Origin: a virus
Lineage: Duplodnaviria > Caudoviricetes
Reading direction: 5' to 3' (one strand)
IMG/VR virus record: IMGVR_UViG_3300011832_000025
Length of the DNA: 64,000 nucleotides
In this document: positions 1-64,000 of the stretch, piece after piece
Position numbering within the stretch: position 1 is the stretch's first letter
Layout of the letters: each line of letters begins with the position of its first letter
The notes under the pieces: model-generated
What the model was told of the DNA's origin: nothing
What the model saw: only the letters and a program-made list of their open reading frames with translations
Database searches by the model: none
Position numbers and translations under genes: made by a program

Positions 1-675
1 AGTGTCTCGGTATTGCACAAGTACGGTTTGGACGCGCACGCAATGGAACACGTTTTGGCTCACCACGAAGCGCAAGATGTGGTGTTTTTGGACGGCTGGG
101 TCTCGCAAGGGCGGATCACGCGCGCGGTTGAAGAAAGCGCCCCGCGGTGGAACGTTTCCCCTATGCTGTATTGTGTGTCCGATCCCAGTGGATTCCAAAA
201 CGCAGTGGCCACCCGCGAGGACATTCTTTTGCCTTCCGCGGTGCTTAACGCTAATGTCTCGGGGCTTTTGAGCCGCACCGTGTACAACCCCGATGGCTTC
301 CATTTTTCGGAAACCTATCAGGATTTTGAAGACATCGACCGCACCCAGGCGTTCATTACGGACATGGTAAACGCCTGCAACGCTCAAACCGTCATTGCCC
401 CCCGAATGGTGCGCCCCTCCAGTGAGCAGCGGGTGGTCGCGCGCGCGCAAGTGGAAGAATTTTGCCGCGTTCACGCCACCGACGACAGCAATATTAAAGT
501 CGGGATTGGGGAGGTCTCCCGCAGTCTGTTGCGTCGTATTCCCACCTTGGTGGTGGTTGACCCTTCCGCGGTGGATGAAGCCCAGCACCTGCTGTGGCTG
601 GCCAACCAACGCAATATTGAGCTTCGTGTCCAGCCGCTGAATGGGCCGTTCCGCGCCTTTTCCATTTTGTCCTGA
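1..675 (+). CDS. StiP-like cysteine-protease family protein with C-terminal PELOTA-type RNA-binding domain (ter-associated stress cluster), 5' truncated by window edge
   Basis: Frame open from base 1; motifs VFLDGWVSQGRI, LLPSAVLNANVSGLLSRT and IKVGIGEVSRSLLRRIP match remembered family motifs; adjacent to HpcH-like gene as in ter clusters. Confidence 0.75.
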   Translation, partial: SVSVLHKYGLDAHAMEHVLAHHEAQDVVFLDGWVSQGRITRAVEESAPRWNVSPMLYCVSDPSGFQNAVATREDILLPSAVLNANVSGLLSRTVYNPDGFHFSETYQDFEDIDRTQAFITDMVNACNAQTVIAPRMVRPSSEQRVVARAQVEEFCRVHATDDSNIKVGIGEVSRSLLRRIPTLVVVDPSAVDEAQHLLWLANQRNIELRVQPLNGPFRAFSILS

Positions 676-740
676 TTGTCTTGTAGTCGCCTGTTTTTCC
701 CGATATGATAAACCGTTGTTTCTTTTCTTGAGGACTTTTC

Positions 741-1625
741 ATGACCGTACACCGTTTGGATCCGTGGGCGTTGGGCGCAACGTTGTATATGCCCGCCACG
801 AAACAGGATCTCTCATCCATTTACGCCGGGTATAAGCTTACCGACGCGCGTTCCACCGTGGTGTGTTTTGAAGACGCCATTCACGAGGATGAAATCGACG
901 CGGGATTGGAAAACCTCCATCACGCGTTTTTGAGCGCCAGCCGCTGCGACCAGTTGCGGTTTGTCCGTCCCCGCAACCCTCAGGTGTTGGAACGTATTTT
1001 GGCGGTGCCGGGAATTGAACACAATGTTCACGGTTTTGTGCTGCCCAAGGTCACAGCTCAAAACATTGGGGAATACCTCACACGCTTGGAGGGCACGCCT
1101 TTTGTCATTATGCCCACCATGGAAACGGCGGAGATGTTCCACGGCGAACACCTCAAAGATTTGCGCCACGCCTTGACTGAGGTGCGGGAGCGCGTGCTGT
1201 CGTTGCGCATTGGGGGCAATGATTTGCTCAACCAACTGGGTATGCGCCGCCCCAAGCACGGCACCTTGTACCAAACCCCCCTGCAGCCCACTATTTGCAA
1301 AATGGTCCATGTGTTTAAGCCACACGGTTTTCATTTGTCCGCGCCCGTGTTTGAGTACACCGACCGCATGGACAATTTGGAAGCGGAAGTGGAACAGGAT
1401 TTGATGCACGGGTTGACCTGCAAAACCGCTATTCACCCAGACCAGATCAAGGTCATTGAGAGCCACTACCGGGTGTTGGAAAACGATTTGGAAACCGCCC
1501 AAAAGTTGCTGGACAAAAACAGTCCGGCGGTGTTTAAAATGAACGGCGCCATGTGTGAGCAAACCACTCATGGCCGCTGGGCGGAACAGGTGGTGGCCCG
1601 CGCCGCGGTGTACGGAACAGTGTAA
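741..1625 (+). CDS. HpcH/HpaI aldolase / citrate lyase beta-like protein (ter-cluster type)
   Basis: ALGATLYMPAT, CFEDAI, FVRPRN, FVLPK, LRIGGNDL, KTAIHPDQI; RBS gagga. Confidence 0.85.
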   Translation: MTVHRLDPWALGATLYMPATKQDLSSIYAGYKLTDARSTVVCFEDAIHEDEIDAGLENLHHAFLSASRCDQLRFVRPRNPQVLERILAVPGIEHNVHGFVLPKVTAQNIGEYLTRLEGTPFVIMPTMETAEMFHGEHLKDLRHALTEVRERVLSLRIGGNDLLNQLGMRRPKHGTLYQTPLQPTICKMVHVFKPHGFHLSAPVFEYTDRMDNLEAEVEQDLMHGLTCKTAIHPDQIKVIESHYRVLENDLETAQKLLDKNSPAVFKMNGAMCEQTTHGRWAEQVVARAAVYGTV

Positions 1626-1684
1626 TTCACCTTGTGTTGCCCGATTTTTTGTGTATCCTGTGGCAAATTTTCAGGAGCTGGTGC

Positions 1685-2965
1685 ATGAAAAAACGGGCAA
1701 CAACCACCGAGACAATCTCTCCCCCATTGGTGTGGGAAACGGAAGACGCGTATTTGTCCGCCGAGGACCAACGGGAAGAAAAGATTAAAGCTATTCAAGC
1801 TCGGGTGGAAAGCAACAACCGTTTGGTGGTGGTGGCCGATTCGACCGCCGCTTTTCCCGAGTTTTTCTCCGGAAAAGGCTCAACCGGCGTCTCCCTCCCG
1901 CGCGTCTCGGTGGACCAGCAGTTGATGGTCTTTAATCATTTTGATTTGCCTTTTGGTTGCCAACAGCCCACTTTTGCCCACGCCCACGTGTTGGCCACGT
2001 TAATCAAATCCTCGTTCCTTCCCGACAGTGATTTGGACACAGTGGTGTTGTTTTTACGGCACATGTACCACCAATACAGCAATGAAGTGACGCCAAAGAT
2101 GTTTCGCCTGTCGGAAAGCGATCAATATACCTTTGTGGAAGAGTGGCTTAAACGCATGCCCTGGCTGCAAGAATACGATCGCGACAGTTGGTGGTGTGTT
2201 TCTGAAAAATTGGCTCAAGAAGGATATCACAATGAAGCTGTACTGGCGCATTATCAAGCAATGCCCACAGTCAAAGATTTTGAGAAAACCCTAAAAGAGT
2301 GTCAGAATTTTGAAGACACCAACGATGGACGGTGGTTGTCCCGAGATCTGCAAGACGCGGCGCAAAAAGTCTCCAGCACAGGCTTGGGGGTATATGGAAG
2401 CTTAATTAACGCCCGTCCCACCGTGCAAATTATGCCCACCAATTGCTGGTTGGAGCTGGACGGCAAACATTCGGTGCTGCACAAAACCAAAACCGTGGAG
2501 CGTTTTTTGTGCGCCATGCTGATGGTGTATCGCGCCACCTCATCTTTTGATGTGGTAAAACATTTGCAAAACTTAGAACAGCAACTGTATCAAGGCAATC
2601 CCGACTTTGATATCGTGCAACCTTCCCGTCTGGAAGCGGTTCGTCACCACCATGAGGCGCAATGCACCGCGCCGCCTTACACGGTGGTGTGGGATAAAAT
2701 GCACGGCCCGTTGTCGTCCCCCTTAGTGCAACAGACGTGGCCGGTGTTGGCCTGGAGCAGTTTAACCTCCAATGTGGGCGTGGTAACGGGAGAAACCACG
2801 GCGCTGGATGAATTTCACCAGTGGTTAACGACCAGTTCAACGCCCGCACACAGTTGGTTGTGTTTTGGCGCCACGGCGGAGATCGGTTGGATAAATCCGG
2901 TATCTTTGGGCGAAAAGAGTTTTGTTTCCATCAAAGATATTGTGGCTTCGTTTACCAAACTGTAA
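1685..2965 (+). CDS. hypothetical protein
   Basis: Long ORF; ATG at 1685 preceded by aggag. Confidence 0.7.
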   Translation: MKKRATTTETISPPLVWETEDAYLSAEDQREEKIKAIQARVESNNRLVVVADSTAAFPEFFSGKGSTGVSLPRVSVDQQLMVFNHFDLPFGCQQPTFAHAHVLATLIKSSFLPDSDLDTVVLFLRHMYHQYSNEVTPKMFRLSESDQYTFVEEWLKRMPWLQEYDRDSWWCVSEKLAQEGYHNEAVLAHYQAMPTVKDFEKTLKECQNFEDTNDGRWLSRDLQDAAQKVSSTGLGVYGSLINARPTVQIMPTNCWLELDGKHSVLHKTKTVERFLCAMLMVYRATSSFDVVKHLQNLEQQLYQGNPDFDIVQPSRLEAVRHHHEAQCTAPPYTVVWDKMHGPLSSPLVQQTWPVLAWSSLTSNVGVVTGETTALDEFHQWLTTSSTPAHSWLCFGATAEIGWINPVSLGEKSFVSIKDIVASFTKL

Positions 2966-3058
2966 CGGCGCCGAACTCCAACACAGTCCTTAATGGCCAC
3001 ACGATTGCCACGCAAAGGGAAACTGCTAAAATACACACATACAACAGCAAGGGTTTCT

Positions 3059-3790
3059 ATGAATTACGACACAAGCAAAGCTCAAGCTTACGCGTTCCGT
3101 TTGAGTGTAAGAGCCACCAAGGCCTTGGAACAGGTGCACCAATTGTACGACGCCCCCCATATCTTACCCATCACCCGCGCTCTTCTGTTGCAAAAAATTC
3201 ACGCCTATTTAATGGCCGACAACGCTTTGGATTTGGATTTAAAAAAAGAAGTGTTGGAGTTTTACATCGAGGACTTTGAAGAACGCCGCTCATCCCAGTA
3301 CGTGTTTGAAGTGGAAACCGTCGATTGCGATGAAACCCCGGGCGTATTAAAACTGGCGGACCAATTTGCGGAATTGGTTAAAAAGCGACTGCCCAAAGAC
3401 CCATCCATCAAATCCATCAGTCAGGGCGTGGCGCAGTGCTTAAGCGACATGCGAAAAGAAGACGTCGACACATTTGCCGTTTTGTTCCAATTTTTCTACG
3501 CCCATCCCCCAGAAAGTATTGATTCAGATCACCCCACCAGCTTGTTGGACGACTACAATTTGCCGCACGATGTCGATATTGATGACGTGGACGCGTTGTT
3601 TCGGGAAGTGGCTTACAGTGTATTGCCTCAATTTTCGTGTTTATGGGAAGACCCACACCACCCGCTTGCCCCCATACGGAAAAATTTGGAAGAAATGATT
3701 AACAACAGTTGCACCATGTTTTTAAACTTGGAAGAGGGGTTAAAACACGTCGTTAAAGAATCCGCCTCCAATAAAAAACACACTCCATGA
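3059..3790 (+). CDS. hypothetical protein
   Basis: Long ORF co-oriented with neighbours; start uncertain (2993 or 3059). Confidence 0.65.
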   Translation: MNYDTSKAQAYAFRLSVRATKALEQVHQLYDAPHILPITRALLLQKIHAYLMADNALDLDLKKEVLEFYIEDFEERRSSQYVFEVETVDCDETPGVLKLADQFAELVKKRLPKDPSIKSISQGVAQCLSDMRKEDVDTFAVLFQFFYAHPPESIDSDHPTSLLDDYNLPHDVDIDDVDALFREVAYSVLPQFSCLWEDPHHPLAPIRKNLEEMINNSCTMFLNLEEGLKHVVKESASNKKHTP

Positions 3791-3939
3791 GAGAGTTTTG
3801 TCTGCGGCAACTGTTCCCACACGCTGGTCAAACAGATGACCCCCACAGCTGAATTGAAGCAAAAGGGATATTTCCTAAACTGTTGCGTTTAGAAATTTGT
3901 GGTGTATTGTAGTTAAACGCTATCACCAAGGAGGTGGTT

Positions 3940-4449
3940 ATGAAAAAGTTCATTTTTTCACTGATCGCAATGTGCGCTCTGCTGGTTAGTGCCAGCGCTT
4001 TTGCGCAGTATGATTCCCGTTACGAGCGCTCGGGGCATTACAATCAACGCTCCCATGTCTACTACGATAATCATTACAACAACCGCGCCGACCGTTATGT
4101 GCAACGCAGCGCCCGGGATTGGGGGTATTACAATGGCGCGGGCCGCTACGCCCCACCACCTCGTTATGTGGTCCAACCCAATTACAACCGTGGGTATTAT
4201 TACCCCAATGAGCGTTATGACCGCCGATACAACCGTTACGATTCCCGCTACGGGCGGTGCGCGCCGAACCGCGACCGTGTTCGCGACCGCAACCAAGCTG
4301 CTATTGCCGGCGCCGTGATCGGCGGATTGGTGGGAAGTCAGACTGGGGGTTACAACGACGACCAAGCCGCGCGCGCGGCGGCCGGAGCATTGGCCGGGGC
4401 AGCGTTAGGCTATGGGGTGGGCAATTCTTCCCGGTACGATTGTTGGTAA
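3940..4449 (+). CDS. secreted Tyr/Arg-rich protein with C-terminal glycine-zipper 2TM motif
   Basis: Signal peptide MKKFIFSLIAMCALLVSASAFA; GAVIGGLVG...GALAGAALGYGVG; RBS aaggaggt. Confidence 0.8.
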   Translation: MKKFIFSLIAMCALLVSASAFAQYDSRYERSGHYNQRSHVYYDNHYNNRADRYVQRSARDWGYYNGAGRYAPPPRYVVQPNYNRGYYYPNERYDRRYNRYDSRYGRCAPNRDRVRDRNQAAIAGAVIGGLVGSQTGGYNDDQAARAAAGALAGAALGYGVGNSSRYDCW

Positions 4450-4465
4450 TTATAAAAAGCAACAC

Positions 4466-4490
4466 AAAAAGGGACCTATGGTCCCTTTTT
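4466..4490 (+). terminator. rho-independent terminator
   Basis: aaaaaGGGACC-tat-GGTCCCttttt. Confidence 0.75.
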
Positions 4491-4557
4491 ATTGGGTGGA
4501 GTTTGTGATTACTCAAATTTCCGCTACAATAATACAAAATCAAAAAGGATCTGTTAG

Positions 4558-5154
4558 ATGAGTATGCAAGACATTCAAGAACAGCAACAAAAGTTGCAAA
4601 AAACCGAAAAATGGGAAGGTTGGGTTGGAAAGTCAATGGTGGCGTCCATTTTGGTTGGATACGCGTCATCGGGAACTGTGTCAGATATTGCCGGCGCCAT
4701 TGCTTCAATCAGCGTGGTTGGGTACTTGTCCTTGAGTTTTGCGTCTTCTCAGCAGAAAAAAGAGATTGAAAAGCGAAAAAAAGAGTTTGTCCACATGCAA
4801 GGAGCGGATAAAAATATTCGCCAATATGATGATTTGGATAAGCGTGAGAAAAAAATTCGGCGCACGCGCGCGGTGATTTTTGCAGCGGGGGTGGCCACGG
4901 GCGTGGCGGGGACCGTCGCCACCAAATATTTAGGCCACCCAGAAATGGATTCGGCGGCGTTATTTATCGGAATTGTTGTAGGGACTTTGGCCAGCGCATT
5001 GACGTCGTTAAAAGAGTTAACCAGCATAAAGGAACAAAAAACCAGTTCGGTAACCGCATTGGAAGCCCGCCGCGCCCAAATGAGAGCAGAAGCCCGAGTG
5101 GAATCCGATTTAAAATGGAAAGACATAAAATCAAAAATTGGTAAAAATGGTTAA
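4558..5154 (+). CDS. hypothetical membrane protein (two pairs of hydrophobic helices)
   Basis: ORF with four hydrophobic segments; architecture like 20486 and 49369. Confidence 0.7.
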   Translation: MSMQDIQEQQQKLQKTEKWEGWVGKSMVASILVGYASSGTVSDIAGAIASISVVGYLSLSFASSQQKKEIEKRKKEFVHMQGADKNIRQYDDLDKREKKIRRTRAVIFAAGVATGVAGTVATKYLGHPEMDSAALFIGIVVGTLASALTSLKELTSIKEQKTSSVTALEARRAQMRAEARVESDLKWKDIKSKIGKNG

Positions 5155-5416
5155 CAGTATAAACCTTGGCCACCACAGCCCCACAATGGGGCTGTGTTTT
5201 TTTGTGTTGCCGATAATGAGCGCGCTGAACCGCAAATAACGACAGGCCTAAGTCCACCAAAGAACACTTGTCAAACACAAAAAAAGAAGCTACAGTGGTT
5301 CTATGAGCACTTTATTTCTCCTCCGTTGCCGTTGTTGTTGATCCCCGTTGCCGGGGCCATATGTGTTGGGCTTGAAAAATTAACACATGTATTCAACAAC
5401 AATATGAGGAGTTTTT

Positions 5417-6766
5417 ATGAGCATTGTGTTTCAAGATTCGTTGTCGCGCCAACTTCTGGCCGTTCCCCACGACACCACCACCCCCATTTCGTTTTACGCG
5501 TGCGGCATCACGCCCTATTCTGATGCCCACATTGGCCACGCCCGTTCGTTTGTGGTGTTCGACTTAATGCGCCGCGTACTGGAGACCGATGGCTACACTG
5601 TTAATTTGGTGCGCAATATCACCGACGTGGATGATAAAATTATTGCCCAGGCGGCCGCGCAAAATCGTCATTGGAAAGAGTTGGCGCATTCGTTTGCCGC
5701 CCAAAACCGCCAGTTGATGAGCGAAATGAATGTGGGACACTACGAAGAACCCGCCGCAAGCGAACACATTCCCGACATTATTGATTTGGTGGAACGTTTG
5801 ATTGCAAAGGGTCACGCTTATGTGGGCGAGAATGGGGATGTGTTGTATTCGGTCAAAAGTTTCCAAGGCGCCCCTCTCATGCCGCACGACTTGGACGATT
5901 TGGGCCACAACGGAGCACGAGTGCAACACGATGGCAAGCGCGACAACCATGATTTTGTGTTGTGGAAAGGCGCAAAACCCAACGAACCCTCGTGGCCTTC
6001 GCCGTGGGGCAATGGCCGACCAGGCTGGCATATCGAATGCTCAGCCATGATTGAAAAACGGTTTGGCGCAACCATTGATTATCATGGCGGTGGCACGGAT
6101 TTGCGTTTTCCCCACCACCAAGCGGAAATTCAACAAAGCGAGGCGGCGTACGACCGCCCCTTAGCTCACCGTTGGGTGCACCACGGGTCGGTGCGCGATG
6201 GACGGGGTCAAAAAATGTCCAAATCGTTGGGGAACGTGGTGTTGCTCAAAGACGCGTTGGCCAGCGCCGAATCCCTGGCGCCGGGCGCGGGGGGCGCGGT
6301 GTTGCGCCACGCCTTGCTCAGCGCGTTGTGGACCAAACCATTGGATTATTGGCCCGCCACAACGCTAAAAACTTCTGTGTCCCATCTCACCCAATGGAGC
6401 AAGGCCGCGCAAAAGGGTACTGTGTCCGCGCAGATGAACGAGCGTTTGACGGCCCCCTTGCGCGAAAATCTCAACACACCAAAGTTCTTTGCGCTGTTGC
6501 ATGAATTGAGTTCCGAAGCAAAACGTGGTTCTCAAGACGCCGCCGCGGCGGTATACGAAGGCCTTATTCGTTTGGGCGTGGCTGAAACCGCCATCGCCGC
6601 CCTCAAACACGAAGACGTGGTTGAAACTCCGCAACACATTCAAGATTTGCTCAATCAACGCGAGCAGCACCGACACAACCGTGATTTTGCCCAAGCGGAT
6701 GCGGTGCGTGATCAACTAAAGAAACTTGGATGGGGGGTGCAAGATAAACCACTGAAAATCAAATAA
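5417..6766 (+). CDS. cysS: cysteinyl-tRNA synthetase
   Basis: YACGITPY..HIGH, RNITDVDDKII, DFVLWK, GRPGWHIECSAM, GGGTDLRFPHH, KMSKSLGN. Confidence 0.95.
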   Translation: MSIVFQDSLSRQLLAVPHDTTTPISFYACGITPYSDAHIGHARSFVVFDLMRRVLETDGYTVNLVRNITDVDDKIIAQAAAQNRHWKELAHSFAAQNRQLMSEMNVGHYEEPAASEHIPDIIDLVERLIAKGHAYVGENGDVLYSVKSFQGAPLMPHDLDDLGHNGARVQHDGKRDNHDFVLWKGAKPNEPSWPSPWGNGRPGWHIECSAMIEKRFGATIDYHGGGTDLRFPHHQAEIQQSEAAYDRPLAHRWVHHGSVRDGRGQKMSKSLGNVVLLKDALASAESLAPGAGGAVLRHALLSALWTKPLDYWPATTLKTSVSHLTQWSKAAQKGTVSAQMNERLTAPLRENLNTPKFFALLHELSSEAKRGSQDAAAAVYEGLIRLGVAETAIAALKHEDVVETPQHIQDLLNQREQHRHNRDFAQADAVRDQLKKLGWGVQDKPLKIK

Positions 6767-6767
6767 T

Positions 6768-6790
6768 AAACGGCCTTCGGGCCGTTTTTT
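6768..6790 (+). terminator. rho-independent terminator after cysS
   Basis: aaaCGGCC-ttcg-GGCCGtttttt. Confidence 0.8.
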
Positions 6791-6864
6791 GTTGAATGTT
6801 GCCCACAAAGGTATACAATAAATCAATAAATATTGTCTGTCGCAGACAACCCCAAGGACAAAAG

Positions 6865-7710
6865 ATGAATTACTCTGATACGTTGCCCCGAGTGTACGAA
6901 ATGGAAAATGGATACAATTACAGTGTCCACGCGGTTCCTTTTATTTCCGTACCTGATGCGCAGAAAATTGCGCAAGAAATGCCAAAATTTTCAGCCCAAT
7001 TAAGACCCAAAGCTAAAAAATTGGTGGATCTTCTGACACAGTTTCCCACAATGTCGGTAAATCTTTACGCGCACAATTACTCAATTCCCTCGGAGTACGT
7101 TGATCACTATTGTGTGGTGCAAGCCCGCCCAGAAGGGCGCGAACCGCTTAGCCACAAAAAAACGGACTTGGCTTTTTTGGCGGATCCCACCCAATGGAAG
7201 CTGGAATGCTTAAAACAACTGTGGGATTTGCGCTCCGCCGTCGAAAAGATTAACGACAAATGCAAAATTAAAATCAATATGGCCTGCGTTCAATACGCCA
7301 TGGAATTGTATGAGAAAATAGAAAGCGGTGCGTTGTGTGTTGAAGCGGTGGATATGGGCTCAATGCTTTCCCAGACGGGGTACGCCATATTCAATATCAC
7401 CAATGGGGGGTATGTGAACAGCCAACTAAAGTACGCCTGCGAAACATTGAACAGCGCGGAATTGTTTCCCACAGAAGTGGCCGCGCGCAATTATATCAAC
7501 TCCAAAGCTGATTACGGCTGTCATTACACAATCATTCCGATTGCCATGCAAGCCGGTCCTCATTTGGGGGTGGTGTCCCGAGGCGTGCGCCACGGATCGA
7601 TGGAGCAACGGGACCAAGAGCAGTTGGCGCTTTTGGAAAAAGAGATTTTGGTGGTGAATTTGCCCACTGACAATACGTCGGCGCAAAAAACCAAAAAATC
7701 CAAAATCTAA
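6865..7710 (+). CDS. hypothetical protein, basic C-terminal tail (KKSKI)
   Basis: ORF with RBS aagga before ATG 6865. Confidence 0.7.
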   Translation: MNYSDTLPRVYEMENGYNYSVHAVPFISVPDAQKIAQEMPKFSAQLRPKAKKLVDLLTQFPTMSVNLYAHNYSIPSEYVDHYCVVQARPEGREPLSHKKTDLAFLADPTQWKLECLKQLWDLRSAVEKINDKCKIKINMACVQYAMELYEKIESGALCVEAVDMGSMLSQTGYAIFNITNGGYVNSQLKYACETLNSAELFPTEVAARNYINSKADYGCHYTIIPIAMQAGPHLGVVSRGVRHGSMEQRDQEQLALLEKEILVVNLPTDNTSAQKTKKSKI

Positions 7711-7727
7711 CACACCCCGAGAATTGT

Positions 7728-8936
7728 ATGAGCCAGCGGTTTGAAGACAATATTATCCAAGCGATCACCACTTCCAACGTGGAGTTGTTAAAAGCAACTT
7801 TGGAAAAATCGGACCGAAAGATTGCTTGGAACCAAACGTATGATGGGTTGTCGGTGTTGGCCTTGTGCGTCAAGTTTTTTCATCCAGAGATTGTTAAAAC
7901 CCTGTATCCGTCTTCACAGCAGATCCTTCCCGATGAGGTGTTCACCTATATCATTGAACACGCGCCTCAGGCGGTTGTTGAGGCGTTTGCTGATAATGTC
8001 ATTGCAACACTCAATGAGGAGTTGGATGAAAATAATCTGTGGAACGACGACAATCTTGCCGAACAGGTTCTCAAAACATTGGAGAGATCCACCCCACATA
8101 TTATTCCTCTTATAAACCACTCTTCTTGCAAGGTGATCAAAGAATTACTTGAAAACAAAATTGGGTCACATTTTTTATCGGTGTTGTTGATCAAAGCGGT
8201 TGAGTGGGGCAACGCAAAACTGTTGCACCACGCGCTGGAACAAATTCAACAACAAGATTTAAATCTGTGGCCCCCCTTGGCCTATAAAGATTGGACCACA
8301 GCACATATTCACTGCGTTTACCAAATGTACGCCGCGCAATCCCACCCCGCTCTGAACACATTTCTCGACCAAATGGGAGAGAAGACATGGGGAAACCTTC
8401 AAAAAGCGCACCACACTGTGGCGTTGTACAGTATTCAGGCGTTAAAGCACGTGCTGAACAATGACAACGCCGCCAACACAAATGTGTTTGTTCAAAACGC
8501 GTCCCAAGACGGGTTGCGATTCTTCAGCGATACTGATGTGTTAACCCAGTTGAACGCAAAAGAGTTGAAGCGATTGTTGAGGGCGGGCCAGGGCCGGGTG
8601 ATTGACCACTATAGGTTTTTGTCGACTTCCGTATTGAATTTTGAAATTCCCATTGTTTTGGAACAATACCGACGAATGTGTTTCAGCCCCAACCCAGATC
8701 AAGAGCGACAAATTTTTCAGGAGATGTGCGCGTCGCTGGTGCCCAGCATACCGTACGCATTTCAAGAAAAGCGGATGGATTTGGAAAAATTTTACGGGTC
8801 CATTTATGGAGCACCGCCCAACCAGAGCGTTTCGGTTCTGGATTGTTTAAGTCCCCCCGATCGGGCTTGGGTCGAAAAACGCCTATTGATGGAACACCTT
8901 CCCTGCTCGGTCTCCTCCAAAAAGTCAAAGATTTAA
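7728..8936 (+). CDS. hypothetical helical protein, possibly degenerate ankyrin-like; tail KKSKI
   Basis: 402 aa ORF; LIKAVEWGNAKLL resembles an ankyrin-type helix pair. Confidence 0.65.
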   Translation: MSQRFEDNIIQAITTSNVELLKATLEKSDRKIAWNQTYDGLSVLALCVKFFHPEIVKTLYPSSQQILPDEVFTYIIEHAPQAVVEAFADNVIATLNEELDENNLWNDDNLAEQVLKTLERSTPHIIPLINHSSCKVIKELLENKIGSHFLSVLLIKAVEWGNAKLLHHALEQIQQQDLNLWPPLAYKDWTTAHIHCVYQMYAAQSHPALNTFLDQMGEKTWGNLQKAHHTVALYSIQALKHVLNNDNAANTNVFVQNASQDGLRFFSDTDVLTQLNAKELKRLLRAGQGRVIDHYRFLSTSVLNFEIPIVLEQYRRMCFSPNPDQERQIFQEMCASLVPSIPYAFQEKRMDLEKFYGSIYGAPPNQSVSVLDCLSPPDRAWVEKRLLMEHLPCSVSSKKSKI

Positions 8937-9019
8937 CTTGCAGACAGAATGGCGGCGATTTTTCTTTGCACCCCAAGAAAAACACTGCTATACTACACCC
9001 ATCACTATTGGATTATTTT

Positions 9020-10057
9020 ATGTCTGACCCTAAAACCCTAACCGACTTGCTGGCCCAGTTGCAGCAAACCATTGGTGAAATTCAAGAGCATCACGAATGG
9101 AACGAGATTGACGGCCCCTCGAAGGTGTTTGACGTCGTGTCCGGGCCCATTTTGCCTCTGTTGCACAATTACAAGTGGCGCGAAAAAATTTTGACCGAGA
9201 AAGCTAATCAGGTGTTGGGGAAATCCCCTGGCGTTCATGGATCGGATGGGAAAACGCAACCACAGATGGAATCCAAATCCGCCAAGTTAAAGAGCCGGCT
9301 CATCAACATCGCCGCGGCTATTGGTATGTACGACAAAATTGAATCAAAAGTGGATTCCAATGAAGCGCTGGACACCTCTCCTTTGTTGGATCATTTCAAC
9401 ACCGGTGCGGTGCGGGAAGAGGCCGCCTTAGCACTCATTCAAGCCACCCCGTTGCAAGGAAAGGAGGGGAAAACAGTTATGTTTTCGTCACCCCGCCGTG
9501 CCGCCCGTTTGTTGAAAATTTTGGAAGAGAAATCGGTGTTGGCCCGCGACAAAATGGGGGATCTGGTGTTGGGGGTTAACCCGTGGGTTGCGGTTGAGTG
9601 GCCCCCGACCTTGCTAACTATTGGCGTGGCGCGCTACGAACACAGTGTGTTTGGATTGTTTGGGGCGCAAGAAAAAGCTCTACTGACTGTTTTGTGCGAC
9701 AGCAAAGACATTGAAGAGGTGCTGGGCGATCATTTTGAAAAACGCTTTGGAGAGTACAGAGAACAGATGGATGTCAGGGGCAGCAACCCCAACCATGGCG
9801 CGGCCCCATCCGCCCATGATTCGGTTAAAATTTCGTTAGAGCAGGTGTTGTCTCTGCCCTCCAGTCGGGTTATTCATTTGGATACGGGGGCGCTGTGGAG
9901 CGAAAAAATCAAACTTGATCCCTTGTTGGTTGACAAAATCCAAAAAATGCCCGATCGTCGCACCCAAAAGGGCGTTATTAAACAGCAAATTTCGCGGTAC
10001 GTAACGCAATTTGAGGCCCATGAGCAATCGTTGAAAAACGCTAAAATCAAACCCTAA
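9020..10057 (+). CDS. hypothetical protein, possible PD-(D/E)xK restriction-endonuclease-like fold
   Basis: RE...GSDG..QMESKS resembles D...ExK catalytic spacing; near a DNA MTase. Confidence 0.45.
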   Translation: MSDPKTLTDLLAQLQQTIGEIQEHHEWNEIDGPSKVFDVVSGPILPLLHNYKWREKILTEKANQVLGKSPGVHGSDGKTQPQMESKSAKLKSRLINIAAAIGMYDKIESKVDSNEALDTSPLLDHFNTGAVREEAALALIQATPLQGKEGKTVMFSSPRRAARLLKILEEKSVLARDKMGDLVLGVNPWVAVEWPPTLLTIGVARYEHSVFGLFGAQEKALLTVLCDSKDIEEVLGDHFEKRFGEYREQMDVRGSNPNHGAAPSAHDSVKISLEQVLSLPSSRVIHLDTGALWSEKIKLDPLLVDKIQKMPDRRTQKGVIKQQISRYVTQFEAHEQSLKNAKIKP

Positions 10058-10185
10058 GTCCAACGAAAAAGGACACGAAGCCAAACGTGAAATTCAGACC
10101 GCAGTCAAATATTCAATCAAGAAACGCCATACGTAAAATAAGTTTTACAGGAAAATCATAAGAAACACGTTAAGTCAATCTTCGC

Positions 10186-10211
10186 AAAAAAGGGCCCACT
10201 GGGCCCTTTTT
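10186..10211. terminator. bidirectional terminator between convergent genes
   Basis: aaaaaaGGGCCC-act-GGGCCCttttt. Confidence 0.7.
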
Positions 10212-10765
10212 TATGCAAATTGTCGGTCAAATCGTTGCGCGTCGCGCTCATATCTTGCGTTTTCTTTGCGCTTTTTTGCAATTGTGTGCAAGCGCTCCGC
10301 TAATTCTCTCCCCCACCGCTCGTCAGCTTGAGCAAGCCGCGCACAAATAGGGGCGACAATACTTTTGTAGCTTTCATTCTCCGCCACCAACCGCCCCAAT
10401 ACACTTTTGATCCGGTTTTGGGTAAACGCCGTTAAAGGTTGATGCTTACTGCGAAGGGAAGCGTTTTGAGCCCAACACAACCCCACAAAAACAGCCAACC
10501 CCACGTTCCCCCACACGAACGCCTTTACACTAAACTCCCCCATTTGGATCATATAAATAAAGCTGTACAAAGACACCAAACCGCTGCCCAAAATGGGCAA
10601 GAGCGTGAGCATCACCACTAAATCAGCCAAAGCGGTTTCTTCCGATGTTAAACTCGCCGCCCATGGTGCACCAAGCCAATCCCGAATATCCCATTGGGCA
10701 GAGGTGTCAAATTGCTGCATATGTGAAGAAATAAGCATAATCAAAGCCTGGCTAAGGGGAAGCAA
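10211..10765 (-). CDS. hypothetical 2-TM membrane protein (start may be 10720)
   Basis: ORF with two hydrophobic segments; loosely similar to the LPxxWW array family. Confidence 0.6.
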   Translation of the reverse strand: MLPLSQALIMLISSHMQQFDTSAQWDIRDWLGAPWAASLTSEETALADLVVMLTLLPILGSGLVSLYSFIYMIQMGEFSVKAFVWGNVGLAVFVGLCWAQNASLRSKHQPLTAFTQNRIKSVLGRLVAENESYKSIVAPICARLAQADERWGRELAERLHTIAKKRKENARYERDAQRFDRQFA

Positions 10766-10871
10766 ATCTTAGCACAGGCGTGTTCTTTTTTGCAAGATTT
10801 TGGGCTGGAGACTCTGGAATTCTGCCCCCAACTGTGCTATTCTGTGGCTTCAAATCACGTCCGGAACTGCA

Positions 10872-12644
10872 ATGGCCACCGCAAAATCACAATCACACAA
10901 GAAAAATTGGGGCGATCAAGTGGCCCATGGGGTTGAACGCAAACAAGAGTTGGGAAACACCAACACCCCTTTGGACGTGGCCGCTCATATTGTGAAGACG
11001 GTGGTCAACGCAGATCCCAACACCCCCGGGCGGTGGTTGGAGCCCGCCGTCGGCGCGGGAAATTTTTATATTGCGGTGTTGCAACATTTCCAGTCCCAAG
11101 GCGCAGATCCTTACACTGTGGCGCAAAATTTCGACGCCCTGGATATTGACGCTGACGCCATTGTGGTGTTCAAACGCCGCTTAAAGGAGCTTTTTAATTG
11201 GACCGACGCGCAAATTGACGCGTTGCCCATTCACCACACCAGTTTGGTGGATTTTACCCCCAGAGCCCCTTACGACTGGATTGTCACCAACCCTCCCTAC
11301 TTGTCCCCCCGCAATTGGGCCAAAAGCGAAACCGAGCGGGCAGAGATGCTTGCCAAATGGCAAAACGTGGTGGCCGGGGTTGATGTTCGCGCCGATTTGT
11401 TTATTTATTTCTTCCATTGGTGCCACCGTCATTTGGCGGACAACGGCAAAAGCGTTTTTTTGTGCTCTGATGGATGGTTGGACGCCGGCTACGGTCAGAC
11501 TTTGCGCGACGAAGTTGTCTCCAATCACTACAATTTGGAGCAAATTATTGTTTGGCCCTGGAAAGCATTGTTCCGCGACGACACTTGCCCCATTGTGACG
11601 GTGGTTCAGAAAACCCCCAACACGGGCACTGAACTCGTTGTGGACGATCGCAATCCTCTGGACAACAACAGCGCCTGTTACACGGGCGGCGAAAACGCGG
11701 TGTGGTCGGTGAAGTTGACCCATCAGCAAATGCTTCAATGGTTTGACCCCCAAACCCTCAACCGCCGCCAGCGGTTGGTGACAGCTCCCCCTCTTTACGA
11801 CAAATTGACGAACGTACTGGAAGAGTTGGACGTTCTCAGTGTTCCGTTGTCGCAAGTGGCTGAGGTCTCTGGTTTTGGGTGGTCGGCGCAGGATTTGCAA
11901 AAAAACCAGATTATGAAAGAGGCGGGAACATCTGCTCCTCAAACCACTCAAGTGGTGCACCCCATCTTTTTCCAAACCCAAGCTCGAGTGGGCAAACCCG
12001 TCAATTACCAACAGTTTCGCACCACTGCCTCCTTGTCTCATGAAGCGGTGTTGGACCCCACCCAAAAATTGGACGAAAAAGTTTTGCGTTTGGGCTTGCG
12101 CACGGGGGGCGTGTGGATCAGTCAAGCGATCGACCGTTTCCCATTGGTCTTTGTCCAAGACCCCAATGATTCGCCCCAAGCGTGGGTGGGAGTGTCAAAA
12201 TATTTGCACGCCCAACCCAAAGGGGTGTTAAGCGCCCGCTCCGATGTGTTGGCCGCGGTGTTGACCTCAACCCCTGTGTTGTTGATGTTGGACCGGGTGT
12301 TAAAAGAAGGCACCCGCAAAACATTGCGCACCAACGAAAACGGCTTTGCCAAGGAGATCCGCAAAAGTGATGTGGAAAACCTTTTAATTCCCAATATTGT
12401 GTTGTGGCCCTCCGCGGTGTTGGATCAAATCAGTGCGCTGCAAGCCCAACGCGGACAAGTCTCCTTACACCGTTTTGACACCGCTGTGTTAGACCCCCAC
12501 TGGCAAAAAATTGATCAGTTGATTATGCAGACAATGGGGTTTGATGCATCTGAGCAGCAGAATATGCAAAATTTGGCCGCCGCTTTATACTGGCGCCGCA
12601 TGCGCAATATTTTGCTTTACGGCCAAGCGCACAGCAACACATAA
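10872..12644 (+). CDS. N6-adenine DNA methyltransferase (Eco57I/TaqI-like, motif I before motif IV)
   Basis: WLEPAVGAGNF (SAM binding), DWIVTNPPY (catalytic), ADLFIYFF, GWLDAGYGQTLR. Confidence 0.9.
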   Translation: MATAKSQSHKKNWGDQVAHGVERKQELGNTNTPLDVAAHIVKTVVNADPNTPGRWLEPAVGAGNFYIAVLQHFQSQGADPYTVAQNFDALDIDADAIVVFKRRLKELFNWTDAQIDALPIHHTSLVDFTPRAPYDWIVTNPPYLSPRNWAKSETERAEMLAKWQNVVAGVDVRADLFIYFFHWCHRHLADNGKSVFLCSDGWLDAGYGQTLRDEVVSNHYNLEQIIVWPWKALFRDDTCPIVTVVQKTPNTGTELVVDDRNPLDNNSACYTGGENAVWSVKLTHQQMLQWFDPQTLNRRQRLVTAPPLYDKLTNVLEELDVLSVPLSQVAEVSGFGWSAQDLQKNQIMKEAGTSAPQTTQVVHPIFFQTQARVGKPVNYQQFRTTASLSHEAVLDPTQKLDEKVLRLGLRTGGVWISQAIDRFPLVFVQDPNDSPQAWVGVSKYLHAQPKGVLSARSDVLAAVLTSTPVLLMLDRVLKEGTRKTLRTNENGFAKEIRKSDVENLLIPNIVLWPSAVLDQISALQAQRGQVSLHRFDTAVLDPHWQKIDQLIMQTMGFDASEQQNMQNLAAALYWRRMRNILLYGQAHSNT

Positions 12645-12702
12645 ATTTTGACATTCTCGGCTGTTCTTTTATCATAAAGACATCTCTCTTTGTGGTATTT
12701 GT

Positions 12703-13977
12703 ATGTCCTTTCAAGAAAAAATTGACAATTTAGCGCACCTGTTGAGCACCCGCAATGTCGGGGCCATTCTCAAAACGGCCTCGGTGGATTTTGGAGTGGA
12801 CTTGCGAAAAATGGAAACCTTGGAGAATTTAAACGATTCCCAAGCTCGACAGTTTTTGCAAACCCTGTCCCCCATGTTGGATTTTAAACAACACAACCGC
12901 AGCGTATTCAACACCTGCGCGTTGTTAGGGTACAAAGAGTGCGTGGAGTTCATCATCCCCCGCACAAATGAAGAAGGCATTGCTGAAGCGCAAACGTTTG
13001 CTTTAGCGTATAACCAAACAGAGATCTTTGACCGTTTGTGGAAAGAAAAATCCGATTTGAATTTTAACAAACAGGACGTATTGAAAAAGCTCTTGGATCG
13101 CGGGGATGTCTCGCGCTTCTTTGAAGGGATATCCAAGGTGGGCGTAGCGCCCCAAAGTTTAAAGGGGTATTTTTTCCGCGCTATGTTGGCTAATAAGCCC
13201 GATATTTACGAACCGTTATACACCGCAATCAAAAAATTGCGGGTAGACGATTTCAATCCGCTGTTGGCCGCAGCCCGCTTTAGCCGTTTGGAGCCCTTTA
13301 AAAAATATTTGCCGTCGGATTACACCCCTTCGTTGGAAATGTTGGAAGACATCAAAAACAAGCCTCAATTTTTAGAAGAAGCATATCCTTACACCAGCGA
13401 CGCTGAAAAGATTTTCTTGCTGCCGTACGTGGTGAAAAACGATTGGACCGATCGCGCCAATGATATTATCACCACCTTATTGCCCAAATGGAACAGTAAG
13501 AAATACACCGCCCAAGAAAAAGAGCTCTACAAATTTAAAAATGTTGTGCATAAAACCTTTGTGCAAGCGTTGAAAAGCAACAATCTTTCCGTGGCGGAGA
13601 CAATGTTGGGGATGTTGAACAACAAAAAAGCTGTTGCCAACGAAGCATACGCAAACGCCATTGGCCACCAACAGGCCGCCAGCGCCCAGATGTTACTGCC
13701 GTACACGTCTGAAACAGGCCGTATTGCGTACGCTTGGAAATTTATCAAAGAAAACAACCAGACCGCCGCCAAATCCATGCTGGAAAACATTTCCTTAAAT
13801 AAAATGGAAAGCGCCTTGTACCAAGAGTTGGGTTTGAAGAAAAAAGACGTGGGGGGCTTGCTTGCCCACCCCTCGTTCAACGAGACGGCCGCGGCCATCT
13901 TCAGTGTCATTCAACGCGACGCCATTAAAAAGCAGGTAAAAGCCAAACCCACCGAAGAAAAACTTCGCTTAATCTAA
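12703..13977 (+). CDS. hypothetical helical-repeat protein, tail KLRLI
   Basis: 424 aa ORF; CALLGYKECVEFIIP resembles the ankyrin repeat of the 52-58 kb array. Confidence 0.65.
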   Translation: MSFQEKIDNLAHLLSTRNVGAILKTASVDFGVDLRKMETLENLNDSQARQFLQTLSPMLDFKQHNRSVFNTCALLGYKECVEFIIPRTNEEGIAEAQTFALAYNQTEIFDRLWKEKSDLNFNKQDVLKKLLDRGDVSRFFEGISKVGVAPQSLKGYFFRAMLANKPDIYEPLYTAIKKLRVDDFNPLLAAARFSRLEPFKKYLPSDYTPSLEMLEDIKNKPQFLEEAYPYTSDAEKIFLLPYVVKNDWTDRANDIITTLLPKWNSKKYTAQEKELYKFKNVVHKTFVQALKSNNLSVAETMLGMLNNKKAVANEAYANAIGHQQAASAQMLLPYTSETGRIAYAWKFIKENNQTAAKSMLENISLNKMESALYQELGLKKKDVGGLLAHPSFNETAAAIFSVIQRDAIKKQVKAKPTEEKLRLI

Positions 13978-14084
13978 TTCGTTCAGCTAAGGGGGCGGAA
14001 AACGCCCCCCACAAAAATATTCAAGGGTTGCCTCTCGGACCATTTTGCGGTAAAAAGGACATCCCTCTTGATTGTCCCCGTCCT

Positions 14085-14636
14085 ATGAAGATCTGTTTGC
14101 TTCCCTTATTGTTGTTCACCGCCCAGGCCTGGGCGTTGGACGTGCGGCCTCTAAAGGACGGGGCCCCCGCGGTTGTGGAGCAATTGCCCCCATCCACGCC
14201 CGCCCCTTCTGAGAAAAAGTCGTTGTTGGACCATCTTTCCACCTCATCAAGTCCGCCGGATTTAGCCACCCCGCCCACCACCTTACCTCCTTCTTCGGGG
14301 AAGTTGCCTCCTTTGCCCCCCTCCTTATCGGCCCCCAGTGGGAAATGGGCGGATTTGCCCCCCTTGCCCGATGGCACGCAGTTGTCCGCCCCCGACGAAT
14401 CCCGTCCGTTGCGCACCACCGGCTCTAAGGCCAAATCTCCTGCGCGTGTAGCTCCAGCGAAGCCGGATTACGCCAAAGAGTTTCCTCAGTGTGTAGCGGA
14501 AGCCCAACAGTACGCCAGCCGTTTTCCCGCCCGCTTGATGCGCAACGACAAACAAGTGTACAGCGTGGCGGTGATTGAAAACAATCAACGCAAAACCATT
14601 ACTTGTTCCGTTACCAAAGGGAAAACAATTGAATAG
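14085..14636 (+). CDS. secreted Pro-rich protein
   Basis: Signal peptide MKICLLPLLLFTAQAWA; Pro/Ser-rich linker; C-terminal Cys pair similar to 23817 protein. Confidence 0.65.
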   Translation: MKICLLPLLLFTAQAWALDVRPLKDGAPAVVEQLPPSTPAPSEKKSLLDHLSTSSSPPDLATPPTTLPPSSGKLPPLPPSLSAPSGKWADLPPLPDGTQLSAPDESRPLRTTGSKAKSPARVAPAKPDYAKEFPQCVAEAQQYASRFPARLMRNDKQVYSVAVIENNQRKTITCSVTKGKTIE

Positions 14637-14692
14637 ATGGTTTTTAAAAGAAAATCGGTTAAAATAAGCTGTCTTTCTAAAAAATAGTAAAA

Positions 14693-16396
14693 ATGAACAA
14701 TCTGTTTGTTGAAAATTTGGTGTCGTATTGGTTGAAAGTCGAACAACAAATTTTAGAGCGGCCCAGCACCAACCGCAATAAAGCGTTGTTGGATATTTGG
14801 CGTTCAATATCTTTGCCCGTCACCTTAAATCCTCCTGCGTTAGGGCTGGCAAATCAGTATTTAAATCCAAATAACAATGCTGAAGAATTTGAAGCGAAAT
14901 TAAAACAGTATGTGGAAAAGTCTTTACAAATTTTTGGAGACATACTGTTGGGTGAATTTAAAAGCGGAACCCATTTATACGCAACACTGAGCGGCGGAAG
15001 AAACCATGGGGGCGGATATATATTGTCGCCGTTTCGTGCGGAAGCGCAAAATGTTTTTGGTGTGACCCCAGATAAATTCAATACAAGTTGCGCAATTGAA
15101 GAGGCGTACTCTCAAATTGTTAAATTATCTTTGGGGGAGAAGTGGGGAGATTTGTGTTGGCAAATGTTTGAACAACTCCAGCCAACGCAACCAAGCCATA
15201 TTGAACAAGAAATTGAAAGCAATGCGGGGAACTGGAAAAGTTTGTACGAGGGAACAATACAAAATTATCCATGGAAGAAATGGAAAGAGTTGCACTCAAA
15301 ATATGGTTTTTCAGCCATAAAAATTGGGATGGACACAAATTTACAGGATGTTTCACAAGCCACCCAGAAGGTTGTGGATCTGTGCGAAAAAATGTTAAAT
15401 CTTTTCCCAACGGCGCCACATGTGGTGTCAGCCAACGGTTGTTCTTTAGAGTTCTCTGCTCTTACGGATTATTTCGGCCTTGACCACGTTGTTGGTCTTT
15501 ACCACGTTGTGTCCCACCACATCGAAATTGCAATTGACAAAAGTGGTAATGAAATGGAGAGCGCTTATATTCATGAATGGATGCACGCGGTGGATTATAA
15601 GTCACGAGGTTTTTATTACAACAACGAATATTTTGATCCAAGAGACAAAGAAATCAAACCTGTCATTGAAAAAATTTCAGCGCAGTTACAAAACTTACAG
15701 GCCGATCCAAATATCTACAAGCAGTGGCTGGAAGATGGGTATTTCACAGACGACGAGATATCTTGGAAAAACACCTTAAAACAATGGCTAAAAACATATG
15801 GGACAACCGAAACTCAAAACGATATAGAAAAGGTGGCTGTTTCTGTTGGAAAAAGTTTTATAAAGGCCTTGCACAAATTTGGAGACGACAGTGATAAAAG
15901 ACGCGCTGTTGAAAGTGTATTGCAGCCGTTTTTGGCGGTGAATGTGCCACGCAACACAATTTCAGAACTTATTTCTGAGGTTCTCAAATACAAAAATCTA
16001 CGTCTCTTTGCTGAAAAAGAGTTTAAAAAACCCCAAAGTTGCTTTATGTCCGGATCTAAGTTTGGTGATTATGTGCGCAAACAAAATCTTGTTAACAACG
16101 CAAATCCCACGGTCATTCCAATCAAACATACATACTATACTTTACCGGAAGAAATGTTGGCCCGTGCAGCAGAGATGATTATCCCCGAACTGACAGATAT
16201 GGGGTATAATCCCGAAAAAATTCACGCTAAAAGGATCACATACATTAGTGGCCAAGAGAAAAGTCAAGTCCGTCCGCTGTTCGAAGAATTGGTGAACACG
16301 TTAAACACAGTATTCACCGTCAAAACCTCATTGTCGGACAAAATTAAAGAGAAGCGTCAAGAACTGACTACCTCCGAAACAATATTTAAAATATAA
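14693..16396 (+). CDS. LPD1-like (polyvalent-protein-associated) zincin metallopeptidase domain protein
   Basis: HEWMHAVD and YYTLPEEMLARAAE; AT-richer than flanks. Confidence 0.65.
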   Translation: MNNLFVENLVSYWLKVEQQILERPSTNRNKALLDIWRSISLPVTLNPPALGLANQYLNPNNNAEEFEAKLKQYVEKSLQIFGDILLGEFKSGTHLYATLSGGRNHGGGYILSPFRAEAQNVFGVTPDKFNTSCAIEEAYSQIVKLSLGEKWGDLCWQMFEQLQPTQPSHIEQEIESNAGNWKSLYEGTIQNYPWKKWKELHSKYGFSAIKIGMDTNLQDVSQATQKVVDLCEKMLNLFPTAPHVVSANGCSLEFSALTDYFGLDHVVGLYHVVSHHIEIAIDKSGNEMESAYIHEWMHAVDYKSRGFYYNNEYFDPRDKEIKPVIEKISAQLQNLQADPNIYKQWLEDGYFTDDEISWKNTLKQWLKTYGTTETQNDIEKVAVSVGKSFIKALHKFGDDSDKRRAVESVLQPFLAVNVPRNTISELISEVLKYKNLRLFAEKEFKKPQSCFMSGSKFGDYVRKQNLVNNANPTVIPIKHTYYTLPEEMLARAAEMIIPELTDMGYNPEKIHAKRITYISGQEKSQVRPLFEELVNTLNTVFTVKTSLSDKIKEKRQELTTSETIFKI

Positions 16397-16409
16397 AACT
16401 GCGGGGCCC

Positions 16410-17114
16410 TTATGGGCCCCACAGTGCATCAAACTTGCCTTTCATCACATCACTCATGCGCGCGCGTTTTCCCGTTTCGTGATCGCTCACCATATCCTCT
16501 TGGGCGCGGTAGGTGCGGCGTTTGTCGCCCCGCATTCCCGACCCCATCTGCTGAGTCCGCACACTATTGGCGTGATCCCATTGCGCCCGATTGTCCGCCG
16601 CGTCCAAATCTTGGATCAAAGCTTCCATCGCCAAGCGCACACTGTTGTCCCGTGATCGGGTTTGAGCTGTGCGCACCAAACCGGTGGGAAGGTGAACAAT
16701 CCGGGCGCTGGCTTGAACTTTGTTGCGGTTTTGCCCACCCGGGCCGGTTCCAGAGAAAAACGAAATGGAAAAATCATCCGCTTGGCGCTTGAGGTATTTT
16801 GGATCACTTTTGCTTTCGCCCAACACCGCAACGGTCACCGTTGAACTGTGCACCCGCCCCCGTTTTTCATTTGGAGGAATGCGTTGCACACGGTGACCTC
16901 CTCCTTCTGTACGGAAAACGTCCAAATTGGAGGACGAACCTTCAATGGTAATGGTCAAAAAAGAATGGCCCGCGCTCAAATCCAACGCAGGAGTGCAATG
17001 GGTCAGTCAACCTTTGTGGGTGGCCGCCAAAATATACGCCCGGCCCAACTGAGCCGCAAACAATCGAGCGTCTGCTCCGCCTTCTGCTGCGCGGAGTTCC
17101 AGTGTGAGTTTCAT
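16410..17114 (-). CDS. short RF1-like peptide chain release factor lacking domain 1, with in-frame UGA at codon 36 (17007-17009)
   Basis: RBS aaggag; MKLTLELRAAEGGADARLFA...HKG*LTHC... continues in the same frame to GHRVQRIPPNEKRGRVHSSTVTVAVL and GPGGQNRNK; 705 nt total. Confidence 0.85.
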
Positions 17115-17235
17115 AACTGTCTCCTTTACTCTGGCAAAAGCGCCAGTTGTTCCAGTATGACAAAAAGTTTCCCCAAAAACAAGTTGACAGAAAATTGTTT
17201 TTTGAAATACTTTCTTTTTGTTCAGGGAGGTGGAT

Positions 17236-18051
17236 ATGACAGCGTTGTTGGACCAGCCTCTCTCGCGATGGGAACACTTTCGCGCCTTGTATTTGGGCGC
17301 TCAAACCACCTTCAGCACCCCCCGCCCCAAACGGTCCCGCAAAAATTGGCGCGGTGTGTTTCTTGCTCCCGTGTGTGTTCCCTTTTTGCCCACACTTGGA
17401 GTTCTGTTGGGTTCCTTTTTAGGGTGGTTTCCCGCCTTCCACACTGAAGGTGTTGCGGTGGTGATCGGCCTTGATACTCTGGCTTTGATTATCGGAAGTG
17501 TGGCCGGGCCCACGTTAAACGCACTGGGATTACTGGGTGTCGGAGCTCTCGTGGGGATGGGGATCCTATATGAAGGGGTCTCGTCCGCAGACAACCTTTA
17601 TCAAAATATATGTCAAAAGATGTTCAATAAAAATTATAGTTCTTATCCCTTAAAAAAAATGATTGAAAACCGAGAGGCGCAACTGCGCCGCCGCCACGCG
17701 TTGAGGTTGGACGAATATTCTTTAACGGAATTGCATTTTTGCCTCACCGAATGCGCTTTCCCTCTGCGCCAAAAAGTAAAAGACTGGCAAACCCACAACC
17801 CCGTTTTTCAACACCGTCATTTGGAGGAACTGCGGGCGCGCGTCGTCAACCAATTCACAACCTTTGAAGCGTACGCAGAAAAATTGCACGATTTCCGTTG
17901 CAGCAAAAACACCGGAATCACCAAAAAAGAAAAACTCTCTTGGCGAACACAGAACGACATCAATAGGCTCTTAATGCCCCAGTCCACCAATCTGCAAATT
18001 CATTTGGATAAATTCCATGAAACAAAACCAGGGCAAAAACTTCGACTGTAA
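17236..18051 (+). CDS. hypothetical membrane protein, tail KLRL
   Basis: RBS ggaggt; hydrophobic segments. Confidence 0.65.
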   Translation: MTALLDQPLSRWEHFRALYLGAQTTFSTPRPKRSRKNWRGVFLAPVCVPFLPTLGVLLGSFLGWFPAFHTEGVAVVIGLDTLALIIGSVAGPTLNALGLLGVGALVGMGILYEGVSSADNLYQNICQKMFNKNYSSYPLKKMIENREAQLRRRHALRLDEYSLTELHFCLTECAFPLRQKVKDWQTHNPVFQHRHLEELRARVVNQFTTFEAYAEKLHDFRCSKNTGITKKEKLSWRTQNDINRLLMPQSTNLQIHLDKFHETKPGQKLRL

Positions 18052-18102
18052 CCCTGGCGTTTTTCAAAAATCCATGTACAACATCCCAAACAGGAGAATT
18101 TT

Positions 18103-18513
18103 ATGAACATATTCAAATCCGCATTGCTCTGCGCCGCCTTGGTTTTGCCCTTATCAGCTTTTGCGCAGTCCACCCTGACCGCCGAAGACAACAAAGACAT
18201 TGAAAAAATGTGCACGGGCTTTGCCCTGATTTCCAAAGGAATTATGCAAGCTCGCCAAGAAGGCGAAACCAAAGAAAATGTCCGCGCCCAATTGCAGGAC
18301 GTGATCAGCCAAAAAGCCTCGGGGGGAATGTCCTCGTTCCTCACCACCAGCACCCAAGTGCTGCTGGACGAGGCCTACACTGTCCCCGTGTCAAACGACC
18401 CCGAACGCGCCAAAAATCTGAGTTTGGCGTTTGGTGTGGCCACCTACACCAAGTGCATGGACCGTTTTCCCACTATTATTGAAGAACATCGCGCCAAAAA
18501 GGCCGCAAAATAA
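18103..18513 (+). CDS. secreted hypothetical protein
   Basis: Signal peptide ending SAFA; RBS aggag; Cys pair. Confidence 0.75.
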   Translation: MNIFKSALLCAALVLPLSAFAQSTLTAEDNKDIEKMCTGFALISKGIMQARQEGETKENVRAQLQDVISQKASGGMSSFLTTSTQVLLDEAYTVPVSNDPERAKNLSLAFGVATYTKCMDRFPTIIEEHRAKKAAK

Positions 18514-18669
18514 GACCAATCCAAAATAAGATGGGCTAATCAATAAATTGATTTGAGCGTCTTAAGGTTTGTGGTTACCCTCCCCGGTTTCTGATGAACC
18601 GGGGAGATTTCGTTTGGGGGGCAGAAAAAATGTAAATAACTGATGGGTTTTTTGTATTCGGGGTGGTTT

Positions 18670-18972
18670 TTATTGGGACACAGGATCCAAAATCCACGGC
18701 GCGCTCCACACCACCCCTGAGGGGCCGCAAACGATCAACACGCCCTTTCCTGTGCGGAAAATGGCGTCCCAGGCAGAAGTGTTGAGCCCCACAATACAGC
18801 GGTGGGCGTCTTTAAAACCCAATCCATTGCGGTCGGGGAAGCTTTGGGCGCGCAAAGGGCCTTCCGGCGCCAAGCCATCAACACCGGGCAAAAATTCCAC
18901 CCACAGTTCAACCCCAACGGAAGGATCCTCTTCCGTTCTTTCCACCACCACATAATCCTGAATATCCAGCAT
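18670..18972 (-). CDS. hypothetical protein
   Basis: ORF from MLDIQDY. Confidence 0.5.
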   Translation of the reverse strand: MLDIQDYVVVERTEEDPSVGVELWVEFLPGVDGLAPEGPLRAQSFPDRNGLGFKDAHRCIVGLNTSAWDAIFRTGKGVLIVCGPSGVVWSAPWILDPVSQ

Positions 18973-19073
18973 GAATTTTTTCCGAAAAGAGAAGCATAAT
19001 ATTTGCCACACTCTTGTCAACCTTGCGCAATCGCCCCACACGCATACAATGAAAGAAGACAAGAGGGGAACCC

Positions 19074-20489
19074 ATGAAAAAATCAAAAAATTCTCTACAA
19101 CCGGTCATTGATCTTTTGCAAGAGCGCTTTGCTCAAGTTGATGTGCACGGATCCCCAACTTTTGCGCTGAAGTCTTTTGTAGCTCAGGCGCGCGACAAGT
19201 ACAACAGTCCCTCAGGGTTAAGCATACGGGAATTGGCCGATTTGGCCAGTCAAACCTACCAAGCGGGGCAATGGTGGACCCCCAATAGCGGCCACCAAGA
19301 ACTTGAGCACATTGACAATCAAATTTTGGCGTGGGCCACGGAAGAAGGGTACTTGGACGCGTCTCCTGTGGTGCGCGCGCGCACGAAAACCAACCTCCTG
19401 GGTTTGCCGCGCATTCCCGCGTTTTATTTTCCCTCTTTGACCCCAGAGAAAGGGGAAATCATGTTGGCGTCTCATGAAAACGGAGTGTTGGACGTCAACA
19501 AAAACGGCAAACCGTTGTTTGAGAAAACCCCCTTGGAAGAGCGCTTGTTTGTGCTGTTTCACGAAGCGGCCCACAGCGTGTTTGAAGACATTGCCGCGCC
19601 GTTTGTTTTGCCAGAGAATTTGTATGGGAATGTGTTTGGCCCCGCCGACGCCCAAATGATCAACCAAGTGTACTTCACCTTGCGTGTTGGTGTGCCCGCT
19701 ATTACGGTGTTTAATGAAATGTTTGCCGACACATACGGCGGCATGATGTTGTTGAAAGCCTGCGATTTTAGCGACCAGTCTCAAGAATTTTTGCGCAACA
19801 CCATGTTAATGCGGGCGGAAGAACAGGAAAAAAACGAAGAAGAACGTATTATTGCCGGAGCGCGCTCTGTGAAGCGCTTTGCCCCTCACAACACAGCGAC
19901 CTCGTTGCGGGACGTGTTGAACAATGTCGAACAGTTGCGCCATAAAACACCCCAACAGTTGCGCGCAATTGCCTGCCAGATCGCTTCCGTCAATTGGGTC
20001 AAATGGTTAAGCCCCGCGCGCACTATTCCCAGCCGCGGCGGGGAGCGTGTCCCTCAAGAAGATTTGGCGTTGCAGCGCTTGTTTGGGGTTTCTTTGGCGG
20101 ACAACGCCCTGTTTGTGGCCGCCGCCCAGTGGATGCAGGGGTTTGATCCCCAACAACACCTTTTTGCCTCAGCCCACAAAACTCTGCGCCCCCATCTTGC
20201 CGTGTTATGGTCCCATTTTGCGCCTGAGGTGGAAAAAGTGATTGCCCCCGCCGACCGCAAAAAGTGGGAAATTGGCAGTTTGTCCAAAGGCTTAACCGCG
20301 CGCATGTGGGCGTTTGTCAAAATTTATGACGTTCTTAAAAAGATGGAAAACAGCGAACAGTTCACCACCGATCGGGCGGCGTTTGAAAAATATTTGGACA
20401 AAACCCACAAAACCGCGCGCCAGAAACTCATAGATCTTCACGAAAGTTTCCCCACACCCTCTCCTTCCCGCTTTGGAAAAAAGAAATGA
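19074..20489 (+). CDS. zincin-like metallopeptidase domain protein
   Basis: LFHEAAHS...NEMFADTYG. Confidence 0.6.
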   Translation: MKKSKNSLQPVIDLLQERFAQVDVHGSPTFALKSFVAQARDKYNSPSGLSIRELADLASQTYQAGQWWTPNSGHQELEHIDNQILAWATEEGYLDASPVVRARTKTNLLGLPRIPAFYFPSLTPEKGEIMLASHENGVLDVNKNGKPLFEKTPLEERLFVLFHEAAHSVFEDIAAPFVLPENLYGNVFGPADAQMINQVYFTLRVGVPAITVFNEMFADTYGGMMLLKACDFSDQSQEFLRNTMLMRAEEQEKNEEERIIAGARSVKRFAPHNTATSLRDVLNNVEQLRHKTPQQLRAIACQIASVNWVKWLSPARTIPSRGGERVPQEDLALQRLFGVSLADNALFVAAAQWMQGFDPQQHLFASAHKTLRPHLAVLWSHFAPEVEKVIAPADRKKWEIGSLSKGLTARMWAFVKIYDVLKKMENSEQFTTDRAAFEKYLDKTHKTARQKLIDLHESFPTPSPSRFGKKK

Positions 20490-21067
20490 ACACCGAAAAC
20501 ACTTACGCCAATATTACCACTTTGCGGACCCAACAAGAAAGAAACCTCAATTATGGCGTGATAGCCAATTTGGGGACAATGGCGCTGATCCTCAGTGGGT
20601 CGTTCATTTCTCTTCCCATAATAATGGGAACAGCCACTACAGTGGGTGTGGCGGCAATCTTTGATTCGCAATGGCGTCGGGCGCAGTTCAATAAAAAGGT
20701 GCGGCAAGCCGAAACCCAATTTGTCCAAATTCACGGAAATTCACAAGAACGCGAAACGGTTCAACATATAAGTGACGAAGAAAAAAAACGTGTAAAAATA
20801 TACACGTTGAAAAGCGGTTTAGCTTTGGGCGGGGTTCTCGCGGGGTTTTTGGCCGCCCACAATTTGTTGCCCGACGCCTCTTCTGTGATGATGACCGTCA
20901 CCGCGATTGTCGCCAGCGCAGTGGTGTTAAATGTGCCGGGCGTCAAAAAAGAAGAAAAAATAATCGACCGCTTGCGCAAACAACGCGCCGAAGTGGCCGA
21001 CCGTTTAAGCGCGCGTCAGCCTTCCGCCTCGCCAGAGCCCCCGCGCTCCCCCGGTTGTAAGATATGA
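20486..21067 (+). CDS. hypothetical membrane protein (two pairs of hydrophobic helices)
   Basis: ATGA overlap with upstream gene; hydrophobic pairs. Confidence 0.65.
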   Translation: MNTENTYANITTLRTQQERNLNYGVIANLGTMALILSGSFISLPIIMGTATTVGVAAIFDSQWRRAQFNKKVRQAETQFVQIHGNSQERETVQHISDEEKKRVKIYTLKSGLALGGVLAGFLAAHNLLPDASSVMMTVTAIVASAVVLNVPGVKKEEKIIDRLRKQRAEVADRLSARQPSASPEPPRSPGCKI

Positions 21068-21127
21068 CGGTTGAATTTGTCCTGCGTCTGCGGTACACTG
21101 CGCCTCTTTAATGAGGCGTTCGTGTTT

Positions 21128-21736
21128 ATGAGTGTATTGTTGCAATTGTCCGCCGGTCAAGGCCCCAAAGAGTGTGGGGAAGCCGTCGCGCGCGCGGTGA
21201 AAAAGATTATGAAAGACGCTGCCGCCGCCAAAATTGCTCTTGAAATTGTCGAACACAATCAGACCTCGGAAGGAACCCGCTCGGTGGTGTTCGCGTTGGA
21301 GGACAGCGCGGAGGCGTGGGCCCGGAAGTGGGAAGGGAGTATGTTGTGGATCTGCCCCCTGCGTTCAGGGTCCGCCCGCAAAAATTGGTACTTCAGTGGC
21401 AGTGTGTTTGCCCCCCAGTCGTTGCCGTCCTTCAATCCAACGGAGGTGGTGTTTCAAACCTGCCGCTCTTCAGGCGCCGGAGGCCAGCACGTCAACACCA
21501 CCAATTCCGCCGTACAGGCGGTGCACACCCCCAGCGGTTTGAGCGTACGGGTGGAGAACGAGCGCAGCCAACACGCCAACAAAAAGCGCGCGGTGGAACT
21601 GTTGCAAATGAAAATGGCTCAACACAACGCCGCGTTGGGCGCCAACGAAAAATCACAACAACGCTTGCAGCACCATCTTCTGGAACGCGGCAACCCGGTG
21701 CGGATTTTTCACGGAACCGACTTTATTGAAAAATAA
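21128..21736 (+). CDS. prfH: peptide chain release factor H
   Basis: LLQLSAGQGPKEC, WEGSMLWIC, RKNWY, RSSGAGGQHVNTTNSAV, ERSQHANK, ERGNPVRIF. Confidence 0.92.
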   Translation: MSVLLQLSAGQGPKECGEAVARAVKKIMKDAAAAKIALEIVEHNQTSEGTRSVVFALEDSAEAWARKWEGSMLWICPLRSGSARKNWYFSGSVFAPQSLPSFNPTEVVFQTCRSSGAGGQHVNTTNSAVQAVHTPSGLSVRVENERSQHANKKRAVELLQMKMAQHNAALGANEKSQQRLQHHLLERGNPVRIFHGTDFIEK

Positions 21737-21748
21737 TAATTAACCAGA

Positions 21749-22273
21749 TCAGTTGGTGTTTTTGGGCCGAGCGCCGTGATCGTCCCAATTGTCTTGCACC
21801 GCTTTGGCCAATTGAGGGGCAATGCTGCGCAAGCGGCTTAGGGGCACGTCTGATCCATAAGGATCATAACAACCGGTGGTGCGTTTCCATTCCTGCTCAC
21901 TGCAGTATTGCGCGCACCACATAATAGTGTCCGGATCAGCCAAGGCACAAGCGGCCAGCAACGGAGTGACTTTATCCACATTGGAGTGATTGAATTGGGC
22001 GCCCCGCTCCAGCATTTGTTCCACCAAAGAAAATTGCTGAGTCAACAAAGCGGCCATCAATGGAGAAACGGTGACCATTGGAGAGTGCGGCGCCAAGGAG
22101 TCCAAACTAAACCGCTTCACCCCCGCGCACAATCGACCGTCCAAATCAGCCGGAGACAAACTCACCACGGTGGTGTAAAAATCTCCATCCTGAGAAGGCA
22201 AGGTCGCGCAATGACGGTCCAGAATTTTCAGGACACACAACGCAACGCGGGGGAATTCATTCAAATCAAGCAT
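21749..22273 (-). CDS. hypothetical protein with ankyrin-like repeats
   Basis: SPLMAALL...LLERGA...TPLLAAC. Confidence 0.6.
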   Translation of the reverse strand: MLDLNEFPRVALCVLKILDRHCATLPSQDGDFYTTVVSLSPADLDGRLCAGVKRFSLDSLAPHSPMVTVSPLMAALLTQQFSLVEQMLERGAQFNHSNVDKVTPLLAACALADPDTIMWCAQYCSEQEWKRTTGCYDPYGSDVPLSRLRSIAPQLAKAVQDNWDDHGARPKNTN

Positions 22274-22422
22274 AGCACCACCACCGTACAATAACACCAG
22301 AATAACAAAAAAAACCGCGCTCGGCCACCCTTGTTCGCGTTTTTGCGGAAAAAGAAGACATTGCGGATGCTGAAAAACATTTTTTTTGGTACAATAAAGA
22401 AAAACAGCCGTAGAGATCTTTC

Positions 22423-23475
22423 ATGAAAAACCACATTATTGTTACCCACGCCGGATCGTTCCACGCCGACGAAGCTATGGCCATTGCGCTGCTGGAAAAA
22501 TACTACTTGCCCGCCCCAACTCACATGGCCATTGGAGTGGAAAGCGAGACAATTGCTCAATGGTTGACCAACCAATCCCAGCCTTCTGCTCCGCGCTTGT
22601 TTTACCCCGACGGTGTGGAAGAGTGCCGCACGCCGAGCTTCGTGGTGCGCACCCGCGACACGTCGCTGCTGAAAGCTGCCCGCGCCAATTCTGAGGTGTT
22701 TGTGGTGGACGTGGGTGGCGAATACGACGCAAAAGCCTTGAATTTTGACCACCACCAAAGCCACATGAACCAAACCTGGGACGACGGCACCCCGTTGTCC
22801 AGCACGGGTTTGATTTGGAAATGGCTGGAATCGCAAAACCTGTTGAAAGAGGTTCACGCCGACGTGCGCGCAGAATTGGTGGACAAGCTGATTAAACCGT
22901 TGGATTCCCACGACAACGGCTTGGTGAATTTCCCTCCCGCCAGCCAATTGGCGGGCTACAACCGCTCAAGCGACAATCCTGATGAACAAAACCGTCAGTT
23001 TGCAAAAGCCAAGCAAGTGATGAGCGATGTTTTGGAAAACACAATTTTCACCGCGGAACTGAAATTGGAAGCAAAACAGGTCTTGAGCAAAGGCTGGGCC
23101 AAGGCCCAAAGTTTTGGCGACACCCACGTGTTGCTGCGCGACCATATTTCGTACCACGATTGCCCCATGCTGCTGAAAGAAATTTCTCAAGGCAAAGCCG
23201 ATATGGTTGTGATTCCCGGTCAAGGCAACCGTTTCAGTTTGATCAGCACCCCTAAAGACACCGGTTTTTCCATTAAAACCCCTGTGCCCGAACAATGGCG
23301 AGGAAAAATGGACCAAACCGTGAACATCAATGGTAAAAATATTATGATTCGCTTTGCGCACAAAAGCGGCTTTATGTGTGTGGTGGAAGGAACACACAAA
23401 GACGCCCAAACGGTGGCCCGCTATGTGATTGCGCAAAACACCACCCCTCAAAACAAACGCGGAGCAAAAATGTGA
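22423..23475 (+). CDS. MYG1 family (DHH-like) exonuclease
   Basis: THAGSFHADE, VVRTRD, DVGGEYD, FDHHQ, LSSTGLIW, FAHKSGF. Confidence 0.9.
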   Translation: MKNHIIVTHAGSFHADEAMAIALLEKYYLPAPTHMAIGVESETIAQWLTNQSQPSAPRLFYPDGVEECRTPSFVVRTRDTSLLKAARANSEVFVVDVGGEYDAKALNFDHHQSHMNQTWDDGTPLSSTGLIWKWLESQNLLKEVHADVRAELVDKLIKPLDSHDNGLVNFPPASQLAGYNRSSDNPDEQNRQFAKAKQVMSDVLENTIFTAELKLEAKQVLSKGWAKAQSFGDTHVLLRDHISYHDCPMLLKEISQGKADMVVIPGQGNRFSLISTPKDTGFSIKTPVPEQWRGKMDQTVNINGKNIMIRFAHKSGFMCVVEGTHKDAQTVARYVIAQNTTPQNKRGAKM

Positions 23476-23807
23476 ACACTTTTTTGGAAAACGCCTACAA
23501 CACTTTTGTGGATTACTGCCAACAATTGGAAAACACAGCCAAACCGGGTTTTGGAGGAATGTGGACCGCCGAAAACAATAAGGGCGATGAGACGGTTGTG
23601 CATCAAACCTACGATGGGGGCTATACCGGCGTCGTGCGTTCCCCCAAATATGGCTTTGCGATCTCTTTTGCTTACACTTACGCCCAAGGAAACAGTTACA
23701 CATTACAAACGGGCACTGAAAAAAGTGTGCTGGAATGTTTGTCCCACTGCCAAGATATGTTGCGCACCGCGCCTCAGGTGTCCGTTGGGGTTAAACCCAA
23801 AAGGTAA
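23472..23807 (+). CDS. hypothetical protein
   Basis: GTG start overlapping the MYG1 stop; RBS ggag. Confidence 0.55.
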   Translation: MNTFLENAYNTFVDYCQQLENTAKPGFGGMWTAENNKGDETVVHQTYDGGYTGVVRSPKYGFAISFAYTYAQGNSYTLQTGTEKSVLECLSHCQDMLRTAPQVSVGVKPKR

Positions 23808-23816
23808 ATTCCGGTT

Positions 23817-24179
23817 TTAAAATTCTTCAACAATTTTGCGATGGGTGGTCAAACACGTCACTGTTTGGCCCCCTTTGTCCCTCACAAACCGCACGCGGTA
23901 CATTTCTTGCGTGTTGGCAAGCACTTCCGCTGGGTACACCGCGGCCAAATCTTGAACGTGCTGCGCGCAGCGGGAGAAGTCTTCCGCTACACTGGAGGCT
24001 TGAGGGGTGGAAGAAGCCCGGGGAACGGACGAAGCGGGAAGGGAACGCGTTCCACTGTGGCAATGGTATCCACCGTTTTTACGGTCGTTGTGGCAGCCTT
24101 GCGCGTTGGTGCGTCCACTGTGCGCTCCCGCCGAAAAAGACACCACCACAATCATTCCCAAAACGATTTGTCTCCACAT
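23817..24179 (-). CDS. YHYH-domain secreted protein
   Basis: Signal peptide then AHSGRTNAQGCHNDRKNGGYHCH. Confidence 0.8.
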   Translation of the reverse strand: MWRQIVLGMIVVVSFSAGAHSGRTNAQGCHNDRKNGGYHCHSGTRSLPASSVPRASSTPQASSVAEDFSRCAQHVQDLAAVYPAEVLANTQEMYRVRFVRDKGGQTVTCLTTHRKIVEEF

Positions 24180-24281
24180 GGTCTCCACCTGTCTGAATTG
24201 AATGTTAACCGTTGTATAAGACAGTATAGCTTTTGGCAAGGAATTTTGTAATCTTTAAACACATCATCAATGGAGCGTGTT

Positions 24282-24419
24282 ATGAAAAAAGTATTTTTAT
24301 TGGCGTTATTGGGTGCTGTTGTGGCGTTAACCGGTTGCAACACGATCGCAGGGGCGGGAAAAGACGTTCAACGCGCCGGCGAAGGTATTGAAGACGCAGC
24401 TCACGACGCCCGCAACTAA
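24282..24419 (+). CDS. entericidin A/B family lipoprotein (45 aa, below ORF-track cutoff)
   Basis: MKKVFLLALLGAVVALTGCNTIAGAGKDVQRAGEGIEDAAHDARN; lipobox LTGC; RBS ggag. Confidence 0.9.
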   Translation: MKKVFLLALLGAVVALTGCNTIAGAGKDVQRAGEGIEDAAHDARN

Positions 24420-24537
24420 CAGACTGACGGGAAACTCACGGAGTGATGGGCAGGTATTGAAAAGTCCTATCTTACAAGCCCGCGTTTTAAAGAGACACAA
24501 TCAAAAGGAGCCCTTGGCTCCTTTTGATTGTGTAACA

Positions 24538-25764
24538 CTACATTTTTCGAACACTCGTTGGACGGCGCGTGGATTGCGGCTGTACACTCTGAGTTAAAAA
24601 GAATTTGCTCACTTGCGCTTGAATGGACGCGGGCAAGTAATCAAAAACAGTTTTGTTTTGGTCTCCGTTGGGATACGGAGTGTGGAAACCGTCTGCGTTG
24701 ATCCGCAAAAGCACACCCACCAACTTTTTCATTTCCGCGGTGTTAACATTGTAATGTTGATACTCCGGATCCCGAGTGAAACCAAAGGCTTGCGCTAAAA
24801 CCTGAATAATATTTCGCCCCTCTTGAGAGGTCCAATTTGAATAAACAGATTTGAGGCGCAACACATTATAGGCTTGCGTGGAATGAGACGGATAGGGGCT
24901 AAGAATGGTGGTGTGCAGAAAGTCTTCCGCGATTTTGGGTGTGCTCAATTGGCTTTCCACGTGCGAACACCCCGCCGGGCTTTTAAGGATGCTTTCCAAA
25001 TGCTGAGGGGCGTGATGAATAACCGCGGAAATCCAGGGTTCGGGTGTGTGGGAAAACGCCGCCACGCCCAAAAAGGCTTCCATACGATTTCTCAAATTGG
25101 ATGGGAGTTGGCACACTGTTTTTTGCAAAGACAGAACGTTTTCCAAATTCATTGCAAAACACATCCGAATGTCGGTCGCGTTTTCGTTTGCCAAATGATC
25201 AATCACGCACTGGGCGGTTTTACACATTAAGTTTACCGACCCCATCCGCCCCGCAAAACCGGCAAAAACCGTAAGAGTGGCGTTCAAAATAGTGGGAATG
25301 TTTTTGTAAGCGGAATTGGCCCGCGCGTTGTCCAACAATACATCAAAATAGGCACTCAACCATTGAACAAAATGAGGATTTTTGGTGCGTTCAATGGCGT
25401 ACCGGCAAGAATAATGAAACACATCGAAATCTTTGATCAGAAGCGGAGAAAAATAATCCAAACATTCCGCTGATCCATTTTCCAAAAGATAAAGCAAATT
25501 TTTCTGCGGCAGAGACTTGGCGGACGAGTATAAAGTGTTCAATATGCCAAAGTTGAAGTTTTCCAAACACGCCGCGAATAGGTCTTGACCATCCACAACT
25601 CCCCGAACACGCGCCCCATTTTTAACAGCGGTTTGAACCAAAGAGAGGTCTTGGGTTTGGATGCCTTCCAACAACATGGCTTGAGCGTCGGCTTTGGCCA
25701 TTTTTTCGGAAGGATTTCGCCGCCGTTGTTCTTTGTCTGAAAGAATTTGTTCCAAAATGGTCAT
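24538..25764 (-). CDS. hypothetical protein, tail VRKM
   Basis: Long ORF from MTILEQ. Confidence 0.7.
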   Translation of the reverse strand: MTILEQILSDKEQRRRNPSEKMAKADAQAMLLEGIQTQDLSLVQTAVKNGARVRGVVDGQDLFAACLENFNFGILNTLYSSAKSLPQKNLLYLLENGSAECLDYFSPLLIKDFDVFHYSCRYAIERTKNPHFVQWLSAYFDVLLDNARANSAYKNIPTILNATLTVFAGFAGRMGSVNLMCKTAQCVIDHLANENATDIRMCFAMNLENVLSLQKTVCQLPSNLRNRMEAFLGVAAFSHTPEPWISAVIHHAPQHLESILKSPAGCSHVESQLSTPKIAEDFLHTTILSPYPSHSTQAYNVLRLKSVYSNWTSQEGRNIIQVLAQAFGFTRDPEYQHYNVNTAEMKKLVGVLLRINADGFHTPYPNGDQNKTVFDYLPASIQAQVSKFFLTQSVQPQSTRRPTSVRKM

Positions 25765-25938
25765 ACACACCACACAAATAAAAAGAGTGTTTTCAGTATA
25801 CCAAAATATTTTCCTCACAACAGCTGCCCCAATTGGCAAACTGTTTCACTTTCCGCTTTGGGGCAATGACGAAGCGTTACCCGCAGACAACTAAAGGGAC
25901 CCAAAAGGTCCCTGTAGTTGTTTGGGTGGATCCATCGA

Positions 25939-26844
25939 TCAGAACGACAAGCGTACACCCGCCGCTGGCCCATGAACCCGCAACCGTCCCGTCACATCGG
26001 CGCGTCCGGTGTAATCAACACCATCCACTGTGCGGCTGATGTTGTAGTCGTCTTTCAGCTTCAGTTCAAACCAGTCGTATCCAACAAACGCGCTCCAGTT
26101 GGGCGAAAAAGCATAGCCCACTTGAACATTGGCGTGAATGAAGTGCCCATCCTGATCAAAATCACCCCATTCTGTTTTAAAGCCCTTCACCCCAGCGCGC
26201 ACGTCCCACGGACTGTTTTGCGGACGCCATTTGGCTTGCAATCCAATACCCGGGGCGTACGCGGTTTTGCTAAACGAGGCGCTGTCGTCATAAGCGTAAA
26301 AGTCCCCATCAACCAATCCTTCCGCGGTCACGCGTCCGGCCATGCGAATGCGCGCGCCGTAGGCTCCAATCAACCCCGTCACACTCGTGGTGTCGTTGCG
26401 GTAGAAATCATACCCATAGTTGATGTTATACAATTCAAATTTGGTTTTCAGTTTGGCCCGCCCCGCCACGTTGTAATCCACAAACGGAGGCAAAGTGGGA
26501 TCTTCCGCGGGAGATGTGTCAATTGTGCCCGCATCGGCGCCATCCCACGATTGATCGCCTTTCACGCGATACCAACTGCCATTAACGGTGTGGCGGGTTG
26601 CTGGGCGCCAGGTGAAATCAAGCATTCCGCCTTTAAATCGGTCGTCAAAGCGTTCGCTGCCCGAACCCACTTCCGTTTGGGTGCCGTCCGTAACCGAGCC
26701 ACTTCCGCTGCCCTTAATTTCCATTTTGGGTCGGTAATACGACCCGCTGATTTCGAATTTGGACTCCGGAGCTTGCTCCGCGTGCGCCGTGGCCACAGTG
26801 CTCAACCCCAAAACGGCGGCGGTCAACACAGAAATTTTCAACAT
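25939..26844 (-). CDS. outer-membrane beta-barrel protein
   Basis: Signal peptide, alternating aromatic/Gly strands, C-terminal ...GVRLSF. Confidence 0.85.
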   Translation of the reverse strand: MLKISVLTAAVLGLSTVATAHAEQAPESKFEISGSYYRPKMEIKGSGSGSVTDGTQTEVGSGSERFDDRFKGGMLDFTWRPATRHTVNGSWYRVKGDQSWDGADAGTIDTSPAEDPTLPPFVDYNVAGRAKLKTKFELYNINYGYDFYRNDTTSVTGLIGAYGARIRMAGRVTAEGLVDGDFYAYDDSASFSKTAYAPGIGLQAKWRPQNSPWDVRAGVKGFKTEWGDFDQDGHFIHANVQVGYAFSPNWSAFVGYDWFELKLKDDYNISRTVDGVDYTGRADVTGRLRVHGPAAGVRLSF

Positions 26845-27329
26845 ACATAATCCTTTTAATAAACGGTGTTCGCAAAAGAATATAAAAAGCCCTATGGTTG
26901 CGCAAGATTTGTGTAATAAAAAAGTTAAAGTGTGTTCAGTTGTGCCAAAAAAGTGTGAAGCGGTAGTTTCCTCCACCTCAAAAGTTTTTCAAAAAACGAA
27001 ATAAGGAAAGCGGCTTTGATTGTAAATATTAAAACATCCATTCACACCATGACGTCCATGTACGCCCCATCCCGCAACAATTTATTGACTAACGCTTTGG
27101 CGTATATGGTGCGGGCGCTTTACACGTTGGTGGTAAACGCCACCGTCAAACCGGAAATAAGAAAAGGAGAGTGTTTCATAAAGAATCTTGAAGTGTATCG
27201 GAAGTAAATAGATCTATAACGGTGTATTGATTTTCCTATCTGTTTATATAAAAACTCTATTTTTAAATTGTTGAATCAAATTCATGCGTATTTGTGCACT
27301 CTGTGAACACAACAAGGGAAAAGTGAAGG

Positions 27330-28007
27330 ATGATCGGATTTAAACATCAGCGGTTCGTTTGGGTTGCTTTATGGGTTTTCTTTTGTGTTTGCGCGAGCGC
27401 CTGCGCGCAAAAACCCCCCGCCACTCGCTTACTCAACGCGCAAACCCCAACCCCTATATTGGTGTTTGGCGACAGTTTGTCCGCTGGATTTAATATTCCC
27501 GCGGAGCAAAAATGGTCGCAACATTTGGAAAGCCGTCTGCGCGCTGAAGGGGTTTTGCGACCCGATCAACATATTGCCAACGCTTCCGTAAGTGGAGAAA
27601 CCACCAGCGGGGGATTGCGCCGCTTGCCAGACGAATTAGCAAAATCCCAACCGGTTGTCGTGATCTTACAACTGGGCGCCAACGACGCCTTACGTCGGCA
27701 ATCCCTGTCCACCATGAAAAGCAATTTGGAGCAAATGATTTCTTTAGCGCGCCAGAACAACGCCACCGTTATTTTGGTGGGGGTCAAACCAATGGGGTTG
27801 TTGTCGTTGGTCAATTCAGCGCGCTTTACGGACGTTTACGCTCAGGTGGCCCAGGAGCAATCGGTAATTTTCGTGCCCAATTTGTTTGACGATCTGTCCT
27901 CGTCCCAGCTTCAAGACGACCACTTGCACCCCACCGCGCAAGCACAACCCCATATGGCTGAAACCTTGTACCCCGCCATACTGGAAGCTTCCCGCTCCAC
28001 TCCTTAA
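27330..28007 (+). CDS. SGNH/GDSL arylesterase (TesA-like)
   Basis: FGDSLSAG, NASVSGETT, LGANDA, DHLHP. Confidence 0.92.
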   Translation: MIGFKHQRFVWVALWVFFCVCASACAQKPPATRLLNAQTPTPILVFGDSLSAGFNIPAEQKWSQHLESRLRAEGVLRPDQHIANASVSGETTSGGLRRLPDELAKSQPVVVILQLGANDALRRQSLSTMKSNLEQMISLARQNNATVILVGVKPMGLLSLVNSARFTDVYAQVAQEQSVIFVPNLFDDLSSSQLQDDHLHPTAQAQPHMAETLYPAILEASRSTP

Positions 28008-28018
28008 GAAATGAAAAT

Positions 28019-28672
28019 CTACAAAGATAAGTGCGAGGGCGGCACGGGTTGCGAAGTGTGGGTTTCCACAACAACATCAACCGTCAACGGTTCGCTTAAG
28101 CTCTGCAGCAATTCTTGATTGGATTGGAGGGTGCGCTGCCGCCGCCGATCGTGTTCCAACACTTCAATGAGATGTTCAGCGCGCTGGGTTAAAGAACGCA
28201 CCACCCATTGGGGCAGCAAGCCTTGCTCACACAACTGAACCACATCCCGCAAAACGTCTGCGCAATGAACCGATCCGCGCAACGGTTGCAGCGTGGTGAG
28301 AAGAGAGGAAATGTCGTCTTCAGACCCCATCACTTGTTTTTGCAGACGGTGTTTGCGCACCACCCAGTACCCCACCGCAAGCCCCACAGTGGCCGCTGAG
28401 GCCAATATGGTCTCCACACCGGCGTGCCAATACATTTCCCCCCACCCGTACGCCAACGCCCCTCCGGTGAGGGCGCCCACCAATAGGGTGTGATCAGAGG
28501 GGCGGTTGCGTTCCACCTCCGCCACAAAACGCAAGCGGTTGCTCAAGCGTTGTTGTTTCCAATGTTCCGCCGCCGTGTCCGGAACCACTTCCACCCGCGC
28601 GTCGCGCACCAATTGATGGAATACACGCAAGGATTGCTTGAAGGTTTCGGACATAACGTGATCGGAACTCAT
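28019..28672 (-). CDS. 2-TM membrane protein, dispersed member of LPxxWW family
   Basis: Two TM segments; LLPQWVV; tail HLSL. Confidence 0.6.
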   Translation of the reverse strand: MSSDHVMSETFKQSLRVFHQLVRDARVEVVPDTAAEHWKQQRLSNRLRFVAEVERNRPSDHTLLVGALTGGALAYGWGEMYWHAGVETILASAATVGLAVGYWVVRKHRLQKQVMGSEDDISSLLTTLQPLRGSVHCADVLRDVVQLCEQGLLPQWVVRSLTQRAEHLIEVLEHDRRRQRTLQSNQELLQSLSEPLTVDVVVETHTSQPVPPSHLSL

Positions 28673-28801
28673 AACACTCTCAATAAAAAAAACAGTTCTG
28701 TTGGTAGCCCAGAAGATCGTGTTCGTCAAGACACGCTGTTCATCAACCGTCGGGTTTTGGTGAACAAAAAGATGTGGTACAATAAGGAAAAAGAGGTCCG
28801 T

Positions 28802-29311
28802 ATGAGCCAGTACGATATTAAAGACGCGTATGTCCACGCCGTGAACGCCGCCAATCGCTTATGCGATGAAATCGGCCGCACCCATTTTCAATCCTCTGAT
28901 CCGGACAGTGAATTAAATTGGGAAACAGTAAAAGACCCCAACAAGCGCGCGAAGGTGTACACCCATTTTACCCAATGGTTGATCACCGACGCGGAAACCG
29001 CTCCCACCTTGGACGACAAAGTGTTGGCGTTAAACACCGTTGTGAACGCACTCGTGGCGGACTTGGCGCGGTTGGCTCCGTTCAACGCGCCTGTTGTGGT
29101 CGCCCAGAGCATGGAAGACTCACTGCGAATTTGCACCAAAAACGGGTCCTTCAGCAACTTGCAAGGCTTGCGCTATCACGTGGAGCAAGAAGAGCTCGAC
29201 GCGCGCTTAAACATAGAGGCTGTGGTGTACGCCGCTCAACAATATCTGATTGCCAACGAGCAAACGTTCAACGCTTTGATGTTGACAAATCCGCCCCGCT
29301 TGAAAATGTGA
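28802..29311 (+). CDS. hypothetical protein, tail RLKM
   Basis: RBS gagg; upstream tgtggtacaat promoter-like motif. Confidence 0.7.
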   Translation: MSQYDIKDAYVHAVNAANRLCDEIGRTHFQSSDPDSELNWETVKDPNKRAKVYTHFTQWLITDAETAPTLDDKVLALNTVVNALVADLARLAPFNAPVVVAQSMEDSLRICTKNGSFSNLQGLRYHVEQEELDARLNIEAVVYAAQQYLIANEQTFNALMLTNPPRLKM

Positions 29312-29374
29312 CCGTTTTAGCATGTGTTGAAAAGCCCCCATGTTTGGGGGCTTTTCAATTGTGTTTTTGTCCAT

Positions 29375-31390
29375 TCACATTTTGCGTTGCACACGGGTTT
29401 TGGGTTGAAGAGATTGGGTGCTGATTTCCAACAAAAGTTTTTCCCCCAAATTGCGGTCCAACGGTTCACTGGATAGGATCTGAGGATTTTTCGACCAGCA
29501 CCCATAATCGGAAAAGTATTGTTGCAAAACGCCGTCTTCCAGCCAATGACTGTTCATGGAAAACACCCGTTCCCGCACGATATCATAATAGTCTTCTTTT
29601 AACGTGTTAATCAACAATCGCGCTCCATCGTCCAACAATTGGCTGTCCGTGGCGTGGGTTAAAATTTGCCGAATGAATTCGCGCCGCGGTGAAAATTGTC
29701 TTAACGGCAAACCGCGCCCAAACTCTATTAACAAGTTTTCCATTTTCCAGTAATCCTCCCCCCACCACCGCGGATCATACACATTGTTGTCAAACGCCAC
29801 ATACAACACGCGTCGAACCACATGTGGTGTGTCCCAATGGGGGGAGCCTGTGTGTAAGGCCTCAACCAATTGATTGATTTTATCCATTTTCACTTCATCG
29901 GGATAAGTTTTAAACAGATCAACCGTGCTATCCGTAAAAGACGAATTCAAGAAAAACATTTGGCTCTTGTCGCGCAAAACAGCATCGCTGCGCAGTTTGT
30001 TAAGAAACCAATCGAAGAAGTCGTGTTGTTCTTGAATCGATTCCGTGCGCAAGGAATCGTTAAGACATTCCAAGCCTTTCAGATGCAGGTATGCATTTGT
30101 AAGCCGCTCTAGATTTTGGGGGTATTTCATCACGTCCTCAAACGCATCGGCCTTGAATTTGTAGTGTTGCACCGCCAAGCGCTGTTCAAAGGGCAGTGTG
30201 TTGTACTGATGGACCACGCGGGCCACGGATTGCGCGCTTTTGCCCGCGCGCTGTTCAAAAAAGAACAACGCCGCCAACCGCTCGGGCATTTTCATCTGTG
30301 TGTACGCCAAAGGATTGTTGTGGAAGGCTATATGAAGGTGGTTAAGCCGCTCCACGGGAGTCAAGCGCTCGGTGTCAAAAGACTTTTGTATATGCGCCCA
30401 TTGCTGTTCGGTGCGGCTGTGGCGATGGGCCGCAATCTCAAACAATTGGGGGAAGTTGGCCACAAAAGCATAATTGACGAACATTTGGCTCTCCGAACTT
30501 CCCGCTGATTGAACAATCAAATGGTTCAACACAGTGAAACACTCAACCGAAGGCCTATTGGAGACATCAAAGCGGAAAAGGCCAGTGTGATTGGGGGAGG
30601 GGATGAGGGCGGGCAAGTGCGCCGCGTAAGTTTGGGCCAGTTGCTTGTATTTTTGCCCCACATCCAAAACAATTTCGTAAGGGTGTTCCAACAAACTTTG
30701 GTCGGTCTCCGCCAATTGCAAGTAGGTGCACAAAATATCTGCTTGCGCCTTAAAATCACACACCGCGCCCACAATCTCTCCGCTGTAAAATTTTTTAGCT
30801 AATCGAATGAGAGTGTGGGTGGGGGTGTTGCAAGTGGTGGCTTTAATTTCTCGCGTGTTAAGGAACTCCAAGAAATGGTCAGAAACCACCACAGTGCCGC
30901 TGTCCAAATTGATTCCCACTTGAACCAAATTCAAATCAAACCCGTTGACAATGTCTTGAGAGGCTTGCACGGTGTGCTCGTCTCCCGTTGTTTCACCGTG
31001 CCGCACCAAAGTGAAGTTGCGCAACCCATCGGTGTACGAACGGTGAATAAGAACATTGGAGCGCGCGCACATGAATTTTATCTGCGAATAATCGTCGGTT
31101 TCTTCGGTGAATGTTTGACCGGTGGCCGAGGTCTTGTTCTTGCGGTTGATATACGGGGCGTCCTCCGGTCTGTACCGATGCACCACACCACGGTGAGAGG
31201 GGTCAAGCTTGTGGGAAACAAAAAAATCCACGTCATTGATTGGGCCCCGCACATCAAGCCCCAGTTCTTCAAAAAACACACTGGCCACGGCTTGACCCGC
31301 CACCGTTCCTTTGGGGGGGAACACAACCAGTTCTTGAAGCCGTTGAAGCACCCGAGGGGCAATTTGTTGCAAATCGTTTTGTGTAATCAT
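29375..31390 (-). CDS. nucleotidyltransferase-like protein (CCA/poly(A) polymerase head-like N-terminus), paralog 1
   Basis: VAGQAVAS...GPINDVDFF (DxD) and GFDLNLVQVG; tail QRKM. Confidence 0.6.
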   Translation of the reverse strand: MITQNDLQQIAPRVLQRLQELVVFPPKGTVAGQAVASVFFEELGLDVRGPINDVDFFVSHKLDPSHRGVVHRYRPEDAPYINRKNKTSATGQTFTEETDDYSQIKFMCARSNVLIHRSYTDGLRNFTLVRHGETTGDEHTVQASQDIVNGFDLNLVQVGINLDSGTVVVSDHFLEFLNTREIKATTCNTPTHTLIRLAKKFYSGEIVGAVCDFKAQADILCTYLQLAETDQSLLEHPYEIVLDVGQKYKQLAQTYAAHLPALIPSPNHTGLFRFDVSNRPSVECFTVLNHLIVQSAGSSESQMFVNYAFVANFPQLFEIAAHRHSRTEQQWAHIQKSFDTERLTPVERLNHLHIAFHNNPLAYTQMKMPERLAALFFFEQRAGKSAQSVARVVHQYNTLPFEQRLAVQHYKFKADAFEDVMKYPQNLERLTNAYLHLKGLECLNDSLRTESIQEQHDFFDWFLNKLRSDAVLRDKSQMFFLNSSFTDSTVDLFKTYPDEVKMDKINQLVEALHTGSPHWDTPHVVRRVLYVAFDNNVYDPRWWGEDYWKMENLLIEFGRGLPLRQFSPRREFIRQILTHATDSQLLDDGARLLINTLKEDYYDIVRERVFSMNSHWLEDGVLQQYFSDYGCWSKNPQILSSEPLDRNLGEKLLLEISTQSLQPKTRVQRKM

Positions 31391-31413
31391 GTCAATCCTA
31401 TCAATAAAAAGTG

Positions 31414-33336
31414 TTACATTTTGCGCCGCGTGGCGCCCAAAGAAGGGGAAATGGGGTCCACCGCTTTGCGCAACATCAAGTGTTCAAGCGCCATTTTGGA
31501 ATTTTTAAACGTGTCGCTGACTCTCACGCCCACCAGATGAGGCGCTTCCAACAAACGGTCCAGTTTTTTGCGCACAGGGTTGGTGTCTATTTGATCCAGT
31601 AAGTGGTGCGTTCTGCCCCAAACCGCGTCCAAAAATTCCGGCCGCAACAGCCCAACGAACAAACCGTTGTCCAGGTCCAATAGTGTTTCGTCGCTGATCA
31701 ACCCCAACGCGGCGCACATATTGCCCATATGAATCTCTTGATCGCTGTTAATGCTGCGCCACACAAAACCCGCCAGGGATTGTTCGCTTAAATGAGGCAG
31801 AAGGTGTGCAACGGAAATATGCGCGTCGTGGGCGATGGAAAGCAAAACGCCCTGACTGGACACCGACACCGTTTTAAGGTGTTCGTTGTTCACACCCAAT
31901 GTGTCCAGCAACGCAAAGAACACCTTCTCTCGTGCCGCGCCCGCTAAGTCTTTCAGAAGGGATTCCAGTTTCCAGTGGTGAACCAGGGGGGCTCCCACCA
32001 CATCCCCGCGCAAAGAAGTCAGGGCGGTTGGATCCTGGGCCACCCGTTGCAAAAGAGCGCAGAAATACTCCACATCGGCGTCACTGCTCATATGGCCGCC
32101 CAAGTGGCTGAAAAATTTACCACCCAAACGGTGGATATGTGGTAAAGCCGCCCCCACTGGGTCTTGGGCAAAAGCGCGTAAGCCATTGGGGTCCCCGTCC
32201 AAGCCAAACACTACCTGCTCAGCCCCACACAACTGGTTGTATTGATCGATCAACGCGTTGACGGCCACAGGGTCTTCCCGTTGCGCAAAGCGCATCACAA
32301 ACACCGCGCAATCGTTTTCCGTCATTCCAATGTCGTACAACAAGGGAACGCCGGTAACCAATTGGTGAGCGCAACTGAGCAAAAATCCGTCGCTGCGTTT
32401 GGCCTCCAGTTCCTGCGCGAACAACCACCAAGAACTGTTTTCCATAGAGGATTGTGAAAATTCAATCAAACGGTCAAAATGATGCAACATCAAAAACGAA
32501 ACCACGGCCGGCGGGGTGTGCCGCACCACCCATTCCACGAATTCTTTTAAGTTGGCGCGTTCTGTGGTGGGCGGAATATGAAAACGAAACACATTCCCCT
32601 GCTCGGTGTCCAAACCATAAGAGGGAAGGTGGGCTTGGAATGTGTCCACGTGTTTTTGGTACCGTTCTCCGAAACAAACAGCTGTGGTGACGTGTTTATT
32701 CCATTTGGCGTCCTGGATGGCGTACAAAAAGTTTTCGCACAACGCGCGTTGTTGGGCATAGTCGCACGCAACGCCGTGCAGTTGTCCGCGATGCGTTTTG
32801 CGCGCCAACCGCACCAAAGTATGGGCGGGGGTGTTCAGTGAAGTGATTTTTAAAGTGGGTTCGCGCAAAAAGCGCAAAAAGTCTTCGGTGCACACCACTT
32901 GCTGAGTGCTCAAGTTAATCCCCACCCCCACAATATTCAAATCAAACCCCTCCACCAGATCTTGGGAGACGGTCACCGAATGCGCCCCCGTGCTGAGTGC
33001 GTCGCAATGCGTGATCAAAGTGGTGTTGAGCAACCCTGCGCTGGAAGTGGAGACCACCGACAAGTTTGTGTTGTGGGCAATAAAAGTGAGTTGACTGTAC
33101 TGTGTGCTTTCGGAGGTGTATTTTTGTTGGTCCAGTCCGTGACTGATCCCCGGCGCCACCGAAACAAACACATCCACATCGTTGATCGGACCGCGTACAT
33201 CCAGGCCCAGTTCTTCAAAAAACACACTGGCCACCGCTTGACCCGCCACGGTCCCGTGAGACGGCAGTGGGGTCAACGCGTTCAAGCGTTGAAGGACATG
33301 GGGCACAAGATGTTGCAAATCAGAGCGCGCGATCAT
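31414..33336 (-). CDS. nucleotidyltransferase-like protein, paralog 2
   Basis: Shares GTVAGQAVASVFFEELGLDVRGPINDVD and GFDLN with paralog 1; tail RRKM. Confidence 0.6.
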   Translation of the reverse strand: MIARSDLQHLVPHVLQRLNALTPLPSHGTVAGQAVASVFFEELGLDVRGPINDVDVFVSVAPGISHGLDQQKYTSESTQYSQLTFIAHNTNLSVVSTSSAGLLNTTLITHCDALSTGAHSVTVSQDLVEGFDLNIVGVGINLSTQQVVCTEDFLRFLREPTLKITSLNTPAHTLVRLARKTHRGQLHGVACDYAQQRALCENFLYAIQDAKWNKHVTTAVCFGERYQKHVDTFQAHLPSYGLDTEQGNVFRFHIPPTTERANLKEFVEWVVRHTPPAVVSFLMLHHFDRLIEFSQSSMENSSWWLFAQELEAKRSDGFLLSCAHQLVTGVPLLYDIGMTENDCAVFVMRFAQREDPVAVNALIDQYNQLCGAEQVVFGLDGDPNGLRAFAQDPVGAALPHIHRLGGKFFSHLGGHMSSDADVEYFCALLQRVAQDPTALTSLRGDVVGAPLVHHWKLESLLKDLAGAAREKVFFALLDTLGVNNEHLKTVSVSSQGVLLSIAHDAHISVAHLLPHLSEQSLAGFVWRSINSDQEIHMGNMCAALGLISDETLLDLDNGLFVGLLRPEFLDAVWGRTHHLLDQIDTNPVRKKLDRLLEAPHLVGVRVSDTFKNSKMALEHLMLRKAVDPISPSLGATRRKM

Positions 33337-33401
33337 AGACACACAACGGCCAAAAGGTGTAGTTCAGTATAACACAGTTGTGCGCCCCGCGCATCAAAAA
33401 G

Positions 33402-34046
33402 CTACAGCGCGCTGGCCGAACGGTTGTCCTCAAGCGGGCTTGCTGTTGCGGGGTGAACCAATTCGACCAAGACCTCCTCCAGGCGCTCCACCTCAACCTC
33501 ATTCAAGCGCCATTGCGCGCGGCTGTTGAGAGCGTTGTTGTACTCCTCCATACTCACGCACACGCTGGCCCACCATTGTTCGGGCCGCTCCCGACGCAAT
33601 TGTTTGCTGTACGCCAACAAAACGGGTCGAACGCTTTTGTCTTTCTGGGCCAATTCCACCGCCAAACGCAAAAAGCGCTGGCGGGTGCGCTCACTCAACG
33701 GTTCAATCATGGTTTGCATGGAGTACCCCACAATCATGGCCACCAAACACCACGCAACCACACTGAACATAAACACCACCGCGGACACAGAGATAAAGGT
33801 CTGCGGCGCGGCGACCAGCATTCCGATTACCGTTCCCATCAACCCCAAAGCGCCCCCGCCCATTGATCCAACAAACGTCCGCCACAAACCTTTGCGGTGT
33901 TTTTGCACCCACGGGTGAGCGGTGTACCGCAGCAACCGCCCCCCAGTGCTGTGCTTGCGCATGGCTTGAATAAAAGTTTCCTGGATCGAAGTGGTGCCCA
34001 TCACCGTGGGAAGACAAAATCCAGACAGATTGGAAAACGCGTGCAT
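33402..34046 (-). CDS. 2-TM membrane protein, LPxxWW family (divergently transcribed)
   Basis: Two TM segments; RPEQWW; LEEVLVE. Confidence 0.65.
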   Translation of the reverse strand: MHAFSNLSGFCLPTVMGTTSIQETFIQAMRKHSTGGRLLRYTAHPWVQKHRKGLWRTFVGSMGGGALGLMGTVIGMLVAAPQTFISVSAVVFMFSVVAWCLVAMIVGYSMQTMIEPLSERTRQRFLRLAVELAQKDKSVRPVLLAYSKQLRRERPEQWWASVCVSMEEYNNALNSRAQWRLNEVEVERLEEVLVELVHPATASPLEDNRSASAL

Positions 34047-34210
34047 GCTGTGCTCCACAAAAGGACGAAGGGATTGTATCCCGTGCGTTTCCCCCCTGTC
34101 AAACCAACCCATGGTTTGATAAACGAGAAACAACTGTATTTTTAACAAAATTTTAACATTTTAAACGCACTTTTTGTGTACGATAAAAGAAATAACCGAG
34201 GATCTTGGCA

Positions 34211-34840
34211 ATGACCCATTTGGAAAAAATATTGGCCTATTGTGCGCTGGCCCCCAACATTGAAAAATATTGTGCGCGCAAGAAGACATTTAAAGAGAAG
34301 CACCCGACTGTGGCTGAGGCGGCGCCCGTTTTCCCCATGCTTGCCCTCAGTGCCATTACAGTGTCTTTGCTCGTTTGGGGGGATTGGAATCCCCTGGTCC
34401 TATTGGGGTGGTTGATGATTGGTCTTGTGGGGCAATTGGGGGGATTGTGTGTGTGGAATGCTCTTACGCGGCGCACAACCCGTAAAAAAGTGGGCTACTC
34501 TTGGGGTATATGGGAAAGAAGCGAGACTTCAGAAGAAGAAACTCAGCAGATATTGGAAAAGCTGTTGCGCTTGCCCGCCACGCCCCAAACCCAAGAGCTA
34601 AAAAACCAATTGTGGGAACTGGCCTCCGGAAATTTGTTGCCCTTGCCCTGGTGGAAAGACGTGGAAAAAGAAATTGACGCGTGGGTGGCTTCGCATGAAC
34701 GGGAAGTCCTTCGCGCCAAGTTGCTCGAGACGGGAAGCGTAGAAACAATGACTGCAGCGGAAGTGGAAACGGAAACGGAAACGGAAACGCCATCCCCCTC
34801 CCAATCTTCAACGCCGTCCGCTCACCGGGTTGTTTTATAA
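34211..34840 (+). CDS. 2-TM membrane protein, LPxxWW family
   Basis: LLPLPWW; two TM segments. Confidence 0.75.
   Translation: MTHLEKILAYCALAPNIEKYCARKKTFKEKHPTVAEAAPVFPMLALSAITVSLLVWGDWNPLVLLGWLMIGLVGQLGGLCVWNALTRRTTRKKVGYSWGIWERSETSEEETQQILEKLLRLPATPQTQELKNQLWELASGNLLPLPWWKDVEKEIDAWVASHEREVLRAKLLETGSVETMTAAEVETETETETPSPSQSSTPSAHRVVL
34765..34788 (+). repeat. (GGAAAC)x4 in-frame microsatellite encoding ETETETET
   Basis: Direct reading. Confidence 0.85.
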
Positions 34841-34933
34841 GCAGAGGGCAAAACGGCGTTTTATTGAGAATGTCCCCTACCGATCTTACAACGCGGAACC
34901 GTCCCTTGGTTGCTGCACCTCAGGAAAACACGC

Positions 34934-35566
34934 ATGAGTGAAAAGCCCCTCAACAAAATGAAAACGCTGCTGAAAAACGCCGGAGCCAGCGCGCGCTGGT
35001 GGGAAACCAACCGTGAGGCGGCACAGAAATATGACATGGGGGTTTTTGCCCTGTTAATGCTGGTGGGAACAATCATCTTTGCCGTTCCCCTAACCGGAGC
35101 GTGGTGGGTAATGTCTTCTTCCAGTTTTTTAGAGGGTGGTCTCAAAATGTTAGCTGTGGCTGCTGGAGAGTTTGGTCTAATGACCGCGGCGGGATGGTTG
35201 TTTAAAAAAATGCACGCTTCTTTGCGTCAAAAATTCAAAGACGGGTGGGAATTGTTTGGGTTTGACTGCAAAATAGAATTTACGAGTTTCACCGCAGCCG
35301 AAATAAGTGAGAGAGTTTTGCGAGCTGCGCGTTCCATCCCTTTGCCCGAAGTTCAACATCTGCGGTCCAGTTTGGAAAAATTGCAGTCCGCCCCCTTGCC
35401 AAAATCCTGGTGGGCGCAAATGGAAACCGTCTTGAAAGAGATTGAAGACACATTGGACACGGTCCCTTTGCCCGTTTCTCCCCAATCGTTGGACGAAGTG
35501 TATGTGGAAATTGCCGAACATCTGGATCCCTCTCAAGTTGTTTCCAAAAACATGTTGAAATTGTAG
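34934..35566 (+). CDS. 2-TM membrane protein, LPxxWW family
   Basis: ARWW...LPKSWW...LDEVYVE; tail MLKL. Confidence 0.75.
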   Translation: MSEKPLNKMKTLLKNAGASARWWETNREAAQKYDMGVFALLMLVGTIIFAVPLTGAWWVMSSSSFLEGGLKMLAVAAGEFGLMTAAGWLFKKMHASLRQKFKDGWELFGFDCKIEFTSFTAAEISERVLRAARSIPLPEVQHLRSSLEKLQSAPLPKSWWAQMETVLKEIEDTLDTVPLPVSPQSLDEVYVEIAEHLDPSQVVSKNMLKL

Positions 35567-35599
35567 GGCAACTCCAAGAGCAACCGTAAGGAACAAGCT

Positions 35600-36226
35600 A
35601 TGTCGCATCAAATGGTAAAACACATGATTGAAAACGCCGACCGCGCCGCAAATCTTGTCGCGTCATCGCGTTGGATGAAAGCTCTCCGCTGGTTTTTGAG
35701 AAGTTGGGAATACAATATTCCCGCAATCGGGTTTGCCACGGGATTTGTATTGGCAGCTCTTCACGCGTTTCCGGATGTGTCCCAGTTAATCCGCCAGGGA
35801 GTTGACAGTTGGGTGCTTTCTCTTTTCGGGTACTTTTTTATTACGCCTTTTGTCGGCCTTGTTCTTTTTGGAGTGGGGCACCTTATTTGCTTAATCATGG
35901 CGACGTTTGAATGGTTGAAGATCGGTGAAACGGTGTACAGTGGTCCCGATATTGTGCAATTGGCGTCGGTGGAAGATAAAACCCAAGCTTTGAAAAATTT
36001 CAACCGAACCCAAGGAAAAGAGTGGGATGAATTGGCGCCGGCGTTGTACGCGTGCGCCACCCGCCACGACTTATCCATCGCGTGGTGGAAAGAGGTAAAC
36101 GACCAAATTCTGAACGTAGTCCCCGAAGAACCACCCTCTGTGGTGGAAGTGGTTGAAAAAACATTGGAAGAAGAGTTGGAAAACCGAATGCACGTCACGC
36201 CCACCCCCAAGAAAATGATTTTATAA
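35600..36226 (+). CDS. 2-TM membrane protein, LPxxWW family
   Basis: DLSIAWW; tail KKMIL. Confidence 0.75.
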   Translation: MSHQMVKHMIENADRAANLVASSRWMKALRWFLRSWEYNIPAIGFATGFVLAALHAFPDVSQLIRQGVDSWVLSLFGYFFITPFVGLVLFGVGHLICLIMATFEWLKIGETVYSGPDIVQLASVEDKTQALKNFNRTQGKEWDELAPALYACATRHDLSIAWWKEVNDQILNVVPEEPPSVVEVVEKTLEEELENRMHVTPTPKKMIL

Positions 36227-36235
36227 AGGACAGAT

Positions 36236-36889
36236 ATGCAAGAGCGTGTTTTTGAAAAAATGAAAACATTTTTCACCACAGACCCCGTTTTTCGTGCCTT
36301 AAGAAAAACCGAAAAATTGGCGGGTTGGACGCTGGGGTTGGGCACCCTAGCGGTTTTTGTGGTGTGGATCACCGGTGCGCATCATGGCGCTCTGTCCCCC
36401 GCAATCCCGTGGAATTTGAGTGGGGAGAGTTTGGAAACCGCAAGAACAACGGTTCACACCGTTGCGTCCATGCGTTTGTTCGGATTGTGGGTCTTGTGTG
36501 CATTTGTGGGAATGGGAGTTGTGGGCTTTATGGGAAATCGAGCTTATCGCCGCTTTCAACAAACCGTTTCCACCGCCCATACCCAGTTTTCGGTGGTGTT
36601 CGGCGATATTCCTGGTGAAGAGCTGGACGCAATAAAAAAGGAGATCGCAGGCTTTCTCACCGATTTGCAGGGCGAGGAATGGAATGAAGTTGCCGCTCTG
36701 GTGCGCCGCTCCTTAGACGAAAAAAATATTCCCCGCCAGTGGTGGAAACTGGTGCACAAAGAATTGTCCACTGCTGTGGTCCAACAAAAAGAAAACCCCC
36801 ACCGCCCCGCTGTGTATGCGGAATTTGACCACGCGTTGGAACAAGTGTATCGGCGCGGTCAAAACCACCTTCCAACGGTTAAAATTTAG
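36236..36889 (+). CDS. 2-TM membrane protein, LPxxWW family
   Basis: IPRQWW; LEQVY; tail TVKI. Confidence 0.75.
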   Translation: MQERVFEKMKTFFTTDPVFRALRKTEKLAGWTLGLGTLAVFVVWITGAHHGALSPAIPWNLSGESLETARTTVHTVASMRLFGLWVLCAFVGMGVVGFMGNRAYRRFQQTVSTAHTQFSVVFGDIPGEELDAIKKEIAGFLTDLQGEEWNEVAALVRRSLDEKNIPRQWWKLVHKELSTAVVQQKENPHRPAVYAEFDHALEQVYRRGQNHLPTVKI

Positions 36890-36956
36890 CTAATTTGAAC
36901 CCCGCAACAACACAACACTGCGCGCATTGCGCAAATAAATTCACCGGAGAACATGT

Positions 36957-37649
36957 ATGAGCAAAATGGACAACCCTTTAGCGGCCGCCACCCATCTGCT
37001 TGCGCAGCGCGAAGCTTTTCAACAGTGGAGCGATGGAGCAACCGCCCGTTGGCACAAGAAGTGGTTGGCCTCGCCCCGCACCAAGTTTGTGATGATGGGG
37101 GTGTTTGCCGCCGGGGTTTGTGGCGTGGCGCAAGGAATTAAGATAGCGGACATCGGGGGAACGGTTGGATTGGTGGGAGGGCTTGCCGTCATAATGTTGT
37201 CCTTAATCGTTCTCGGATGTGTAGTGGCCGACGATGCCAATGTGAAGATGTGGCTCAACCCTTGGCTCAACCGCCAGAGCAAAACATATGGGGTGACCTT
37301 CAACACCCATCACCCGCGCACCTTGTGGGGGGAGTATTCCCAAGACCAAAAGACCCACTTGCTGTCGCAAATGGCGCGATTGGATGAAAAGTGGGCGGCG
37401 GTTAAAGCCGAGGTGCTGTCTTTGGTCAACACTTCGGATCTGCCGTACGTATGGTGGCAGCAAATGGAGCAGGTGATTGAACAGGGATGGGAGCAACAAT
37501 ACGCCCGCAATTACCACCTCAACAAACACAATGAATTTCTTCGCGCGCAAAACAAAGTTGAAGCACAGATTCAACCGTCAGTGGATGTGGAAACAGGCGC
37601 CACGCCCCCAGTCGACCTCCCTGAAAAATCCACCAATATTTCTTTATAA
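36957..37649 (+). CDS. 2-TM membrane protein, LPxxWW family
   Basis: DLPYVWWQQME; close paralog of 37823. Confidence 0.75.
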   Translation: MSKMDNPLAAATHLLAQREAFQQWSDGATARWHKKWLASPRTKFVMMGVFAAGVCGVAQGIKIADIGGTVGLVGGLAVIMLSLIVLGCVVADDANVKMWLNPWLNRQSKTYGVTFNTHHPRTLWGEYSQDQKTHLLSQMARLDEKWAAVKAEVLSLVNTSDLPYVWWQQMEQVIEQGWEQQYARNYHLNKHNEFLRAQNKVEAQIQPSVDVETGATPPVDLPEKSTNISL

Positions 37650-37822
37650 ACCCACTGTAAAGCAGACATTTTCAAATCCAAAGGTGATCTTATTGATCTT
37701 TTGGCGTGTCAAGGGTGAGGTGCTGGTAAATCTCAAAAAAATGGGGCTTGAAAACGGCAAAGCGGACATGGTAAACTCCCCTGTCTGTTATTGCACGACT
37801 TTTCCCATTTTGAGGACCCATC

Positions 37823-38521
37823 ATGAGCAAAATCGCCGATCCGTTGACCGCCGCCACCCATCTGCTTGCGCAGCGCGAAGCGTTCCAAAAGTGGAGCCAA
37901 GGGCGGTTGGCCCGCTGGCACCAAAGCTGGTTGGGGGGCCTGACTCTCAACACAATCGGTGCTTTGTTTTCGGGGCTTTTGTCGTTAAGCGGCATTGCTC
38001 TAATGGCCATGGGTCTCTCCACGCACAATAAGGAGTGGGCCAGCCTAGGTATGGCCTTCGGCAGCGTCTTTGGGGGCGTGTGTATGGGAATGATGATTGA
38101 CAAGTGGTATTCAAGCTCCTGGTGCAACCCCCTCATTAACCACCAAAGCAAGAAATACCACGTGCGGTTCCACCACTTGCCCACGAAAACACTGTGGGGA
38201 GAGTACCCCCAGGAAAAGAAAACACAACTGCTGTCCCAAATGGCCCAGTTGGATGAACAGTGGGACACAGTTAAATCCACTGCGCTGGCGTTAATCGACA
38301 GCGCAGATTTGCCTTATGTGTGGTGGCAGCAAATGGAAGGGATCGTGGCCGCGGGGTTAACCCAACAGCAGCAGCAACAGATCCAAACCCACCAAAAAGA
38401 GGCGTTTCTCCGCGCCCAACAAAACGTGCAATTGCAAGTTCACTCCCCCAGCGTCGAAGTCCAGTCGGAGAGAAGTGTCGAAGCCCAAACCGATTATACG
38501 CCCAAAGGTTTGCGACTGTGA
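37823..38521 (+). CDS. 2-TM membrane protein, LPxxWW family
   Basis: AATHLLAQREAFQ shared with 36957; tail GLRL. Confidence 0.75.
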   Translation: MSKIADPLTAATHLLAQREAFQKWSQGRLARWHQSWLGGLTLNTIGALFSGLLSLSGIALMAMGLSTHNKEWASLGMAFGSVFGGVCMGMMIDKWYSSSWCNPLINHQSKKYHVRFHHLPTKTLWGEYPQEKKTQLLSQMAQLDEQWDTVKSTALALIDSADLPYVWWQQMEGIVAAGLTQQQQQQIQTHQKEAFLRAQQNVQLQVHSPSVEVQSERSVEAQTDYTPKGLRL

Positions 38522-38530
38522 GGAAAAACA

Positions 38531-39163
38531 ATGACAATTGAAACGATTCAGAAAATGCTTGCCGCCGCGCCCAACGTTGAACAATGGTGGAGCGCAAACA
38601 AAAAATCCATTAAACGCACCTTAACGCTGAGTGATTTGTGGGTCAATATATGTCTAATGGGGGGTCTTTTGTCTGTGTTCTCTACAGTGGGTTTCTTTAT
38701 GGCCAATTTTACCGTTGTTAAAAATCCACCGATTCCTATAGTGAGCTTTGCGGTTTCTACGGCTGGCGCGGTTGGATCTTTAGTGTTGATCGTGAGTGGG
38801 GGGTGGGTAATGCGTCGGATTTTACAACGGAAATACAAACAAGCTTCCGAGCAATGGGGTTTGGATCCGTTCACCAATCAAAAACTATCAGACGAACAGC
38901 GCGCGGGAATTGTTTCTGAGTTGAACGAGCTGATTTTCGATTGGGCAAAGACAGACGATTCAATGAAAATGACAACCCACCAGATTGAAAACATCCAACA
39001 TTTGGATCTTCCCACCCCCTGGTGGCGCAAATTGGAGAAAAATATCGCCTCCGCAAAAGAACAGTTGCGGCGCCAATTGGAAATCCCTCCTCCGTCTTTG
39101 GAGGATGTGTTTGTGTCCACAACCCATAAAGACGGCACCACGTCCAACGTCATGCGTTTGTAA
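38531..39163 (+). CDS. 2-TM membrane protein, LPxxWW family
   Basis: APNVEQWW...DLPTPWW...LEDVFV; tail VMRL. Confidence 0.75.
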   Translation: MTIETIQKMLAAAPNVEQWWSANKKSIKRTLTLSDLWVNICLMGGLLSVFSTVGFFMANFTVVKNPPIPIVSFAVSTAGAVGSLVLIVSGGWVMRRILQRKYKQASEQWGLDPFTNQKLSDEQRAGIVSELNELIFDWAKTDDSMKMTTHQIENIQHLDLPTPWWRKLEKNIASAKEQLRRQLEIPPPSLEDVFVSTTHKDGTTSNVMRL

Positions 39164-39237
39164 CCGTCTATCAATTATCACTTAGCTCTATTAAATAGGA
39201 TGTTTCATTCTCTAAAACACTAAGGCAAAGGATCTTT

Positions 39238-39834
39238 ATGTCGTACGAAAAAATCAACGAACTAATAGAACAAGCCCCCGAGGTGTCGCAATGGTGGGCC
39301 TCCAACAAGCGAGCATTAAACTGGTGGTGTGTTGGCAGCATAGCCGTAATTTTTCCAATATTTTTGATGACATTTTTAAGCGTGGCGGCCACTGTCGTGT
39401 GGTCTGGAATGTGGTTGGCCGGACAGGTTCCCGCCGACAAATACTGGATGTTAATTTCTGCACCGTTGGTGTCCTTGTGTGGTATAGGTGTAATAAAATT
39501 TGGTCGCAAATTTCGGCCAAAACGCTTCACATACAAAGGTTTTACCTTAGCAAGATTTGCTGAATCTGAGAGTGTGTCGCTCGCGTTTACCCACAATGTT
39601 TTAAGCAAAGCTGTCAATCTCGGGGATCCCCAGATCAAGCCCATTTTGGCAAAATTGCACGCCCTCAAAAACACCGATTTGCCCAAATGTTGGTGGCAAT
39701 CCCTGGGTAAAGAATTAGACAAACACGCCCGTCCCCCGGTGAACACAAGCGCGCAAGAACAGTTGGAAGCGGTGTATGTCCAAATGGAAGACCTGTCCGT
39801 TGACCAACCCACCCCCAAAGTGTTCCGTCTGTAA
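39238..39834 (+). CDS. 2-TM membrane protein, LPxxWW family
   Basis: APEVSQWW...DLPKCWW; tail VFRL. Confidence 0.75.
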   Translation: MSYEKINELIEQAPEVSQWWASNKRALNWWCVGSIAVIFPIFLMTFLSVAATVVWSGMWLAGQVPADKYWMLISAPLVSLCGIGVIKFGRKFRPKRFTYKGFTLARFAESESVSLAFTHNVLSKAVNLGDPQIKPILAKLHALKNTDLPKCWWQSLGKELDKHARPPVNTSAQEQLEAVYVQMEDLSVDQPTPKVFRL

Positions 39835-39846
39835 GGGAAAATAAGT

Positions 39847-40467
39847 ATGGAAAATCTCGAGAAAATGTTGGCCAACGCTCCCCAAGTGGCTCAGTGGTGG
39901 GAAACACATCGAAAAACAATTGAAGTTTACTTGAAACGCACAGTAAAAAGAGAACGGCGTATAAACACATGGATGGTGTGTTTGGCGTCGGTTGGGTCGG
40001 TGGCATATCTGCCGTACATAGCTGGGGTGTTCTCCCCCGGCCTCATCAATGACTTCGCTCTAACAATGTTGGAGTTGTGTGTGGTGATTGGCTTGGGTGG
40101 GTTTTTTGGCGCATGGGGCGCAGCAACAGTCATTGAACGTCGCAGCCAAGCTTCCCTCGCCCACCACTACAAACAAGCTGACCCATGTTGGCGGCTTGTT
40201 CCCAGCCGTGAGCGGCAAGAATTTTCTCAAGACGACCGTGCAAAAATGGTCAAGGAACTGAGTGATTTGGGGGTAAACCCTCACCACATTGTTGCGCTGC
40301 GCGATTTGGATCTCCCCAATTCCTGGTGGCACGCGATCAACGAAGAAGTGGGCCGCGCCAAACAGGAACAAAAACAGACAGCCCAATCCGCTCCGACTTT
40401 AGAAGAGGTGTTTGTTCAAGTAGAGAACCACGCCAAAATCCCCACAACACATGTATTGCGTCTTTAA
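39847..40467 (+). CDS. 2-TM membrane protein, LPxxWW family
   Basis: APQVAQWW...DLPNSWW; tail VLRL. Confidence 0.75.
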   Translation: MENLEKMLANAPQVAQWWETHRKTIEVYLKRTVKRERRINTWMVCLASVGSVAYLPYIAGVFSPGLINDFALTMLELCVVIGLGGFFGAWGAATVIERRSQASLAHHYKQADPCWRLVPSRERQEFSQDDRAKMVKELSDLGVNPHHIVALRDLDLPNSWWHAINEEVGRAKQEQKQTAQSAPTLEEVFVQVENHAKIPTTHVLRL

Positions 40468-40485
40468 TTTTAAAAGGAAAAACCC

Positions 40486-41076
40486 ATGACAATTGAAACC
40501 ATTCAAAAAATGATCAGCGACGCGCCCGCGGCGTCCAAATGGTGGGGTCAACACCACTTCAAAATCGTGCGCAGTAAAAAAATACGCGCGTGGGTCTCTT
40601 GTGTGTTCGCAGTGGGGACGGTGGGCTCCATCCTGGGGTTTTTGTTTGAAGACGATCCCCTTCTCTCAATGCTGTATTTGGTGGGGGTGATTGGGTTGAT
40701 GGTGGCGGGAATAGTGTGCGAAGAGTTCATTTCCAAGGAATACCGCCGCGGTTTAAACATGTTGCATTTGTTCTACCTGAGAAATTTGGAAATTCCGGCC
40801 ACCAGCGAGCACCAAGAGCCGGTGTTTCGTGTGCTGTTGAAAACCCAAAGCAAAACCCTTCAACAGTGCGGCAAAGATCTGCTGGCGTTACGCAACGCTC
40901 CATTGCCCGCTGTGTGGTGGGTGGCGCTGCACGAACACATTGAAGCGGTGATCGCTCAAGACAAGCAAGAAGCGATGTGGGCGGGTTTGTCTCAGCAAAT
41001 TGAGCAAGCGGGCTCTTCCCTCTCCCAAAGCGAAAAAGGCGGAGAAAATTATGAATGGGTCAGCGATCAGCCATGA
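40486..41076 (+). CDS. 2-TM membrane protein, LPxxWW family
   Basis: MTIETIQKM (as in 38531)...LPAVWW. Confidence 0.75.
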   Translation: MTIETIQKMISDAPAASKWWGQHHFKIVRSKKIRAWVSCVFAVGTVGSILGFLFEDDPLLSMLYLVGVIGLMVAGIVCEEFISKEYRRGLNMLHLFYLRNLEIPATSEHQEPVFRVLLKTQSKTLQQCGKDLLALRNAPLPAVWWVALHEHIEAVIAQDKQEAMWAGLSQQIEQAGSSLSQSEKGGENYEWVSDQP

Positions 41077-41639
41077 ACAAATCCCTTGAAAGAATGAGAG
41101 AACTGTTGCAAAGCGCCCACGCCACCTCAGTGTGGTGGCAAAAAAACAAAAAATCCGCCCAACGGTTTGCGTTGTGGCGGAGCACTTTGGGAGCCGCTTG
41201 GCACTTCATAACGTTTGTTCTGGCCATGAGCGGGTATCTCTGGCTCAGCGTGTCCTCCTCAGGTGTTTTGGTGGATGGCGTGAAAATAGCGGCGTTTTCC
41301 CTCGTCGTCGCGCTGTGGGTGATTGTATGCATTAAAGCTTCTCATCGGTTTGACCGGTATATGTTCCAACGGTTTGAGGAAGGGTGCGCGTTGTGCGGTT
41401 TCGATTATATGTTGGAAGGCACCGTGTTTTTATCGGAGAACAAATTTACCCCGCAAAAACAAGAGGACGATGTGGTCAACAATGTCTTGCGCGCTGTAAA
41501 CACTATGGAGCTTGCAGAGGTTCAACATCTGCGGCCCCATCTGGAACAGTTGCGCACCACAGATTTGCCTCGATCGTGGTGGTATCATATGCAAACGGCG
41601 GTGAAAGATGTACAGAACTCCGCTAAAACAAATCGATGA
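41073..41639 (+). CDS. 2-TM membrane protein, LPxxWW family
   Basis: EVQHLR...DLPRSWW; closest to 34934. Confidence 0.75.
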   Translation: MNKSLERMRELLQSAHATSVWWQKNKKSAQRFALWRSTLGAAWHFITFVLAMSGYLWLSVSSSGVLVDGVKIAAFSLVVALWVIVCIKASHRFDRYMFQRFEEGCALCGFDYMLEGTVFLSENKFTPQKQEDDVVNNVLRAVNTMELAEVQHLRPHLEQLRTTDLPRSWWYHMQTAVKDVQNSAKTNR

Positions 41640-41732
41640 ATTCCCATGCGCGGTGGGGGAAACCGGATCACCCCAAAAAATCCCGCGGTTTAAATTTGTA
41701 GAGAAAAACGCGCTCAGAGCACAGGAAAAATT

Positions 41733-42323
41733 ATGGACACCCCAACCGATCAACGCAACCCCCTTCAACCCTTTTTGTCCCAGCATCTGGCCGCCGGTCA
41801 GCGTCGGAGCTTTTGGTTGGGTGTGTTTCAAAAATGCCGGATGGTAGCGGGATTTTTTCCATTTTGGGTGGTGATACTGACAAGCATGGTTTGCACGGTG
41901 TTGAATAAGAGCTGGGGAATGGGTGTTATGCCAGCCGCGGGGGTGGCTTTCTTTTTTGTGCTTGTTCCAAGCGTCGTGATGAAATTGAAGTACATTGATT
42001 TTTGGAAAAAGTGGAGCGAAAAACACGGGTATGTTTTTAACGAAGACGCCGGTCAGTTTAAGCCAATCCTGGAACCGGTGGACGCCAATCATATTAACAC
42101 CGTGTACCAATTGTTTGGCCAATTGCCCAGCACGGTGGAAAACATGGTGCTGGAAAAACAATTGCGCAAACTCAAAAAAGCCAACCGCCTGCCCCAGCGC
42201 TGGTGGGACGAGTTGGCCGCGCGTTTGCGCACGCATCTTGCCCCCCAAGAGGAAGTGGAGGTGGAACACATTGAAGAGGCACCGCCCCCAGCGGAAAATT
42301 CGTCTTCTTTGTTGCGCTTGTAA
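41733..42323 (+). CDS. 2-TM membrane protein, LPxxWW family
   Basis: RLPQRWW; tail LLRL. Confidence 0.75.
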   Translation: MDTPTDQRNPLQPFLSQHLAAGQRRSFWLGVFQKCRMVAGFFPFWVVILTSMVCTVLNKSWGMGVMPAAGVAFFFVLVPSVVMKLKYIDFWKKWSEKHGYVFNEDAGQFKPILEPVDANHINTVYQLFGQLPSTVENMVLEKQLRKLKKANRLPQRWWDELAARLRTHLAPQEEVEVEHIEEAPPPAENSSSLLRL

Positions 42324-42374
42324 GCTTTGTGAAGATTGTGTTCTGTGCTACAATACTTAAAACAGAGGACAAAC

Positions 42375-42815
42375 ATGAACACCATTGATTTTGACGCCAC
42401 CGTAGAATTTGTGTGGGATTGGGTGGCCCAATTCAACAGTTATTTGGCGCAAAACGGATGGAAAAACCGTTCCAACCTTTCCGCCCCACGCGGTCTGCCG
42501 GACGACACTCTAAACGAGATAGCTGATCACCTGTTTCAAATGGTGTTGCATGCGGAACATCCCCACCGCGTGATGCGGGGGTTGGACATCCATCTGCAAT
42601 CATTGATTACCACCAACCGCCACCCCGCGCTTCCGGAAGTGTATACGGATACCAAACTGGATCAAGATGGGCTAAAAAGATATCTGTGGAACAAAAATAA
42701 GTTCCGCGCCACTTTAGAAGAAGAAGTGAACCGCATTGTGTCAAAATTTGAGACGTTTCAGGCGTTGGGCGAGCACCATTTTGCCACCGCCGCCCAGCAC
42801 AAACCAACCTTGTGA
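42375..42815 (+). CDS. hypothetical protein, paralog of 42824
   Basis: MNTIDFDATVEFVWDWVAQFNSYL vs MNNTLDFDQAVNFVSKWVAQLQSYL. Confidence 0.7.
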   Translation: MNTIDFDATVEFVWDWVAQFNSYLAQNGWKNRSNLSAPRGLPDDTLNEIADHLFQMVLHAEHPHRVMRGLDIHLQSLITTNRHPALPEVYTDTKLDQDGLKRYLWNKNKFRATLEEEVNRIVSKFETFQALGEHHFATAAQHKPTL

Positions 42816-42823
42816 GAAAAGAA

Positions 42824-43255
42824 ATGAACAACACTCTTGATTTTGACCAAGCGGTGAACTTTGTGTCAAAGTGGGTAGCTCAATTGCAATCGTATCTGAG
42901 CGTCAACAGGTGGGCGTACACCAGCGATGGGACGCACCATTGGGGAATTAGCAAGAGCGAGCGCGCAGAACTGGTTGAACATCTTTTTGCAAAAATATGG
43001 CACAGCGATCGCCCTCAAATCCTGATGGAAGCCCTATCGGTGCACCTTTCGTCGCTAACCAACATTTCCAACAAGTACAATCTTCCCAAAACATATGTAA
43101 GTGAGAGTAAAGATACAAACCACGCCACATGGGACACAAAGATTTTTTGTGAAGCTTTGGACTACGATGTGTCGCAGTTGATGAGCATATGGGCCTGTTG
43201 CAACGAAGTGGGCGCGAAATATATGTCCGCGGAAGTCAAAAAGAACAAAATGTGA
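42824..43255 (+). CDS. hypothetical protein, paralog of 42375, tail KNKM
   Basis: Shared N-terminus and HL.SL...LP..Y motifs. Confidence 0.7.
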   Translation: MNNTLDFDQAVNFVSKWVAQLQSYLSVNRWAYTSDGTHHWGISKSERAELVEHLFAKIWHSDRPQILMEALSVHLSSLTNISNKYNLPKTYVSESKDTNHATWDTKIFCEALDYDVSQLMSIWACCNEVGAKYMSAEVKKNKM

Positions 43256-43374
43256 CATGAGCCGCACTTTTCATCGACCAACACGGATACATTCCCATCG
43301 GTCCCCGTCAACAGCGAAGTGGATGAACGCCACCTGAGTAAAATCAGCGCTTTAAAAAATTTTTCAAAAACCTG

Positions 43375-43403
43375 TTGACAAAGAATTTTAAACCCGATAG
43401 CAT
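43375..43403 (+). promoter_or_regulatory. sigma70-type promoter upstream of leader ORF and tRNA array
   Basis: TTGACA-17 nt-TAGCAT. Confidence 0.7.
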
Positions 43404-43487
43404 TACTCACATGGCGGATGTTTCTTCCGCCCTACACCCTGGCGACTTTGAAGTCGCTTTTAACTTAACGAATAAAGGATCTTACTC

Positions 43488-43664
43488 ATGTTCACCGTTT
43501 CCGCCACCGCTACTTCTGCAAGCCGCTCGGCTTCGGGCGTGGCTGCGCGCGCTTCGGGTGCCTTGGTTAAGACCAACGCCTTCGCTGGTGCTGGCTTCGG
43601 CTGGAACCATAATATTCATAATATTTGGGCCTTCGGGACCCTGCGAACAGGTGCGTGTGTGTAA
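43488..43664 (+). CDS. 58-aa leader peptide ORF (not in ORF track)
   Basis: RBS aaagga; MFTVSATATSASRSASGVAARASGALVKTNAFAGAGFGWNHNIHNIWAFGTLRTGACV*. Confidence 0.65.
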   Translation: MFTVSATATSASRSASGVAARASGALVKTNAFAGAGFGWNHNIHNIWAFGTLRTGACV

Positions 43665-43722
43665 GGCTTAGCCAAACCATACAAATGTTCAAAGGGTCCC
43701 AGAAATGGGACCCTTTTGTTTT
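43632..43722 (+). promoter_or_regulatory. attenuator: antiterminator strand (43632-43649) and intrinsic terminator (43691-43722)
   Basis: TTCGGGACCCTGCGAACA pairs with TGTTCAAAGGGTCCCAGAA, mutually exclusive with AAAGGGTCCC-agaaat-GGGACCCTTT-tgtttt. Confidence 0.7.
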
Positions 43723-43786
43723 GTGTTGAAAAATCAAAATTAAGAAAAACGTAATAAATAAGTGGTAAGAAATACTGTTTTAATCA

Positions 43787-44090
43787 GGACGCGGTGCAAC
43801 CAACACCAAATCCAGAACAACCGCCAGAAATGGCCTGTGGCGACGCTAACCACAAGTATTATGGGTCGTATTGAAATCGCAGGAGTTGAGCGTTCAACGC
43901 TTAATCAAATGAAAGGGCAGCATTCAGAACAGCGAATATGTCTCTCCCCGAACAATACGACGCAACCCCATTCAAGAGGTAGCAATCTTGGGTGGCCAGG
44001 TATGGGAGACGATGGATCCATCATTGAACCGCAAGGTTTTACGAAAGTAAAACTGCAGCTAGTGAAATGATCAAAGTGTGATCCGCCCCC
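43787..44090 (+). ncRNA. candidate structured non-coding RNA, family unknown
   Basis: Helices 43865-73/43953-61, 43886-92/43898-904, 44035-42/44047-54 (GAAA loop); several GNRA-like loops; lies at head of tRNA array. Confidence 0.45.
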
Positions 44091-44152
44091 GTAAAAAAAC
44101 AGATAGGTTGTTCGTGCGCGCATTGTTGTTAAACGCACGCATCGCAATATGT

Positions 44153-44229
44153 GGACCCGATAGTTTAATTGGCAAAACGTTCCCACTTTATAGGGAAAGA
44201 CATTGGTTCGAAACCATTTTGGGTCCCCA
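44153..44229 (+). tRNA. atypical tRNA: G-1/C73 (His-like), 8-nt anticodon loop ACTTTATA (possible UUA anticodon)
   Basis: GACCCGA/TTGGGTC acceptor, TTCCC/GGGAA stem, TTCGAAA T-loop, encoded CCA. Confidence 0.7.
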
Positions 44230-44288
44230 AAGATAAAAAAGTTAATCGGTGAGATAATAAAAAGTTTATCGTTGAAAGGTAATAATTT

Positions 44289-44363
44289 GATCGCATAGCT
44301 CAGAGGCAGAGCAACTCCCTGTTAAGGAGTGGGTCGTAGGTTCAATCCCTACTGTGATCGCCA
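44289..44363 (+). tRNA. tRNA-Asn(GTT)
   Basis: Canonical cloverleaf, loop CT-GTT-AA, CCA. Confidence 0.92.
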
Positions 44364-44386
44364 AATTGTAAGCAAAAAAAGTTTAT

Positions 44387-44467
44387 GGACGGTTGGCTGA
44401 GTGGTTTAAGCAACGGACTGTTAATCCGTGGAGAAATCCAACGTAGGTTCGATACCTACACCGTCCG
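44387..44467 (+). tRNA. tRNA with GTT (Asn) anticodon on a class II body (long variable arm); no encoded CCA
   Basis: GGACGGT/ACCGTCC, ACGGA-CT-GTT-AA-TCCGT, V-arm GGAGAAATCCAAC. Confidence 0.85.
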
Positions 44468-44547
44468 AAATTTTCTCAAGTTATTGAAATTGTTGATTTT
44501 TTGTATTGATTTTGTTATACTCCGGAAACAAAATTTTGGGATATATT

Positions 44548-45666
44548 ATGTACAAGAAAATCAAAGAAATTGATATTGAAGAAATCAAAATTGCTATAAG
44601 TAAAACTGTTTCAAAAAGACAAGCAATTGAATTATTAAATTGTAATACGCAGCGTGTAGCCAACTTTCATGCTTTAAATTTTTTAATTGTTAAACATAAG
44701 ATCAATATTGAACATTATGATCCAATGTATAAATACAACAAAATTCCAGATTTCATTAAAATGTCTTACAGCTTGGTTGATGTGGCAAAAAATGTCTGTT
44801 TGGTAAATGACGATGTTTCTAAAATTAGTGCCCGACTTTGCAAAAATATCAAAAAGTACATCAATGAAAACAATTTGGACACATCACATTTTCGTCATTC
44901 TTCTAAAGTCGGGTATAATGTTACACGAACAAACGAAGAAGTTTTTGCTAAAAACAGTGATGTTTCACAATCTACTGTGAAGAAGCGTTTTATAGCAAAG
45001 GTTAAATATGAGTGTGCAGTTTGTGGTGTAGCAAGTTGGAATAACGCTCACTTATCGCTTCAGTTGGATCATATTGATGGTGATAATCAAAACAATCTGA
45101 TAACTAATTTGCGACTTTTATGCCCCAATTGCCATTCCCAAACGGAAAATTTTGGTAGTAAAAATAAAACATTCAAGTTACACAAAAAATCAAATGTAAA
45201 CGATAAAGTTGATTTTACGAGTAAGGCTGTAAAAAAAGACCGTACAAAAAAAGTTAAAGATTTGTTTATTTCAGATAAAGATTTGTTTATTTCAGATAAA
45301 GAAAGGCGTCAATCGCGAGCAGATAAAATTTTGAAAACTTTGAAATCGTCTTCAATCGATTTTTCAAAACACGGTTGGGCAACTCCAGCAAGCAAAATTA
45401 TTGGAGTAGGTCATCAACATGTGGCGCGTTGGATGCGAATGTATGCGGCTGATTTTTATAAGGAGAAGTGTTTTATAAGGAAACCAATGGTTGATTTGGT
45501 TAAAAATTGGAAGGAAGATAAATGTAAAATTAAAAAATGTGAATTTAAAACTATCCTGGCAATGAAAGATAGAGGTTATTCGATAAATAAAATAGCGAAG
45601 AAATACGGAGTGCATCATTCTAGCGTACAAAAAATTTTAAAAACAATTGACACACAAAATAAATAA
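44548..45666 (+). CDS. HNH homing-type endonuclease with C-terminal HTH
   Basis: CAVCG...LQLDHIDGDNQNNLITNLRLLCPNCHSQT; low GC; internal 21-nt tandem duplication (KDLFISD x2). Confidence 0.9.
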   Translation: MYKKIKEIDIEEIKIAISKTVSKRQAIELLNCNTQRVANFHALNFLIVKHKINIEHYDPMYKYNKIPDFIKMSYSLVDVAKNVCLVNDDVSKISARLCKNIKKYINENNLDTSHFRHSSKVGYNVTRTNEEVFAKNSDVSQSTVKKRFIAKVKYECAVCGVASWNNAHLSLQLDHIDGDNQNNLITNLRLLCPNCHSQTENFGSKNKTFKLHKKSNVNDKVDFTSKAVKKDRTKKVKDLFISDKDLFISDKERRQSRADKILKTLKSSSIDFSKHGWATPASKIIGVGHQHVARWMRMYAADFYKEKCFIRKPMVDLVKNWKEDKCKIKKCEFKTILAMKDRGYSINKIAKKYGVHHSSVQKILKTIDTQNK

Positions 45667-45687
45667 TGTAACGTACAAAAATTAAAT

Positions 45688-45763
45688 GCGGGAGTAGCTC
45701 AATTGGTAGAGCGTCGCCTTGCCAAGGCGAAGGTTGCGGAATCGTCCTCCGTCTCCCGCTCCA
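45688..45763 (+). tRNA. tRNA-Gly(GCC), non-canonical T-loop ATCGTCC
   Basis: GCGGGAG/CTCCCGC, loop TT-GCC-AA, T73-CCA. Confidence 0.9.
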
Positions 45764-45771
45764 TTTAAAAT

Positions 45772-45848
45772 GCTTCCTTAGTTCAGTTGGTTAGAACATC
45801 TGATTGTTAATCAGAGGGTCCCCCGTTCGAGTCGGGGAGGAAGCGCCA
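45772..45848 (+). tRNA. tRNA-Asn(GTT)
   Basis: GCTTCCT/AGGAAGC, TCTGA-TT-GTT-AA-TCAGA, CCA. Confidence 0.92.
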
Positions 45849-45991
45849 TCTTCGGGCTGCAAGCGTGTAAGTCGGTGACAACACTGCGTTGAAAACGTAC
45901 TTAGTGAAAGGCTAAGAGGCCAACCAATTTTTCATCCAGACGCTTTCCACAGCGTCTTTCTTTTTTCAAACAGTAGGTCGGTTTTGTAGCT

Positions 45992-46105
45992 TGTGTTGAC
46001 GCGCTGTACTGGCTGAAAGATGTTGGCGCATGTTACGACGAAGTCGTGGCATAAGCCACAACATCGCCACATGCTCAATGCTAACCCATTGTCAACGCAC
46101 ACCAC
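45992..46105 (+). repeat. structured hairpin element, long form, free-standing copy
   Basis: TGTGTTGACGCG...CATTGTCAACGCACACCAC; nearly identical to 49151-49263. Confidence 0.85.
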
Positions 46106-46264
46106 TTTTAGAGGTCTAACAAGTAGCACCGGCTTTGGTCACCGCGATGCACCTCTCGACGTTATTCGGTGTTGTAATGTAAGACCACCACCCGCAAAAA
46201 GAGCGGGCTCTTCCTTTTGCCGCTTGAAGGTGGTATTATCCGCTCGGTCTCAAAGGGGTTGCTT

Positions 46265-46855
46265 ATGAATATTATTGCAAAATTGAACGAGAAGTTGTCA
46301 AAATACACGTCTCCCAAGGTCAATTGGTTGACGAAAAGACCGTGGTTGCTCCAAGTGGTGGGAACAACCTTGTCTTTACTGACTTTGGGGGTGTCCTTGG
46401 CGCTTTTCACGCCCTTTCTCATGTCATCGTATACGTTTTTCGTGTCGACGTTAATTGTAATATTTGGCTTTATCATGGTGCCCCTTCCATCAGCGGTTGT
46501 ATTTTGGCTGTTTGGAAAACACCAAACGCCTCAACGGGAAAAGGTTGTTGAAAAATACACCAATCTTATTCTTAAGAATTTTGCGGAAAGTGAATATTAT
46601 GATATGAAAATTGGGTTGCTAAAAATTCTCAACAATGAACCGTACACGCCTGTGTATTTCTTGGACGAAATGGTTCGATTGAAGGAAATTGCTGATCAGC
46701 AAAGACAAAGAAAAAAAGATGAAAACTCCGTAGCTGTCAATGACTCGTCAACATTGACCGTTTTAATTGAACAAATGGAACAAGATCAAACCGCCAGCCA
46801 GGCTGCAAAAAACGAGATGCGCGAACAGAAATTGAAAAATGTGTTCAAGTTATAA
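46265..46855 (+). CDS. 2-TM membrane protein, possible distant LPxxWW-family member; tail VFKL
   Basis: Two TM segments, similar length and tail. Confidence 0.65.
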   Translation: MNIIAKLNEKLSKYTSPKVNWLTKRPWLLQVVGTTLSLLTLGVSLALFTPFLMSSYTFFVSTLIVIFGFIMVPLPSAVVFWLFGKHQTPQREKVVEKYTNLILKNFAESEYYDMKIGLLKILNNEPYTPVYFLDEMVRLKEIADQQRQRKKDENSVAVNDSSTLTVLIEQMEQDQTASQAAKNEMREQKLKNVFKL

Positions 46856-46891
46856 AAAAAAAGAGGGGTAAACCCCTCTTTTTTGTTGAAC

Positions 46892-47248
46892 TCAACCAAG
46901 TGCTTCAAGTTCTTCCAGTGTGATTTTGCTGGCGGTCATATCGCGTGCAACGGGCGCAATTTTGTGGGTGGCCACAGCGTTGGCGAACGCCTGATAATTT
47001 CCCAAGTAATCGCAGGATTCATAGTCGGGGTCTGCATCCTCCATGACATAGTAGAAATTTTCGTACACACTGTAACGCAGATCCTCCACATTCACGCCCG
47101 CCAGATTGGCTATTTCCTTGCGCTGGACAGTGTGGAACACAACATCGGTGTAATCGGCGTGGTGGGTGGTGTCATAATACTGACCGTCCACAAAAATCGA
47201 CCAGTAGTTTTCATCACTGATCATTACAAGTTCAACGTGACCTTTCAT
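46892..47248 (-). CDS. hypothetical acidic protein
   Basis: RBS gggag; convergent terminator at about 46861-46884. Confidence 0.65.
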   Translation of the reverse strand: MKGHVELVMISDENYWSIFVDGQYYDTTHHADYTDVVFHTVQRKEIANLAGVNVEDLRYSVYENFYYVMEDADPDYESCDYLGNYQAFANAVATHKIAPVARDMTASKITLEELEALG

Positions 47249-47347
47249 GCAGTTCTCCCAAGTTGTGAATGGGGGAAGTATACCACAGGAATTGGGGGAA
47301 AGTGTTAAAAGGATGAAAGTTTTGGAAGGCGTTTAAGTAACAGATAT

Positions 47348-47423
47348 ACTTCGGTAGCTCAATTGGTGGAGCAAAACTCTGATAAAGTTTAGGTTACGGG
47401 TTCGAGTCCCGTCTGAAGTACCA
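47348..47423 (+). tRNA. tRNA-Ile(GAT)
   Basis: ACTTCGG/CTGAAGT, AAACT-CT-GAT-AA-AGTTT, CCA. Confidence 0.9.
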
Positions 47424-47437
47424 AATTGTAATTCTAT

Positions 47438-47573
47438 GGTGATCGTGGCGGGAGTGTGTTGACGCGGTGTATTGGCTTATGCCAATACGAGTATTGTCAA
47501 CGCACACCACGATGTAAACGCACCTGATTGTGAGTCAGGTTTTTTGAGGGTTCAAGTCCCTTCGACCACCCCA
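47438..47573 (+). tRNA. tRNA-His(GTG) with about 60-nt hairpin insert in the D-loop (about 47454-47512)
   Basis: G-1/C73, CCTGA-TT-GTG-AG-TCAGG, T-arm, CCA; one acceptor mismatch. Confidence 0.8.
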
Positions 47574-47582
47574 TTTTTTTAT

Positions 47583-47658
47583 ACCACGGTAGCTCAATTG
47601 GTAGAGCTCTCGGTCGATAACCGAGTGGTCATAGATTCAAATCCTATCCGTGGTACCA
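47583..47658 (+). tRNA. tRNA-Ile(GAT) with C33
   Basis: CTCGG-TC-GAT-AA-CCGAG, CCA. Confidence 0.88.
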
Positions 47659-47663
47659 AATAT

Positions 47664-47740
47664 ACGTCGGTAGCTCAATCGGCAGAGCACTCCCGCAAAT
47701 AAGGGAAAGGTTGTAGGTTCAACTCCTACCTGGCGTGCCA
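47664..47740 (+). tRNA. atypical tRNA with 8-nt anticodon loop GCAAATAA, isotype undetermined
   Basis: ACGTCGG/CTGGCGT-G-CCA; intact D and T arms; TCCC/GGGA stem. Confidence 0.7.
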
Positions 47741-47754
47741 AATTGTAATTCTAT

Positions 47755-47892
47755 GGTGGTCGTGGCGGGAGTGTGTTGACGCGGTGTATTGGCTTATGCC
47801 AATGCTAACGCATTGTCAACGCACACCACGATGTAAACGCACCTGATTGTGAGTCAGGCTTTTTGAGGGTTCAAGTCCCTTCGACCACCCCA
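47755..47892 (+). tRNA. tRNA-His(GTG) with about 60-nt hairpin insert in the D-loop (about 47771-47831)
   Basis: Duplicate of 47438 with perfect acceptor stem. Confidence 0.8.
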
Positions 47893-47902
47893 TTGTTTTT
47901 AT

Positions 47903-47978
47903 ACCACGGTAGCTCAGTTGGTAGAGCTCTCGGTCGATAACCGAGTGGTCATAGGTTCAAATCCTATCCGTGGTACCA
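47903..47978 (+). tRNA. tRNA-Ile(GAT) with C33
   Basis: Duplicate of 47583. Confidence 0.88.
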
Positions 47979-48042
47979 ATATATTGATTTGTAAGTGTAT
48001 TTTATGCTATTATGCGTAATCTTTTACGAGGTGCATAAAATT

Positions 48043-48973
48043 ATGAAGGTTAATCAAGAGCGTGTTAATCAAGCTATTGAATTACGTCGTCAAGGAAAAA
48101 CGTTTGACGAAATAAAGTCTATAATGGGAGCAGATAAAGGGACTTTAAGGAAATGGTTTTCATCTGTAGTTTTTACTCCGGAAGAAACTCTCTTGATAAA
48201 TCAAAATATAGTGTCTCGACGTACAAATCGTTTAAACAAACCTTTGCCACCTGAAAATAAAAAAATAAAAGGCCTGGCTCCAACCGCAAAAAACTATACC
48301 AAATATCTGCAGGCTATTGAATTTCGAAAAAACGGTTGCGGATTAGACGATATAGCGAAGCGCTTGGGTGTTGCTAAGAGTTCGGTTTCACTTTGGGTGC
48401 GGCATATTCAATTAAATGAATATCAAAAAAGGTGTTTAATCGGTTGTGAGCCTGGAAAGATTTCACCTGCCCGGCAAAAAGCCGTTGAGGCGAACCGAAA
48501 AAAATATGCGGATCTGCGTAATACCGCGCGCCAACAAGGTTATGATGAGGCGTTGGGCGATCCAGTGCATGTTGCAGGGTGTATGTTGTATTGGGCTGAA
48601 GGTACTAAATCAATAAATAAGGTTGAATTTTCAAACACCGACGCATCTATGCAGAAAAAATTCAAAAAGTTTCTTGAACATCTCGGAGTTCCTTCTGAAA
48701 AAATAAAATTTTATACGCGTGTCCATAACACAGAAGAAAATGGAACCCACGAAGAATGCAAAAACTTTTGGGCGGAAAAACTAAATATATCCAAGAGTCA
48801 AATCAAAGTGTATGACGCAAAAGATGAAAGATGCTCGTGGAGATAGCAAGACCAAGTCACGCTACCCGTTTGGTGTCGGCCGTCTTGAGGTCCATGACTA
48901 CACAATCATTCAACGCATCTATGGTGGTATCGAGCGCTACATTGGTGAAGAAATTCCATATGGTCGGAAATAA
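48043..48973 (+). pseudogene. HTH plus LAGLIDADG-like homing endonuclease gene, frameshifted by a 7-nt duplication
   Basis: HTH (IAKRLGVAKSSVSLW), LYWAEG, FSNTD; AAAGATG x2 at 48820-48833; removing one copy restores frame to ...YPFGVGRLEV...GRK*. Confidence 0.7.
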
Positions 48974-48997
48974 AGTAAATGTTTTTAAATGTTCTAT

Positions 48998-49083
48998 GGT
49001 GAGCGTGGCGAAATTGGTAGACGTACCGGATTGTGATTCCGGTGCCGCAAGGCGTGAGGGTTCAAGTCCCTTCGTTCACCCCA
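48998..49083 (+). tRNA. tRNA with GTG (His) anticodon and G-1/C73 on a Leu-like class II body
   Basis: D region GGCGAAATTGGTAGACG, V-arm TGCCGCAAGGCGT, CCA. Confidence 0.85.
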
Positions 49084-49124
49084 TATTGTTTGAATTTGAA
49101 TGCGTCAGATGTGGTTGTGTTTTA

Positions 49125-49311
49125 CGGACGTTAGCTCAGTTGGTAGAGCATGTGTTGACGCGATGTATTGGCTTAAAAGATGTTGGCGCATGTTATGACG
49201 AAGTCGTGGCATAAGCCACAACATCGCAACATGCTCAATGCACGCATTGTCAACGCACATCGCGTTCTCTTAACCAGTAGGTCGAAGGTTCGAACCCTTC
49301 ACGTCCCACCA
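49125..49311 (+). tRNA. tRNA-Lys(CTT) interrupted by long-form hairpin element (about 49151-49263) in the 5' anticodon stem; may be non-functional
   Basis: GGACGT/ACGTCC, GCTCAGTTGGTAGAGC, CT-CTT-AA-CCAGT, T-arm, CCA. Confidence 0.7.
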
Positions 49312-49368
49312 AAAGTTTGACTTCCTTGGTGTTTGACCTAAAATAAGACAAACACCATAAGGATTTTT

Positions 49369-49971
49369 ATGACCGAAGATATTCTCAAAAACGTTAATGA
49401 CGCAAAAAGTAAAAAAGAAAAATTGCAGCGTGTTGCGGCACGGACAGGTTTGGGTGCAGCATGTGTTTGGCTGGCGGGGGCATTCATGTCGGTCTCAGCT
49501 GTAACGACAGTGGGGGTCGTGACATTGTGCGCGGCGCAACTGGCAAAAGAATTTTTCGAGCAGAAAGGCCGACGTGATGTGATGCTCAAGCAACGGAACA
49601 TTGCCCAACAATTCGGAACTCCCAACGATGTTGATACCATCAATCAAGCGTTGGACAGTGACGCAAAACAAAACGCGCTGGGCAACAAAATGGCAACCGC
49701 CACTGTATTGATTGCCAGCGCCATTGGCTTGTCTCCGTTTTTGGTTGCATCAAACCCCCCTTCAGGTGTTTTCGTCGGAACCATCATTGTTGGAGCGTTT
49801 GCCGGACTGCGCGCCGCACGCGCTATTGAGAAAAAAGAGCAATCCGACATTCGTTTTTATGGGGTTCAACCCATTGTTGCCGAAAATGTCGTGTCGTCCA
49901 TTTTAAAAGAGCGCGGCATACAAGAAGGTGGAAAAATCGATCTCAAACCATCGCGCATCAAAATGAAGTAA
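49369..49971 (+). CDS. hypothetical membrane protein (two pairs of hydrophobic helices)
   Basis: RBS aagga; architecture like 4558 and 20486; tail RIKMK. Confidence 0.7.
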   Translation: MTEDILKNVNDAKSKKEKLQRVAARTGLGAACVWLAGAFMSVSAVTTVGVVTLCAAQLAKEFFEQKGRRDVMLKQRNIAQQFGTPNDVDTINQALDSDAKQNALGNKMATATVLIASAIGLSPFLVASNPPSGVFVGTIIVGAFAGLRAARAIEKKEQSDIRFYGVQPIVAENVVSSILKERGIQEGGKIDLKPSRIKMK

Positions 49972-50097
49972 TCAGGCAACACATCAGATACAAAAAAAAA
50001 GGCCATTCGTTGAGTGGCTTTTTTGTGTGTGAAATTTAATATTTTAACCCCTTATGTTCTACCATTTTTTATGTGTCCAGTTGTGTTGTAAATATAC

Positions 50098-50175
50098 GCG
50101 TCAATAGCTCAATTCAGGCAGAGCAAAATTCTCCAAAAATTTAGGTTGGGGGTTCGAGTCCCTCTTGGCGCGCCA
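50098..50175 (+). tRNA. tRNA-Trp(CCA) with all-AU anticodon stem
   Basis: AAATT-CT-CCA-AA-AATTT, G73-CCA. Confidence 0.88.
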
Positions 50176-50204
50176 AGTCATTGTTTTTGTTATATTTTTT
50201 TAAT

Positions 50205-50275
50205 ACGTCGTTCGTCCAAGGGTAGGACCCCTGACTCCAAATCAGGTAATGAGAGTTCGAATCTTTCACGGCGTG
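50205..50275 (+). tRNA. tRNA-Trp(CCA) with Glu/Gln-type D-arm; no encoded CCA
   Basis: ACGTCGT/ACGGCGT, GTCC/GGAC D-stem, CCTGA-CT-CCA-AA-TCAGG. Confidence 0.85.
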
Positions 50276-50340
50276 AAATTTTTTAAGTGTTGATATTGTC
50301 CTTCAAAAATGCTATAAAATAGCAAAAATGGAGGCGCAGT

Positions 50341-51738
50341 ATGGATGCTTTTGAAAAAGCTTGTTTATTGGTGCGGCAAGGACATTCCATTATTCAATCT
50401 GCAAAAAAATGCGGCGTGAACGAAGGAACACTTCGTCGCTACATGAAGAAAAACGGTGTGGTATCAGAAGGCCAAAAAATTTTGAAGAAAAACGCGGAAC
50501 AAAAAACTCGAGTTATTGAACTGCGCAAATTGGGCTTATCTTATTCCCAAATTTCTGAAAAGACTAAGTTGTGCATAACGAGTGTTGCAAATTGGTGTTC
50601 GCATATTGTTCTTCAAGAAGAGCAAAAAAAGAAAAACGCACGGGCCCTCGTTGACAAGCAAAAGCAGGCAGTGAAGCTCCGCAAAGAGGGAATGTATATT
50701 ACAGAGATCGCCAAAAAATTGAATTGCTCCAAGGTATCCGTGCATTTGTGGTTGAAAAACCACATTAAGAAATATGGTGATAATCTTGGTTCTGCTTGCC
50801 AAAAAAGAAAAGATTTGAAAAGGGAACTTCAAATTTCCACATTGCACCCTCTAACCGATATTGTGGTCGAAAAACGTAAGATGGGAATGAGCTATTCTGA
50901 AATTTCCGTTGAACTAAAAATAAGTAGTAAACGTGCTCATGATATTATAAAGAAAGCCAATTTATCCGAAACAGAATTATTGGAAGCTAAACGCAATCTC
51001 AAAAAACGCCAACGGTATCTCCTGGACAATGGGTTAATTAAACCTCGTGGCGGCGACCGACTCAACTCCGGCTGGTCCAAGACCGGCTACTACAAGGGTA
51101 TTTATTGCGGCTCCACATATGAATTGTGCTGGGTCATCCATGCGATAGATCATGGTGTGCAATTCAAACGCTTTGAGGGTGTCTTGAAAAAAGATGGTGT
51201 AACCTATATTCCCGACTTTCTGCTCGATGATGGGATCACCATTATTGAACTCAAAGGATACGATGTGCGTGAGAATGTGAACAAAAAAACCAAACTGGCC
51301 GAAAGTCTCGGTTATAAAGTTAATGTGTTGCGCGAACAAGAGTTGCAACCCATATTTGATTATGTGAAGAAACACTACGGTGTGTCGTGGCAAAAATCAT
51401 ACACTCTGTTCGATGGGTTTAAACCAACCTATACATACGAGTGCACCACTTGCTGCAAAACGTTTTCCACGGAGAACAAGCGGCCCATGAAAAACGGCAC
51501 GGTGTTTTGTTCGGGCTCATGTTCGGCCACTCACCGCAATGCTCAAAATAAAACAAACTCCCAAAGTAAAGCGCCAACAACGCAATTCAAATCAAAGTTA
51601 TCGCAAGAGGGTATCGTTAAAGTTTTTTACGCTTCGGGTACATACGCTTCAATTGCCGAACAATACAATATCTCTCAATCCAGTGTGTGTTTCATCAAAA
51701 ACAAGAGAATCCACAAATCCATCACCGAACACCTTTAA
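50341..51738 (+). CDS. multi-HTH PD-(D/E)xK homing-type endonuclease
   Basis: Repeated HTHs (G.SY..IS), GYYKGIYCGSTYEL, YIPDFLL...IIELKG, Cys-rich zinc motif. Confidence 0.8.
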   Translation: MDAFEKACLLVRQGHSIIQSAKKCGVNEGTLRRYMKKNGVVSEGQKILKKNAEQKTRVIELRKLGLSYSQISEKTKLCITSVANWCSHIVLQEEQKKKNARALVDKQKQAVKLRKEGMYITEIAKKLNCSKVSVHLWLKNHIKKYGDNLGSACQKRKDLKRELQISTLHPLTDIVVEKRKMGMSYSEISVELKISSKRAHDIIKKANLSETELLEAKRNLKKRQRYLLDNGLIKPRGGDRLNSGWSKTGYYKGIYCGSTYELCWVIHAIDHGVQFKRFEGVLKKDGVTYIPDFLLDDGITIIELKGYDVRENVNKKTKLAESLGYKVNVLREQELQPIFDYVKKHYGVSWQKSYTLFDGFKPTYTYECTTCCKTFSTENKRPMKNGTVFCSGSCSATHRNAQNKTNSQSKAPTTQFKSKLSQEGIVKVFYASGTYASIAEQYNISQSSVCFIKNKRIHKSITEHL

Positions 51739-51845
51739 TCCCCGCCCACCGTTTGGTGGGCGGCTTTCCGCTGTCTTTTTTTTTAAACCCACCCAATCAA
51801 TGAAAAATGTGCTACCCTTCTTTTTTGGAGTAATAAGGTGCTGCT

Positions 51846-52424
51846 GTGTGCATTGAAGAAAACACCAATTTGCTAATTGAGGCGGCCCGAAAGGGTGACA
51901 CCCCAGAGGTGCAACGTCTTATTCCCTTATCCGATCCAACATGTAATGACAGTCAAGCTTTGGTTTGCGTTGCATCAGGAGGGCACACCCAATGCGTGAG
52001 ACTGCTGATCCCAGTCTCTGTTCTCAAAAGTCCTGCTTTGAATCTGGCCGCTGGAAAGGGGTACACCCAATGCGTAAAGTTGTTACTCCCCGCATATGAT
52101 CTCAAAGCTAAAAGTAGCGCTCTGTTTTGGGCCACAGCCAACGGACACACGGATTGCGTCAAACTGTTGATCCTGGCATCAGACCCCAAGGTTGACAACA
52201 GTTTTGCATTACAAAAAGCTGTTGCAAACGCTCATCAATCCTGCATTGATCTGTTGTATTCCGTCAGTGATCCACACGCAGCACTGCATCAACTGCAACA
52301 GGATTACCCCGATGATGTGAGTATATGGGGTGAATTGGAACAGCGGATTGCCCACGAACAAAACCAAAAGTTGGTCGGCGAAATTGGTGAGACTGTGCGC
52401 GCAAAAATCGACCGCAAAATGTGA
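51846..52424 (+). CDS. ankyrin-repeat protein (array member 1)
   Basis: AL..AA..GHT.CV.LLIP repeats; tail DRKM. Confidence 0.85.
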   Translation: MCIEENTNLLIEAARKGDTPEVQRLIPLSDPTCNDSQALVCVASGGHTQCVRLLIPVSVLKSPALNLAAGKGYTQCVKLLLPAYDLKAKSSALFWATANGHTDCVKLLILASDPKVDNSFALQKAVANAHQSCIDLLYSVSDPHAALHQLQQDYPDDVSIWGELEQRIAHEQNQKLVGEIGETVRAKIDRKM

Positions 52425-52459
52425 TACACTGATCCATTATCAATTGGAATTTTCGTTCA

Positions 52460-53050
52460 ATGTCCATTAAAAAAAACACAAAATTGCTAATTGAAGCAGC
52501 TCAGGCGGGTAACACCACAGAAGTGCAACGTCTTATTTCGATCTCCGACCCCCAATTTGAAGACAGTAAAGCGTTAATTTGTGCCGCCGCCGCCGGCCAC
52601 GCAGAATGCGTAAAGCTATTGATTCCCGTTTCTGATCCGAACTCCAGAAACAGTGAAGCGTTAATTTTTGCTGCCGCCGCAGGCCATACAGAATGTGTCA
52701 AATTGTTAATTCCTGTCTCAAATCCAAAAGCCAACGGCAGTCAAGCTTTACGCGCTGCTGCGGGATATGGGCATACGGAAGAATGCGTCAAACTTCTTAT
52801 TCCCGTCTGCGATCCAAAAAGCCACAACAGTTTTGCGTTGCAACGATCTTACCACAATAATAATACAACCTGCATTGATCTGTTATACCCTGTGAGTGAT
52901 CCACACGCAGCACTGTATCAACTGCAACAGGATTATCCCGATAATGAAAATGTATGGGGTGAATTGGAACGCCGCATTGCGCACGAACAAAACCAAAAGT
53001 TAAGCGTAGAGATTGATTGTGGCCGTCCAAAAATCGACCGCAAAATGTGA
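52460..53050 (+). CDS. ankyrin-repeat protein (array member 2)
   Basis: Same repeats; tail DRKM. Confidence 0.88.
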   Translation: MSIKKNTKLLIEAAQAGNTTEVQRLISISDPQFEDSKALICAAAAGHAECVKLLIPVSDPNSRNSEALIFAAAAGHTECVKLLIPVSNPKANGSQALRAAAGYGHTEECVKLLIPVCDPKSHNSFALQRSYHNNNTTCIDLLYPVSDPHAALYQLQQDYPDNENVWGELERRIAHEQNQKLSVEIDCGRPKIDRKM

Positions 53051-53083
53051 TACACTGATTCACCATCAATTGAAATTTTCGTT

Positions 53084-53936
53084 ATGTCCATTGAACAAAA
53101 TGCACAATGGTTAATGTACGCGGCGCGGGTGGGAGATGCCGACGAAGTTCAGCGTCTCAATTCCCTTGTGTAATCCCAAATCCGAAGCCAGTTATGCACT
53201 GCGAACGGCTTCCAACAATGGGCACACAGAATGCGTCAAGCTGCTCATCCCAGTATCGGATCCTCACGCCGACAAAAGTGGGGCTTTGCGCTGGGCGGTG
53301 GGCAATAACCATATTGAATGTCTCACATTGTTAATTCCCGTGTCAGACCCCAAAGCCGACGAAAGTTTTGCGTTACGTATTGCCGCTCAAAAAGGTCAGA
53401 CAGAGTGTGTCAGATTATTGATTCCCGTCTCCAATCCGAAGGCCATGAACAGCGAGGAATTGCGTGAGGCGGCTAAAAATGGTCATACAGAATGTGTCAA
53501 ACTCTTAATTCCCGTCTCCGACGTGAAAGACAAAGACAGCGCAGCTCTTTGTGAGGCCGCTAAGAACGGTCATACAGAATGTGTCAAACTCTTAATTCCT
53601 GTGTCGGATCCCACATCCGACAACAGCGCAGCACTGTTTTGGGCGACCGCAAAACGTCAGACAGAGTGTGTGAAATTGTTGCTTCCCATCTCAGATCCGA
53701 AGGCAATGGACAGCGCAGCACTGCGTGTGGCGGTATACAAAGGCTATAAAGATTGTATTAAATTGTTGTATCCACTAAGTGATCTACACGCAGCGCTGTA
53801 TGTCTTGCAATACCAAAATCCTGGTAATGTCAAAATGTGGGGGTGGTTGGAACAACAAATTGCGCACGAGCAAAATCAAATATTGGGCAAAGAGATTGTT
53901 ACGGCAGAAAAGAGCAATGTCTCACGCAAAATATGA
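53084..53936 (+). pseudogene. ankyrin-repeat gene (member 3) with +1 frameshift near 53160
   Basis: MSIEQNAQWLMYAARVGDADEVQRL, then an extra A (ctc-a-att-ccc) before IPLCNPK in another frame; tail SRKI. Confidence 0.8.
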
Positions 53937-53975
53937 TACAATGGTGGAATGCATCGCCATCAAATCTTAATGTTC

Positions 53976-54827
53976 ATGTCCATCTCAAAAAACGACCAAT
54001 TGCTAATTGAAGCGGCCAAACTGGGCAACGTGTCGCAAGTGAGGCAGCTCATTCCATTATCCAATCCACAAGCCAAAGACAGTGAAGCGTTGAGGGTGGC
54101 GGCAAAAAACGGCCACACAGAATGTGTGGAATTGTTGATCCCGGTTTCTAACCCACATATTAAAGACAATGAAGCCTTACGTTGGGCGGCCAAATATGGG
54201 TACACAGAATGCGTACGTTTGCTTATTCCTGTATCGGATCCAAAACATAATAACAGTTCCGCGTTAATTGCGGCGGCGAGTTATGGCCACACTCAATGTG
54301 TGGAATTGTTGATCCCTATATCCGACGCAAAAGAACAAGACAGTGCAGCTTTGCGCTGCGCTGCTTACAATGGTCATACCGACTGCGTCAAGTTGCTCAT
54401 CCCCGTATCGGACCCTTATGCTGATTGCAGTGCAGCTTTGCGTTCCGCTGCATCCAAGGGGCACGCCAACTGTGTTCAATTGCTCATCCCCGTATCGGAC
54501 CCTTATACTGATGGCAGTGCAGCTTTGCGTTACGCTGCTTACAATGGTCAGACAGAATGCGTAAAGTTGTTGATCCCTGTTTCCGACCCGAAAGATTACA
54601 ATAGCTGCGCTCTGCAGTTTGCGGTGATATACAATTATTTTTCCTGCATTGATCTGTTGTATCCGATGAGTGATCCCCACGATGCACTTCATGAACTGCA
54701 ACACGATTACCCCGATGATGTGAGTATATGGGGTGAATTGGAACGCCGCATTTTCCAAGATCAACGCGACAAGTTAAACGATCGGGTCGGTGAAGTTGCA
54801 CGCGCAAAAAATGTTCGCAAAATGTAA
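53976..54827 (+). CDS. ankyrin-repeat protein (member 4)
   Basis: About 7 repeats; tail VRKM. Confidence 0.88.
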   Translation: MSISKNDQLLIEAAKLGNVSQVRQLIPLSNPQAKDSEALRVAAKNGHTECVELLIPVSNPHIKDNEALRWAAKYGYTECVRLLIPVSDPKHNNSSALIAAASYGHTQCVELLIPISDAKEQDSAALRCAAYNGHTDCVKLLIPVSDPYADCSAALRSAASKGHANCVQLLIPVSDPYTDGSAALRYAAYNGQTECVKLLIPVSDPKDYNSCALQFAVIYNYFSCIDLLYPMSDPHDALHELQHDYPDDVSIWGELERRIFQDQRDKLNDRVGEVARAKNVRKM

Positions 54828-54909
54828 CGTCATTTTCCTGAACCAATCGCTTTATGCTTGCCCCAACTATACCAGACTTGGTTGACCGACCTTTGGCTTG
54901 CAAGCTACA

Positions 54910-55899
54910 ATGGCTTCTCCTGTCCAACCCCCTTTTCCTGTGGCCGATGAATACATCGAACCCCTGAGCGACCGTATAGAGATGGCGCTGGTGGACACAA
55001 TCGCCTGGTTGTGGAGAACGGCAGCTTGGGCGGTGATTGCTCTGGGTATCATTCCCTTTCCACCATTTCAGTGGTGGGCGCTGTACACCGCCGTCAGCCA
55101 CGGGCGCACCCGCACGGTCAAGCTCCTGGGGCGGCGTTGGGTGTTTGCGTGGATGCCTGCATCGGTGAACGCGACAATTATGTTGAGGGCGGGGTACCGC
55201 GCCAGCAAATCCCACAGCACAATTGCCAACAAACAGATTTTCACATGGCTGCTCACCCATGGCGGGGTCATCAGTCAAAAAAGTTTTGATCAAGGGTGGT
55301 TGTACACGTACTTTAGTTTCAGCTCGTTTGCCTGCTTGGAAAATTGGGCGGAACGGGCCATTGAACACAACGCAATTGCCGACGACACAAAATACGATTT
55401 GCTCTTGAATTGCATTGAACACAGTTATTATGGCAACCCATACATTGACCACAACCCCAGATACATGGCTTTGTGCATGTCAATGCTTGAAAAGTGGGGG
55501 GCGTTTTTTCACACAGTGCAAGAAGATGAAGAATTGCGTGTCAACTTGTGGAATGCCGTGGTCAAAGGTGGAAGCCCAGAAACAATGAACACATTGTTGC
55601 GTCATACGTCTGCGTCTCATGTTTTAAATATCATGGAGCGTGTTGGAAACTCTAAAAAATGCACAGTGGAAACGCTTAACGCCGTGGCCACCCATATGGA
55701 TGTGCATGACATGCTCCACCAATTGCACAAAAATGCCAGCACTCAATTTTACCGCAATCCACCCGATTTTGAAACATGGCTATCCAACAATTTTCGTTTG
55801 AGTGAAGCGTATAGTGCGTATTGCAACCAACAGCAAAACGCACGCTTGCGCCAGCATATTGAAGAGTTCAAACCACCCGCTTCCAAACGCAAAATGTGA
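54910..55899 (+). CDS. hypothetical protein inside the ankyrin array, tail KRKM
   Basis: Long ORF with N-terminal hydrophobic segment. Confidence 0.7.
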   Translation: MASPVQPPFPVADEYIEPLSDRIEMALVDTIAWLWRTAAWAVIALGIIPFPPFQWWALYTAVSHGRTRTVKLLGRRWVFAWMPASVNATIMLRAGYRASKSHSTIANKQIFTWLLTHGGVISQKSFDQGWLYTYFSFSSFACLENWAERAIEHNAIADDTKYDLLLNCIEHSYYGNPYIDHNPRYMALCMSMLEKWGAFFHTVQEDEELRVNLWNAVVKGGSPETMNTLLRHTSASHVLNIMERVGNSKKCTVETLNAVATHMDVHDMLHQLHKNASTQFYRNPPDFETWLSNNFRLSEAYSAYCNQQQNARLRQHIEEFKPPASKRKM

Positions 55900-55936
55900 T
55901 ACAATGGTCAAATCCATTGTGATTAAGAGTTTCCTT

Positions 55937-56614
55937 ATGTCCTTTGAAGAAAACAGGGTATTGTTAATTAAAGCGATCCAAAACGGAAACGTACAAGAAG
56001 TGATCCGCTTAATTCCTTTCTCAGACCCAAAATTCAACGGAAGTGAAGCCTTGAGTGTTGCTGCCGAATGTGGCCAGGTAGAATGTGTCAAGTGTTTAAT
56101 TCCGGTTTCTGATCCGAAAGCCAATAATAGCAGCGCACTCCAGTGCGCGGCAACGCAGGGCTATGCAGAATGCGTCAAACTCCTTATTCCCCTCTCCGAT
56201 GCGAAAGGAGAGGGCAGCCTGGCACTGCGTTATGCCACCCTAAATGGTCACGCAGAATGTGTCAGGTTGTTAATCCCTGTCTCTGATCCGGGTGTCCATA
56301 ACAGCATTATGTTGCAACAGGCGGCAAATGGTGGTCATACAGAATGCGTAAAGTTGTTAATCCCTGTTTCTGATCCAAAAGCCAACAACAGTGCTGCTTT
56401 ACGAGCTGCTGTTTGGCGTAATCACACAACTTGCATTGATCTGTTGTACCCTGTCAGTGACCCACATGCTGCTCTTCATCAATTGCAACTGAACCATCCT
56501 GGTAATGTCAATGTGTGGGGGAACTTTGAACAACGGATTGCACAAGAGCAAAATAAAAAATTAAACAACGAAATTCGTCAACCAGAAAATCCCACGATTG
56601 TTCGCAAAATGTGA
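55937..56614 (+). CDS. ankyrin-repeat protein (member 5)
   Basis: Same repeats; tail VRKM. Confidence 0.88.
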   Translation: MSFEENRVLLIKAIQNGNVQEVIRLIPFSDPKFNGSEALSVAAECGQVECVKCLIPVSDPKANNSSALQCAATQGYAECVKLLIPLSDAKGEGSLALRYATLNGHAECVRLLIPVSDPGVHNSIMLQQAANGGHTECVKLLIPVSDPKANNSAALRAAVWRNHTTCIDLLYPVSDPHAALHQLQLNHPGNVNVWGNFEQRIAQEQNKKLNNEIRQPENPTIVRKM

Positions 56615-56647
56615 TACCCTGGTGTACACTTTATTAAAATTTTTCTC

Positions 56648-57152
56648 ATGTCTATTGAAGAAAACACAAAATTGTTAATTGAAGCGGCTGAAAAAGGTGA
56701 CGCGGCAGCCGTTCAACGTCTCATTCCAATCTCTAATCCCAAAGCAAAGAACAGTAAAGCTCTGGTTTCATCCGTGTCCCAGGGGCACACCGAGTGCGTA
56801 AAGTTGTTAATCCCCGTCTCCAATCCCAAAAGCAGCCGGCAGCCAAGCGTTGTCTTACGCCGCTCAACAGGGCCACATTAAATGCGTAAAATTGTTAACT
56901 CCTGTGTCTAATCCCAAAGCCCATAAAAGTGCTGCTCTGTGCCGCGCAATTCAATCGGGTCACACACAAGTTGCTGAACTGTTGTATCCCGTCAGTGATC
57001 TCCACGCAGCCCTTCATCAATTGCAACGCGATTACCCCACCCGAAGAGAAATCTGGGAAGGGTTGGAACTGCGCATTGCCCAAGAGCAAAAGCAAAAATT
57101 GAACAAAGAGATTGGCACAAGGCAAACCCCCACGGGTGTACGCAAAATATGA
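56648..57152 (+). pseudogene. ankyrin-repeat gene (member 6) with +1 frameshift in A-run at 56828-56831
   Basis: NPK, then an extra A, then AAGSQALSYAAQQGH in the next frame; tail VRKI. Confidence 0.8.
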
Positions 57153-57188
57153 TACAATCGGAGAATACATTATAATCAAAATCCCATC

Positions 57189-57866
57189 ATGGCGATTAAA
57201 GAAAACACCCAGTTATTGCTTCAGGCGGCGCGGGAAGGCAACGCCGCGGAAGTTCAACGTCTGATTCCTGTGTCTTATCCGAAATTCAGCGAAAATGCGG
57301 CGTTGTGTTATGCCGCAAGATACGGCCACACCGAATGCGTCCGGCTATTGATTCCCGTATCGAACCCCTCTGCGAATGGAAGGGCGGCTTTGCGGGACGC
57401 CGCAGAACACGGCCACACCGAATGCGTTCGACTGCTCATTCCCGTCTCCAACCCCAAGGCGGAAAACAGCATGGCTTTGCGTTTGGCGGCGGAGCATGGG
57501 CACACGGAATGCGCGCGGTTGCTCATTCCCGTGTCCGAGCCCACCGCCGCTGAAAGCGTGGCCCTGTATTATGCGGTATACGGTGGCCACATCGAATGCG
57601 TCCGGCTGCTCATTCCTGTATCAAATCCAAAAGACAATACCAGTGTTGCTTTACGACAAGCTTGTCATAATAATGACGCAATCTGCATCGATCTGTTGTA
57701 TCCCGTCAGCGACCCGCATGAAGCTCTTCATCACATGCAAACGTATTACCCCGATGACGTGAATGCGTGGGAAGAGTTGGAACAACGTATTGCCCAAGAA
57801 CAAAGGCAAAAATTGAACAGCGAAATGGGTGAGGCCAAACCAACAGAAATAAAACGCAAAATGTGA
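57189..57866 (+). CDS. ankyrin-repeat protein (member 7)
   Basis: Same repeats; tail KRKM. Confidence 0.88.
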   Translation: MAIKENTQLLLQAAREGNAAEVQRLIPVSYPKFSENAALCYAARYGHTECVRLLIPVSNPSANGRAALRDAAEHGHTECVRLLIPVSNPKAENSMALRLAAEHGHTECARLLIPVSEPTAAESVALYYAVYGGHIECVRLLIPVSNPKDNTSVALRQACHNNDAICIDLLYPVSDPHEALHHMQTYYPDDVNAWEELEQRIAQEQRQKLNSEMGEAKPTEIKRKM

Positions 57867-57905
57867 TACAATCGGGAAACGCATTTTGCTCCCGAGACTT
57901 CTGGT

Positions 57906-58580
57906 ATGTCCATCGAAAAAAACACCCAATTGCTGGTCGACGCTGCGCGAAAAGGCCACAGCGCGGAAGTGTTGCGGCTTATCCCCATGTCCAATCCAAG
58001 CTACAATTACAACAGCGCTTTAAAAGAGGCGGCCCTGAAAGGCAAAACGGAATGTGTCAAATTGCTCATTCCCTTCTCCAATGTTAAAGACAACAACAAT
58101 GCTTTGTATTGGGCGGCAAGCAGAGGCCACACCGAATGTGTTCGCTTGCTCATTCCGGTGTCCGATCCCTGCGCCGATCAAAGTCACGCCTTAAGAATTG
58201 CTTCCGCAAACGGCCACACCCAATGTGTGAAGTTGCTCATTCCGGTAAGCGGGTCCAAAGCGCGACAAAATTTTGCCTTGCGCCTGGCGGCCACCAAAGG
58301 TCAAACGGCCTGTGTTGAATTGCTTATTCCTGTGTCCGACCCCAAAGTATTCGACAGTCAAGCTCTGCAAGAGGCTATTAAACACGACCACCCCGCCTGC
58401 GCGACTTTGCTTTATCCGGTCAGCGATCTTGCGCGCGCTTTGTGGGCTTTGCAACGCGATTACCCCAACCGAAGGGAAATCTGGGAAGATCTGGAACAAC
58501 GCATTGCCCAAGAGCAAAAGCAAAAATTGAACGAAGAGATTGGCGACGCGGGCGGGGGGAAAATCTCACGGAGAATGTGA
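57906..58580 (+). CDS. ankyrin-repeat protein (member 8)
   Basis: Same repeats; tail SRRM. Confidence 0.88.
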   Translation: MSIEKNTQLLVDAARKGHSAEVLRLIPMSNPSYNYNSALKEAALKGKTECVKLLIPFSNVKDNNNALYWAASRGHTECVRLLIPVSDPCADQSHALRIASANGHTQCVKLLIPVSGSKARQNFALRLAATKGQTACVELLIPVSDPKVFDSQALQEAIKHDHPACATLLYPVSDLARALWALQRDYPNRREIWEDLEQRIAQEQKQKLNEEIGDAGGGKISRRM

Positions 58581-58665
58581 TATACTGGACAAATTGACGT
58601 ACTGAAACCCACGAAAACTATAAATGCTGGTTGTCTTAACCCCCATCTATCGACAGGAACCCCGT

Positions 58666-59205
58666 ATGGCAAAAAGCGCCGCAAAAAACTACCAGTTGAA
58701 AGACGTGGTGGAATTCGCCCAAAACACATCTTCCACAAGTGTGCTGTCTTGGATGTTGGCTCGTGAACGGGACACGATCGAAAAAATAAACGAGTGGGAC
58801 GACATCACCCCCCCTGTTGAGGAAGTGTTGTTGGAAGCGTTGTGCATAGCGGTGAAGAAAAACGACCACCCAACCATGATTGTGTTGTATTCGCACAAAC
58901 GCGCCAAGCAAGTGTTAAAACACCCCATTCTCAAATCCCCGGTGCACCACGCCGGGCGCGAATTTTTCAAGGTGTTGGCCAGTTTGGTCAGCGCTCATCC
59001 CCCGCTCGCCCACCACATTGCGTCCTTATACGCTCCTTCTGTTGAGTTCAGTTACGACTGGCAAACACTCAGTCCCGCTATCGATAAAGTGCACACCGCC
59101 GTCCAAGATCTTTTCCCCTCCCACCAACAAAAGATGGCGTTGGTGCGCGCGGTCGTTCATCAAGCCCCCTCCTGTCCCCCGCCACCGCTTAAACGCAAAA
59201 TGTAA
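58666..59205 (+). CDS. hypothetical protein, tail KRKM
   Basis: RBS agga; ALCIAVKKND resembles the 59290 protein. Confidence 0.7.
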   Translation: MAKSAAKNYQLKDVVEFAQNTSSTSVLSWMLARERDTIEKINEWDDITPPVEEVLLEALCIAVKKNDHPTMIVLYSHKRAKQVLKHPILKSPVHHAGREFFKVLASLVSAHPPLAHHIASLYAPSVEFSYDWQTLSPAIDKVHTAVQDLFPSHQQKMALVRAVVHQAPSCPPPPLKRKM

Positions 59206-59289
59206 TGGGGATTTTCTGAATACCCCCAAACGTCACCACCCAAAGGCGCTTGGTCTGTGGTACACTGTTGCATCCAACCAGGAGGTGGT

Positions 59290-59787
59290 ATGTCCAATTT
59301 GTTGCAAACCATCACCAACAGTGTGTTTCCGCCCAGCGACCCCATTGTATTGTGCGCCGCGCTGGTTGGGGTGTACAAAAGTGCCGGCGCTCACCGCGCG
59401 GTGTTCGACAACCCCACCGAAGTGCCCGGGTTGGAGCTCACCCGCGCGTTGCAAATGGCGGTGCACCGCAATGACATTCCCTGCATTATTTTGCTGTTTT
59501 CCCAATCCCGCGCTGAGTATATTCTGCAAACCGAACAAGCTACCAGCCCCCGCCACAAAAAAGGCTTGAGGTTGTTGGCGCGCCTGCTGGAATTGCCCCC
59601 CACGGTTGTCTCCAACCTGTTCGCCGCCTTGTTGGACCCTGTTGGAAATCCCCCGCCCACGTTCGAGGAGCGGCAAGAGGGGTTTGTGCAAAGCGTGCGC
59701 ACCGCTTTGGCCACGCATGCGCAACACAAAAAACTCACCCGCGCGGTCACGCCCGTGGCCGGACACGAACGAATCAAAAAAATCTGA
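59290..59787 (+). CDS. hypothetical protein, tail IKKI
   Basis: RBS aggaggt; ALQMAVHRND. Confidence 0.7.
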   Translation: MSNLLQTITNSVFPPSDPIVLCAALVGVYKSAGAHRAVFDNPTEVPGLELTRALQMAVHRNDIPCIILLFSQSRAEYILQTEQATSPRHKKGLRLLARLLELPPTVVSNLFAALLDPVGNPPPTFEERQEGFVQSVRTALATHAQHKKLTRAVTPVAGHERIKKI

Positions 59788-59905
59788 GGAAAAAACAGAT
59801 TTTGGCGCCGTTGAGCGCAACTGAATGGGCTCCAACAGTGCCTCCCAAAGGACGGTAATGGGCGAAGACATGTGTTACACTTTACCTCCCTTTGAGGAGA
59901 TTGTG

Positions 59906-60310
59906 ATGAACGATTTCAATATTGATGAACCCAACACAGCCTCCCACAACACTCCGCCCGCCCTTGTGTTTAATTTGGTGGTTCTGTCCGAATTGGGCGG
60001 CGAAAAATACCTGTTTTTGGTGCCCAAATCGTTCAGCGACTGGGCGTTCGCCGCGCGCAGCCATTTCCCGGGCAATCAGCTCAGTTGTACGCTGACGCTG
60101 CCCCCCAATGTGGCCAACGATTTTGCGCCGCTGTTGATTGCGCCGTTGTCGCCCATTGAACTGAGCATTGGGTCGGCGGAAAACGGCGCCTATCTGGCTG
60201 TTAAGCGCTGCGTGAAGGTTTTTGAATATTACGGTGATGTGATGCAGTACGCGGCCCAAAACGGTTGGACGGTGGATGAGCGCAACGGGTATGATGGCCT
60301 AATTTTTTAA
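59906..60310 (+). CDS. hypothetical protein
   Basis: RBS gaggag. Confidence 0.65.
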   Translation: MNDFNIDEPNTASHNTPPALVFNLVVLSELGGEKYLFLVPKSFSDWAFAARSHFPGNQLSCTLTLPPNVANDFAPLLIAPLSPIELSIGSAENGAYLAVKRCVKVFEYYGDVMQYAAQNGWTVDERNGYDGLIF

Positions 60311-60322
60311 CAAGAGGTGAAT

Positions 60323-60571
60323 ATGAGTGATCAATACATTATCGTGTACCCAGGGGGCAATCGCCAGCGTCTGAGTATTGTGCGCGTGGAACAGAGCAGG
60401 ATGCACGAATTGGACGAATACGATCGCGCCTCCCGCCACCTGTTCCATGAAGCTCAAGAAGTGGTGTCTTACGCGCAATCGTTGGCGCTCAAACACAATC
60501 TGCCCTTGTCCAGCCGCGACGAGGAAATTCAAGAACTGTTGGGCAAAGAGGACGACGGTTTTTTGGATTAA
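60323..60571 (+). CDS. hypothetical protein
   Basis: RBS gaggtg. Confidence 0.65.
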   Translation: MSDQYIIVYPGGNRQRLSIVRVEQSRMHELDEYDRASRHLFHEAQEVVSYAQSLALKHNLPLSSRDEEIQELLGKEDDGFLD

Positions 60572-60633
60572 AACGCGGTTTGACACCCCAAAACGCTGCG
60601 TGGTAAAATTGCTCATCAAAAAATGAGGCGGAT

Positions 60634-60987
60634 ATGAAGTTCACAAGCAATTCGGTGAGTGTGGTGCAAATGGGGTTAGTGGGGTTGGCAATTTTGTCCC
60701 TGGTGTTGTCCACGCTGTGGTTTGCCCAACGTCAATCTGTTTTGCGAACATACGAAAAAGGCGCCGCCAGTGTGGCCGTGGTGTCTTCTCCCGATCCCGC
60801 TGTCCAACAGCTTGAAGAGCGGGTGACCCTGTGTGTGCAAAAAACCGCTTTTGCGTACGTCAGTGGACTGTCGCTGATGCGGGCCACCACTCAAAACACA
60901 CTGGAACACGGGCAACAAGCTTACAAAGACTGTTACAACCAACAAATTGATTGGGCGCAAACCGCCACCCAATTGCCGCGCTTGTAA
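60634..60987 (+). CDS. hypothetical protein with N-terminal TM segment
   Basis: RBS gagg; hydrophobic N-terminus. Confidence 0.65.
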   Translation: MKFTSNSVSVVQMGLVGLAILSLVLSTLWFAQRQSVLRTYEKGAASVAVVSSPDPAVQQLEERVTLCVQKTAFAYVSGLSLMRATTQNTLEHGQQAYKDCYNQQIDWAQTATQLPRL

Positions 60988-61034
60988 TCCCACCCCCCTC
61001 GTGATAAAATTCATTATTTGTTAAAGCGCCAACA

Positions 61035-61808
61035 ATGCCCTCCATTGCCCGCGAAATTGTACAAGCTGTCGCCACCGGAGACGAAGAGCTATTTGCCCAA
61101 CGTCTTTCTTTGGTGATCAACCAACACAGTTTTTTAGCCCACTGCGCATTGGACCATAACACCCCCGCGCACCACCGGATATTGGAGAAATTGGTTCCCC
61201 ATCTGTCTTCTAGGCACATCAGTGAATGCCTGCTGCGCGCGATTGAAACAGACAATCTGGGCGCGTTTGTGGTGTTGCTTCCTTCCTACGCCTCCACACA
61301 ACACAACAGCGAAGCGCTGCGCCACGCGGTTCAACACGTCCGCCCCCAAATGGTTGCAAATTTGCTGCCTGTGTCGGATTGTTCTGTGTACAATTTCTCC
61401 GCCGTGTGCGAAGCTGCCGCGGAGGGCCATTGGGGGATTGTGGAGTTATTGTTGGGCGTATGTTTGGCGGATCTGCCGCCACCAGTTACCAGGGAAATAT
61501 TGGAATACGCGGCCATTGATGGGCAGGCTCAATTGGTGCAGACATTCTTACCCACGGCGCCAACCCCACTGGACCCTCTGATCATGGTGAAGACCGCCCA
61601 ACAGGGGCATTGGGAAGTCGTTGCGGACTTGTACCCCCACAGTGATCTGCGGCACTTTAACACGCTATTGGAGAGTTTGCGCGCCCACCAGGAGTTGTCC
61701 GAAGCGGATTTTTTGGCGCTGAAATACCATCAGGAAAACCGAACCCAAAAACTTTTGCGCAAAGAAATTGCCAACAATGGGGTCCCGACCGCGCAACGAA
61801 AAATGTAA
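61035..61808 (+). CDS. divergent ankyrin-repeat protein, tail QRKM
   Basis: SEALRHAV, LLPVSD, AAAEGHWGIVELLL, LYPHSD. Confidence 0.75.
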   Translation: MPSIAREIVQAVATGDEELFAQRLSLVINQHSFLAHCALDHNTPAHHRILEKLVPHLSSRHISECLLRAIETDNLGAFVVLLPSYASTQHNSEALRHAVQHVRPQMVANLLPVSDCSVYNFSAVCEAAAEGHWGIVELLLGVCLADLPPPVTREILEYAAIDGQAQLVQTFLPTAPTPLDPLIMVKTAQQGHWEVVADLYPHSDLRHFNTLLESLRAHQELSEADFLALKYHQENRTQKLLRKEIANNGVPTAQRKM

Positions 61809-61851
61809 AGGAAGTCAAAAACAACACAGCCCCATCTGGGGCTGTGTTGCG

Positions 61852-62316
61852 TTACGCCATATAACTCACCACCTGCAGCGCTGGAGGGTCTGTGACTCCG
61901 ATGGCTTGAAGCAGCGGCAGACAGTTGGTGTTGTATGTGGCAATCTCTTGCGCCGTCGGCCCACTGTTGAGTTTGTTCTGAAAATCTTGAGGGGTGCTGA
62001 GCCCACCGTACCCCTTCGTCGCCAACAACACACCAAAACCATGGGTGTAGCCTGGCTCAAAGGTTGTGTTTTCACAGCGGCTGTCGGTGTCTTCCGCAAT
62101 CAGAATTCCTTGAGAAAGATTGTAGGAATCAAGCTGGAAGTGCGCCAGCAAGTCGTCAAACTCCTCCTCATCGAAGTCCTCCGCTTCAAAATCGTCCATG
62201 TCCACGTCCGCTTTATTTCGGGTAAACTCCCGTTGCATGTGTTCCATTAACTCCTGGCTTTGCTGGGGGGTCAACAGATGCCCGTAAATGACGTTGTTGG
62301 AAATGCCGTAGCCCAT
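61852..62316 (-). CDS. hypothetical acidic protein
   Basis: RBS gaggg; convergent hairpin at about 61823-61848. Confidence 0.65.
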   Translation of the reverse strand: MGYGISNNVIYGHLLTPQQSQELMEHMQREFTRNKADVDMDDFEAEDFDEEEFDDLLAHFQLDSYNLSQGILIAEDTDSRCENTTFEPGYTHGFGVLLATKGYGGLSTPQDFQNKLNSGPTAQEIATYNTNCLPLLQAIGVTDPPALQVVSYMA

Positions 62317-62530
62317 GATCTACCCTCTGTTGTTGGTGTGGTGCTATAATAGCACCACAGATCCCGCTGTGGGTGAAATTTTAAGCGCTGTTGGGGTGTG
62401 TTCATCTAAAGAGGGGCGTGGAGAAATCTCAAAAAGAAAGAAATTTTCAAATGAAAAATGTAAAGGATGGTTTCTTTGCAAACATCAGATTTGCGGTTAA
62501 AATCAAACGAGATCACCTAAAGAGACGTTA

Positions 62531-63664
62531 ATGAAAAAGTGGAAAACCCTACGGGGATCAGAGTTGAGCGAATTTGCCGCTACAGCGCGCGCCCAAGCCT
62601 TGGGTGCGGATTTTGCGCTGCATGTGGCCAAATACGGAACACAACAAGATTATCACACCTTCCTTAACACCTCAACCACACCACTTGACACCTGCACCGA
62701 ATATTTTTTGGCCTGGCCATCGGCTTCAAGCGCCTGGCTGATCTCCCATCTTAAAACCTCAAAAGATCCGTATTCACATTTAAACGCAGCACACCATATT
62801 CTTGCCAATGTGGAAACGCTGGCCGAAGAAAACTGCGATCCTTACGAAATATTGGCGTGTGTGGATTTTGCCAATATTCCCGAAGATGAAAATATAGGAA
62901 TGTTTCACGCCTTGGTGTATGCGGCCGCGTTTGACGTGATCAGAGACCATTGGGGCGTGTACGAGAAAGCCATACAAAATAATGTGGCAGAGAATGTTAT
63001 ATTTGCTGCTCAATGGGGCTTGGATATCCGCACGCGCGTGAATTGGGCGCCCGCCACTCCAGGTGAAACCCACGCGTATTTTACCGCCTGCTGCCGCGGC
63101 GGTTTGCTCTCGCGGGTCAAAGAATTGTCAATTGGTCCCCAAGAGCGACAACTGTTGCGCAAAAGTTTTGTGTTGTCCACCCCCAATCCTTACGCCCACG
63201 AAGTGTTGGAGCATTTGTGGGAGGCGTACCCCGATACGTATTGGCACCAAGAAGAGTTAATTTTGCGCTCAGCGTGCAAAATTGCCCAACCTTTGCGCCA
63301 AAAAGTCATCGAGCATTTTGTAAAACAGTCGCCTGCTCTTGCTCAACAGATATTAACCGAATTGGCGTGCGGTGCTGTTTCCAGTCGCAATAAAGATATA
63401 TACAAATCTGTATTTTCCTACATTCCAGTCGAAAATTATTCGCAACTGCTGCGCACCGCAATCGACCACCGCAGTAAAACGGTGTTAAAGCAATTGTTGC
63501 AACACTCTAAAACCTCAAAATTGTTTAATAAAGTATTGGGTGAGACCGAGCCGACCAATCATTGTTGGGCGTTAGAGGTGTTGGCCCAAGTTCAAAACAA
63601 AACGCTCACCCAATCCGTTGGCATGAAAAAAGGCACCTCCCCAGTTTCTCGCCGCAAAATCTAA
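62531..63664 (+). CDS. hypothetical helical protein, tail RRKI
   Basis: 377 aa ORF. Confidence 0.7.
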   Translation: MKKWKTLRGSELSEFAATARAQALGADFALHVAKYGTQQDYHTFLNTSTTPLDTCTEYFLAWPSASSAWLISHLKTSKDPYSHLNAAHHILANVETLAEENCDPYEILACVDFANIPEDENIGMFHALVYAAAFDVIRDHWGVYEKAIQNNVAENVIFAAQWGLDIRTRVNWAPATPGETHAYFTACCRGGLLSRVKELSIGPQERQLLRKSFVLSTPNPYAHEVLEHLWEAYPDTYWHQEELILRSACKIAQPLRQKVIEHFVKQSPALAQQILTELACGAVSSRNKDIYKSVFSYIPVENYSQLLRTAIDHRSKTVLKQLLQHSKTSKLFNKVLGETEPTNHCWALEVLAQVQNKTLTQSVGMKKGTSPVSRRKI

Positions 63665-63816
63665 ATATCACCCTATTTTTTGTGCCGAAAAATATAATAT
63701 TGGACAGGAAATTCGGCGAATTTGTCTTTATCCAACCGAAAAGGTCTTAGGAAATTAAGTTGACACCAATTTGACCGATGTGATACTCTGTGACCCTCTT
63801 AAAAAGTGGAGGCGGC

Positions 63817-64000
63817 ATGAAATTCTTTCTAGCTCTTGCGGTGGCAATTCTGGCGTCCGTGGCCAGCGCACAACCTCAGGACATCGAGACCCGTTCGTCG
63901 GCAGGCGATCCCGTTCATGTGCAATTTGTGTTGACCAAAACCATCAATGGGGAATCGACGGTGCTCGCCAGTCAACTGGTGGAAGTCAATGACCTCAATC
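63817..64000 (+). CDS. secreted protein, 3' truncated by window edge
   Basis: RBS ggagg; MKFFLALAVAILASVASAQPQ...; upstream TTGACA and TGTGATACTCT promoter-like motifs. Confidence 0.65.
   Translation, partial: MKFFLALAVAILASVASAQPQDIETRSSAGDPVHVQFVLTKTINGESTVLASQLVEVNDLN

Follow-up and report, generated by a model that had tools for sequence, protein, structure and literature searches.

The window analysed here, a 64,000-nucleotide stretch of viral DNA (IMG/VR record IMGVR_UViG_3300011832_000025), carries a cysteinyl-tRNA synthetase (CysRS) gene, an RF1-like release factor gene interrupted by an in-frame TGA, a release factor H (PrfH) gene followed by a MYG1 gene, two nucleotidyltransferase genes, and a tRNA array preceded by a candidate leader-peptide attenuator (Table 1). 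These genes are spread over 45 kb and both strands. Between them lie genes for a methylase, a lipase, 12 membrane paralogs and an outer-membrane protein, and almost none of the neighbouring proteins could be assigned to a family. Of the 74 window ORFs, 26 end normally at TGA; therefore, the genetic code is standard. The CysRS named in the original prediction is full length, scores above the TIGR00435 cut-off and has a syntenic, 74% identical counterpart in the relative L005; no tRNA-Cys occurs in the array. A PELOTA-type domain had also been placed in this segment. No Pfam PELOTA_1 match lies between positions 5417 and 50275; the sole match in the window (positions 1-675, 51.4 bits) is fused to StiP and adjoins a C-C bond lyase.

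Table 1. Genes and regulatory features of the segment, in window coordinates.
Feature	Position	Strand	Remarks
Cysteinyl-tRNA synthetase, full length	5417..6766	+	TIGR00435 380.8 bits (cut-off 340); PF01406 340 bits
Domain-1-less RF1 paralog, 234 codons	16410..17114	-	PCRF and RF-1 domains
Putative gluzincin-like metallopeptidase, 471 aa	19074..20489	+	First gene of PrfH operon
Predicted membrane protein, 193 aa	20486..21067	+	Start overlaps protease stop (ATGA)
PrfH (release factor H), 202 aa	21128..21736	+	TIGR03072 212.9 bits; mechanical ORF start 21071
Conserved protein, ~174 aa	21749..22297	-	Weak ankyrin signal; between PrfH and MYG1
MYG1/UPF0160, putative 3'-5' RNA exonuclease	22423..23475	+	PF03690 125.4 bits (cut-off 22.1)
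671-aa protein, Gad2-like family	29375..31390	-	N-terminal head resembling class II CCA enzymes
642-aa paralog of the 671-aa nucleotidyltransferase	31414..33342	-	
Sigma-70-type promoter-like site	43375..43403	+	TTGACA-17-TAGCAT; 10/12 matches
Leader ORF, 58 codons	43488..43664	+	AAAGGA, then ATG at 43488
Candidate antiterminator strand	43635-43642	+	GGGACCCT; within leader ORF
Intrinsic terminator	43691..43716	+	11-bp stem and T-run
tRNA array, 15 tRNA-like genes	44154..50276	+	ARAGORN, Rfam, insert deletion, homology
tRNA-like genes with 8-nt anticodon loops (2)	44154, 47664	+	
tRNA-Asn (3)	44289, 44386, 45772	+	Long variable arm at 44386
HNH and HTH homing-endonuclease-like gene	44506..45666	+	Pfam HNH, HTH_23; inside array
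tRNA-Gly	45688	+	
tRNA-Ile (3)	47348, 47583, 47903	+	
tRNA-His, interrupted (2)	47438-47573, 47755-47892	+	
Further HTH genes	47995-48846, 50341-51738		Pfam
tRNA-His, uninterrupted	48999	+	
tRNA-Lys(CTT), interrupted	49125-49311	+	
tRNA-Trp (2)	50098, 50204	+	

PrfH frees peptides from ribosomes whose 16S rRNA has been cut in the decoding centre (PMC9304027, PMC9223846). The window protein matches the PrfH equivalog model (TIGR03072, IPR017509) over profile positions 1-200 with a score well above the cut-off of 166.65 bits, so a true PrfH is present, as had been proposed. It lacks domain 1, its GGQ motif (G118, G119 and Q120) and other family residues are invariant in the alignment, and its homologs are all 200-206 aa long. 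Of the two genes that precede it, the membrane-protein gene keeps its place in the gene order of L002-L004 and L007/L008. The other encodes a 471-aa protein with only nine homologs in 5.8 billion proteins, all of them on contigs of relatives; its HEAAH and NEMFADTYG motifs were invariant in 11 homologs. Foldseek alone gave no significant match for the AlphaFold2 model of this protein (pLDDT 75), and the best matches in VIA-align were all zinc metallopeptidases, namely, DPP III (Z 9.3), M1, M48, M3, M13 and thermolysin. With these motifs and this predicted fold, the protein is a putative new gluzincin-like metallopeptidase. On the other side of PrfH, the conserved ~174-aa protein (82% identical in L007, 60% in L005) always lies between PrfH and MYG1; MYG1, the presence of which bears out the earlier assignment, is syntenic and 77% and 69% identical in L007 and L005, respectively.

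RtcB2-PrfH modules, such as that of E. coli ATCC 25922, contain the same short PrfH type of ~200 aa with a GGQ motif (PMC9304027, PMC9223846, PMC1586002). In contrast, the PrfH gene described here sits on a giant mobile element, and its partners are the metallopeptidase and the membrane protein, with MYG1 nearby and without RtcB. We found no Pfam match to RtcB or another RNA ligase among the ~70 window ORFs, and in the relatives no called gene up to 10 kb from PrfH encodes RtcB. In the absence of RtcB, PrfH cannot repair the rRNA. PrfH would be co-expressed from an operon in which the metallopeptidase and the membrane protein take the place of RtcB, adjoined by MYG1, and this operon would provide ribosome rescue without RNA religation.

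The two nucleotidyltransferases share 36% identity over 406 aa and a near-identical motif block, while their long C-terminal halves are unrelated to each other; L005 carries three such paralogs. A search with the 671-aa protein found 653 homologs; the invariant residues of the family are G28, G32, D53, D55, D152, N154, R196 and K200 (D53, D55 and D152 in 58 sequences). The AlphaFold2 model of its N-terminal 260 aa (pLDDT 87.8) had as its top 13 Foldseek matches in the PDB exclusively CCA-adding or tRNA nucleotidyltransferases (E ~1e-4, probability 1.0). Thus, the fold and the catalytic motif agree with the expectation of two enzymes related to CCA-adding enzymes or poly(A) polymerases. The resemblance did not extend to the Pfam models: neither protein matched Pfam PolyA_pol (PF01743), even at E <=5, or PolyA_pol_RNAbd. 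An Atlas feature search gave the family a language-model similarity of 0.96-0.97 to Gad2/PolyA_pol-head clusters, in which 50-64% of the members carry Pfam Gad2 and which are 92-100% viral. Gad2 (PF26128) itself gave no match in our local copy of Pfam, which may or may not hold that model. From these comparisons, the nearest named family appears to be Gad2, an anti-Gabija protein, and not a tRNA repair enzyme. Gad2, described in SPbeta-like phages, counters Gabija, a DNA-targeting defence, and has ~400 aa; in the fold of the head domain and in the catalytic residues (DxD plus D), it and the class II CCA-adding enzymes agree with our proteins, whereas the proteins described here have 640-670 aa with long C-terminal halves (10.1101/2023.05.01.538930).

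The RF1-like gene is the best conserved of the segment, with 90% identity compared with 26-83% for the others. A single in-frame TGA occupies codon 36 (window positions 17007-17009) and aligns with a conserved Trp of RF1. The protein retains the GGQ motif, of which G126, G127 and Q128 are invariant in the alignment, and its PxT stop-recognition tripeptide is replaced by PPN. In UGA-interrupted relatives, N, G, S or H often stands at the third PxT position, and most full-length forms keep PPT. Canonical RF1 (prfA, TIGR00019) was rejected as an assignment: the scores of 160-168 bits fall below the cut-offs of 400-423, and the match begins only at profile position 106-114. The TGA is kept in four lineages (L002, L007/L008, L108 and L109/L110), which include a T4-like phage and a 1.23-Mb bacterial contig where the gene, 62% identical, lies beside chemotaxis, FtsH and XseA genes. 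No RF1-like gene was found in the ~39 kb examined of the L005-type relative. Among the 120 best cluster representatives, Trp occupies the position in 40 of the 41 full-length forms, and all 79 truncated gene calls begin downstream of it. Between the window and L007, 67 codon differences are synonymous and 23 nonsynonymous; upstream of the TGA, the corresponding numbers are 8 and 2.

A prfB-type +1 frameshift was considered and rejected, since the homology continues in the zero frame; therefore, any bypass should be a readthrough. Nor did we find a consistent Shine-Dalgarno sequence before the UGA, the preceding bases being AAAGGT, AAGGGT, GAGGGT and GTCGGC in the four lineages. The readthrough switch originally proposed is favoured by comparative data, in which distantly related lineages keep the UGA at the Trp position under purifying selection. 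The full-length short RF1 would be made only if UGA-36 were decoded, most likely as Trp, so weak RF2-dependent termination at UGA should raise its output. In prfB, the in-frame UGA is codon 26. The two cases have in common a class I release factor gene with an early in-frame UGA (prfB autoregulation is reviewed in PMC5009743), and in both, the bypass should depend on the efficiency of termination at UGA. They differ in that the UGA described here replaces a conserved Trp and that the protein is RF1-like, without domain 1 and with an altered PxT motif. What the comparison shows is that the UGA is conserved; a role as sensor, like the specificity of the short RF1 itself, is inferred.

The redundant array of the original prediction (three tRNA genes each for Asn, His and Ile, two for Trp, one each for Gly and Lys, and two atypical genes) was recovered. 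The count of 15 is right because 12 genes (three Asn, three Ile, two Trp, Gly, His and the two with 8-nt anticodon loops) were found directly by ARAGORN and Rfam, two further tRNA-His genes were recovered once the ~60-nt D-loop insert of each was deleted, and a tRNA-Lys(CTT) gene, in which a 113-nt insert breaks the anticodon stem, was recognised via the intact Lys tRNA of a relative. Some of the redundancy is recent: a 319-bp unit with an interrupted His and an Ile gene has been duplicated in tandem, and its copies are 95-98% identical. The array also holds divergent tRNA bodies that share one anticodon, and its G+C falls to 36-45%. With three interrupted genes and two that have 8-nt anticodon loops among the 15, part of the array may be non-functional. 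The syntenic array of the relative L195 has at least 19 tRNAs, among them three Phe, seven Glu, three Asn, two His, Trp, Lys(CTT) and Thr(AGT), and likewise includes an HTH gene; its counterpart of the third tRNA-Asn is 98.7% identical to that of the window.

Upstream of the array, the leader ORF contains at positions 43599-43628 the codons GGC TGG AAC CAT AAT ATT CAT AAT ATT TGG (G-W-N-H-N-I-H-N-I-W), all ten of which are decoded by the array's own tRNAs. This is the only stretch of at least seven array-matched codons in the six frames of the window, with 0.002 expected. The 5' arm of the terminator can pair instead with the candidate antiterminator strand, so that the two folds are mutually exclusive; the antiterminator fold has a predicted energy of -32.2 kcal/mol (z -4.1). 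In L195, identical promoter hexamers occur at the homologous place, and the leader N-terminus and the terminator are retained; PrfH of the relative with the homologous leader is 60% identical to that of the window. In the variable part of the L195 leader, there are many codons for Phe, Glu, Asn, His, Trp, Lys (AAG) and Thr (ACT), which match the relative's own tRNAs: 40 of 74 codons match its array, compared with a 30% background, and the longest run is 13. Comparison of the two sequences, L195 being the one relative on which conservation rests, also revealed a compensatory change, in which the leader GGGACCC becomes GGAACCC and the terminator arm GGGTCCC becomes GGGTTCC. The antiterminator thereby stays Watson-Crick while the terminator acquires a G.U pair, which favours the antiterminator.

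This codon matching, the conservation in L195 and the paired change suggest that the array stands behind a classical leader-peptide attenuator, in line with the second translation-sensing switch that had been proposed. When charged Gly, Trp, Asn, His or Ile tRNAs are scarce, ribosomes would stall on the leader codons, and the antiterminator strand would pair with the terminator 5' arm. Disruption of the terminator would then let transcription enter the tRNA genes and supply exactly the scarce tRNAs. Terminator-like sites also occur inside the array and bear on the extent of read-through past the leader. The attenuators of amino acid operons (the trpL, hisL and ilv leaders, and pheL, PMC3082878) likewise combine a short ORF with regulatory codons, mutually exclusive helices and an intrinsic terminator. 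Unlike these, the genes downstream of the present leader are tRNAs and homing-endonuclease-like ORFs, not amino acid biosynthesis or aminoacyl-tRNA synthetase genes, and its regulatory codons are those that the same tRNAs read; moreover, the leader is multivalent (five to eight amino acids) and has been respelled in the relative in step with the tRNA set. In the literature, we found no paper on leader attenuators whose codons match the regulated tRNA genes.

Phage tRNAs counter tRNA-cleaving host defences (PMC10264068, PMC11464382, PMC11555353). Like them, the tRNAs of our array are encoded by the element, and an anticodon may be represented by several divergent copies; Asn, His and Lys are among the isotypes. 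The array differs in having no known nuclease partner or target, in three genes that carry a small structured insert, and in expression that appears to depend on a sensor of how fast codons are decoded.

We consider it probable that the segment is a conserved part of a very large (at least 300 kb), probably phage-like element, with several independent translation-upkeep modules and not one integrated system. In relatives, the translation genes are co-conserved, as had been expected. The conserved synteny also takes in the lipase, the methylase and the outer-membrane protein; because it is so general, this co-conservation cannot be distinguished from the conservation of the whole segment. The lineage was not found in the named phage collection or in the plasmid collection.

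A rather unlikely alternative is the translational self-sufficiency of a huge phage, in which the genes would supply capacity for its own codon and amino acid usage late in infection, independently of any damage or defence, and the attenuator would only tune supply to demand. Huge phages commonly carry tRNAs, aminoacyl-tRNA synthetases and release factors. Canonical RF1 genes were indeed observed in phage records of 600-735 kb, phage tRNA regions typically contain HNH and HTH genes, and the logic of the leader is demand-driven and requires no nuclease. However, the array does not serve the codons that the element uses most (TTG, AAA, GAA, CAA and GTG), those for Asn, His, Ile, Trp and Gly amounting to 1.9-5.4% each. 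A capacity model also leaves the conserved UGA in a release factor gene unexplained, and the role of PrfH is damage-specific (PMC9304027).

The original prediction combined all parts into one coordinated counter-defence against ribotoxins (colicin E3/E5-type and PrrC-type), with tRNA replacement, ribosome rescue, RNA end repair and two sensors. Colicin E5 cuts tRNAs with GUN anticodons, a class to which six of the 15 array tRNAs (Asn and His) belong. Divergent tRNA bodies that share an anticodon, an attenuator that would respond to tRNA cleavage and the co-conservation of the set would also fit, as would PrfH, which responds specifically to cleavage of the decoding centre (PMC9304027). Nevertheless, this unified reading is improbable and was not sustained: the genes are dispersed on both strands among unrelated ones, their synteny is general, neither RtcB nor another RNA ligase was found in the window ORFs, the PELOTA domain sits in a separate cluster, and in the L195 array Glu and Phe tRNAs, which are not known ribotoxin targets, predominate. 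The nucleotidyltransferases, in turn, are nearest to a protein directed against a DNA-targeting defence (10.1101/2023.05.01.538930). The two independent translation-sensing switches, each with comparative support, are the part of that proposal that fared best.

An origin in a bacterial chromosome or in a decaying island, with a housekeeping CysRS and tRNAs and with the interrupted RF1-like and tRNA genes as pseudogenes, is highly improbable. The RF1-like gene of the bacterial contig, the three interrupted tRNAs and the lack of phage hallmark genes (no capsid, terminase or replication genes were seen in the ~100 kb examined) might suggest it; against it stand a TGA common to distant lineages, with strong purifying selection both before and after it, neighbours almost all without a family, a 471-aa protein confined to the relatives' contigs, an almost entirely viral nucleotidyltransferase family, and the G+C of the bacterial contig (58.6% versus 48.7%).

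In the favoured reading, that of independent modules on a very large element, CysRS and the two Gad2-like nucleotidyltransferases would complete the translation-upkeep set. Together, the modules would help the element to withstand tRNA depletion, failed termination and damage to ribosomes, stresses that could come from host defence nucleases or from the element's own takeover of the cell.

The window uses the standard code, has a G+C content of about 49% and carries tightly packed genes, mostly on the plus strand, the majority of whose products match no family; nine unknown proteins searched against PHROG gave no match. DNA searches with the segment returned nothing similar from collections of named phages and plasmids, the RF1-like, PrfH and nucleotidyltransferase proteins had only distant matches among named phages, and PrfH-based scans of IMG/VR recovered only distant PrfH-like genes (≤45% identity). 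Among the matches listed in scans of metagenome and genome contigs, ordinary PrfH and canonical RF1 predominated. PrfH homologs with 57-97% identity were found on metagenomic contigs of up to 366 kb, the next-closest proteins being those of marine gamma-proteobacteria (≤52% identity), and an exact-protein look-up located the CysRS of the window on a Logan contig. Three related lineages were compared, with PrfH identities of 97% (loci L002-L004), 61% (L007/L008) and 60% (L005/L006). The gene order kept in these lineages is CysRS, methylase, RF1-like, protease-like, membrane protein, PrfH, 174-aa protein, MYG1, GDSL lipase, nucleotidyltransferase paralogs and membrane-protein paralogs; the part of the L008-type contig that was followed ends inside the membrane-protein paralogs, short of any tRNA array. 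No capsid, terminase or replication genes were seen across about 100 kb; the element is called phage-like on indirect sequence grounds, because the nucleotidyltransferase family is largely viral and homing-endonuclease-like genes occur among the tRNAs.

Main features of the translation gene segment and of the leader preceding its tRNA array
Feature	Position	Strand	Description
CysRS, full length	5417-6766		TIGR00435, 381 bits
Release-factor (RF1-like) gene	16410-17114	minus	PCRF and RF-1 domains, without domain 1; one in-frame TGA
PrfH	21128-21736		TIGR03072, 213 bits (cut-off 167)
MYG1/UPF0160 protein	22423-23475
Two paralogous proteins, 671 and 642 aa	29375-33342
Promoter-like site	upstream of leader ORF		TTGACA-17-TAGCAT
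Leader ORF, 58 codons	ATG at 43488		SD before the ATG
Terminator	43691-43716		11-bp plus T-run
tRNA array	44154-50276

The CysRS, PrfH, MYG1 and readthrough RF1-like genes named in the original prediction are all present between positions 5417 and 50275. The PELOTA-type domain that it also placed there was not found; the sole copy in the window lies at 1-675, fused to StiP. At 1-1625, the StiP cysteine-protease domain joined to PELOTA_1 is followed by a TIM-barrel-fold C-C bond lyase, as in a Ter-stress-type cluster. Two long same-strand ORFs, 7728-8936 and 8678-10057, overlap by about 260 nt; the second has a 65%-identical match in L007, and a frameshift or a mis-set start is possible. A tandem array of twelve paralogs, each about 200 aa long, occupies 34205-42323 (8484-20509 in the relative's locus L192); every paralog has one or two membrane segments, a conserved LPxxWW-type motif and a basic C-terminal tail ending in L or I; their pairwise identity is 20-42%, and the array is expanded in relatives as well. 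Eight to nine ankyrin-repeat genes stand in a row at 51846-58580 and 61035-61808.

The leader elements lie about 650 nt 5′ of the first tRNA, in the order promoter-like site, SD and ATG, ORF and terminator. Leader codons 38-47 read GGC TGG AAC CAT AAT ATT CAT AAT ATT TGG (G-W-N-H-N-I-H-N-I-W), and all ten are read by tRNAs of the array (Gly-GCC, Trp-CCA, Asn-GUU, His-GUG and Ile-GAU). The nine array-matched codons make up 16.6% of the codons across window genes; by chance, 0.002 matched runs of ten would be expected over the six frames, and the window has no second run of seven or more. The sequence GGGACCCT (43635-43642), 3′ of the codon run, is able to pair with the 5′ arm of the terminator, AGGGTCCC, in an alternative fold of -32.2 kcal/mol (z -4.1). 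Folding of the full length yields the terminator, with GGGACCCT paired to upstream leader sequence. The arrangement follows the 1:2, 2:3 and 3:4 logic known from the trp and his attenuators.

In the syntenic place, L195, a locus of the L005-type lineage, carries an array of at least 19 tRNAs and one interrupted gene (Trp, His x2, Glu x7, Phe x3, Lys-CTT, Thr-AGT, Met, Asn x3 and Gly). It is preceded by the promoter hexamers and the terminator found in the window, along with a leader that has a homologous N-terminus. The variable middle of its leader is respelled and abounds in codons for Phe, Glu, Asn, His and Trp, with Lys spelled AAG and Thr spelled ACT, matching the CTT and AGT anticodons of its own tRNAs. 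Forty of its 74 codons are read by these tRNAs, against a background of 30%, with one run of 13. The window has Ile codons in its leader and Ile tRNAs, whereas both are missing from the variable part of L195, within the extent of the locus. Additionally, the antiterminator strand changes from GGGACCC in the window to GGAACCC in L195 and the terminator 5′ arm from GGGTCCC to GGGTTCC; the leader-arm helix stays Watson-Crick and the terminator pair becomes G.U. Because the leader is respelled and the pairing change is compensatory, this comparison of the window with one informative relative gives good sequence-level evidence for a functional attenuator, which would sense the reading speed of the codons served by the array. 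A literature search found no paper describing such an attenuator for tRNA genes.

Twelve tRNAs were called in the array of the window, with ARAGORN and Rfam in agreement. Two further tRNA-His genes were recovered once an insert of about 60 nt in the D-loop region was deleted, and a third interrupted gene (49125-49311) is tRNA-Lys(CTT) by homology to the intact Lys tRNA of a relative, which gives the 15 genes originally counted. Part of the redundancy of isotypes noted with that count is a 319-bp tandem duplication (95-98% identity) of a unit made up of an interrupted His and an Ile gene. The idea that the array simply follows the commonest codons of the element is rejected, as it does not serve them, which argues against plain codon compensation. 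A counter-defence role is plausible by analogy, since published phage tRNAs act against tRNA-cleaving defences (PMC10264068, PMC11464382, PMC11555353).

Four copies of a small structured insert, with ends TGTGTTGACGCG ... TTGTCAACGCACA and hairpins inside, are located at 45992-46105, about 47454-47512, about 47771-47831 and 49151-49263. Two lie in tRNA-His D-loops, a third interrupts the anticodon stem of tRNA-Lys and another stands alone; a 66-nt core (97% identity) is common to the long forms, and a different insert occurs in another tRNA of the relative (L195:19324-19447). The tRNA-like genes at 44154-44229 and 47664-47740 have normal arms, encoded CCA and 8-nt anticodon loops (ACTTTATA and GCAAATAA, respectively), with Rfam tRNA scores of 45-46 bits vs 51-70 for the others. 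The tRNA-Asn at 45772-45848 is 98.7% identical to L195:20407-20483, although protein identity between the two elements is about 60%; the remaining tRNAs of the two arrays are scarcely alignable. A second tRNA-Trp(CCA), at 50204-50276, has no encoded CCA and a U11-A24 pair in its D-stem, the pair made by the Hirsh UGA-suppressor mutation in E. coli tRNA-Trp; this gene is a lead on which tRNA reads the UGA of the RF1-like gene.

With its TGA read through, the RF1-like ORF encodes a product of 234 residues, which matches RF1 over its length from about residue 110 onward and scores 168 bits against prfA vs 97 bits against prfB. In the alignment with E. coli RF1, the TGA falls at the Trp of its RRW motif, a position occupied by Trp in 40 of 41 full-length cluster representatives among the 120 best. 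L002 and L007/L008 have a TGA at this position, and so do a bacterial contig of 1.23 Mb (62% identical) and a contig of a T4-like phage (57% identical). The 120 best representatives include 79 truncated gene calls, all of which start past position 36, the stop codon itself having been inspected in four lineages only. The gene was not seen in the L005-type lineage, in about 39 kb examined. Between the window and L007, 15% of its bases differ, with 67 synonymous vs 23 nonsynonymous codon changes (8 vs 2 before the TGA) and identical codons flanking the TGA; at 90% identity, the protein is the best conserved of the segment. As far as sequence comparison goes, conservation of the UGA is thereby shown.

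Reassignment of TGA to Trp is ruled out: TGA terminates 26 of the 74 window ORFs, and the code is therefore standard. Decay to a pseudogene is excluded by the purifying selection and the conservation across lineages. Selenocysteine insertion is rejected, given that the sequence after the UGA is not conserved across lineages and that intact relatives have Trp at the position. The base 3′ of the in-frame stop is C or A; C or A after UGA are weak termination contexts in E. coli. In place of the PxT motif, the window has PPN, and interrupted members often have PxN, PxG or PxS, most intact members having PPT. Decoding of the UGA as Trp, an output that reports RF2 activity and the recognition target of the factor are all inferred. 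Two tRNA-Thr genes lie directly 3′ of the UGA-interrupted short RF1 in the T4-like contig (L109:9863-10732), which also has gp13 and gp15 homologs, and ankyrin genes flank the RF1-like gene in the bacterial contig (L108).

PrfH of the window is of the short EcPrfH type; no other part has a proven link to damage by ribotoxins (PMC9304027, PMC9223846). In two lineages, it is preceded by a 466-471-aa protein and a 193-aa membrane protein, the start of the second gene overlapping the stop of the first; in the third, a 602-aa homolog of the 471-aa protein lies ahead of it. The 174-aa protein and MYG1 follow PrfH in every lineage, and no RtcB was seen in window ORFs or near PrfH in relatives. The 471-aa family has nine members only in 5.8 billion proteins, each on contigs of the relatives, with invariant HEAAH and NEMFADTYG. 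Its AF2 model (pLDDT 75, pTM 0.76) is nearest to zinc metallopeptidases by VIA-align (DPP III, Z 9.3; M1, M48, M3, M13 and thermolysin); Foldseek against the PDB gave nothing significant. The C-terminal tail of the family (columns 601-623 of its alignment, A3) is kept in relatives and cut down to GKKK in the window copy, and many unrelated window proteins end in a basic tail and a hydrophobic residue (e.g., KKxKM, KKxKL, LRL). In one lineage, a possibly GluQRS-like protein of 338 aa, which has the GluRS/GlnRS catalytic domain alone, lies between PrfH and the 174-aa gene (L005:10782-11798, equivalent to L194:17069-18085). An IS605-type OrfB/TnpB gene pair, not in the window, stands between the 138-aa and protease-like genes of L002 (6104-7814), a relative at 97% identity.

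The nucleotidyltransferase paralogs gave no match in Pfam or PDB sequence searches. Their family has 653 members (E up to 0.001), with G28, G32, D53, D55, D152, N154, R196 and K200 invariant. For the modelled N-terminal 260 aa (pLDDT 87.8), Foldseek ranks 1-13 are class II CCA-adding and related tRNA nucleotidyltransferases, and many viral nucleotidyltransferases match in BFVD. The CCA/poly(A)-like assignment predicted from motifs is thus right at the level of the fold, with Pfam blank. In the Atlas feature search, the nearest clusters carry Pfam Gad2, an anti-Gabija protein and predicted nucleotidyltransferase (10.1101/2023.05.01.538930). A tRNA-repair role is not indicated.

The proposal that all these parts form one anti-ribotoxin system is not supported. 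The parts do co-occur in relatives, and so do the unrelated lipase, methylase and outer-membrane protein genes between them; the translation genes lie on both strands, each with its own signals, and in one lineage the RF1-like gene was not seen in about 39 kb. For these reasons, we read the stretch as independent translation-upkeep modules, two of them with putative built-in sensors. A layered surveillance of host translation, in which each of three independent detectors induces or provides the remedy suited to it, seems unlikely. Under such a scheme, stalling on the codon-matched leader would detect tRNA loss, readthrough of the conserved UGA in a short RF1 whose stop recognition is relaxed would detect failed RF2-type termination, and PrfH with a dedicated protease would detect decoding-centre damage; the UGA-gated RF1 family without domain 1, widespread in phages and some bacteria, would form a novel class of self-gated factors that act as a backup in release or rescue.

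Under the reading as independent modules, the attenuated tRNAs, the UGA-gated RF1 and the PrfH-protease pairing stay worthwhile without the idea of a single system. With PrfH separated from RtcB and paired with a new metallopeptidase, the question arises of what rescue without repair achieves. The short RF1 paralogs are a large, uncharacterised family, about two thirds of whose members apparently depend on reading through a UGA in place of a conserved Trp codon; if true, this would be the second release factor gene, after prfB, gated by termination efficiency. With trp-operon-style attenuation, a leader made of the codons that its target tRNAs read would sense directly how much tRNA is available, and an attenuated array would explain how large phages time tRNA production.

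Follow-up and report, generated by a model that had tools for sequence, protein, structure and literature searches.

Nearly half of the proteins encoded by a giant plasmid-like bacterial element of uncultured origin, belonging to many unrelated families, end in a common short basic tail. In the window (the whole 64,000-nucleotide stretch that was analysed), 66 ATG-initiated ORFs reach 100 aa without overlapping one another, and 30 of them carry [KR][MIL] immediately before the stop codon, whereas about 1.4 would be expected from the internal frequency of these dipeptides (binomial p = 4e-32); two further tail-bearing ORFs lie outside this called set. The stricter ending [KR][KR][MIL] is found on 13 of the 66 against 0.2 expected, and Met is the C-terminal residue in 14 of the 66 against 2.3% of overall composition. 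Among 1,968 control ORFs from 160 unrelated loci, the [KR][MIL] ending occurs in 1.8% (13/895 viral, 1.5%; 23/1,073 bacterial, 2.1%). The enrichment is thus 20-30 fold over both composition and controls, and the tail proposed in the first-pass annotation does not dissolve into background.

The tail is an extension of 12-25 aa beyond the last helix, nearly acid-free and rich in Pro, Ser and Thr. Its layout follows one order: a C-terminal capping helix, a break marked by Pro, 7-12 disordered residues, one to three Lys/Arg, and one Met, Ile or Leu. The final residue is always one of these three, Lys predominates at -2, -3 is usually occupied by Arg or a hydrophobic residue, and the basic cluster reaches back to -6. 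Acidic residues are almost missing from the last 9 positions, and over the last 12 residues tail ORFs have a net charge of +2.33, versus +0.90 in tail-less ORFs. The upstream helix motif in the original description is real and clearest in alpha-solenoid families, though weaker than claimed. Soluble proteins end in RKM/RKI and membrane-hairpin proteins in hydrophobic-[RK]-L; counted by family, this split has a Fisher p of 0.006.

Every ending quoted in the first-pass annotation was recovered at its stop (KKSKI at 7710 and 8936; SVRKM at 24538, VQRKM at 29375 and TRRKM at 31414, all on the minus strand; KKNKM at 43255, SKRKM at 55899, LKRKM at 59205, IKKI at 59787, AQRKM at 61808 and SRRKI at 63664; and, on the MYG1 homologue, RGAKM at 23475). 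The tail-bearing genes and their neighbors in the arrays are as follows.

1685..2965, plus strand: ORFan of 426 aa ending ...ASFTKL, a weak tail variant (SVTKL in the L169 orthologue)
6796-7710, plus strand: ORFan of 304 aa ending ...KKSKI, without Pfam or PHROG match
7728-8936, plus strand: ORFan of 402 aa ending ...KKSKI, without Pfam or PHROG match
14693..16396, plus strand: protein of 567 aa ending ...TIFKI; its match to the polyvalent-protein domain LPD1 is borderline (Pfam PF18796, E = 5.4e-6, 26.8 bits; cut-off 27)
17236..18051, plus strand: membrane protein with 3 hydrophobic segments ending ...QKLRL
20486..21067, plus strand: protein with 2 hydrophobic segments, a Pro/Ser-rich linker and then ...PGCKI
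22423..23475, plus strand: MYG1/UPF0160 homologue (Pfam PF03690, 4.9e-36) ending ...NKRGAKM
24538..25764, minus strand: 408-aa ORFan ending ...PTSVRKM, with an intrinsic terminator 3', converging on another gene
28562..29311, plus strand: 249-aa ORFan ending ...PPRLKM
29375..33336, minus strand: tandem paralogues of 671 and 640 aa ending ...VQRKM (stop 29375) and ...TRRKM (stop 31414)
34934..40467, plus strand: array of transmembrane-hairpin paralogues
34934-35566, plus strand: hairpin array member, MLKL
35600-36226, plus strand: hairpin array member lacking the basic -2 residue, MIL
36236-36889, plus strand: hairpin array member, TVKI
36957-37649, plus strand: hairpin array member lacking the basic -2 residue, ISL
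37823-38521, plus strand: hairpin array member, GLRL
38531-39163, plus strand: hairpin array member, VMRL
39238-39834, plus strand: hairpin array member, VFRL
39847-40467, plus strand: hairpin array member, VLRL
42824..43255, plus strand: 143-aa protein ending ...EVKKNKM
46265..46855, plus strand: protein with 2 hydrophobic segments, within the tRNA array, ending ...KNVFKL
51846..58580, plus strand: ankyrin array (Pfam Ank_2, 1e-21 to 5e-60)
51846-52424, plus strand: ankyrin, DRKM
52460-53050, plus strand: ankyrin, DRKM
53136-53936, plus strand: ankyrin, SRKI
53949-54827, plus strand: ankyrin, VRKM
54910-55899, plus strand: non-ankyrin inside the ankyrin array, KRKM
55904-56614, plus strand: ankyrin, VRKM
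56648-56881, plus strand: shortened fragment in the ankyrin array, without tail
57189-57866, plus strand: ankyrin, KRKM
57906-58580, plus strand: ankyrin, SRRM
58624-59205, plus strand: small ORFan ending ...PPPPLKRKM, paralogue of the next
59257-59787, plus strand: small ORFan ending ...HERIKKI, as called on L161 (the greedy ORF set took the opposite strand there)
60634-60987, plus strand: protein with an N-terminal hydrophobic segment ending ...TQLPRL
61035-61808, plus strand: divergent ankyrin-like protein ending ...PTAQRKM
62531..63664, plus strand: alpha-solenoid protein that opens a tandem family (~375 aa), with the ending ...SPVSRRKI

The membrane array ends mostly in xxRL/KL as first described, six of its members having hydrophobic-[KR]-[LI]. 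Eight tailed ankyrins had been counted; eight such proteins do end in [KR][KR][MI], and seven are clear Pfam ankyrins, the Ank_2 match of the eighth (61035-61808) falling below the Pfam cut-off. The attribution of a common, protein-level C-terminal signal to unrelated families holds. The 24/75 or 27/94 tail-bearing BLAST families in two censuses are the most that can be counted as independent, since remote homology may link the solenoid arrays.

The neighboring KKSKI ORFans share no BLAST similarity, and their tail codons differ (AAATCCAAAATC versus AAGTCAAAGATT). The upstream paralogue (42375-42815) of the gene at 42824..43255 lacks the tail. Distant MYG1 homologues (~300 aa) have no basic C-terminal extension, and the MYG1 ending varies, being RGAKP/RGVKP in relatives of 76-77% identity and SLRR in the L173 orthologue. 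The minus-strand paralogues at 29375..33336 are similar over their ~240 N-terminal residues to PcfJ-domain proteins from megaplasmids of Vibrio and Alteromonas, and three paralogues on L173 are RKM-ended too. In the solenoid alignment, which extends to 37% identity, R374 never varies, K375 is kept in at least 90%, and the linker has indels; AlphaFold2 gives the solenoid at 62531..63664 a pLDDT of 90.4 overall and below 50 at residues 364-377, and the tail is thus predicted to be disordered. More solenoid paralogues, also tailed, lie past the window edge.

The signal operates at the protein level and is maintained there by selection. Among 84 tail ORFs of the lineage, the -2 codon is AAA in 63, AAG in 11, CGT in 4, AGA in 3, CGA in 2 and CGC in 1; the final codon is ATG in 39, ATT in 13, ATA in 9, ATC in 8, TTG in 7, CTG in 6, and CTT and TTA in 1 each; and the stop is TAA in 55, TGA in 17 and TAG in 12. 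Even orthologues at 37% identity retain RK[MI], whereas the preceding linker drifts, with indels. The idea that a motif in the DNA or RNA, be it a promoter, a terminator or a site of RNA processing, merely overlaps the gene ends was rejected and deserves practically no credence: although the stops of six ankyrin-array genes fall inside a TGATACAAT-like extended -10 that could serve the next gene, the -10-like TGATACAAT covers the stop codon only in that array and is inherited within the ankyrin family, the gene at 24538..25764 has no downstream gene able to use a promoter at its end, the context 3' of tail genes varies (terminators, a convergent gene, overlapping starts), and the abundant synonymous variation (eight codons for the last residue, six for the -2 residue, three stop codons) refutes such a motif, residue class being conserved and nucleotides not. 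The tail therefore resembles an address label on the proteins of a giant bacterial DNA element, one that is apparently undescribed.

The proteins that lack the tail reveal a cytoplasmic bias. The first-pass annotation was right that signal-peptide proteins and homing endonucleases are exempt: all six clear signal-peptide ORFs are tail-less. By family census, the tail occurs in one of the seven families having a single N-terminal hydrophobic segment. None of the recognizable enzymes (CysRS, methyltransferases, RF-1-domain proteins, HNH, TnpB, McrBC, Ter cluster, IF1) bears the canonical ending; CysRS, ending KPLKIK, comes nearest.

The genes of the element carry Shine-Dalgarno sites, sigma70-like promoters and intrinsic terminators, and a relative is located on a 592-kb scaffold. 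Tails are gained and lost among sister-lineage orthologues. Other endings exist elsewhere, on large contigs found via MYG1 homologues and putatively of one clade by MYG1 similarity: ...LP-x(6-12)-[KR]x-RF ends 5/20 and 4/20 ORFs of contigs with 59-61% GC (4/1,968 controls), and K[PI] ends 5/15 ORFs of a 406-kb contig with 30% GC (14/1,968 controls). Possibly related elements bear endings of their own (...PRF, ...KP).

Tentatively, and at a likelihood short of even, we read the tail as a tag that would mark proteins for translocation by a conjugative type IV secretion system, because it resembles known type IV signals and by analogy with the pMEGA megaplasmids. Classical type IV translocation signals are of two kinds, unstructured C-termini that are positively charged or hydrophobic (PMC10025392), and about one third of type IV effectors have transmembrane domains (PMC12981334). 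We infer that the tail would be a portable address tag, exposed in the cytoplasm and placed on the effector-like share of the proteome (ankyrin/alpha-solenoid arrays, membrane-hairpin arrays, PcfJ-like proteins and ORFans). A single receptor would probably bind the basic stretch and terminal hydrophobic residue; most likely this reader would be the coupling protein, or an adaptor, that receives substrates for conjugative type IV secretion, and the tagged proteins would enter the recipient or target cell alongside or before the DNA. Because the ending differs between possibly related elements, the gene for the receptor would more likely lie on the element than in the host genome. Several observations speak against translocation. 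The type IV secretion and coupling-protein genes that the first-pass annotation proposed looking for, as well as relaxase genes, were not found in ~110 kb of the lineage (window plus walks). About 45% of ORFs are tagged, well over known effector fractions; tails come and go among sister-lineage orthologues; and the contigs with other endings are only putatively one clade, by MYG1 similarity. The fixed terminal dipeptide, unlike the fuzzy known type IV signals, points to recognition of the free C-terminus in a pocket. The split between soluble and membrane endings suits a single coupling protein no better than it suits two readers, such as one protease in the cytosol and another in the membrane.

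The chief rival to a translocation tag is a degron or unfoldase handle for an AAA+ machine, either host ClpX/FtsH or a paralogue of the element's own. Under such circumstances, accessory proteins would undergo rapid or timed turnover, with RKM/RKI and hydrophobic-[RK]-L possibly directed to different proteases, to which the distinction between soluble and membrane proteins would be well suited. The tail is disordered, basic and hydrophobic-ended, and it is similar to ClpX C-motif 2, for which MuA reportedly ends ...RRKKAI-COOH. ClpX, ClpP and three FtsH copies are encoded by pMEGA megaplasmids (bioRxiv 10.1101/2025.09.30.679422). On the other side, the DNA analysed here yielded no gene for a protease. 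There is no evident reason to destabilize ~45% of the proteome, including diversifying binder arrays, yet spare all enzymes, and the KM/RF/KP variation among elements is unexpected if the reader is the highly conserved host ClpX. Timed proteolysis, which the first-pass annotation had also offered, is still a live rival, although we consider it unlikely.

Decidedly less credible is a localization tag without export, directing proteins to the anionic inner membrane, the nucleoid, an element-built compartment or a capsid. A polybasic stretch with a hydrophobic end has generic affinity for membranes and nucleic acids, and the element has big arrays of membrane-hairpin proteins and huge-phage-like translation genes (CysRS, tRNAs, RF-like proteins, IF1). 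However, one terminal hydrophobic residue is a weak anchor, and the tail also occurs on integral membrane proteins, for which an anchor is needless. The proposal that the tagged proteins are virion cargo is weakened because no capsid, portal or terminase gene was found in ~110 kb, a PHROG search of ten large ORFans gave no match, and an IMG/VR search did not find the lineage; 45% of ORFs is also too large a share for such cargo.

Two further readings are very improbable. A basic -2 and a large -1 residue reportedly promote termination in E. coli, and a basic -2 with a bulky -1 residue might have been selected for efficient termination, perhaps because the element encodes RF-1-domain proteins as well as two tRNAs whose anticodon loops are abnormal. 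This leaves unexplained the disordered linker of 12-25 aa, the basic cluster to -6, the acid depletion and the exemption of enzymes and exported proteins, and the tails of another element end in Pro, the worst residue for termination. A signal acting in a eukaryotic host after delivery, either peroxisomal PTS1 or a nuclear localization signal, is if anything fainter still: [KR][LMI] at -2/-1 with upstream basic residues and a flexible linker has a PTS1-like layout, KRKM/PLKRKM-type ends are like a monopartite nuclear localization signal, and bacteria interacting with eukaryotes often have ankyrin arrays, but the tail is on membrane-hairpin proteins too, and the bacterial expression signals on the genes mean that a separate export signal would still be required.

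Among known systems, the VirB/D4-type substrates with positively charged C-terminal signals, namely Agrobacterium VirF, VirE2, VirE3 and MobA (Vergunst et al. 2005, reviewed in PMC10025392), are like the tail in having an extreme C-terminal, unstructured, hydrophilic and net positive signal that is portable among unrelated proteins and read in the cytoplasm, as the tail presumably is. In Agrobacterium the signal consists of a loose Arg motif and leaves the last residue free, whereas the tail has mostly Lys at -2 and always Met, Ile or Leu last; the tail also differs in covering ~45% of ORFs and in the lack of a type IV system in ~110 kb of the lineage. The Dot/Icm (type IVB) signal (Nagai 2005; Huang 2011; Lifshitz 2013, reviewed in PMC10025392) likewise spans 20-35 C-terminal residues with many small polar residues and serves hundreds of effector-like proteins, including ankyrins and membrane proteins. 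Its Glu-rich E-block at -10 to -17 was found in 0/24 family representatives of the tail, whose last 9 residues are nearly acid-free, and the tail is therefore not of the Dot/Icm type. PTS1 shares a flexible hinge, basic enhancers and a terminal basic-hydrophobic dipeptide at a free carboxylate; its canonical [SAC][KRH][LM] is present in only 1/24 representatives, with Arg or a hydrophobic residue at most -3 positions, and here the gene signals are bacterial and membrane proteins are tagged. ClpX C-motif 2 of MuA is said to combine a flexible segment and a basic cluster with one or more nonpolar residues at the free C-terminus, as the tail does. MuA-type tags are rare single cases, whereas the tail covers much of the proteome and its ending changes between elements.

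The closest described element type, likened by gene content, is the pMEGA megaplasmids of Enterobacteriaceae (Guitor et al., bioRxiv 10.1101/2025.09.30.679422). They encode arrays of tRNAs and of ankyrins, TerD and several copies of FtsH, and in addition a type IV system, a coupling protein and relaxases. The latter three were not seen here in ~110 kb of the lineage; GC content is ~26% in pMEGA versus 50% here, the comparison being one of gene content; and the main text of Guitor et al. does not contain the term "C-terminal" and describes no common tail. Both are giant and encode mostly novel proteins, and they share tRNA arrays, tandem paralogue arrays, many ankyrin/alpha-solenoid proteins, TnpB, TerD and translation factors.

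The basic C-terminal tail is strongly overrepresented among the proteins of the window. We called non-overlapping ATG-initiated ORFs across the window and tallied the 66 that reach 100 aa or more: 30 terminate in [KR][MIL]-stop, against 1.4 expected (binomial P = 4e-32), and a [KR][KR][MIL]-stop ending is found in 13, against 0.2 expected (P = 6e-20), with expectations taken from the frequency of the same peptides inside the window's own proteins. An empirical background was obtained from ORFs on 160 unrelated loci fetched with a CysRS query (1,968 controls), in which the same ending closes 13 of 895 ORFs from viral and 23 of 1,073 from bacterial contigs. Two additional tagged genes lie outside the ORF calls, an ankyrin gene with a GTG start (51846-52424) and 59257-59787. 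Every ending listed in the first-pass annotation was found where it had been placed, and the absence of enrichment over background, which that annotation had named as evidence against a shared tail, was not observed. When proteins were compared after trimming their last 30-35 residues, the tagged proteins fell into 24 of 75 families (the window and four loci) or 27 of 94 (twelve sources), figures that overstate independence if anything. When a profile was built from the final 32 residues of one solenoid family, it matched the C-termini of five other families weakly, and none of the 1,968 controls; because of these weak matches, a remotely related C-terminal cap may be common to the solenoid families. 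The tail is real and strongly selected.

Tagged proteins include eight ankyrin-type proteins, the ~375-aa alpha-solenoid family, the PcfJ-like paralogues, a protein with a borderline LPD1 domain, and many ORFans and hydrophobic-hairpin membrane proteins. All eight ankyrins had been proposed earlier as tagged; seven are clear by Pfam, and the eighth lies under the cut-off. Three tagged loci recur below:

62531-63664 (+), 377-aa alpha-solenoid protein, first of a tandem family
29375-33336 (-), two PcfJ-like paralogues
22423-23475 (+), MYG1 homologue

The tail is absent from six clear signal-peptide or outer-membrane ORFs and from all genes that could be recognised as enzymes or mobile-element genes: CysRS, two methyltransferases, RF-1-domain proteins, HNH and LAGLIDADG endonucleases, TnpB, McrBC, the TerD/StiP/PRTase/C-C-lyase cluster, IF1 and an SF1 helicase. 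The earlier claim that signal-peptide proteins and endonucleases lack the tail therefore holds for the six clear ORFs and for both endonuclease types; the NKI ending of the LAGLIDADG gene is taken as chance. Among soluble families the last residue is M or I in 17 of 19, whereas in membrane families it is L in five of seven, with a mostly hydrophobic position -3 (P = 0.006 for the split, Fisher's exact test by family); soluble and membrane proteins may carry two sub-codes. The distribution of the tag, with signal-peptide ORFs and enzymes untagged and M/I endings on soluble but L on membrane proteins, therefore points to a cytoplasmic reader.

Several observations concern individual carriers and their neighbors. 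A 77-aa truncated ankyrin fragment (56648-56881) has no tail. The N-terminal ~240 aa of the two PcfJ-like paralogues match "PcfJ domain-containing" or hypothetical proteins at ~28-32% identity, encoded by plasmids of Vibrio (0.9 Mb), Alteromonas (0.6 Mb) and Aromatoleum; Pfam returned no match for either paralogue, and none of 40 ORFs on the Vibrio 0.94-Mb megaplasmid sharing the domain has such a tail. Foldseek with the model of the 377-aa protein found generic ARM/HEAT-like solenoids only. A Ter-associated conflict cluster spans window positions 43-1625 and positions 1-10000 of L169, a related locus, with a StiP-PELOTA protein and a TIM-barrel C-C bond lyase in the window and PRTase_2/TRSP, DJ-1, SCPU and TerD directly upstream. 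Its genes are untagged, and two interspersed ORFans of 468 and 483 aa are tagged (TLKL and KAKI).

The anatomy of the tail was examined position by position, using one representative per family.

Composition of the tail by position from the C-terminus (n = 24)
Position -1: M 9, L 8, I 7
Position -2: K 20, R 4
Position -3: R 7, L 6, S 2, F 2, then M and others, single
Position -4: basic in 8
Positions -5 to -12: enriched in P, S, T, G, A and N; the last nine positions near-free of acidic residues
Positions -14 to -21 and -28: hydrophobic peaks

Over the last 12 residues, net charge averages +2.33 in tagged and +0.90 in untagged ORFs. In an AlphaFold2 model computed from a ten-sequence alignment, 62531-63664 folds with confidence as an alpha-solenoid (pLDDT 90.4) whose final helix stops at residue 362, and residues 364-377 are predicted at pLDDT <50 with no secondary structure. 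In the solenoid families the module reaches upstream to [YW]-x(3-6)-Q-[QN]-x-x-L-x-x-x-[VIL]. In MYG1 the tail has been appended to the protein: a basic stretch of 15-25 extra residues is present in relatives at 41-97% identity, and distant homologues of ~300 aa end directly past the last helix. Because its exact ending is not conserved, MYG1 is a marginal case. Near-miss tails running one or two residues past the motif were seen at 5417-6766, 9020-10057 and 49369-49971; CysRS ends in KPLKIK (KPLKIR in L169, QKMKR in the syntenic contig L173), and NAKIKP and SRIKMK are other such endings. Such endings may represent tags that have decayed or been extended, and they are relevant to the question of whether a free carboxylate is read.

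Other large contigs, reached through relatives of MYG1, have endings of their own. On a 1.23-Mb NCBI contig (GCA_902731075.1, GC 59%), 5 of 20 ORFs are ORFans ending in LP-x(6-12)-[KR]-x-R-F; the same ending occurs in 4 of 20 ORFs on a syntenic 46-kb contig (GC 61%) and in 4 of the 1,968 controls. The high-GC contigs (L172 and L179) also encode a PARP (WGR + PARP_reg + PARP), EF-hand proteins and TnpB among PRF-ending ORFans. On a 406-kb JGI contig (GC 30%), a K-rich K[PI] ending is found in 5 of 15 ORFs, compared with 14 of 1,968 controls. These proteins adjoin DnaE, a PF03090 replicase, RecA, LigA and UvrD; LigA is itself among the K[PI]-ending proteins, and the helicase ends in a K-rich VIK. 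This low-GC case may be partly compositional. With MYG1 as the sole sequence link, the contigs with differing endings are possibly related as one clade. Within the lineage of the window, the tag turns over between orthologues (AKIKP vs. KKNKM, FGKKK vs. ALKM, GAKM vs. SLRR).

All of these data fit a portable tag that would be bound in the cytoplasm by a receptor sensing the basic stretch and the terminal hydrophobic residue. Given these divergent endings, a universal host factor is a less likely receptor than one that the element encodes and that co-evolves with the tag. The known signals closest in form are those at the C-termini of type IV secretion substrates, for which reason export via a conjugative type IV system is ranked first, as a tentative reading by analogy that is possible rather than probable. 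Such signals are unstructured and positively charged or hydrophobic (PMC10025392), and type IV systems also export membrane-domain effectors (PMC12981334). The likeness to the VirB/D4-type signal extends to placement at the extreme C-terminus of unrelated proteins (here at most 24-27 BLAST-separate families) and to a net positive, hydrophilic, unstructured character (here a charge of +2.33 and pLDDT <50 at 364-377). The Dot/Icm type IVB signal was rejected, as the Glu-rich E-block (about -10 to -17) is absent: none of the 24 representatives has three or more Glu in that region, and mean Glu is 0.75 vs. 0.45 in tail-less ORFs. Against type IV export stand this missing E-block, the lack of precedent for 45% proteome coverage, and the fixed terminal dipeptide, which suggests a pocket reading the free C-terminus. 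Furthermore, no type IV secretion, coupling-protein, relaxase or other conjugation gene was seen in the ~110 kb of the lineage examined.

The main rival is recognition by an AAA+ unfoldase or protease. ClpX C-motif 2, as in MuA, is a basic cluster followed by one or more nonpolar residues at a free C-terminus, and the [KR][KR][MIL] end of 13 of the 66 window ORFs resembles it. Both the soluble/membrane split in endings and the proteases encoded by such elements are in keeping with this reading, but it accounts poorly for the tagging of diversifying binder arrays while enzymes are spared, and we regard it as rather unlikely. Localisation or virion packaging appears improbable; no phage structural gene (capsid, terminase) was found in the ~110 kb of the lineage examined.

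A role of the ending as a termination context is very improbable. A eukaryotic PTS1 or nuclear localisation signal is hardly credible: canonical PTS1 ([SAC][KRH][LM]) is present in one of 24 representatives, and PTS1 is rejected on the cytosol too, because genes with Shine-Dalgarno sequences, sigma70-like promoters and many intrinsic terminators indicate bacterial-type expression. The chance that the tail is a DNA motif is negligible, as the first-pass annotation's alternative of a promoter motif lacking synonymous variation is contradicted by 84 tagged ORFs of the lineage, in which the -2 residue is written in six codons, the last residue in eight, and all three stops are used. Tail codon proportions track the genome's own codon usage. 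The 3' context of the tails is diverse, with intrinsic terminators in some cases, a convergent gene at 24538, and overlapping or adjacent starts in others. The stop lies within an TGATACAAT-like -10 element in the ankyrin array only, where it was inherited by tandem duplicates; at 52424-58620, six genes of this array have their stop inside an TGATACAAT-like extended -10 element, such that the end of one gene carries the promoter of the next. Furthermore, all orthologues of 62531-63664 (n = 10, down to 37% identity) end in RK[MI], with R374 invariant and the preceding 10-15 residues variable and containing indels.

Two other classes of C-terminal signal were also rejected. Sortase or PEP-CTERM-like signals do not fit, as the C-terminal region of soluble tagged proteins contains no hydrophobic segment and the linker is rich in Pro, Ser and Thr. 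Type I secretion C-termini contain few K, H, P, M, W or C residues and often end in an acidic residue plus hydrophobics, whereas K, P and M abound in the tail and acidic residues are nearly absent from it.

The window carries 12 tRNA genes with HNH genes in between, and is otherwise almost wholly made of ORFans with few Pfam matches, beside RF-1-domain proteins and the Ter-associated cluster. Its translation-related and neighboring features are:

44154-50276, tRNA array (Asn x3, Ile x3, Trp x2, Gly, His, and two unassigned by ARAGORN, with abnormal anticodon loops)
44548-45666 and 50341-51738, HNH/HTH endonuclease genes interleaved with the array, where GC falls to ~41%
21128-21736, RF-1-domain protein of 202 aa (Pfam 1.6e-24) lacking the N-terminal release-factor domains
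16410-17114 (-), second RF-like gene, called from sequence alone

Related loci add an IF1-like protein (PF01176; L161/L162) and, in L173, a truncated GluRS/GlnRS-like gene. The window CysRS is at most 40-42% identical to any genome or viral contig, and huge-phage contigs with CysRS have nothing else in common with the window. Proteins identical to those of the window were found on contigs in several metagenomes; for the same strain the longest is a 230-kb JGI contig that includes the window, so the element measures at least 230 kb. A relative's 592-kb scaffold (ERZ28620797 SHEN23-1 scaffold_1) encodes an orthologue of 62531-63664 at ~81% identity and shows the same tails, and the syntenic 231-kb contig L173 (GC 41%) has [KR]M tails too. 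The lineage was not found in phage, plasmid, complete E. coli or IMG/VR collections; IMG/VR held neither an exact match to the replicon nor a relative of the 377-aa family, and a metagenome-collection search returned a 2.7-kb contig as the only match. PHROGs gave no match for ten large ORFans, nor did tblastn of a 40-aa tail against plasmids. No plasmid replication or partition genes were found in the parts of the lineage examined. Walks along related contigs revealed a McrBC/methyltransferase/IS1595 island, more ORFan arrays, an SF1 helicase and a LAGLIDADG gene. Directly past the window, L175:11264-18676 differs from L181/L183 by a strain polymorphism: the SRR1748808 strain has an island of McrBC, AAA, two methyltransferases and IS1595 where others have a ~380-aa solenoid-array paralogue. 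On the 592-kb scaffold, ~1.4 kb with no called gene (L184:13722-15107) adjoins a LAGLIDADG gene; this stretch may contain a structured RNA or a gene with an intron.

Most proteins of huge phages and of giant plasmid-like elements have no known function. A shared tag splits this proteome into tagged proteins resembling effectors and untagged ones of housekeeping type, and it is short enough for direct experimental use in finding the reader, the destination and the cargo set of related elements. A secretion machine as reader would mean that these elements deliver unusually many proteins to other cells, and a protease would mean programmed instability imposed on half of the element's proteome; either outcome would change the understanding of such elements. 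A broader and doubtful proposal is that giant bacterial extrachromosomal elements (0.2 to >1.2 Mb, GC 30-61%) run a private protein-addressing code, in which a disordered basic tail with a lineage-specific dipeptide (KM/KI/KL, PRF or KP) would be read at its free C-terminus by an element-encoded receptor, sending a third to half of the proteome to one destination. If true, this would be mass export of at least 100 effectors via the element's secretion machine or import into an element-built compartment, a bacterial counterpart of PTS1- or NLS-type sorting.

No description of the tail was found in a literature search. The search included the main text of the preprint on pMEGA, the Enterobacteriaceae megaplasmids (bioRxiv 10.1101/2025.09.30.679422), which contains no occurrence of "C-terminal" and describes no shared C-terminal signal. 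We consider the tail a C-terminal address tag of unusual scale, with element-specific endings, in giant elements of a class about which little is known. Of the element types described so far, the pMEGA family is nearest, with sizes of 1.3-1.58 Mb, no rRNA or ribosomal proteins, up to 208 tRNAs, ~20% alpha-solenoid proteins, TnpB, TerD, ClpXP, three FtsH copies, a type IV secretion system, a coupling protein and MOB_F relaxases (bioRxiv 10.1101/2025.09.30.679422). pMEGA differs in its GC content of ~26%, and the comparison is one of content, not of sequence. The two are alike in lacking rRNA, ribosomal-protein operons and core metabolism (absence of rRNA and ribosomal proteins being judged here on the examined part), and in being giant and mostly composed of novel proteins, here with 12 tRNAs, ankyrin and solenoid arrays, and contigs of 230 kb (592 kb in the relative).

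Follow-up and report, generated by a model that had tools for sequence, protein, structure and literature searches.

Is an in-frame UGA codon near the start of a phage release factor gene a defect, or is it part of the way in which the gene is expressed? This question is raised by a locus in IMG/VR virus record IMGVR_UViG_3300011832_000025 (Duplodnaviria; Caudoviricetes), of which a stretch of 64,000 nucleotides was analysed (the window). A short RF1-type release factor gene that lacks domain 1 lies on the minus strand at positions 16410..17114 and has 234 codons including the in-frame UGA. All features of this gene are on the minus strand. A Shine-Dalgarno sequence, AAGGAG (17121..17126), is found 6 nt ahead of the ATG at 17114. 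Codons 1 to 35 (Met1 to Gly35, 17010..17114) correspond to the first strand and helix of RF domain 2, and the ATG lies five codons ahead of the start of this domain. Codon 36 is the UGA (17007..17009), which stands within GGU UGA C and takes the place of an ancestral Trp codon. It is followed in the unchanged frame by 198 sense codons (16413..17006) for the rest of domain 2 and for domains 3 and 4, including the codon recognition tripeptide PPN (residues 80-82, 16869..16877), which replaces the PxT of RF1, and an intact GGQ catalytic motif (residues 126-128, 16731..16739). The frame is open from the UGA to the TAA stop codon at 16412..16410, which is overlapped by an intrinsic-terminator-like hairpin with a T run (16398..16425; 12 pairs, 9 of them G-C; from a consensus scan only). 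On the 5′ side, an intergenic region of about 100 nt separates the gene from a divergent gene. Reading the minus strand thus confirmed the layout given in the original prediction, namely the Shine-Dalgarno sequence, the ATG at 17114, 35 RF-like codons, GGT-TGA-CTG, about 200 further in-frame codons, and GGQ. The same is true of its remark on gene calling, as the table-11 ORF list shows only the downstream piece of the gene (191 aa, 16410..16985).

What kind of release factor would the gene encode? When the TGA is translated as Trp, the 234-aa product matches the Pfam PCRF model at positions 102-194 of 194 together with the RF-1 domain, and the NCBIfam prfA model at positions 106-334 of 347 only, in agreement with the predicted absence of domain 1. 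The RF1 models (168 bits) outscore the RF2 model (97 bits). The RF1 scores lie below the equivalog cut-offs (168 bits against 400 for NF001859 and 160 against 423 for TIGR00019), and the shortfall from the cut-off of 400 results from the lack of domain 1. The alignment with solved E. coli RF1 chains is free of gaps and places the UGA at the Trp of '...EARRW...'. This Trp position, which had been predicted, is also evident from the best 80 bacterial matches in species-representative genomes, which are ordinary cellular RF1 genes with at most 42% identity and a sense codon at the site, TGG in 73 of the 80. An AlphaFold2 model of the 234-aa product has a pLDDT of 88 and resembles ribosome-bound RF1 with a TM score of 0.88 and an rmsd of 2.6 Å. 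Thus, GGQ and, in the model, the fold of RF1 domains 2-4 are both present in the product. The RF1-type flanks of the recognition loop (QRxP..E..GR.H[ST]S) are kept, while PPN swaps Thr for Asn. The PPN noted in the original prediction is present in the window gene but is not a trait of the family, since 78 of the 89 related genes described below have PPT and only four have PPN. PrfH and ArfB are class-I release factor relatives that likewise have no N-terminal domain. Both identities were rejected for the window factor, whose decoding loop is of the RF1 type and whose scores are far under the family cut-offs (42 bits against 166.65 for PrfH and 15.4 bits against 100 for ArfB). The TM score of the model to PrfH is 0.62, well under that to RF1.

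Is the UGA conserved? DNA was retrieved for 170 loci on viral and metagenome contigs, and the site was defined as the codon 30 positions past the Glu of the E[IL]RxxEGG motif (the Trp column). This DNA comparison left out the closest relatives (89% identity, P0003 to P0007) and the Trp-bearing database proteins (P0010 and similar), and 103 of its loci, 89 of which are distinct, have TGA at the Trp column (109 in a tblastn-based count). The 89 distinct homologues are viral or metagenomic, share 42-56% identity with the window gene, and never have TAG or TAA at this column. All loci with at least 42% identity have TGA, save three short uninterrupted genes (with Phe, Val, or Leu) and L125, in which the Trp column has TGG and a TGA is found two codons on (L125:4001-4660, G-W-A-stop-L), as though the gate had shifted its position. 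A single internal stop codon is present in each of the 89 genes, which are otherwise intact and have 210-239 codons. Their remaining Trp codons are TGG, as in the window gene, and their true stop codon is TAA in 83 cases. Of the 89, 86 have an SD-like motif ahead of the start, and 78 begin with ATG. Neither a conserved restart codon nor a conserved SD sequence was found after the UGA in the homologues, where 4 to 148 codons separate the UGA from the first in-frame start.

Both sides of the UGA are under purifying selection. Across 36 independent pairs with a dS of about 1, dN/dS is 0.10 in the 30 aligned codons before the UGA and 0.06 in the 30 codons after it. The TGA genes form a single clade apart from the cellular RF1 clade, with support of 99 to 100 (FastTree local support 99; SH-aLRT 99 when the tree was limited to residues downstream of the site). 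It was also found that the TGA site of the window is letter-identical in contigs of four independent studies. Thus, the TGA is not an assembly or sequencing error, and with 89 homologues carrying it, it is not a fresh nonsense mutation either. The comparison of homologues that had been proposed as a check therefore came out in favour of the prediction. It supports the view that the UGA is a conserved and selected recoding site and not a defect or a pseudogene lesion. In protein searches, many relatives appeared as 160-198 aa fragments spanning only the downstream 70-80% of the protein, and one database cluster holds many 35-aa 'release factor' fragments. On their sequences, these two sorts of fragments can be regarded as the signature of the same interruption in other genomes. 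Ten large relative genomes have one RF-domain gene each, and a second RF gene was not found in them. A megablast search of the window region against deposited phages gave no match. Metagenomes from fermentation, estuary, and indoor sites are rich in the phage.

The sequence around the UGA was compared with that around genuine TGA stop codons of the window and of two relatives, G002 and G003. Of the 89 genes, 65 have an A directly after the internal UGA, 14 a C, 10 a G, and none a T, while T follows the genuine stop in 69 of 214 cases (Fisher test, P = 8e-13; the counts share phylogeny, and the P values overstate the evidence). In E. coli, termination is most efficient where U follows the stop codon and is less so where the last residue is small. 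The codon before the UGA is GGN (Gly) in 86 of the 89 internal sites but in only 2 of the 214 genuine stops. Since this Gly is ancestral in RF1, only part of the context need have been selected for leakiness. Where Leu follows the UGA, its codon is CTN in 14 of 14 cases, while TTR makes up 43% of the Leu codons elsewhere in these genes. Judging from such comparisons, the UGA context in the clade looks selected. As for the UGA-C context, to which the original prediction had pointed as a weak stop, the C is found in the window gene but is not general in the family; what is conserved is the absence of T.

The sequences after the UGA were also examined for an RNA structure that might promote readthrough. 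The window fold, 76 nt around and after the UGA, is no better than its shuffles (z = -0.20), and thus nothing past the local context was seen that would raise readthrough there. A structure common to the whole family was not found after the UGA in the 89 homologues. Over the 89 homologues taken together, the 60 nt after the UGA are the most structured stretch of the gene, with a mean z of -1.29 against -0.2 to -1.0 elsewhere. One large subclade, to which the window does not belong, has a 12-pair helix beginning 13 nt past the UGA with five covarying pairs, and 94% of the cells are paired in this helix against 27-47% with the partners slid. The window itself has a terminator-like hairpin of eight pairs and a T run at 16969-16991, 16 nt past the UGA. 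This hairpin would suit an attenuator coupled to readthrough, but it is not significant (z = -0.20) and was rejected as a feature of the family, since only 5 of the 89 homologues have it, much as in three control stretches (0-4 of 89).

A different arrangement was found in a sister clade. L045, L047, L049, and L087 form a clade of their own and have a prfB-like cassette one codon past the Trp column. Their N-terminal 31 codons lie one base behind the rest, so that a +1 shift is needed, and the shift sites are CTT TAG in L045 and L047, CTT TGA in L049, and CTT TAA in L087. An SD-like GGAGG is located upstream of the CUU-stop in three of the four loci. A prfB-type +1 cassette was rejected for the window gene, where GGT TGA CTG contains no CUU and the sequence continues in frame 0. 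Since two recoding mechanisms occur at the same place in the family, it can be argued that selection acts on the competition with release factors. The CUU-UAG sites (L045:3877-3995 and L047:3895-4010) contain the RF1-specific stop codon, which according to a survey of prfB is never seen in prfB cassettes (PMC12421855). A CUU-UAG cassette would let an RF1-type factor sense RF1-type activity; if true, prfB autoregulation would have its first counterpart for a factor of the RF1 type.

Does this phage use UGA as a sense codon in general? Code use was judged by ORF-tiling density and by merge counts. Under table 11, window ORFs of at least 90 aa reach a density of 0.87, and 25 or 26 of these ORFs, which number about 73, end in TGA, with the stop codon overlapping the next start as ATGA or GTGA in some cases. 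G002 and G003, which are complete 363-kb relatives with terminal repeats, have a TGA usage like that of the window. In all three, 35-40% of the genes end in TGA, reading TGA as sense gains little, and in-frame TGAs linking two long segments are no commoner than such TAAs. UGA recoding is specific to the release factor gene in the window phage. Since the genome otherwise uses TGA as a stop codon, the full-length factor needs readthrough. As for TAG, this trinucleotide is strongly depleted in the window (451 on both strands, against 1448 TAA and 2021 TGA) and ends just 8 of about 73 long ORFs. A 524-kb relative, G005 (L294:5515-5591 and L297-L300), has a tRNA(UCA), and the ORF density of an 80-kb sample of this genome rises from 0.74 under table 11 to 0.86 with TGA as sense. 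G005 may be partly TGA-recoded and yet keeps the UGA in its release factor gene.

The window has 12 tRNA genes. None of them is a tRNA(UCA), and two are tRNA-Trp(CCA) genes, as predicted. The one at 50098..50175 (plus strand) has an anticodon stem of five A-U pairs and C11-G24; the other, at 50204..50276 (plus strand), has a normal anticodon stem, C9, and the predicted U11-A24. Both are candidate UGA readers. The suggested link of the latter to the Hirsh suppressor is weak: U11-A24 is the commonest 11:24 state of phage tRNA-Trp genes (14 of 23) and is therefore not diagnostic of a suppressor. Two tRNA-like genes of the window (44154-44229 and 47664-47740; Rfam 45-46 bits) have 6-nt anticodon loops according to ARAGORN, which leaves them without assignment (Lys/Stop and Phe/Ile); opening the last stem pair gives 8-nt loops. 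Among the relatives, a 27:43 mismatch, which leaves a 4-bp anticodon stem, is present in 7 of 23 tRNA-Trp(CCA) genes against 88 of 743 other tRNA genes (P = 0.017), and in L100 such a tRNA-Trp gene lies 18 nt upstream of the release factor start. A tRNA-Trp(CCA) whose stem has 4 bp reads UGA in E. coli (PMC13092985). The complete genomes G001, G002, and G003 have only canonical tRNA-Trp(CCA) with a 5-bp stem, and tRNA(UCA) was not found in them. No tRNA-Trp was found within the parts of G006 that were examined, and no gene of the TrpRS/TyrRS class (PF00579) in G001-G005. The release factor gene of relatives is found within or close to tRNA arrays. However, tRNA-Trp makes up about 2% of the tRNAs near it (26 of 907 calls, 23 of 773 distinct), which is no enrichment over a rough expectation based on about 45 anticodon types. 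A link between phage tRNAs and UGA decoding is suggestive at most.

Other translation genes were observed in the window and its relatives. A permuted tmRNA gene adjoins the short release factor gene in several loci (L106:4660-5173, L119:4660-5123, L140:5194-5650, L145:5092-5472, L153:5174-5595, and L124:1524-1957). Thus, termination and rescue genes are clustered inside the tRNA arrays of these relatives. Huge-phage relatives with the standard code have tRNA(CUA) amber suppressors (L269:3408-3482, L277:17384-17460, L290:4529-4603, L292:4950-5023, L304:4868-4944, L305:4214-4286, and L140:7851-7926). The 27:43 mismatch is present in 6 of 9 suppressor-type tRNAs (CUA or UCA) against 88 of 743 others (P = 2e-4). 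The window has a cysteinyl-tRNA synthetase gene (5417-6766; Pfam tRNA-synt_1e, E = 1.6e-101), which together with the tRNA arrays fits a huge phage investing in translation. Two tandem arrays of paralogous ORFs of about 190-290 aa were also seen in the window: one with six copies that share 47-62% mutual identity (51846-58580), and a more diverged one with 23-34% identity (34910-41639).

How, then, would the release factor be made? I consider it fairly probable, from the comparison of sequences, that programmed UGA readthrough, probably as Trp, ties the domain-1-less RF1-type factor to the balance between RF2 and tRNA-Trp. Translation would start at the ATG at 17114. At codon 36, host RF2 would compete for the UGA with a near-cognate tRNA, most likely tRNA-Trp(CCA) of the host or the phage. 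Ribosomes that insert an amino acid, probably Trp as the ancestral residue, would continue in frame and produce the 234-aa factor, while those that terminate would release a 35-residue peptide. The amount of the factor would then reflect the ratio of UGA readthrough to RF2-mediated termination, and the finished protein would most likely act like RF1 at UAA and UAG. The inserted residue, the level of readthrough, the sensing of RF2, and the stop-codon specificity of the factor are what I infer here. UGA is the leakiest bacterial stop codon, and more RF2 leads to less UGA readthrough (PMC4989110). The predicted control of expression by readthrough agrees with the conserved, selected UGA and the purifying selection around it, while the stronger claim, according to which weak UGA termination in the host is a precondition for making the factor, is plausible. 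The prfB-like cassette of the sister clade strengthens this idea. On the other hand, an RF1-type factor cannot itself relieve a deficit of UGA termination, which leaves RF2 sensing with no obvious purpose, and the sequence would look alike if the gate merely kept expression low. More tentatively, and with somewhat more doubt than belief, it may be proposed that large phages have a 'termination-capacity sensor', in which a recoding site measures host release factor activity and sets the output of a domain-1-less, possibly RF3-independent RF1. I would extend this proposal, with the same reserve, to both the UGA readthrough and the prfB-like +1 shift at UAG, UGA, or UAA.

A rival explanation, which overlaps with readthrough governed by the RF2/tRNA-Trp balance, is that the UGA is decoded mainly by phage tRNAs, either variants of tRNA-Trp or, in some relatives, tRNA(UCA). 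The factor would then be made only once the tRNA array of the phage is expressed, and the UGA would be a timing switch that senses no RF2. The position of the release factor gene in or near tRNA arrays of relatives would suit such a switch, as would the two tRNA-Trp genes of the window (one with an all-A-U anticodon stem, the other with C9 and U11-A24), the tRNA(UCA) of G005, and the 4-bp stem in 7 of the 23 tRNA-Trp(CCA) genes, including the L100 copy 18 nt upstream of the release factor gene, given that this stem permits UGA reading in E. coli (PMC13092985). It was considered rather unlikely, because G001, G002, and G003 manage with canonical tRNA-Trp and without tRNA(UCA), the examined parts of G006 have no tRNA-Trp, a PF00579 gene is missing from G001-G005, and tRNA-Trp is no commoner near the release factor gene than roughly expected. 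Furthermore, general suppression of UGA would lengthen the 35-40% of phage proteins whose genes end with it. Less likely still is plain attenuation, according to which the UGA senses nothing and only restricts a truncated, possibly harmful release factor to a few percent of the initiation events. A strong SD sequence and an ATG combined with a leaky stop codon would indeed give a low, fixed output, and overexpression of release factors can harm cells (PMC12421855). A weak ribosome binding site would serve equally well, however, and since the exact codon, its context, and, in the sister clade, a termination-sensitive frameshift cassette are all conserved, it can be argued that the competition with release factors is itself under selection.

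Gene callers give exactly two pieces, and purifying selection on both parts would also fit two real products, a peptide of 35 aa and a protein of about 190 aa with a start of its own. This was judged very improbable: no start or SD sequence is conserved past the UGA (the first in-frame start being 4-148 codons off), the break would divide domain 2 after its first helix and ahead of the strand that follows, and the stop codon stands exactly at the ancestral Trp and is always the one that tRNA-Trp can read. Even harder to credit is an alternative code (code 4), in which UGA generally means Trp for the phage or its host. There are known cases of TGA-recoded phages with an RF1 gene (Borges et al. 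preprint), and G005 has a tRNA(UCA) and gains in density (from 0.74 to 0.86) with TGA as sense; in the window, however, TGA ends 25 or 26 of about 73 ORFs, some of them by ATGA or GTGA overlaps, the table-11 density is already 0.87, no tRNA(UCA) is present, and the other Trp codons of the release factor gene are TGG. Finally, an artefact, a fresh nonsense mutation, or a selenocysteine codon would account for the presence of a stop codon and for nothing beyond it. The contigs of four studies, the TGA of 89 homologues, and the dN/dS on either side speak against the first two, and the Trp column, the lack of a SECIS hairpin just past the UGA and of any family-conserved structure there, and the window z of -0.20 against the last; the chance of any of the three is negligible.

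If the proposal of a termination-capacity sensor is true, no earlier case would be known in which programmed readthrough controls a release factor of the bacterial type. If programmed UGA readthrough is confirmed, it would provide a natural compact UGA-readthrough element for bacteria and would show how termination in the host is monitored or reshaped by large phages. It would also be a plausible early step to TGA recoding, because the relatives span canonical tRNA-Trp, tRNA-Trp with a 4-bp stem, and tRNA(UCA). Annotation pipelines miss the release factor gene, as the callers split or truncate it into 35-aa and 160-198-aa fragments.

Control of a release factor gene by an internal stop codon is textbook knowledge, but no case is known besides that of RF2, and none that works otherwise than by frameshifting. 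The prfB gene is autoregulated by a +1 programmed frameshift at CUU UGA C, at codon 26, with the help of an SD-like element. The window gene resembles prfB in that a class-I release factor gene has an early conserved stop codon and its output would follow the recognition of that stop, and the prfB cassette itself is used by the sister clade of the window's phage family. It differs in that the UGA would be read through without a change of frame and without a CUU, and that its site, a Trp codon, belongs to domain 2, while that of prfB lies in domain 1. Moreover, the window factor is viral and of the RF1 type, so that at UGA it would not be its own sensor. The A1 protein of the RNA phage Qbeta is produced by programmed UGA readthrough by tRNA-Trp. 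Here, too, a phage product is made only if a normal tRNA-Trp reads UGA in competition with RF2, but in Qbeta the readthrough extends the C-terminus of a protein that also works without it, whereas the window release factor without readthrough would be a 35-residue fragment.

Programmed recoding is known for prfB and none for prfA (PMC12421855). A full-text literature search found no description of a UGA-interrupted phage RF1 gene. Huge phages carry RF1 or RF2 genes (Al-Shayeb et al. 2020, PMC7162821), and the best phage-database matches of the window release factor are huge-phage genomes of that study. According to the passages searched, these phages likewise have genomes of hundreds of kb, tRNA arrays, tmRNA, and release factor genes; the same passages list release factors and mention neither an internal stop codon nor a missing domain 1. 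The TGA-recoded Jade phages have a code-change module of a suppressor tRNA, TrpRS, and RF1 (Borges et al., bioRxiv 10.1101/2021.08.26.457843). Their RF1 gene is in the standard code and has no internal stop codon, while many late genes are recoded. In the window phage, TGA is a stop codon, no tRNA(UCA) is present, and a PF00579 gene was not found in five complete relatives. What the Jade phages and the window phage would have in common is a phage-encoded RF1 in a setting where UGA is decoded as Trp.

Follow-up and report, generated by a model that had tools for sequence, protein, structure and literature searches.

The stretch of DNA analysed here (64,000 nt, hereafter the window) carries mostly plus-strand genes with no function assigned, together with a Cys-tRNA synthetase gene (5417–6766), an N6 DNA methylase and HNH/HTH homing-type ORFs. 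The same DNA is also present on a 236-kb metagenome scaffold. None of the ten large window ORFs compared with PHROG matched a family, phage hallmark families gave no match in the window, and cultured-phage records showed no DNA similarity to it in either a distant or a near search. The source appears to be a large phage-like element, and its gene content suggests the label "giant phage".

In front of a tRNA array in this element lies a compact leader cassette. Its order is promoter, ribosome-binding site (RBS) with a 58-codon ORF, 11-bp terminator and then, about 430 nt downstream, the array; promoter, RBS and terminator belong to ordinary bacterial types. Transcription would start near 43410, which puts the leader ATG (43488) about 78 nt into the transcript and both the 58-codon ORF and the strong intrinsic terminator within its first 310 nt. 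The features of the region are the following:

43345–43403, plus strand: A/T-rich upstream tract and sigma-70-type promoter (−35 TTGACA at 43375–43380, −10 TAGCAT at 43398–43403, 17-nt spacer)
43413–43431, plus strand: predicted 5′ UTR hairpin GGCGG...CCGCC (GGCAGCC...GGCGCC in relatives)
43441–43458, plus strand: extra predicted 7-bp hairpin, within an insertion unique to the window's variant
43474–43479, plus strand: Shine-Dalgarno sequence AAAGGA, 8 nt 5′ of the ATG at 43488, invariant in all variants
43477–43574, plus strand: predicted long-range helix in which the Shine-Dalgarno-proximal GGAUCUUA (43477–43484) pairs with UAAGACC in the middle of the ORF (43568–43574), enclosing a long irregular hairpin (43493–43560)
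43488–43664, plus strand: leader ORF of 58 codons (51–58 in relatives) with the stop codon TAA at 43662–43664
43576–43584, plus strand: segment 1, the 5′ strand of a predicted anti-antiterminator, CGCCUUCGC, which pairs with 43643–43653 and closes a four-way junction
43602–43628, plus strand: codon run TGG AAC CAT AAT ATT CAT AAT ATT TGG (W N H N I H N I W), codons 39–47, just 5′ of the antiterminator
43627–43641, plus strand: predicted local C(UUCG)G hairpin with four invariant pairs, which takes up GGGACCC, the core of segment 2
43635–43653, plus strand: segment 2, of which GGGACCCUGCGAACA (43635–43649) is the 5′ strand of the predicted antiterminator and 43643–43653 alternatively pairs with segment 1
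43686–43701, plus strand: segment 3, the 5′ arm of the terminator and its flank, partner of either segment 2 or segment 4
43691–43725, plus strand: intrinsic terminator (11-bp stem 43691–43701/43706–43716, GAAA loop, U-tract UUUUGUUUUG; −19.5 kcal/mol)
43726–44153, plus strand: conserved non-coding spacer from the terminator to the first tRNA, mostly 86–93% identical across variants
44154–50276, plus strand: tRNA array with three Asn, one Gly, three Ile, one His and two Trp tRNAs, in addition two tRNAs with 8-nt anticodon loops, and interspersed HNH/HTH ORFs

The promoter scores 10 out of 12 and is the best promoter-like plus-strand site of the region; its extended motif occurs once within the window. 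Both hexamers are identical across all related loci and the TTTTTTCAAAAA tract is conserved likewise. An initial annotation, made from the letters of the sequence, had named a sigma-70 promoter, a 58-codon leader ORF at 43488–43664 and a strong terminator at 43691. All three hold: TTGACA-17-TAGCAT (43375–43403) is conserved in related loci, the ORF has its AAAGGA RBS and keeps its frame in nine variants, and the terminator has an 11-bp stem followed by a U-tract, with a folding energy of −19.5 kcal/mol. In the 5′ UTR hairpin (43413–43431) the outer three pairs are invariant and one inner pair shows a double change. The hairpin at 43441–43458 is missing from L011–L019 and is therefore not essential to the element. 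All seven pairs of the long-range helix (43477–43574) are kept in 7/7 variants, with one C–G to U–A double change and the consensus GGAUCUYA + URAGAYC; the hairpin that it encloses (43493–43560) is long and invariant. This helix may limit re-initiation or time the first ribosome. Either role fits classical attenuators.

A second forward frame is also open through the leader region, so the openness of the leader frame alone carries little weight, and the leader peptide matches no PHROG family. The exact 58-aa product is found on 20 contigs, and six diverged products (72–81% identity, 51–58 aa) were present among 5.8 billion proteins; their contigs were compared. Since a protein search finds intact ORFs only, a 118-aa gene lying some 3.3 kb downstream served as a second anchor for retrieving loci. 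All five loci that were found in this way and reach the leader have the ORF in frame, and two of them are new variants. A gapped DNA pattern drawn from the untranslated 3′ part returned three contigs from JGI metagenomes, of known variant types and all in frame, while IMG/VR gave no relative with either the upstream protein or a 35-nt pattern. In total, about 30 metagenome contigs yield nine sequence variants; helices were counted in the seven aligned variants.

All nine variants keep the promoter hexamers, the RBS, the ATG, the G-W-N-(H)-N-I-H-N-I-W block, the frame and the stop codon. Codons 22–38 have been rewritten by at least six indel events, every one a multiple of three, and the indels of the 5′ UTR are not multiples of three. 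Outside codons 22–38 there are about seven amino-acid changes versus four silent ones, too few for dN/dS. In-frame indels, together with amino-acid changes that are about as frequent as silent ones, indicate that the frame matters and the peptide sequence hardly does, and a kept frame with a loose peptide is what would be expected of a leader peptide. The idea that the leader is "ultra-conserved" was rejected: fourfold-site divergence is about 10% in the leader, no lower than in the neighbouring 118-aa gene.

One conserved part of the coding sequence is the codon run. It is built from Trp, Asn, His and Ile codons only; elsewhere the ORFs of the window, 16,750 aa in all, contain no run of these four residues longer than 4. 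The run includes a 9-nt tandem repeat whose copy number differs among variants; with the repeat collapsed, the probability of a run of at least 6 in 55 random residues is 3.6e-4. Its codons TGG, AAC/AAT, CAT and ATT are cognate to the array anticodons CCA, GTT, GTG and GAT. The initial annotation had described a longer stretch of the leader as enriched in the amino acids of the downstream tRNAs. This stands for G-W-N-H-N-I-H-N-I-W, the only block conserved in relatives (with the first H variable), and does not stand for the preceding K-T-N-A-F-A-G-A-G-F, which is not conserved; the leader outside the run shows no enrichment in array amino acids. The AATATT palindromes of the run could instead act at the RNA or DNA level.

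The end of the leader had also been described as complementary to the 5′ arm and flank of the terminator. Pairing of GGGACCCTGCGAACA (43635–43649) with TGTTCAAAGGGTCCC (43686–43700) involves 13 of 15 positions, and the core of 43635–43649 duplicates the 3′ arm of the terminator. The predicted 2:3 duplex has an energy of −23.9 kcal/mol; shuffling the upstream 120 nt 1000 times with dinucleotides preserved gives −13.3 ± 2.3 kcal/mol and never reaches that value (0/1000), so that the complementarity is well founded. Both alternative helices (2:3 and 3:4) are kept in all seven aligned variants: 12 of 13 antiterminator pairs, and 11/11 pairs of the terminator stem with one U–A/U–G change. The 3′ UTR and terminator are invariant in this set save for one A/G in the stem. 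The leader as a whole is structured (z = −3.3). The structural helices show one double change, and divergence is too low for a real covariation signal.

When both conformers are folded, 2:3 and 3:4 exclude each other as had been proposed, and a third element comes to light that the initial annotation did not contain, the 1:2 anti-antiterminator. In predicted folds, before segment 3 emerges, the upstream part of the ORF holds segment 2 in most variants, and it does so by differing sequences. In the window the closing helix of the junction is 43576–43584/43643–43653, and three arms branch off: a UUCG hairpin, a hairpin AAUAUU-CAU-AAUAUU formed by the run, and GGGCC-UUCG-GGACCC. In variants that do not have CGCCUUCGC, GCGCCGG and CCGGCG pair in its place, a pairing made possible by a T-to-G change at 43642.

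The balance between these folds depends on how much RNA has been made. With segment 3 present and segment 4 absent, the 2:3 fold is predicted to be 11.5 kcal/mol better than the junction, the barrier estimated by Findpath being 12.5 kcal/mol. Once segment 4 is present, junction plus terminator is best (−55.4 versus −47.7 kcal/mol), and the barrier from the antiterminated state, estimated in the same way, is about 12.5 kcal/mol. With barriers of this size in both directions, the fold that is reached first should last until the decision has been made, and the leader would act as a kinetic switch. To represent the ribosome we masked 30 nt around the A site, an assumed footprint. Without segment 4, and as long as the A site is no further along than N45, the probability of the 2:3 helix in the seven variants is at least 0.86 in most positions; at I46 half of it is lost, and with the A site anywhere between W47 and the mid-50s codons it is zero. 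A ribosome that dwells on most of the run is thus predicted to free segment 2, and one that runs on to mask it.

This changes one detail of the masking proposed earlier, which had been attributed to a ribosome that has reached the leader stop codon. In our folds it is a translating ribosome at codons 46–57 that masks the antiterminator core, not a ribosome at the stop as such, since the simple mask at the stop codon leaves GGGACCC uncovered. With the ribosome there, the 2:3 helix would need to close around it and is probably excluded sterically. The model therefore suggests that a ribosome at the stop hinders the antiterminator both sterically and by covering GAACA. Full-length equilibrium folding with the ribosome mask gives a dominant terminator at most positions and an antiterminator probability of 0.4–0.97 at some positions only. 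The terminator wins this equilibrium at most ribosome positions, and the attenuator model consequently depends on kinetics. As attenuation is kinetic, full-length equilibrium folding is not decisive, and folding of truncated transcripts together with barrier estimates was used in its place.

Downstream of the terminator, at least one tRNA is found in each of the 15 related loci scanned, with the first tRNA 431–837 nt past the terminator. The arrays of longer related loci hold several Asn tRNAs, one Gly, several Ile and then His, Lys and two Trp; related arrays also contain Leu-CAG or odd tRNAs whose anticodon loops are 8 nt long. The upstream neighbour varies, being a minus-strand 682-aa gene in L011–L013 next to an intact cassette. 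Since the upstream neighbour changes while the tRNAs stay linked, the cassette travels with the array. A promoter of its own for the array, downstream of the terminator, had been named from the start as one finding that would count against tRNA control by the leader. A scan for sigma-70-like sites, with phage-polymerase promoters outside its scope, found none between terminator and first tRNA in 12 of 15 loci and none that is conserved. Promoter-like sites are present inside the tRNA array.

Taken together, the cassette is best read as a multivalent ribosome-mediated leader-peptide transcription attenuator of the trp/his/ilv type that gates the tRNA array; from sequence and predicted folds we give this reading a probability of about 0.65. 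The initial annotation had arrived at an attenuator as well, and the computational evidence speaks for it: the helices, the placement of the codon run, conservation, tRNA linkage and the lack of a conserved promoter in the spacer. The sequence contains an RBS with a short ORF, a codon cluster, a terminator and the mutual exclusion of 2:3 and 3:4; the predicted folds contain the 1:2 anti-antiterminator, and in them a stall frees segment 2 and run-on masks it. Where classical attenuators precede biosynthesis or synthetase genes, the downstream genes here are tRNA genes and homing-type ORFs.

According to this attenuator model, transcription would start at the strong host-type promoter. By default the 3′ half of the ORF would fold into the four-way junction that holds segment 2, segments 3 and 4 would pair and transcription would stop. 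A ribosome moving smoothly over codons 46–58 would have the same effect, as it keeps segment 2 covered during the synthesis of segments 3 and 4. Under inducing conditions the lead ribosome would dwell on W-N-H-N-I-H-N-I-W owing to a shortage of charged tRNA for Trp, Asn, His or Ile. Such a ribosome would have opened the junction and would sit inside it, leaving segment 2 ahead of it free to capture the emerging segment 3. With the terminator blocked, RNA polymerase would proceed through the spacer of about 430 nt into the tRNA genes. The tRNAs are probably made only when the codons of the run are read slowly. The array supplies tRNAs for exactly these codons, and the arrangement would therefore form a multivalent negative-feedback loop on decoding capacity.

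Three other explanations have to be weighed. The cassette may be a small stand-alone gene, complete with promoter and terminator, that produces a 51–58-aa peptide or a trans-acting small RNA, the array being served by other promoters, for example of phage-polymerase or array-internal type. The terminator is indeed strong, the cassette is compact and conserved from promoter through terminator, and the promoter-like sites inside the array could serve the tRNAs. In other systems, leader peptides and the RNAs released by termination at attenuators can have trans-acting roles, which lends this explanation some general plausibility. It leaves two things as coincidence, however: the antiterminator complementarity that 0/1000 shuffles reach, and the W/N/H/I run that matches the neighbouring tRNAs. 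The peptide is also without a protein family match and changes its amino acids about as often as it acquires silent changes. The spacer is without a conserved promoter, and the cassette always travels with the array and not with its upstream neighbours. We regard a stand-alone gene as improbable.

A slightly smaller chance still is given to an RNA-only switch, in which the leader would bind a ligand, a protein or a tRNA that chooses between antiterminator and terminator, and the ORF would be incidental or only modulate the fold. Such a switch would account for the strong structure of the leader (z = −3.3), for the several C(UUCG)G loops and for nucleotide conservation that extends beyond the stop codon. 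The 5′ half is a long conserved hairpin and its closing helix buries the Shine-Dalgarno region, a feature that is also compatible with leader-peptide attenuators. Searches of known RNA families point away from a switch of this kind. Rfam 15 at gathering thresholds detected tRNAs only. When the region 43250–44300 was searched at E ≤ 10, no T-box was matched, the spacer (43726–44153) matched no Rfam family, and the matches that did appear were below threshold and driven by the terminator. Among them was a weak match to Phe_leader, whose 22 bits against a threshold of 55 reflect the terminator only. Besides this lack of a match at E ≤ 10, T-box included, the Shine-Dalgarno sequence, ATG, frame and stop have survived at least six indel events, and the codon run has meaning only when it is read by a ribosome. 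It is very improbable that the terminator just ends an upstream operon of 2-TM paralogue genes, with a complementarity and a run devoid of regulatory function: no terminator is predicted between the end of the upstream gene (43255) and the leader, and upstream transcription could run in, but a conserved consensus promoter stands between the upstream gene and the terminator, in L011–L013 the upstream gene is on the opposite strand next to an intact cassette, and the statistics of complementarity and run argue against chance.

The leader-peptide attenuator favoured here can be compared with several known systems. Enterobacterial leaders can be multivalent: the ilvGMEDA leader senses Ile, Leu and Val and the thr leader Thr and Ile; trpL, hisL, leuL and pheL belong to the same group. 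The cassette shares with enterobacterial amino-acid attenuators a promoter-proximal short ORF, clustered regulatory codons, mutually exclusive 1:2, 2:3 and 3:4 segments, a terminator before the regulated genes and the sensing of several amino acids by one leader. The enterobacterial attenuators regulate biosynthetic enzymes, whereas tRNA genes are found here. The present ORF is long for a leader (58 codons here and 51–58 among the variants, versus 14–32 codons in the enterobacterial attenuators), and its run would lie inside the 1:2 loop rather than within segment 1 itself. Unlike in those attenuators, the predicted 1:2 state is a four-way junction, and the genome is a phage-like mobile one.

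The pheM leader attenuates the E. coli pheST operon for Phe-tRNA synthetase and senses one amino acid. Here as there, leader-peptide attenuation would control a gene of the translation apparatus by sensing cognate charged tRNA; pheM, however, controls a synthetase; the genes behind the present leader yield the tRNAs themselves, which serve four to five amino acids. T-box riboswitches work without an ORF, by direct binding of uncharged tRNA. Like them, the present cassette would use a choice between terminator and antiterminator to sense tRNA charging and to regulate genes connected with translation, but the specifier-loop and T-box-bulge architecture is not seen here.

A closer analogue of pheM than the tRNA-array leader is a putative Cys leader before the CysRS gene of the same element. 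Directly upstream of this gene there is a promoter-like site (5268–5296) and, about 7 nt further on, an ATG (5303) that opens a 12-codon ORF, M S T L F L L R C R C C stop. The predicted fold (z = −3.0) joins CUCCUC...UGUUGUUGA of the mini-ORF to UUCAACAACAA...GAGGAG, the cysS Shine-Dalgarno sequence. Because of this pairing, a ribosome stalled at the Cys codons would be expected to free the cysS ribosome-binding site. Of 24 distant viral CysRS loci with a full upstream flank, one, L103 from a contig of 415 kb, carries MDTSTVFPIVRCVCGCC some 300 nt upstream of the gene. As the Cys mini-ORF before CysRS comes in addition to the tRNA-array leader, leaders with matched codons seem to be a recurring feature of this element's genome.

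Phage tRNA genes are usually seen in one of two ways, as a constitutive supplement to codon usage or as substitutes for tRNAs that host defences have destroyed (PMC10264068, PMC11464382, PMC11555353). Control of their expression is hardly addressed in the phage tRNA literature, and a full-text literature search returned no published account of attenuation of tRNA genes or of phage tRNA arrays. What appears to be new is leader-peptide attenuation aimed at tRNA genes and not at biosynthetic or synthetase genes, as far as sequence and modelled folds can indicate it. If this is true, a leader that reads the codons served by the tRNAs downstream would make phage tRNA supply demand-driven and self-limiting, and textbook trp/his attenuation would be extended to RNA genes.

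As to what the leader responds to, tRNA damage by host defences is a speculative trigger, and a "damage sensor" is one possible physiology. We tentatively consider that the cassette might be an inducible counter-defence switch, although this role is rather doubtful. Such a switch would monitor how well Trp, Asn, His and Ile (and Gly) codons are decoded; it would turn on the redundant array, with its several unusual tRNA bodies per anticodon, only when host tRNAs for these codons run low or are cleaved, for instance by anticodon nucleases, and turn it off once the element's own tRNAs have restored decoding. Together with the Cys leader this would mean, if true, that giant phages run a codon-matched set of sensors for their translation genes. 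From the sequence of such a leader it could also be predicted which tRNAs are important for a phage that has not been cultured.

The regulatory run of the leader (codons W N H N I H N I W) is built from a short tandem repeat, and the DNA downstream of it holds several further elements. These features of the window are as follows.

43606-43620: 9-nt tandem repeat CATAATATT building the regulatory run, in the window and in relatives
43726-44153: spacer from the leader terminator to the first tRNA
44154-44229 and 47664-47740: tRNAs with 8-nt anticodon loops
44386-44468: tRNA-Asn(GTT), 83 nt, long variable arm
48999-49083: tRNA-His(GTG), 85 nt, long variable arm
44506-45666, 47995-48846 and 50341-51738: HNH plus HTH and multi-HTH ORFs, interspersed with tRNA genes

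Copy number of the repeat differs among variants, giving NIHNIW, HNIHNIW and HNIHNIHNIW. Because AATATT is a palindrome, the run can also fold as a 6-bp A-U hairpin. Readthrough of the leader terminator would co-transcribe the spacer, in which conservation is mostly 86-93% in all variants and block indels occur among them. An Rfam search of the spacer returned no match and no ORF of consistent size across variants was found in it; the spacer may be a structured RNA.

ARAGORN assigns anticodons of 2 or 4 bases to the two tRNAs with 8-nt loops. Such tRNAs occupy the same array positions in related leader loci on metagenome contigs (L001, L006, L011, L015-L017), and tRNA-Leu(CAG) replaces the one at the second position in some variants. 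In the window array a single anticodon is common to several different tRNA bodies (three for Asn, three for Ile and two for Trp). The ORFs between the tRNA genes resemble homing endonuclease genes; which of them are present, and at what length, varies from one related locus to another.

Another candidate regulatory element lies outside the array.

5303-5341: mini-ORF with Cys codons (M S T L F L L R C R C C), within region 5268-5416, directly upstream of the CysRS gene (cysS)

A promoter-like -10 is located ~7 nt ahead of the mini-ORF start, and the cysS Shine-Dalgarno sequence GAGGAG is the predicted pairing partner of the mini-ORF RNA CUCCUC...UGUUGUUGA (fold z = -3.0). As modelled, region 5268-5416 looks like a Cys-sensing translational attenuator. 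Among 24 viral CysRS loci checked, the clearest Cys mini-ORF is MDTSTVFPIVRCVCGCC (861-914 of L103, a 415-kb IMG/VR viral contig), ~300 nt upstream of a distant CysRS (37% identity), and MCC... is also present at a second locus, L041. Across these loci, Cys leaders before viral CysRS genes are therefore sporadic, not universal.
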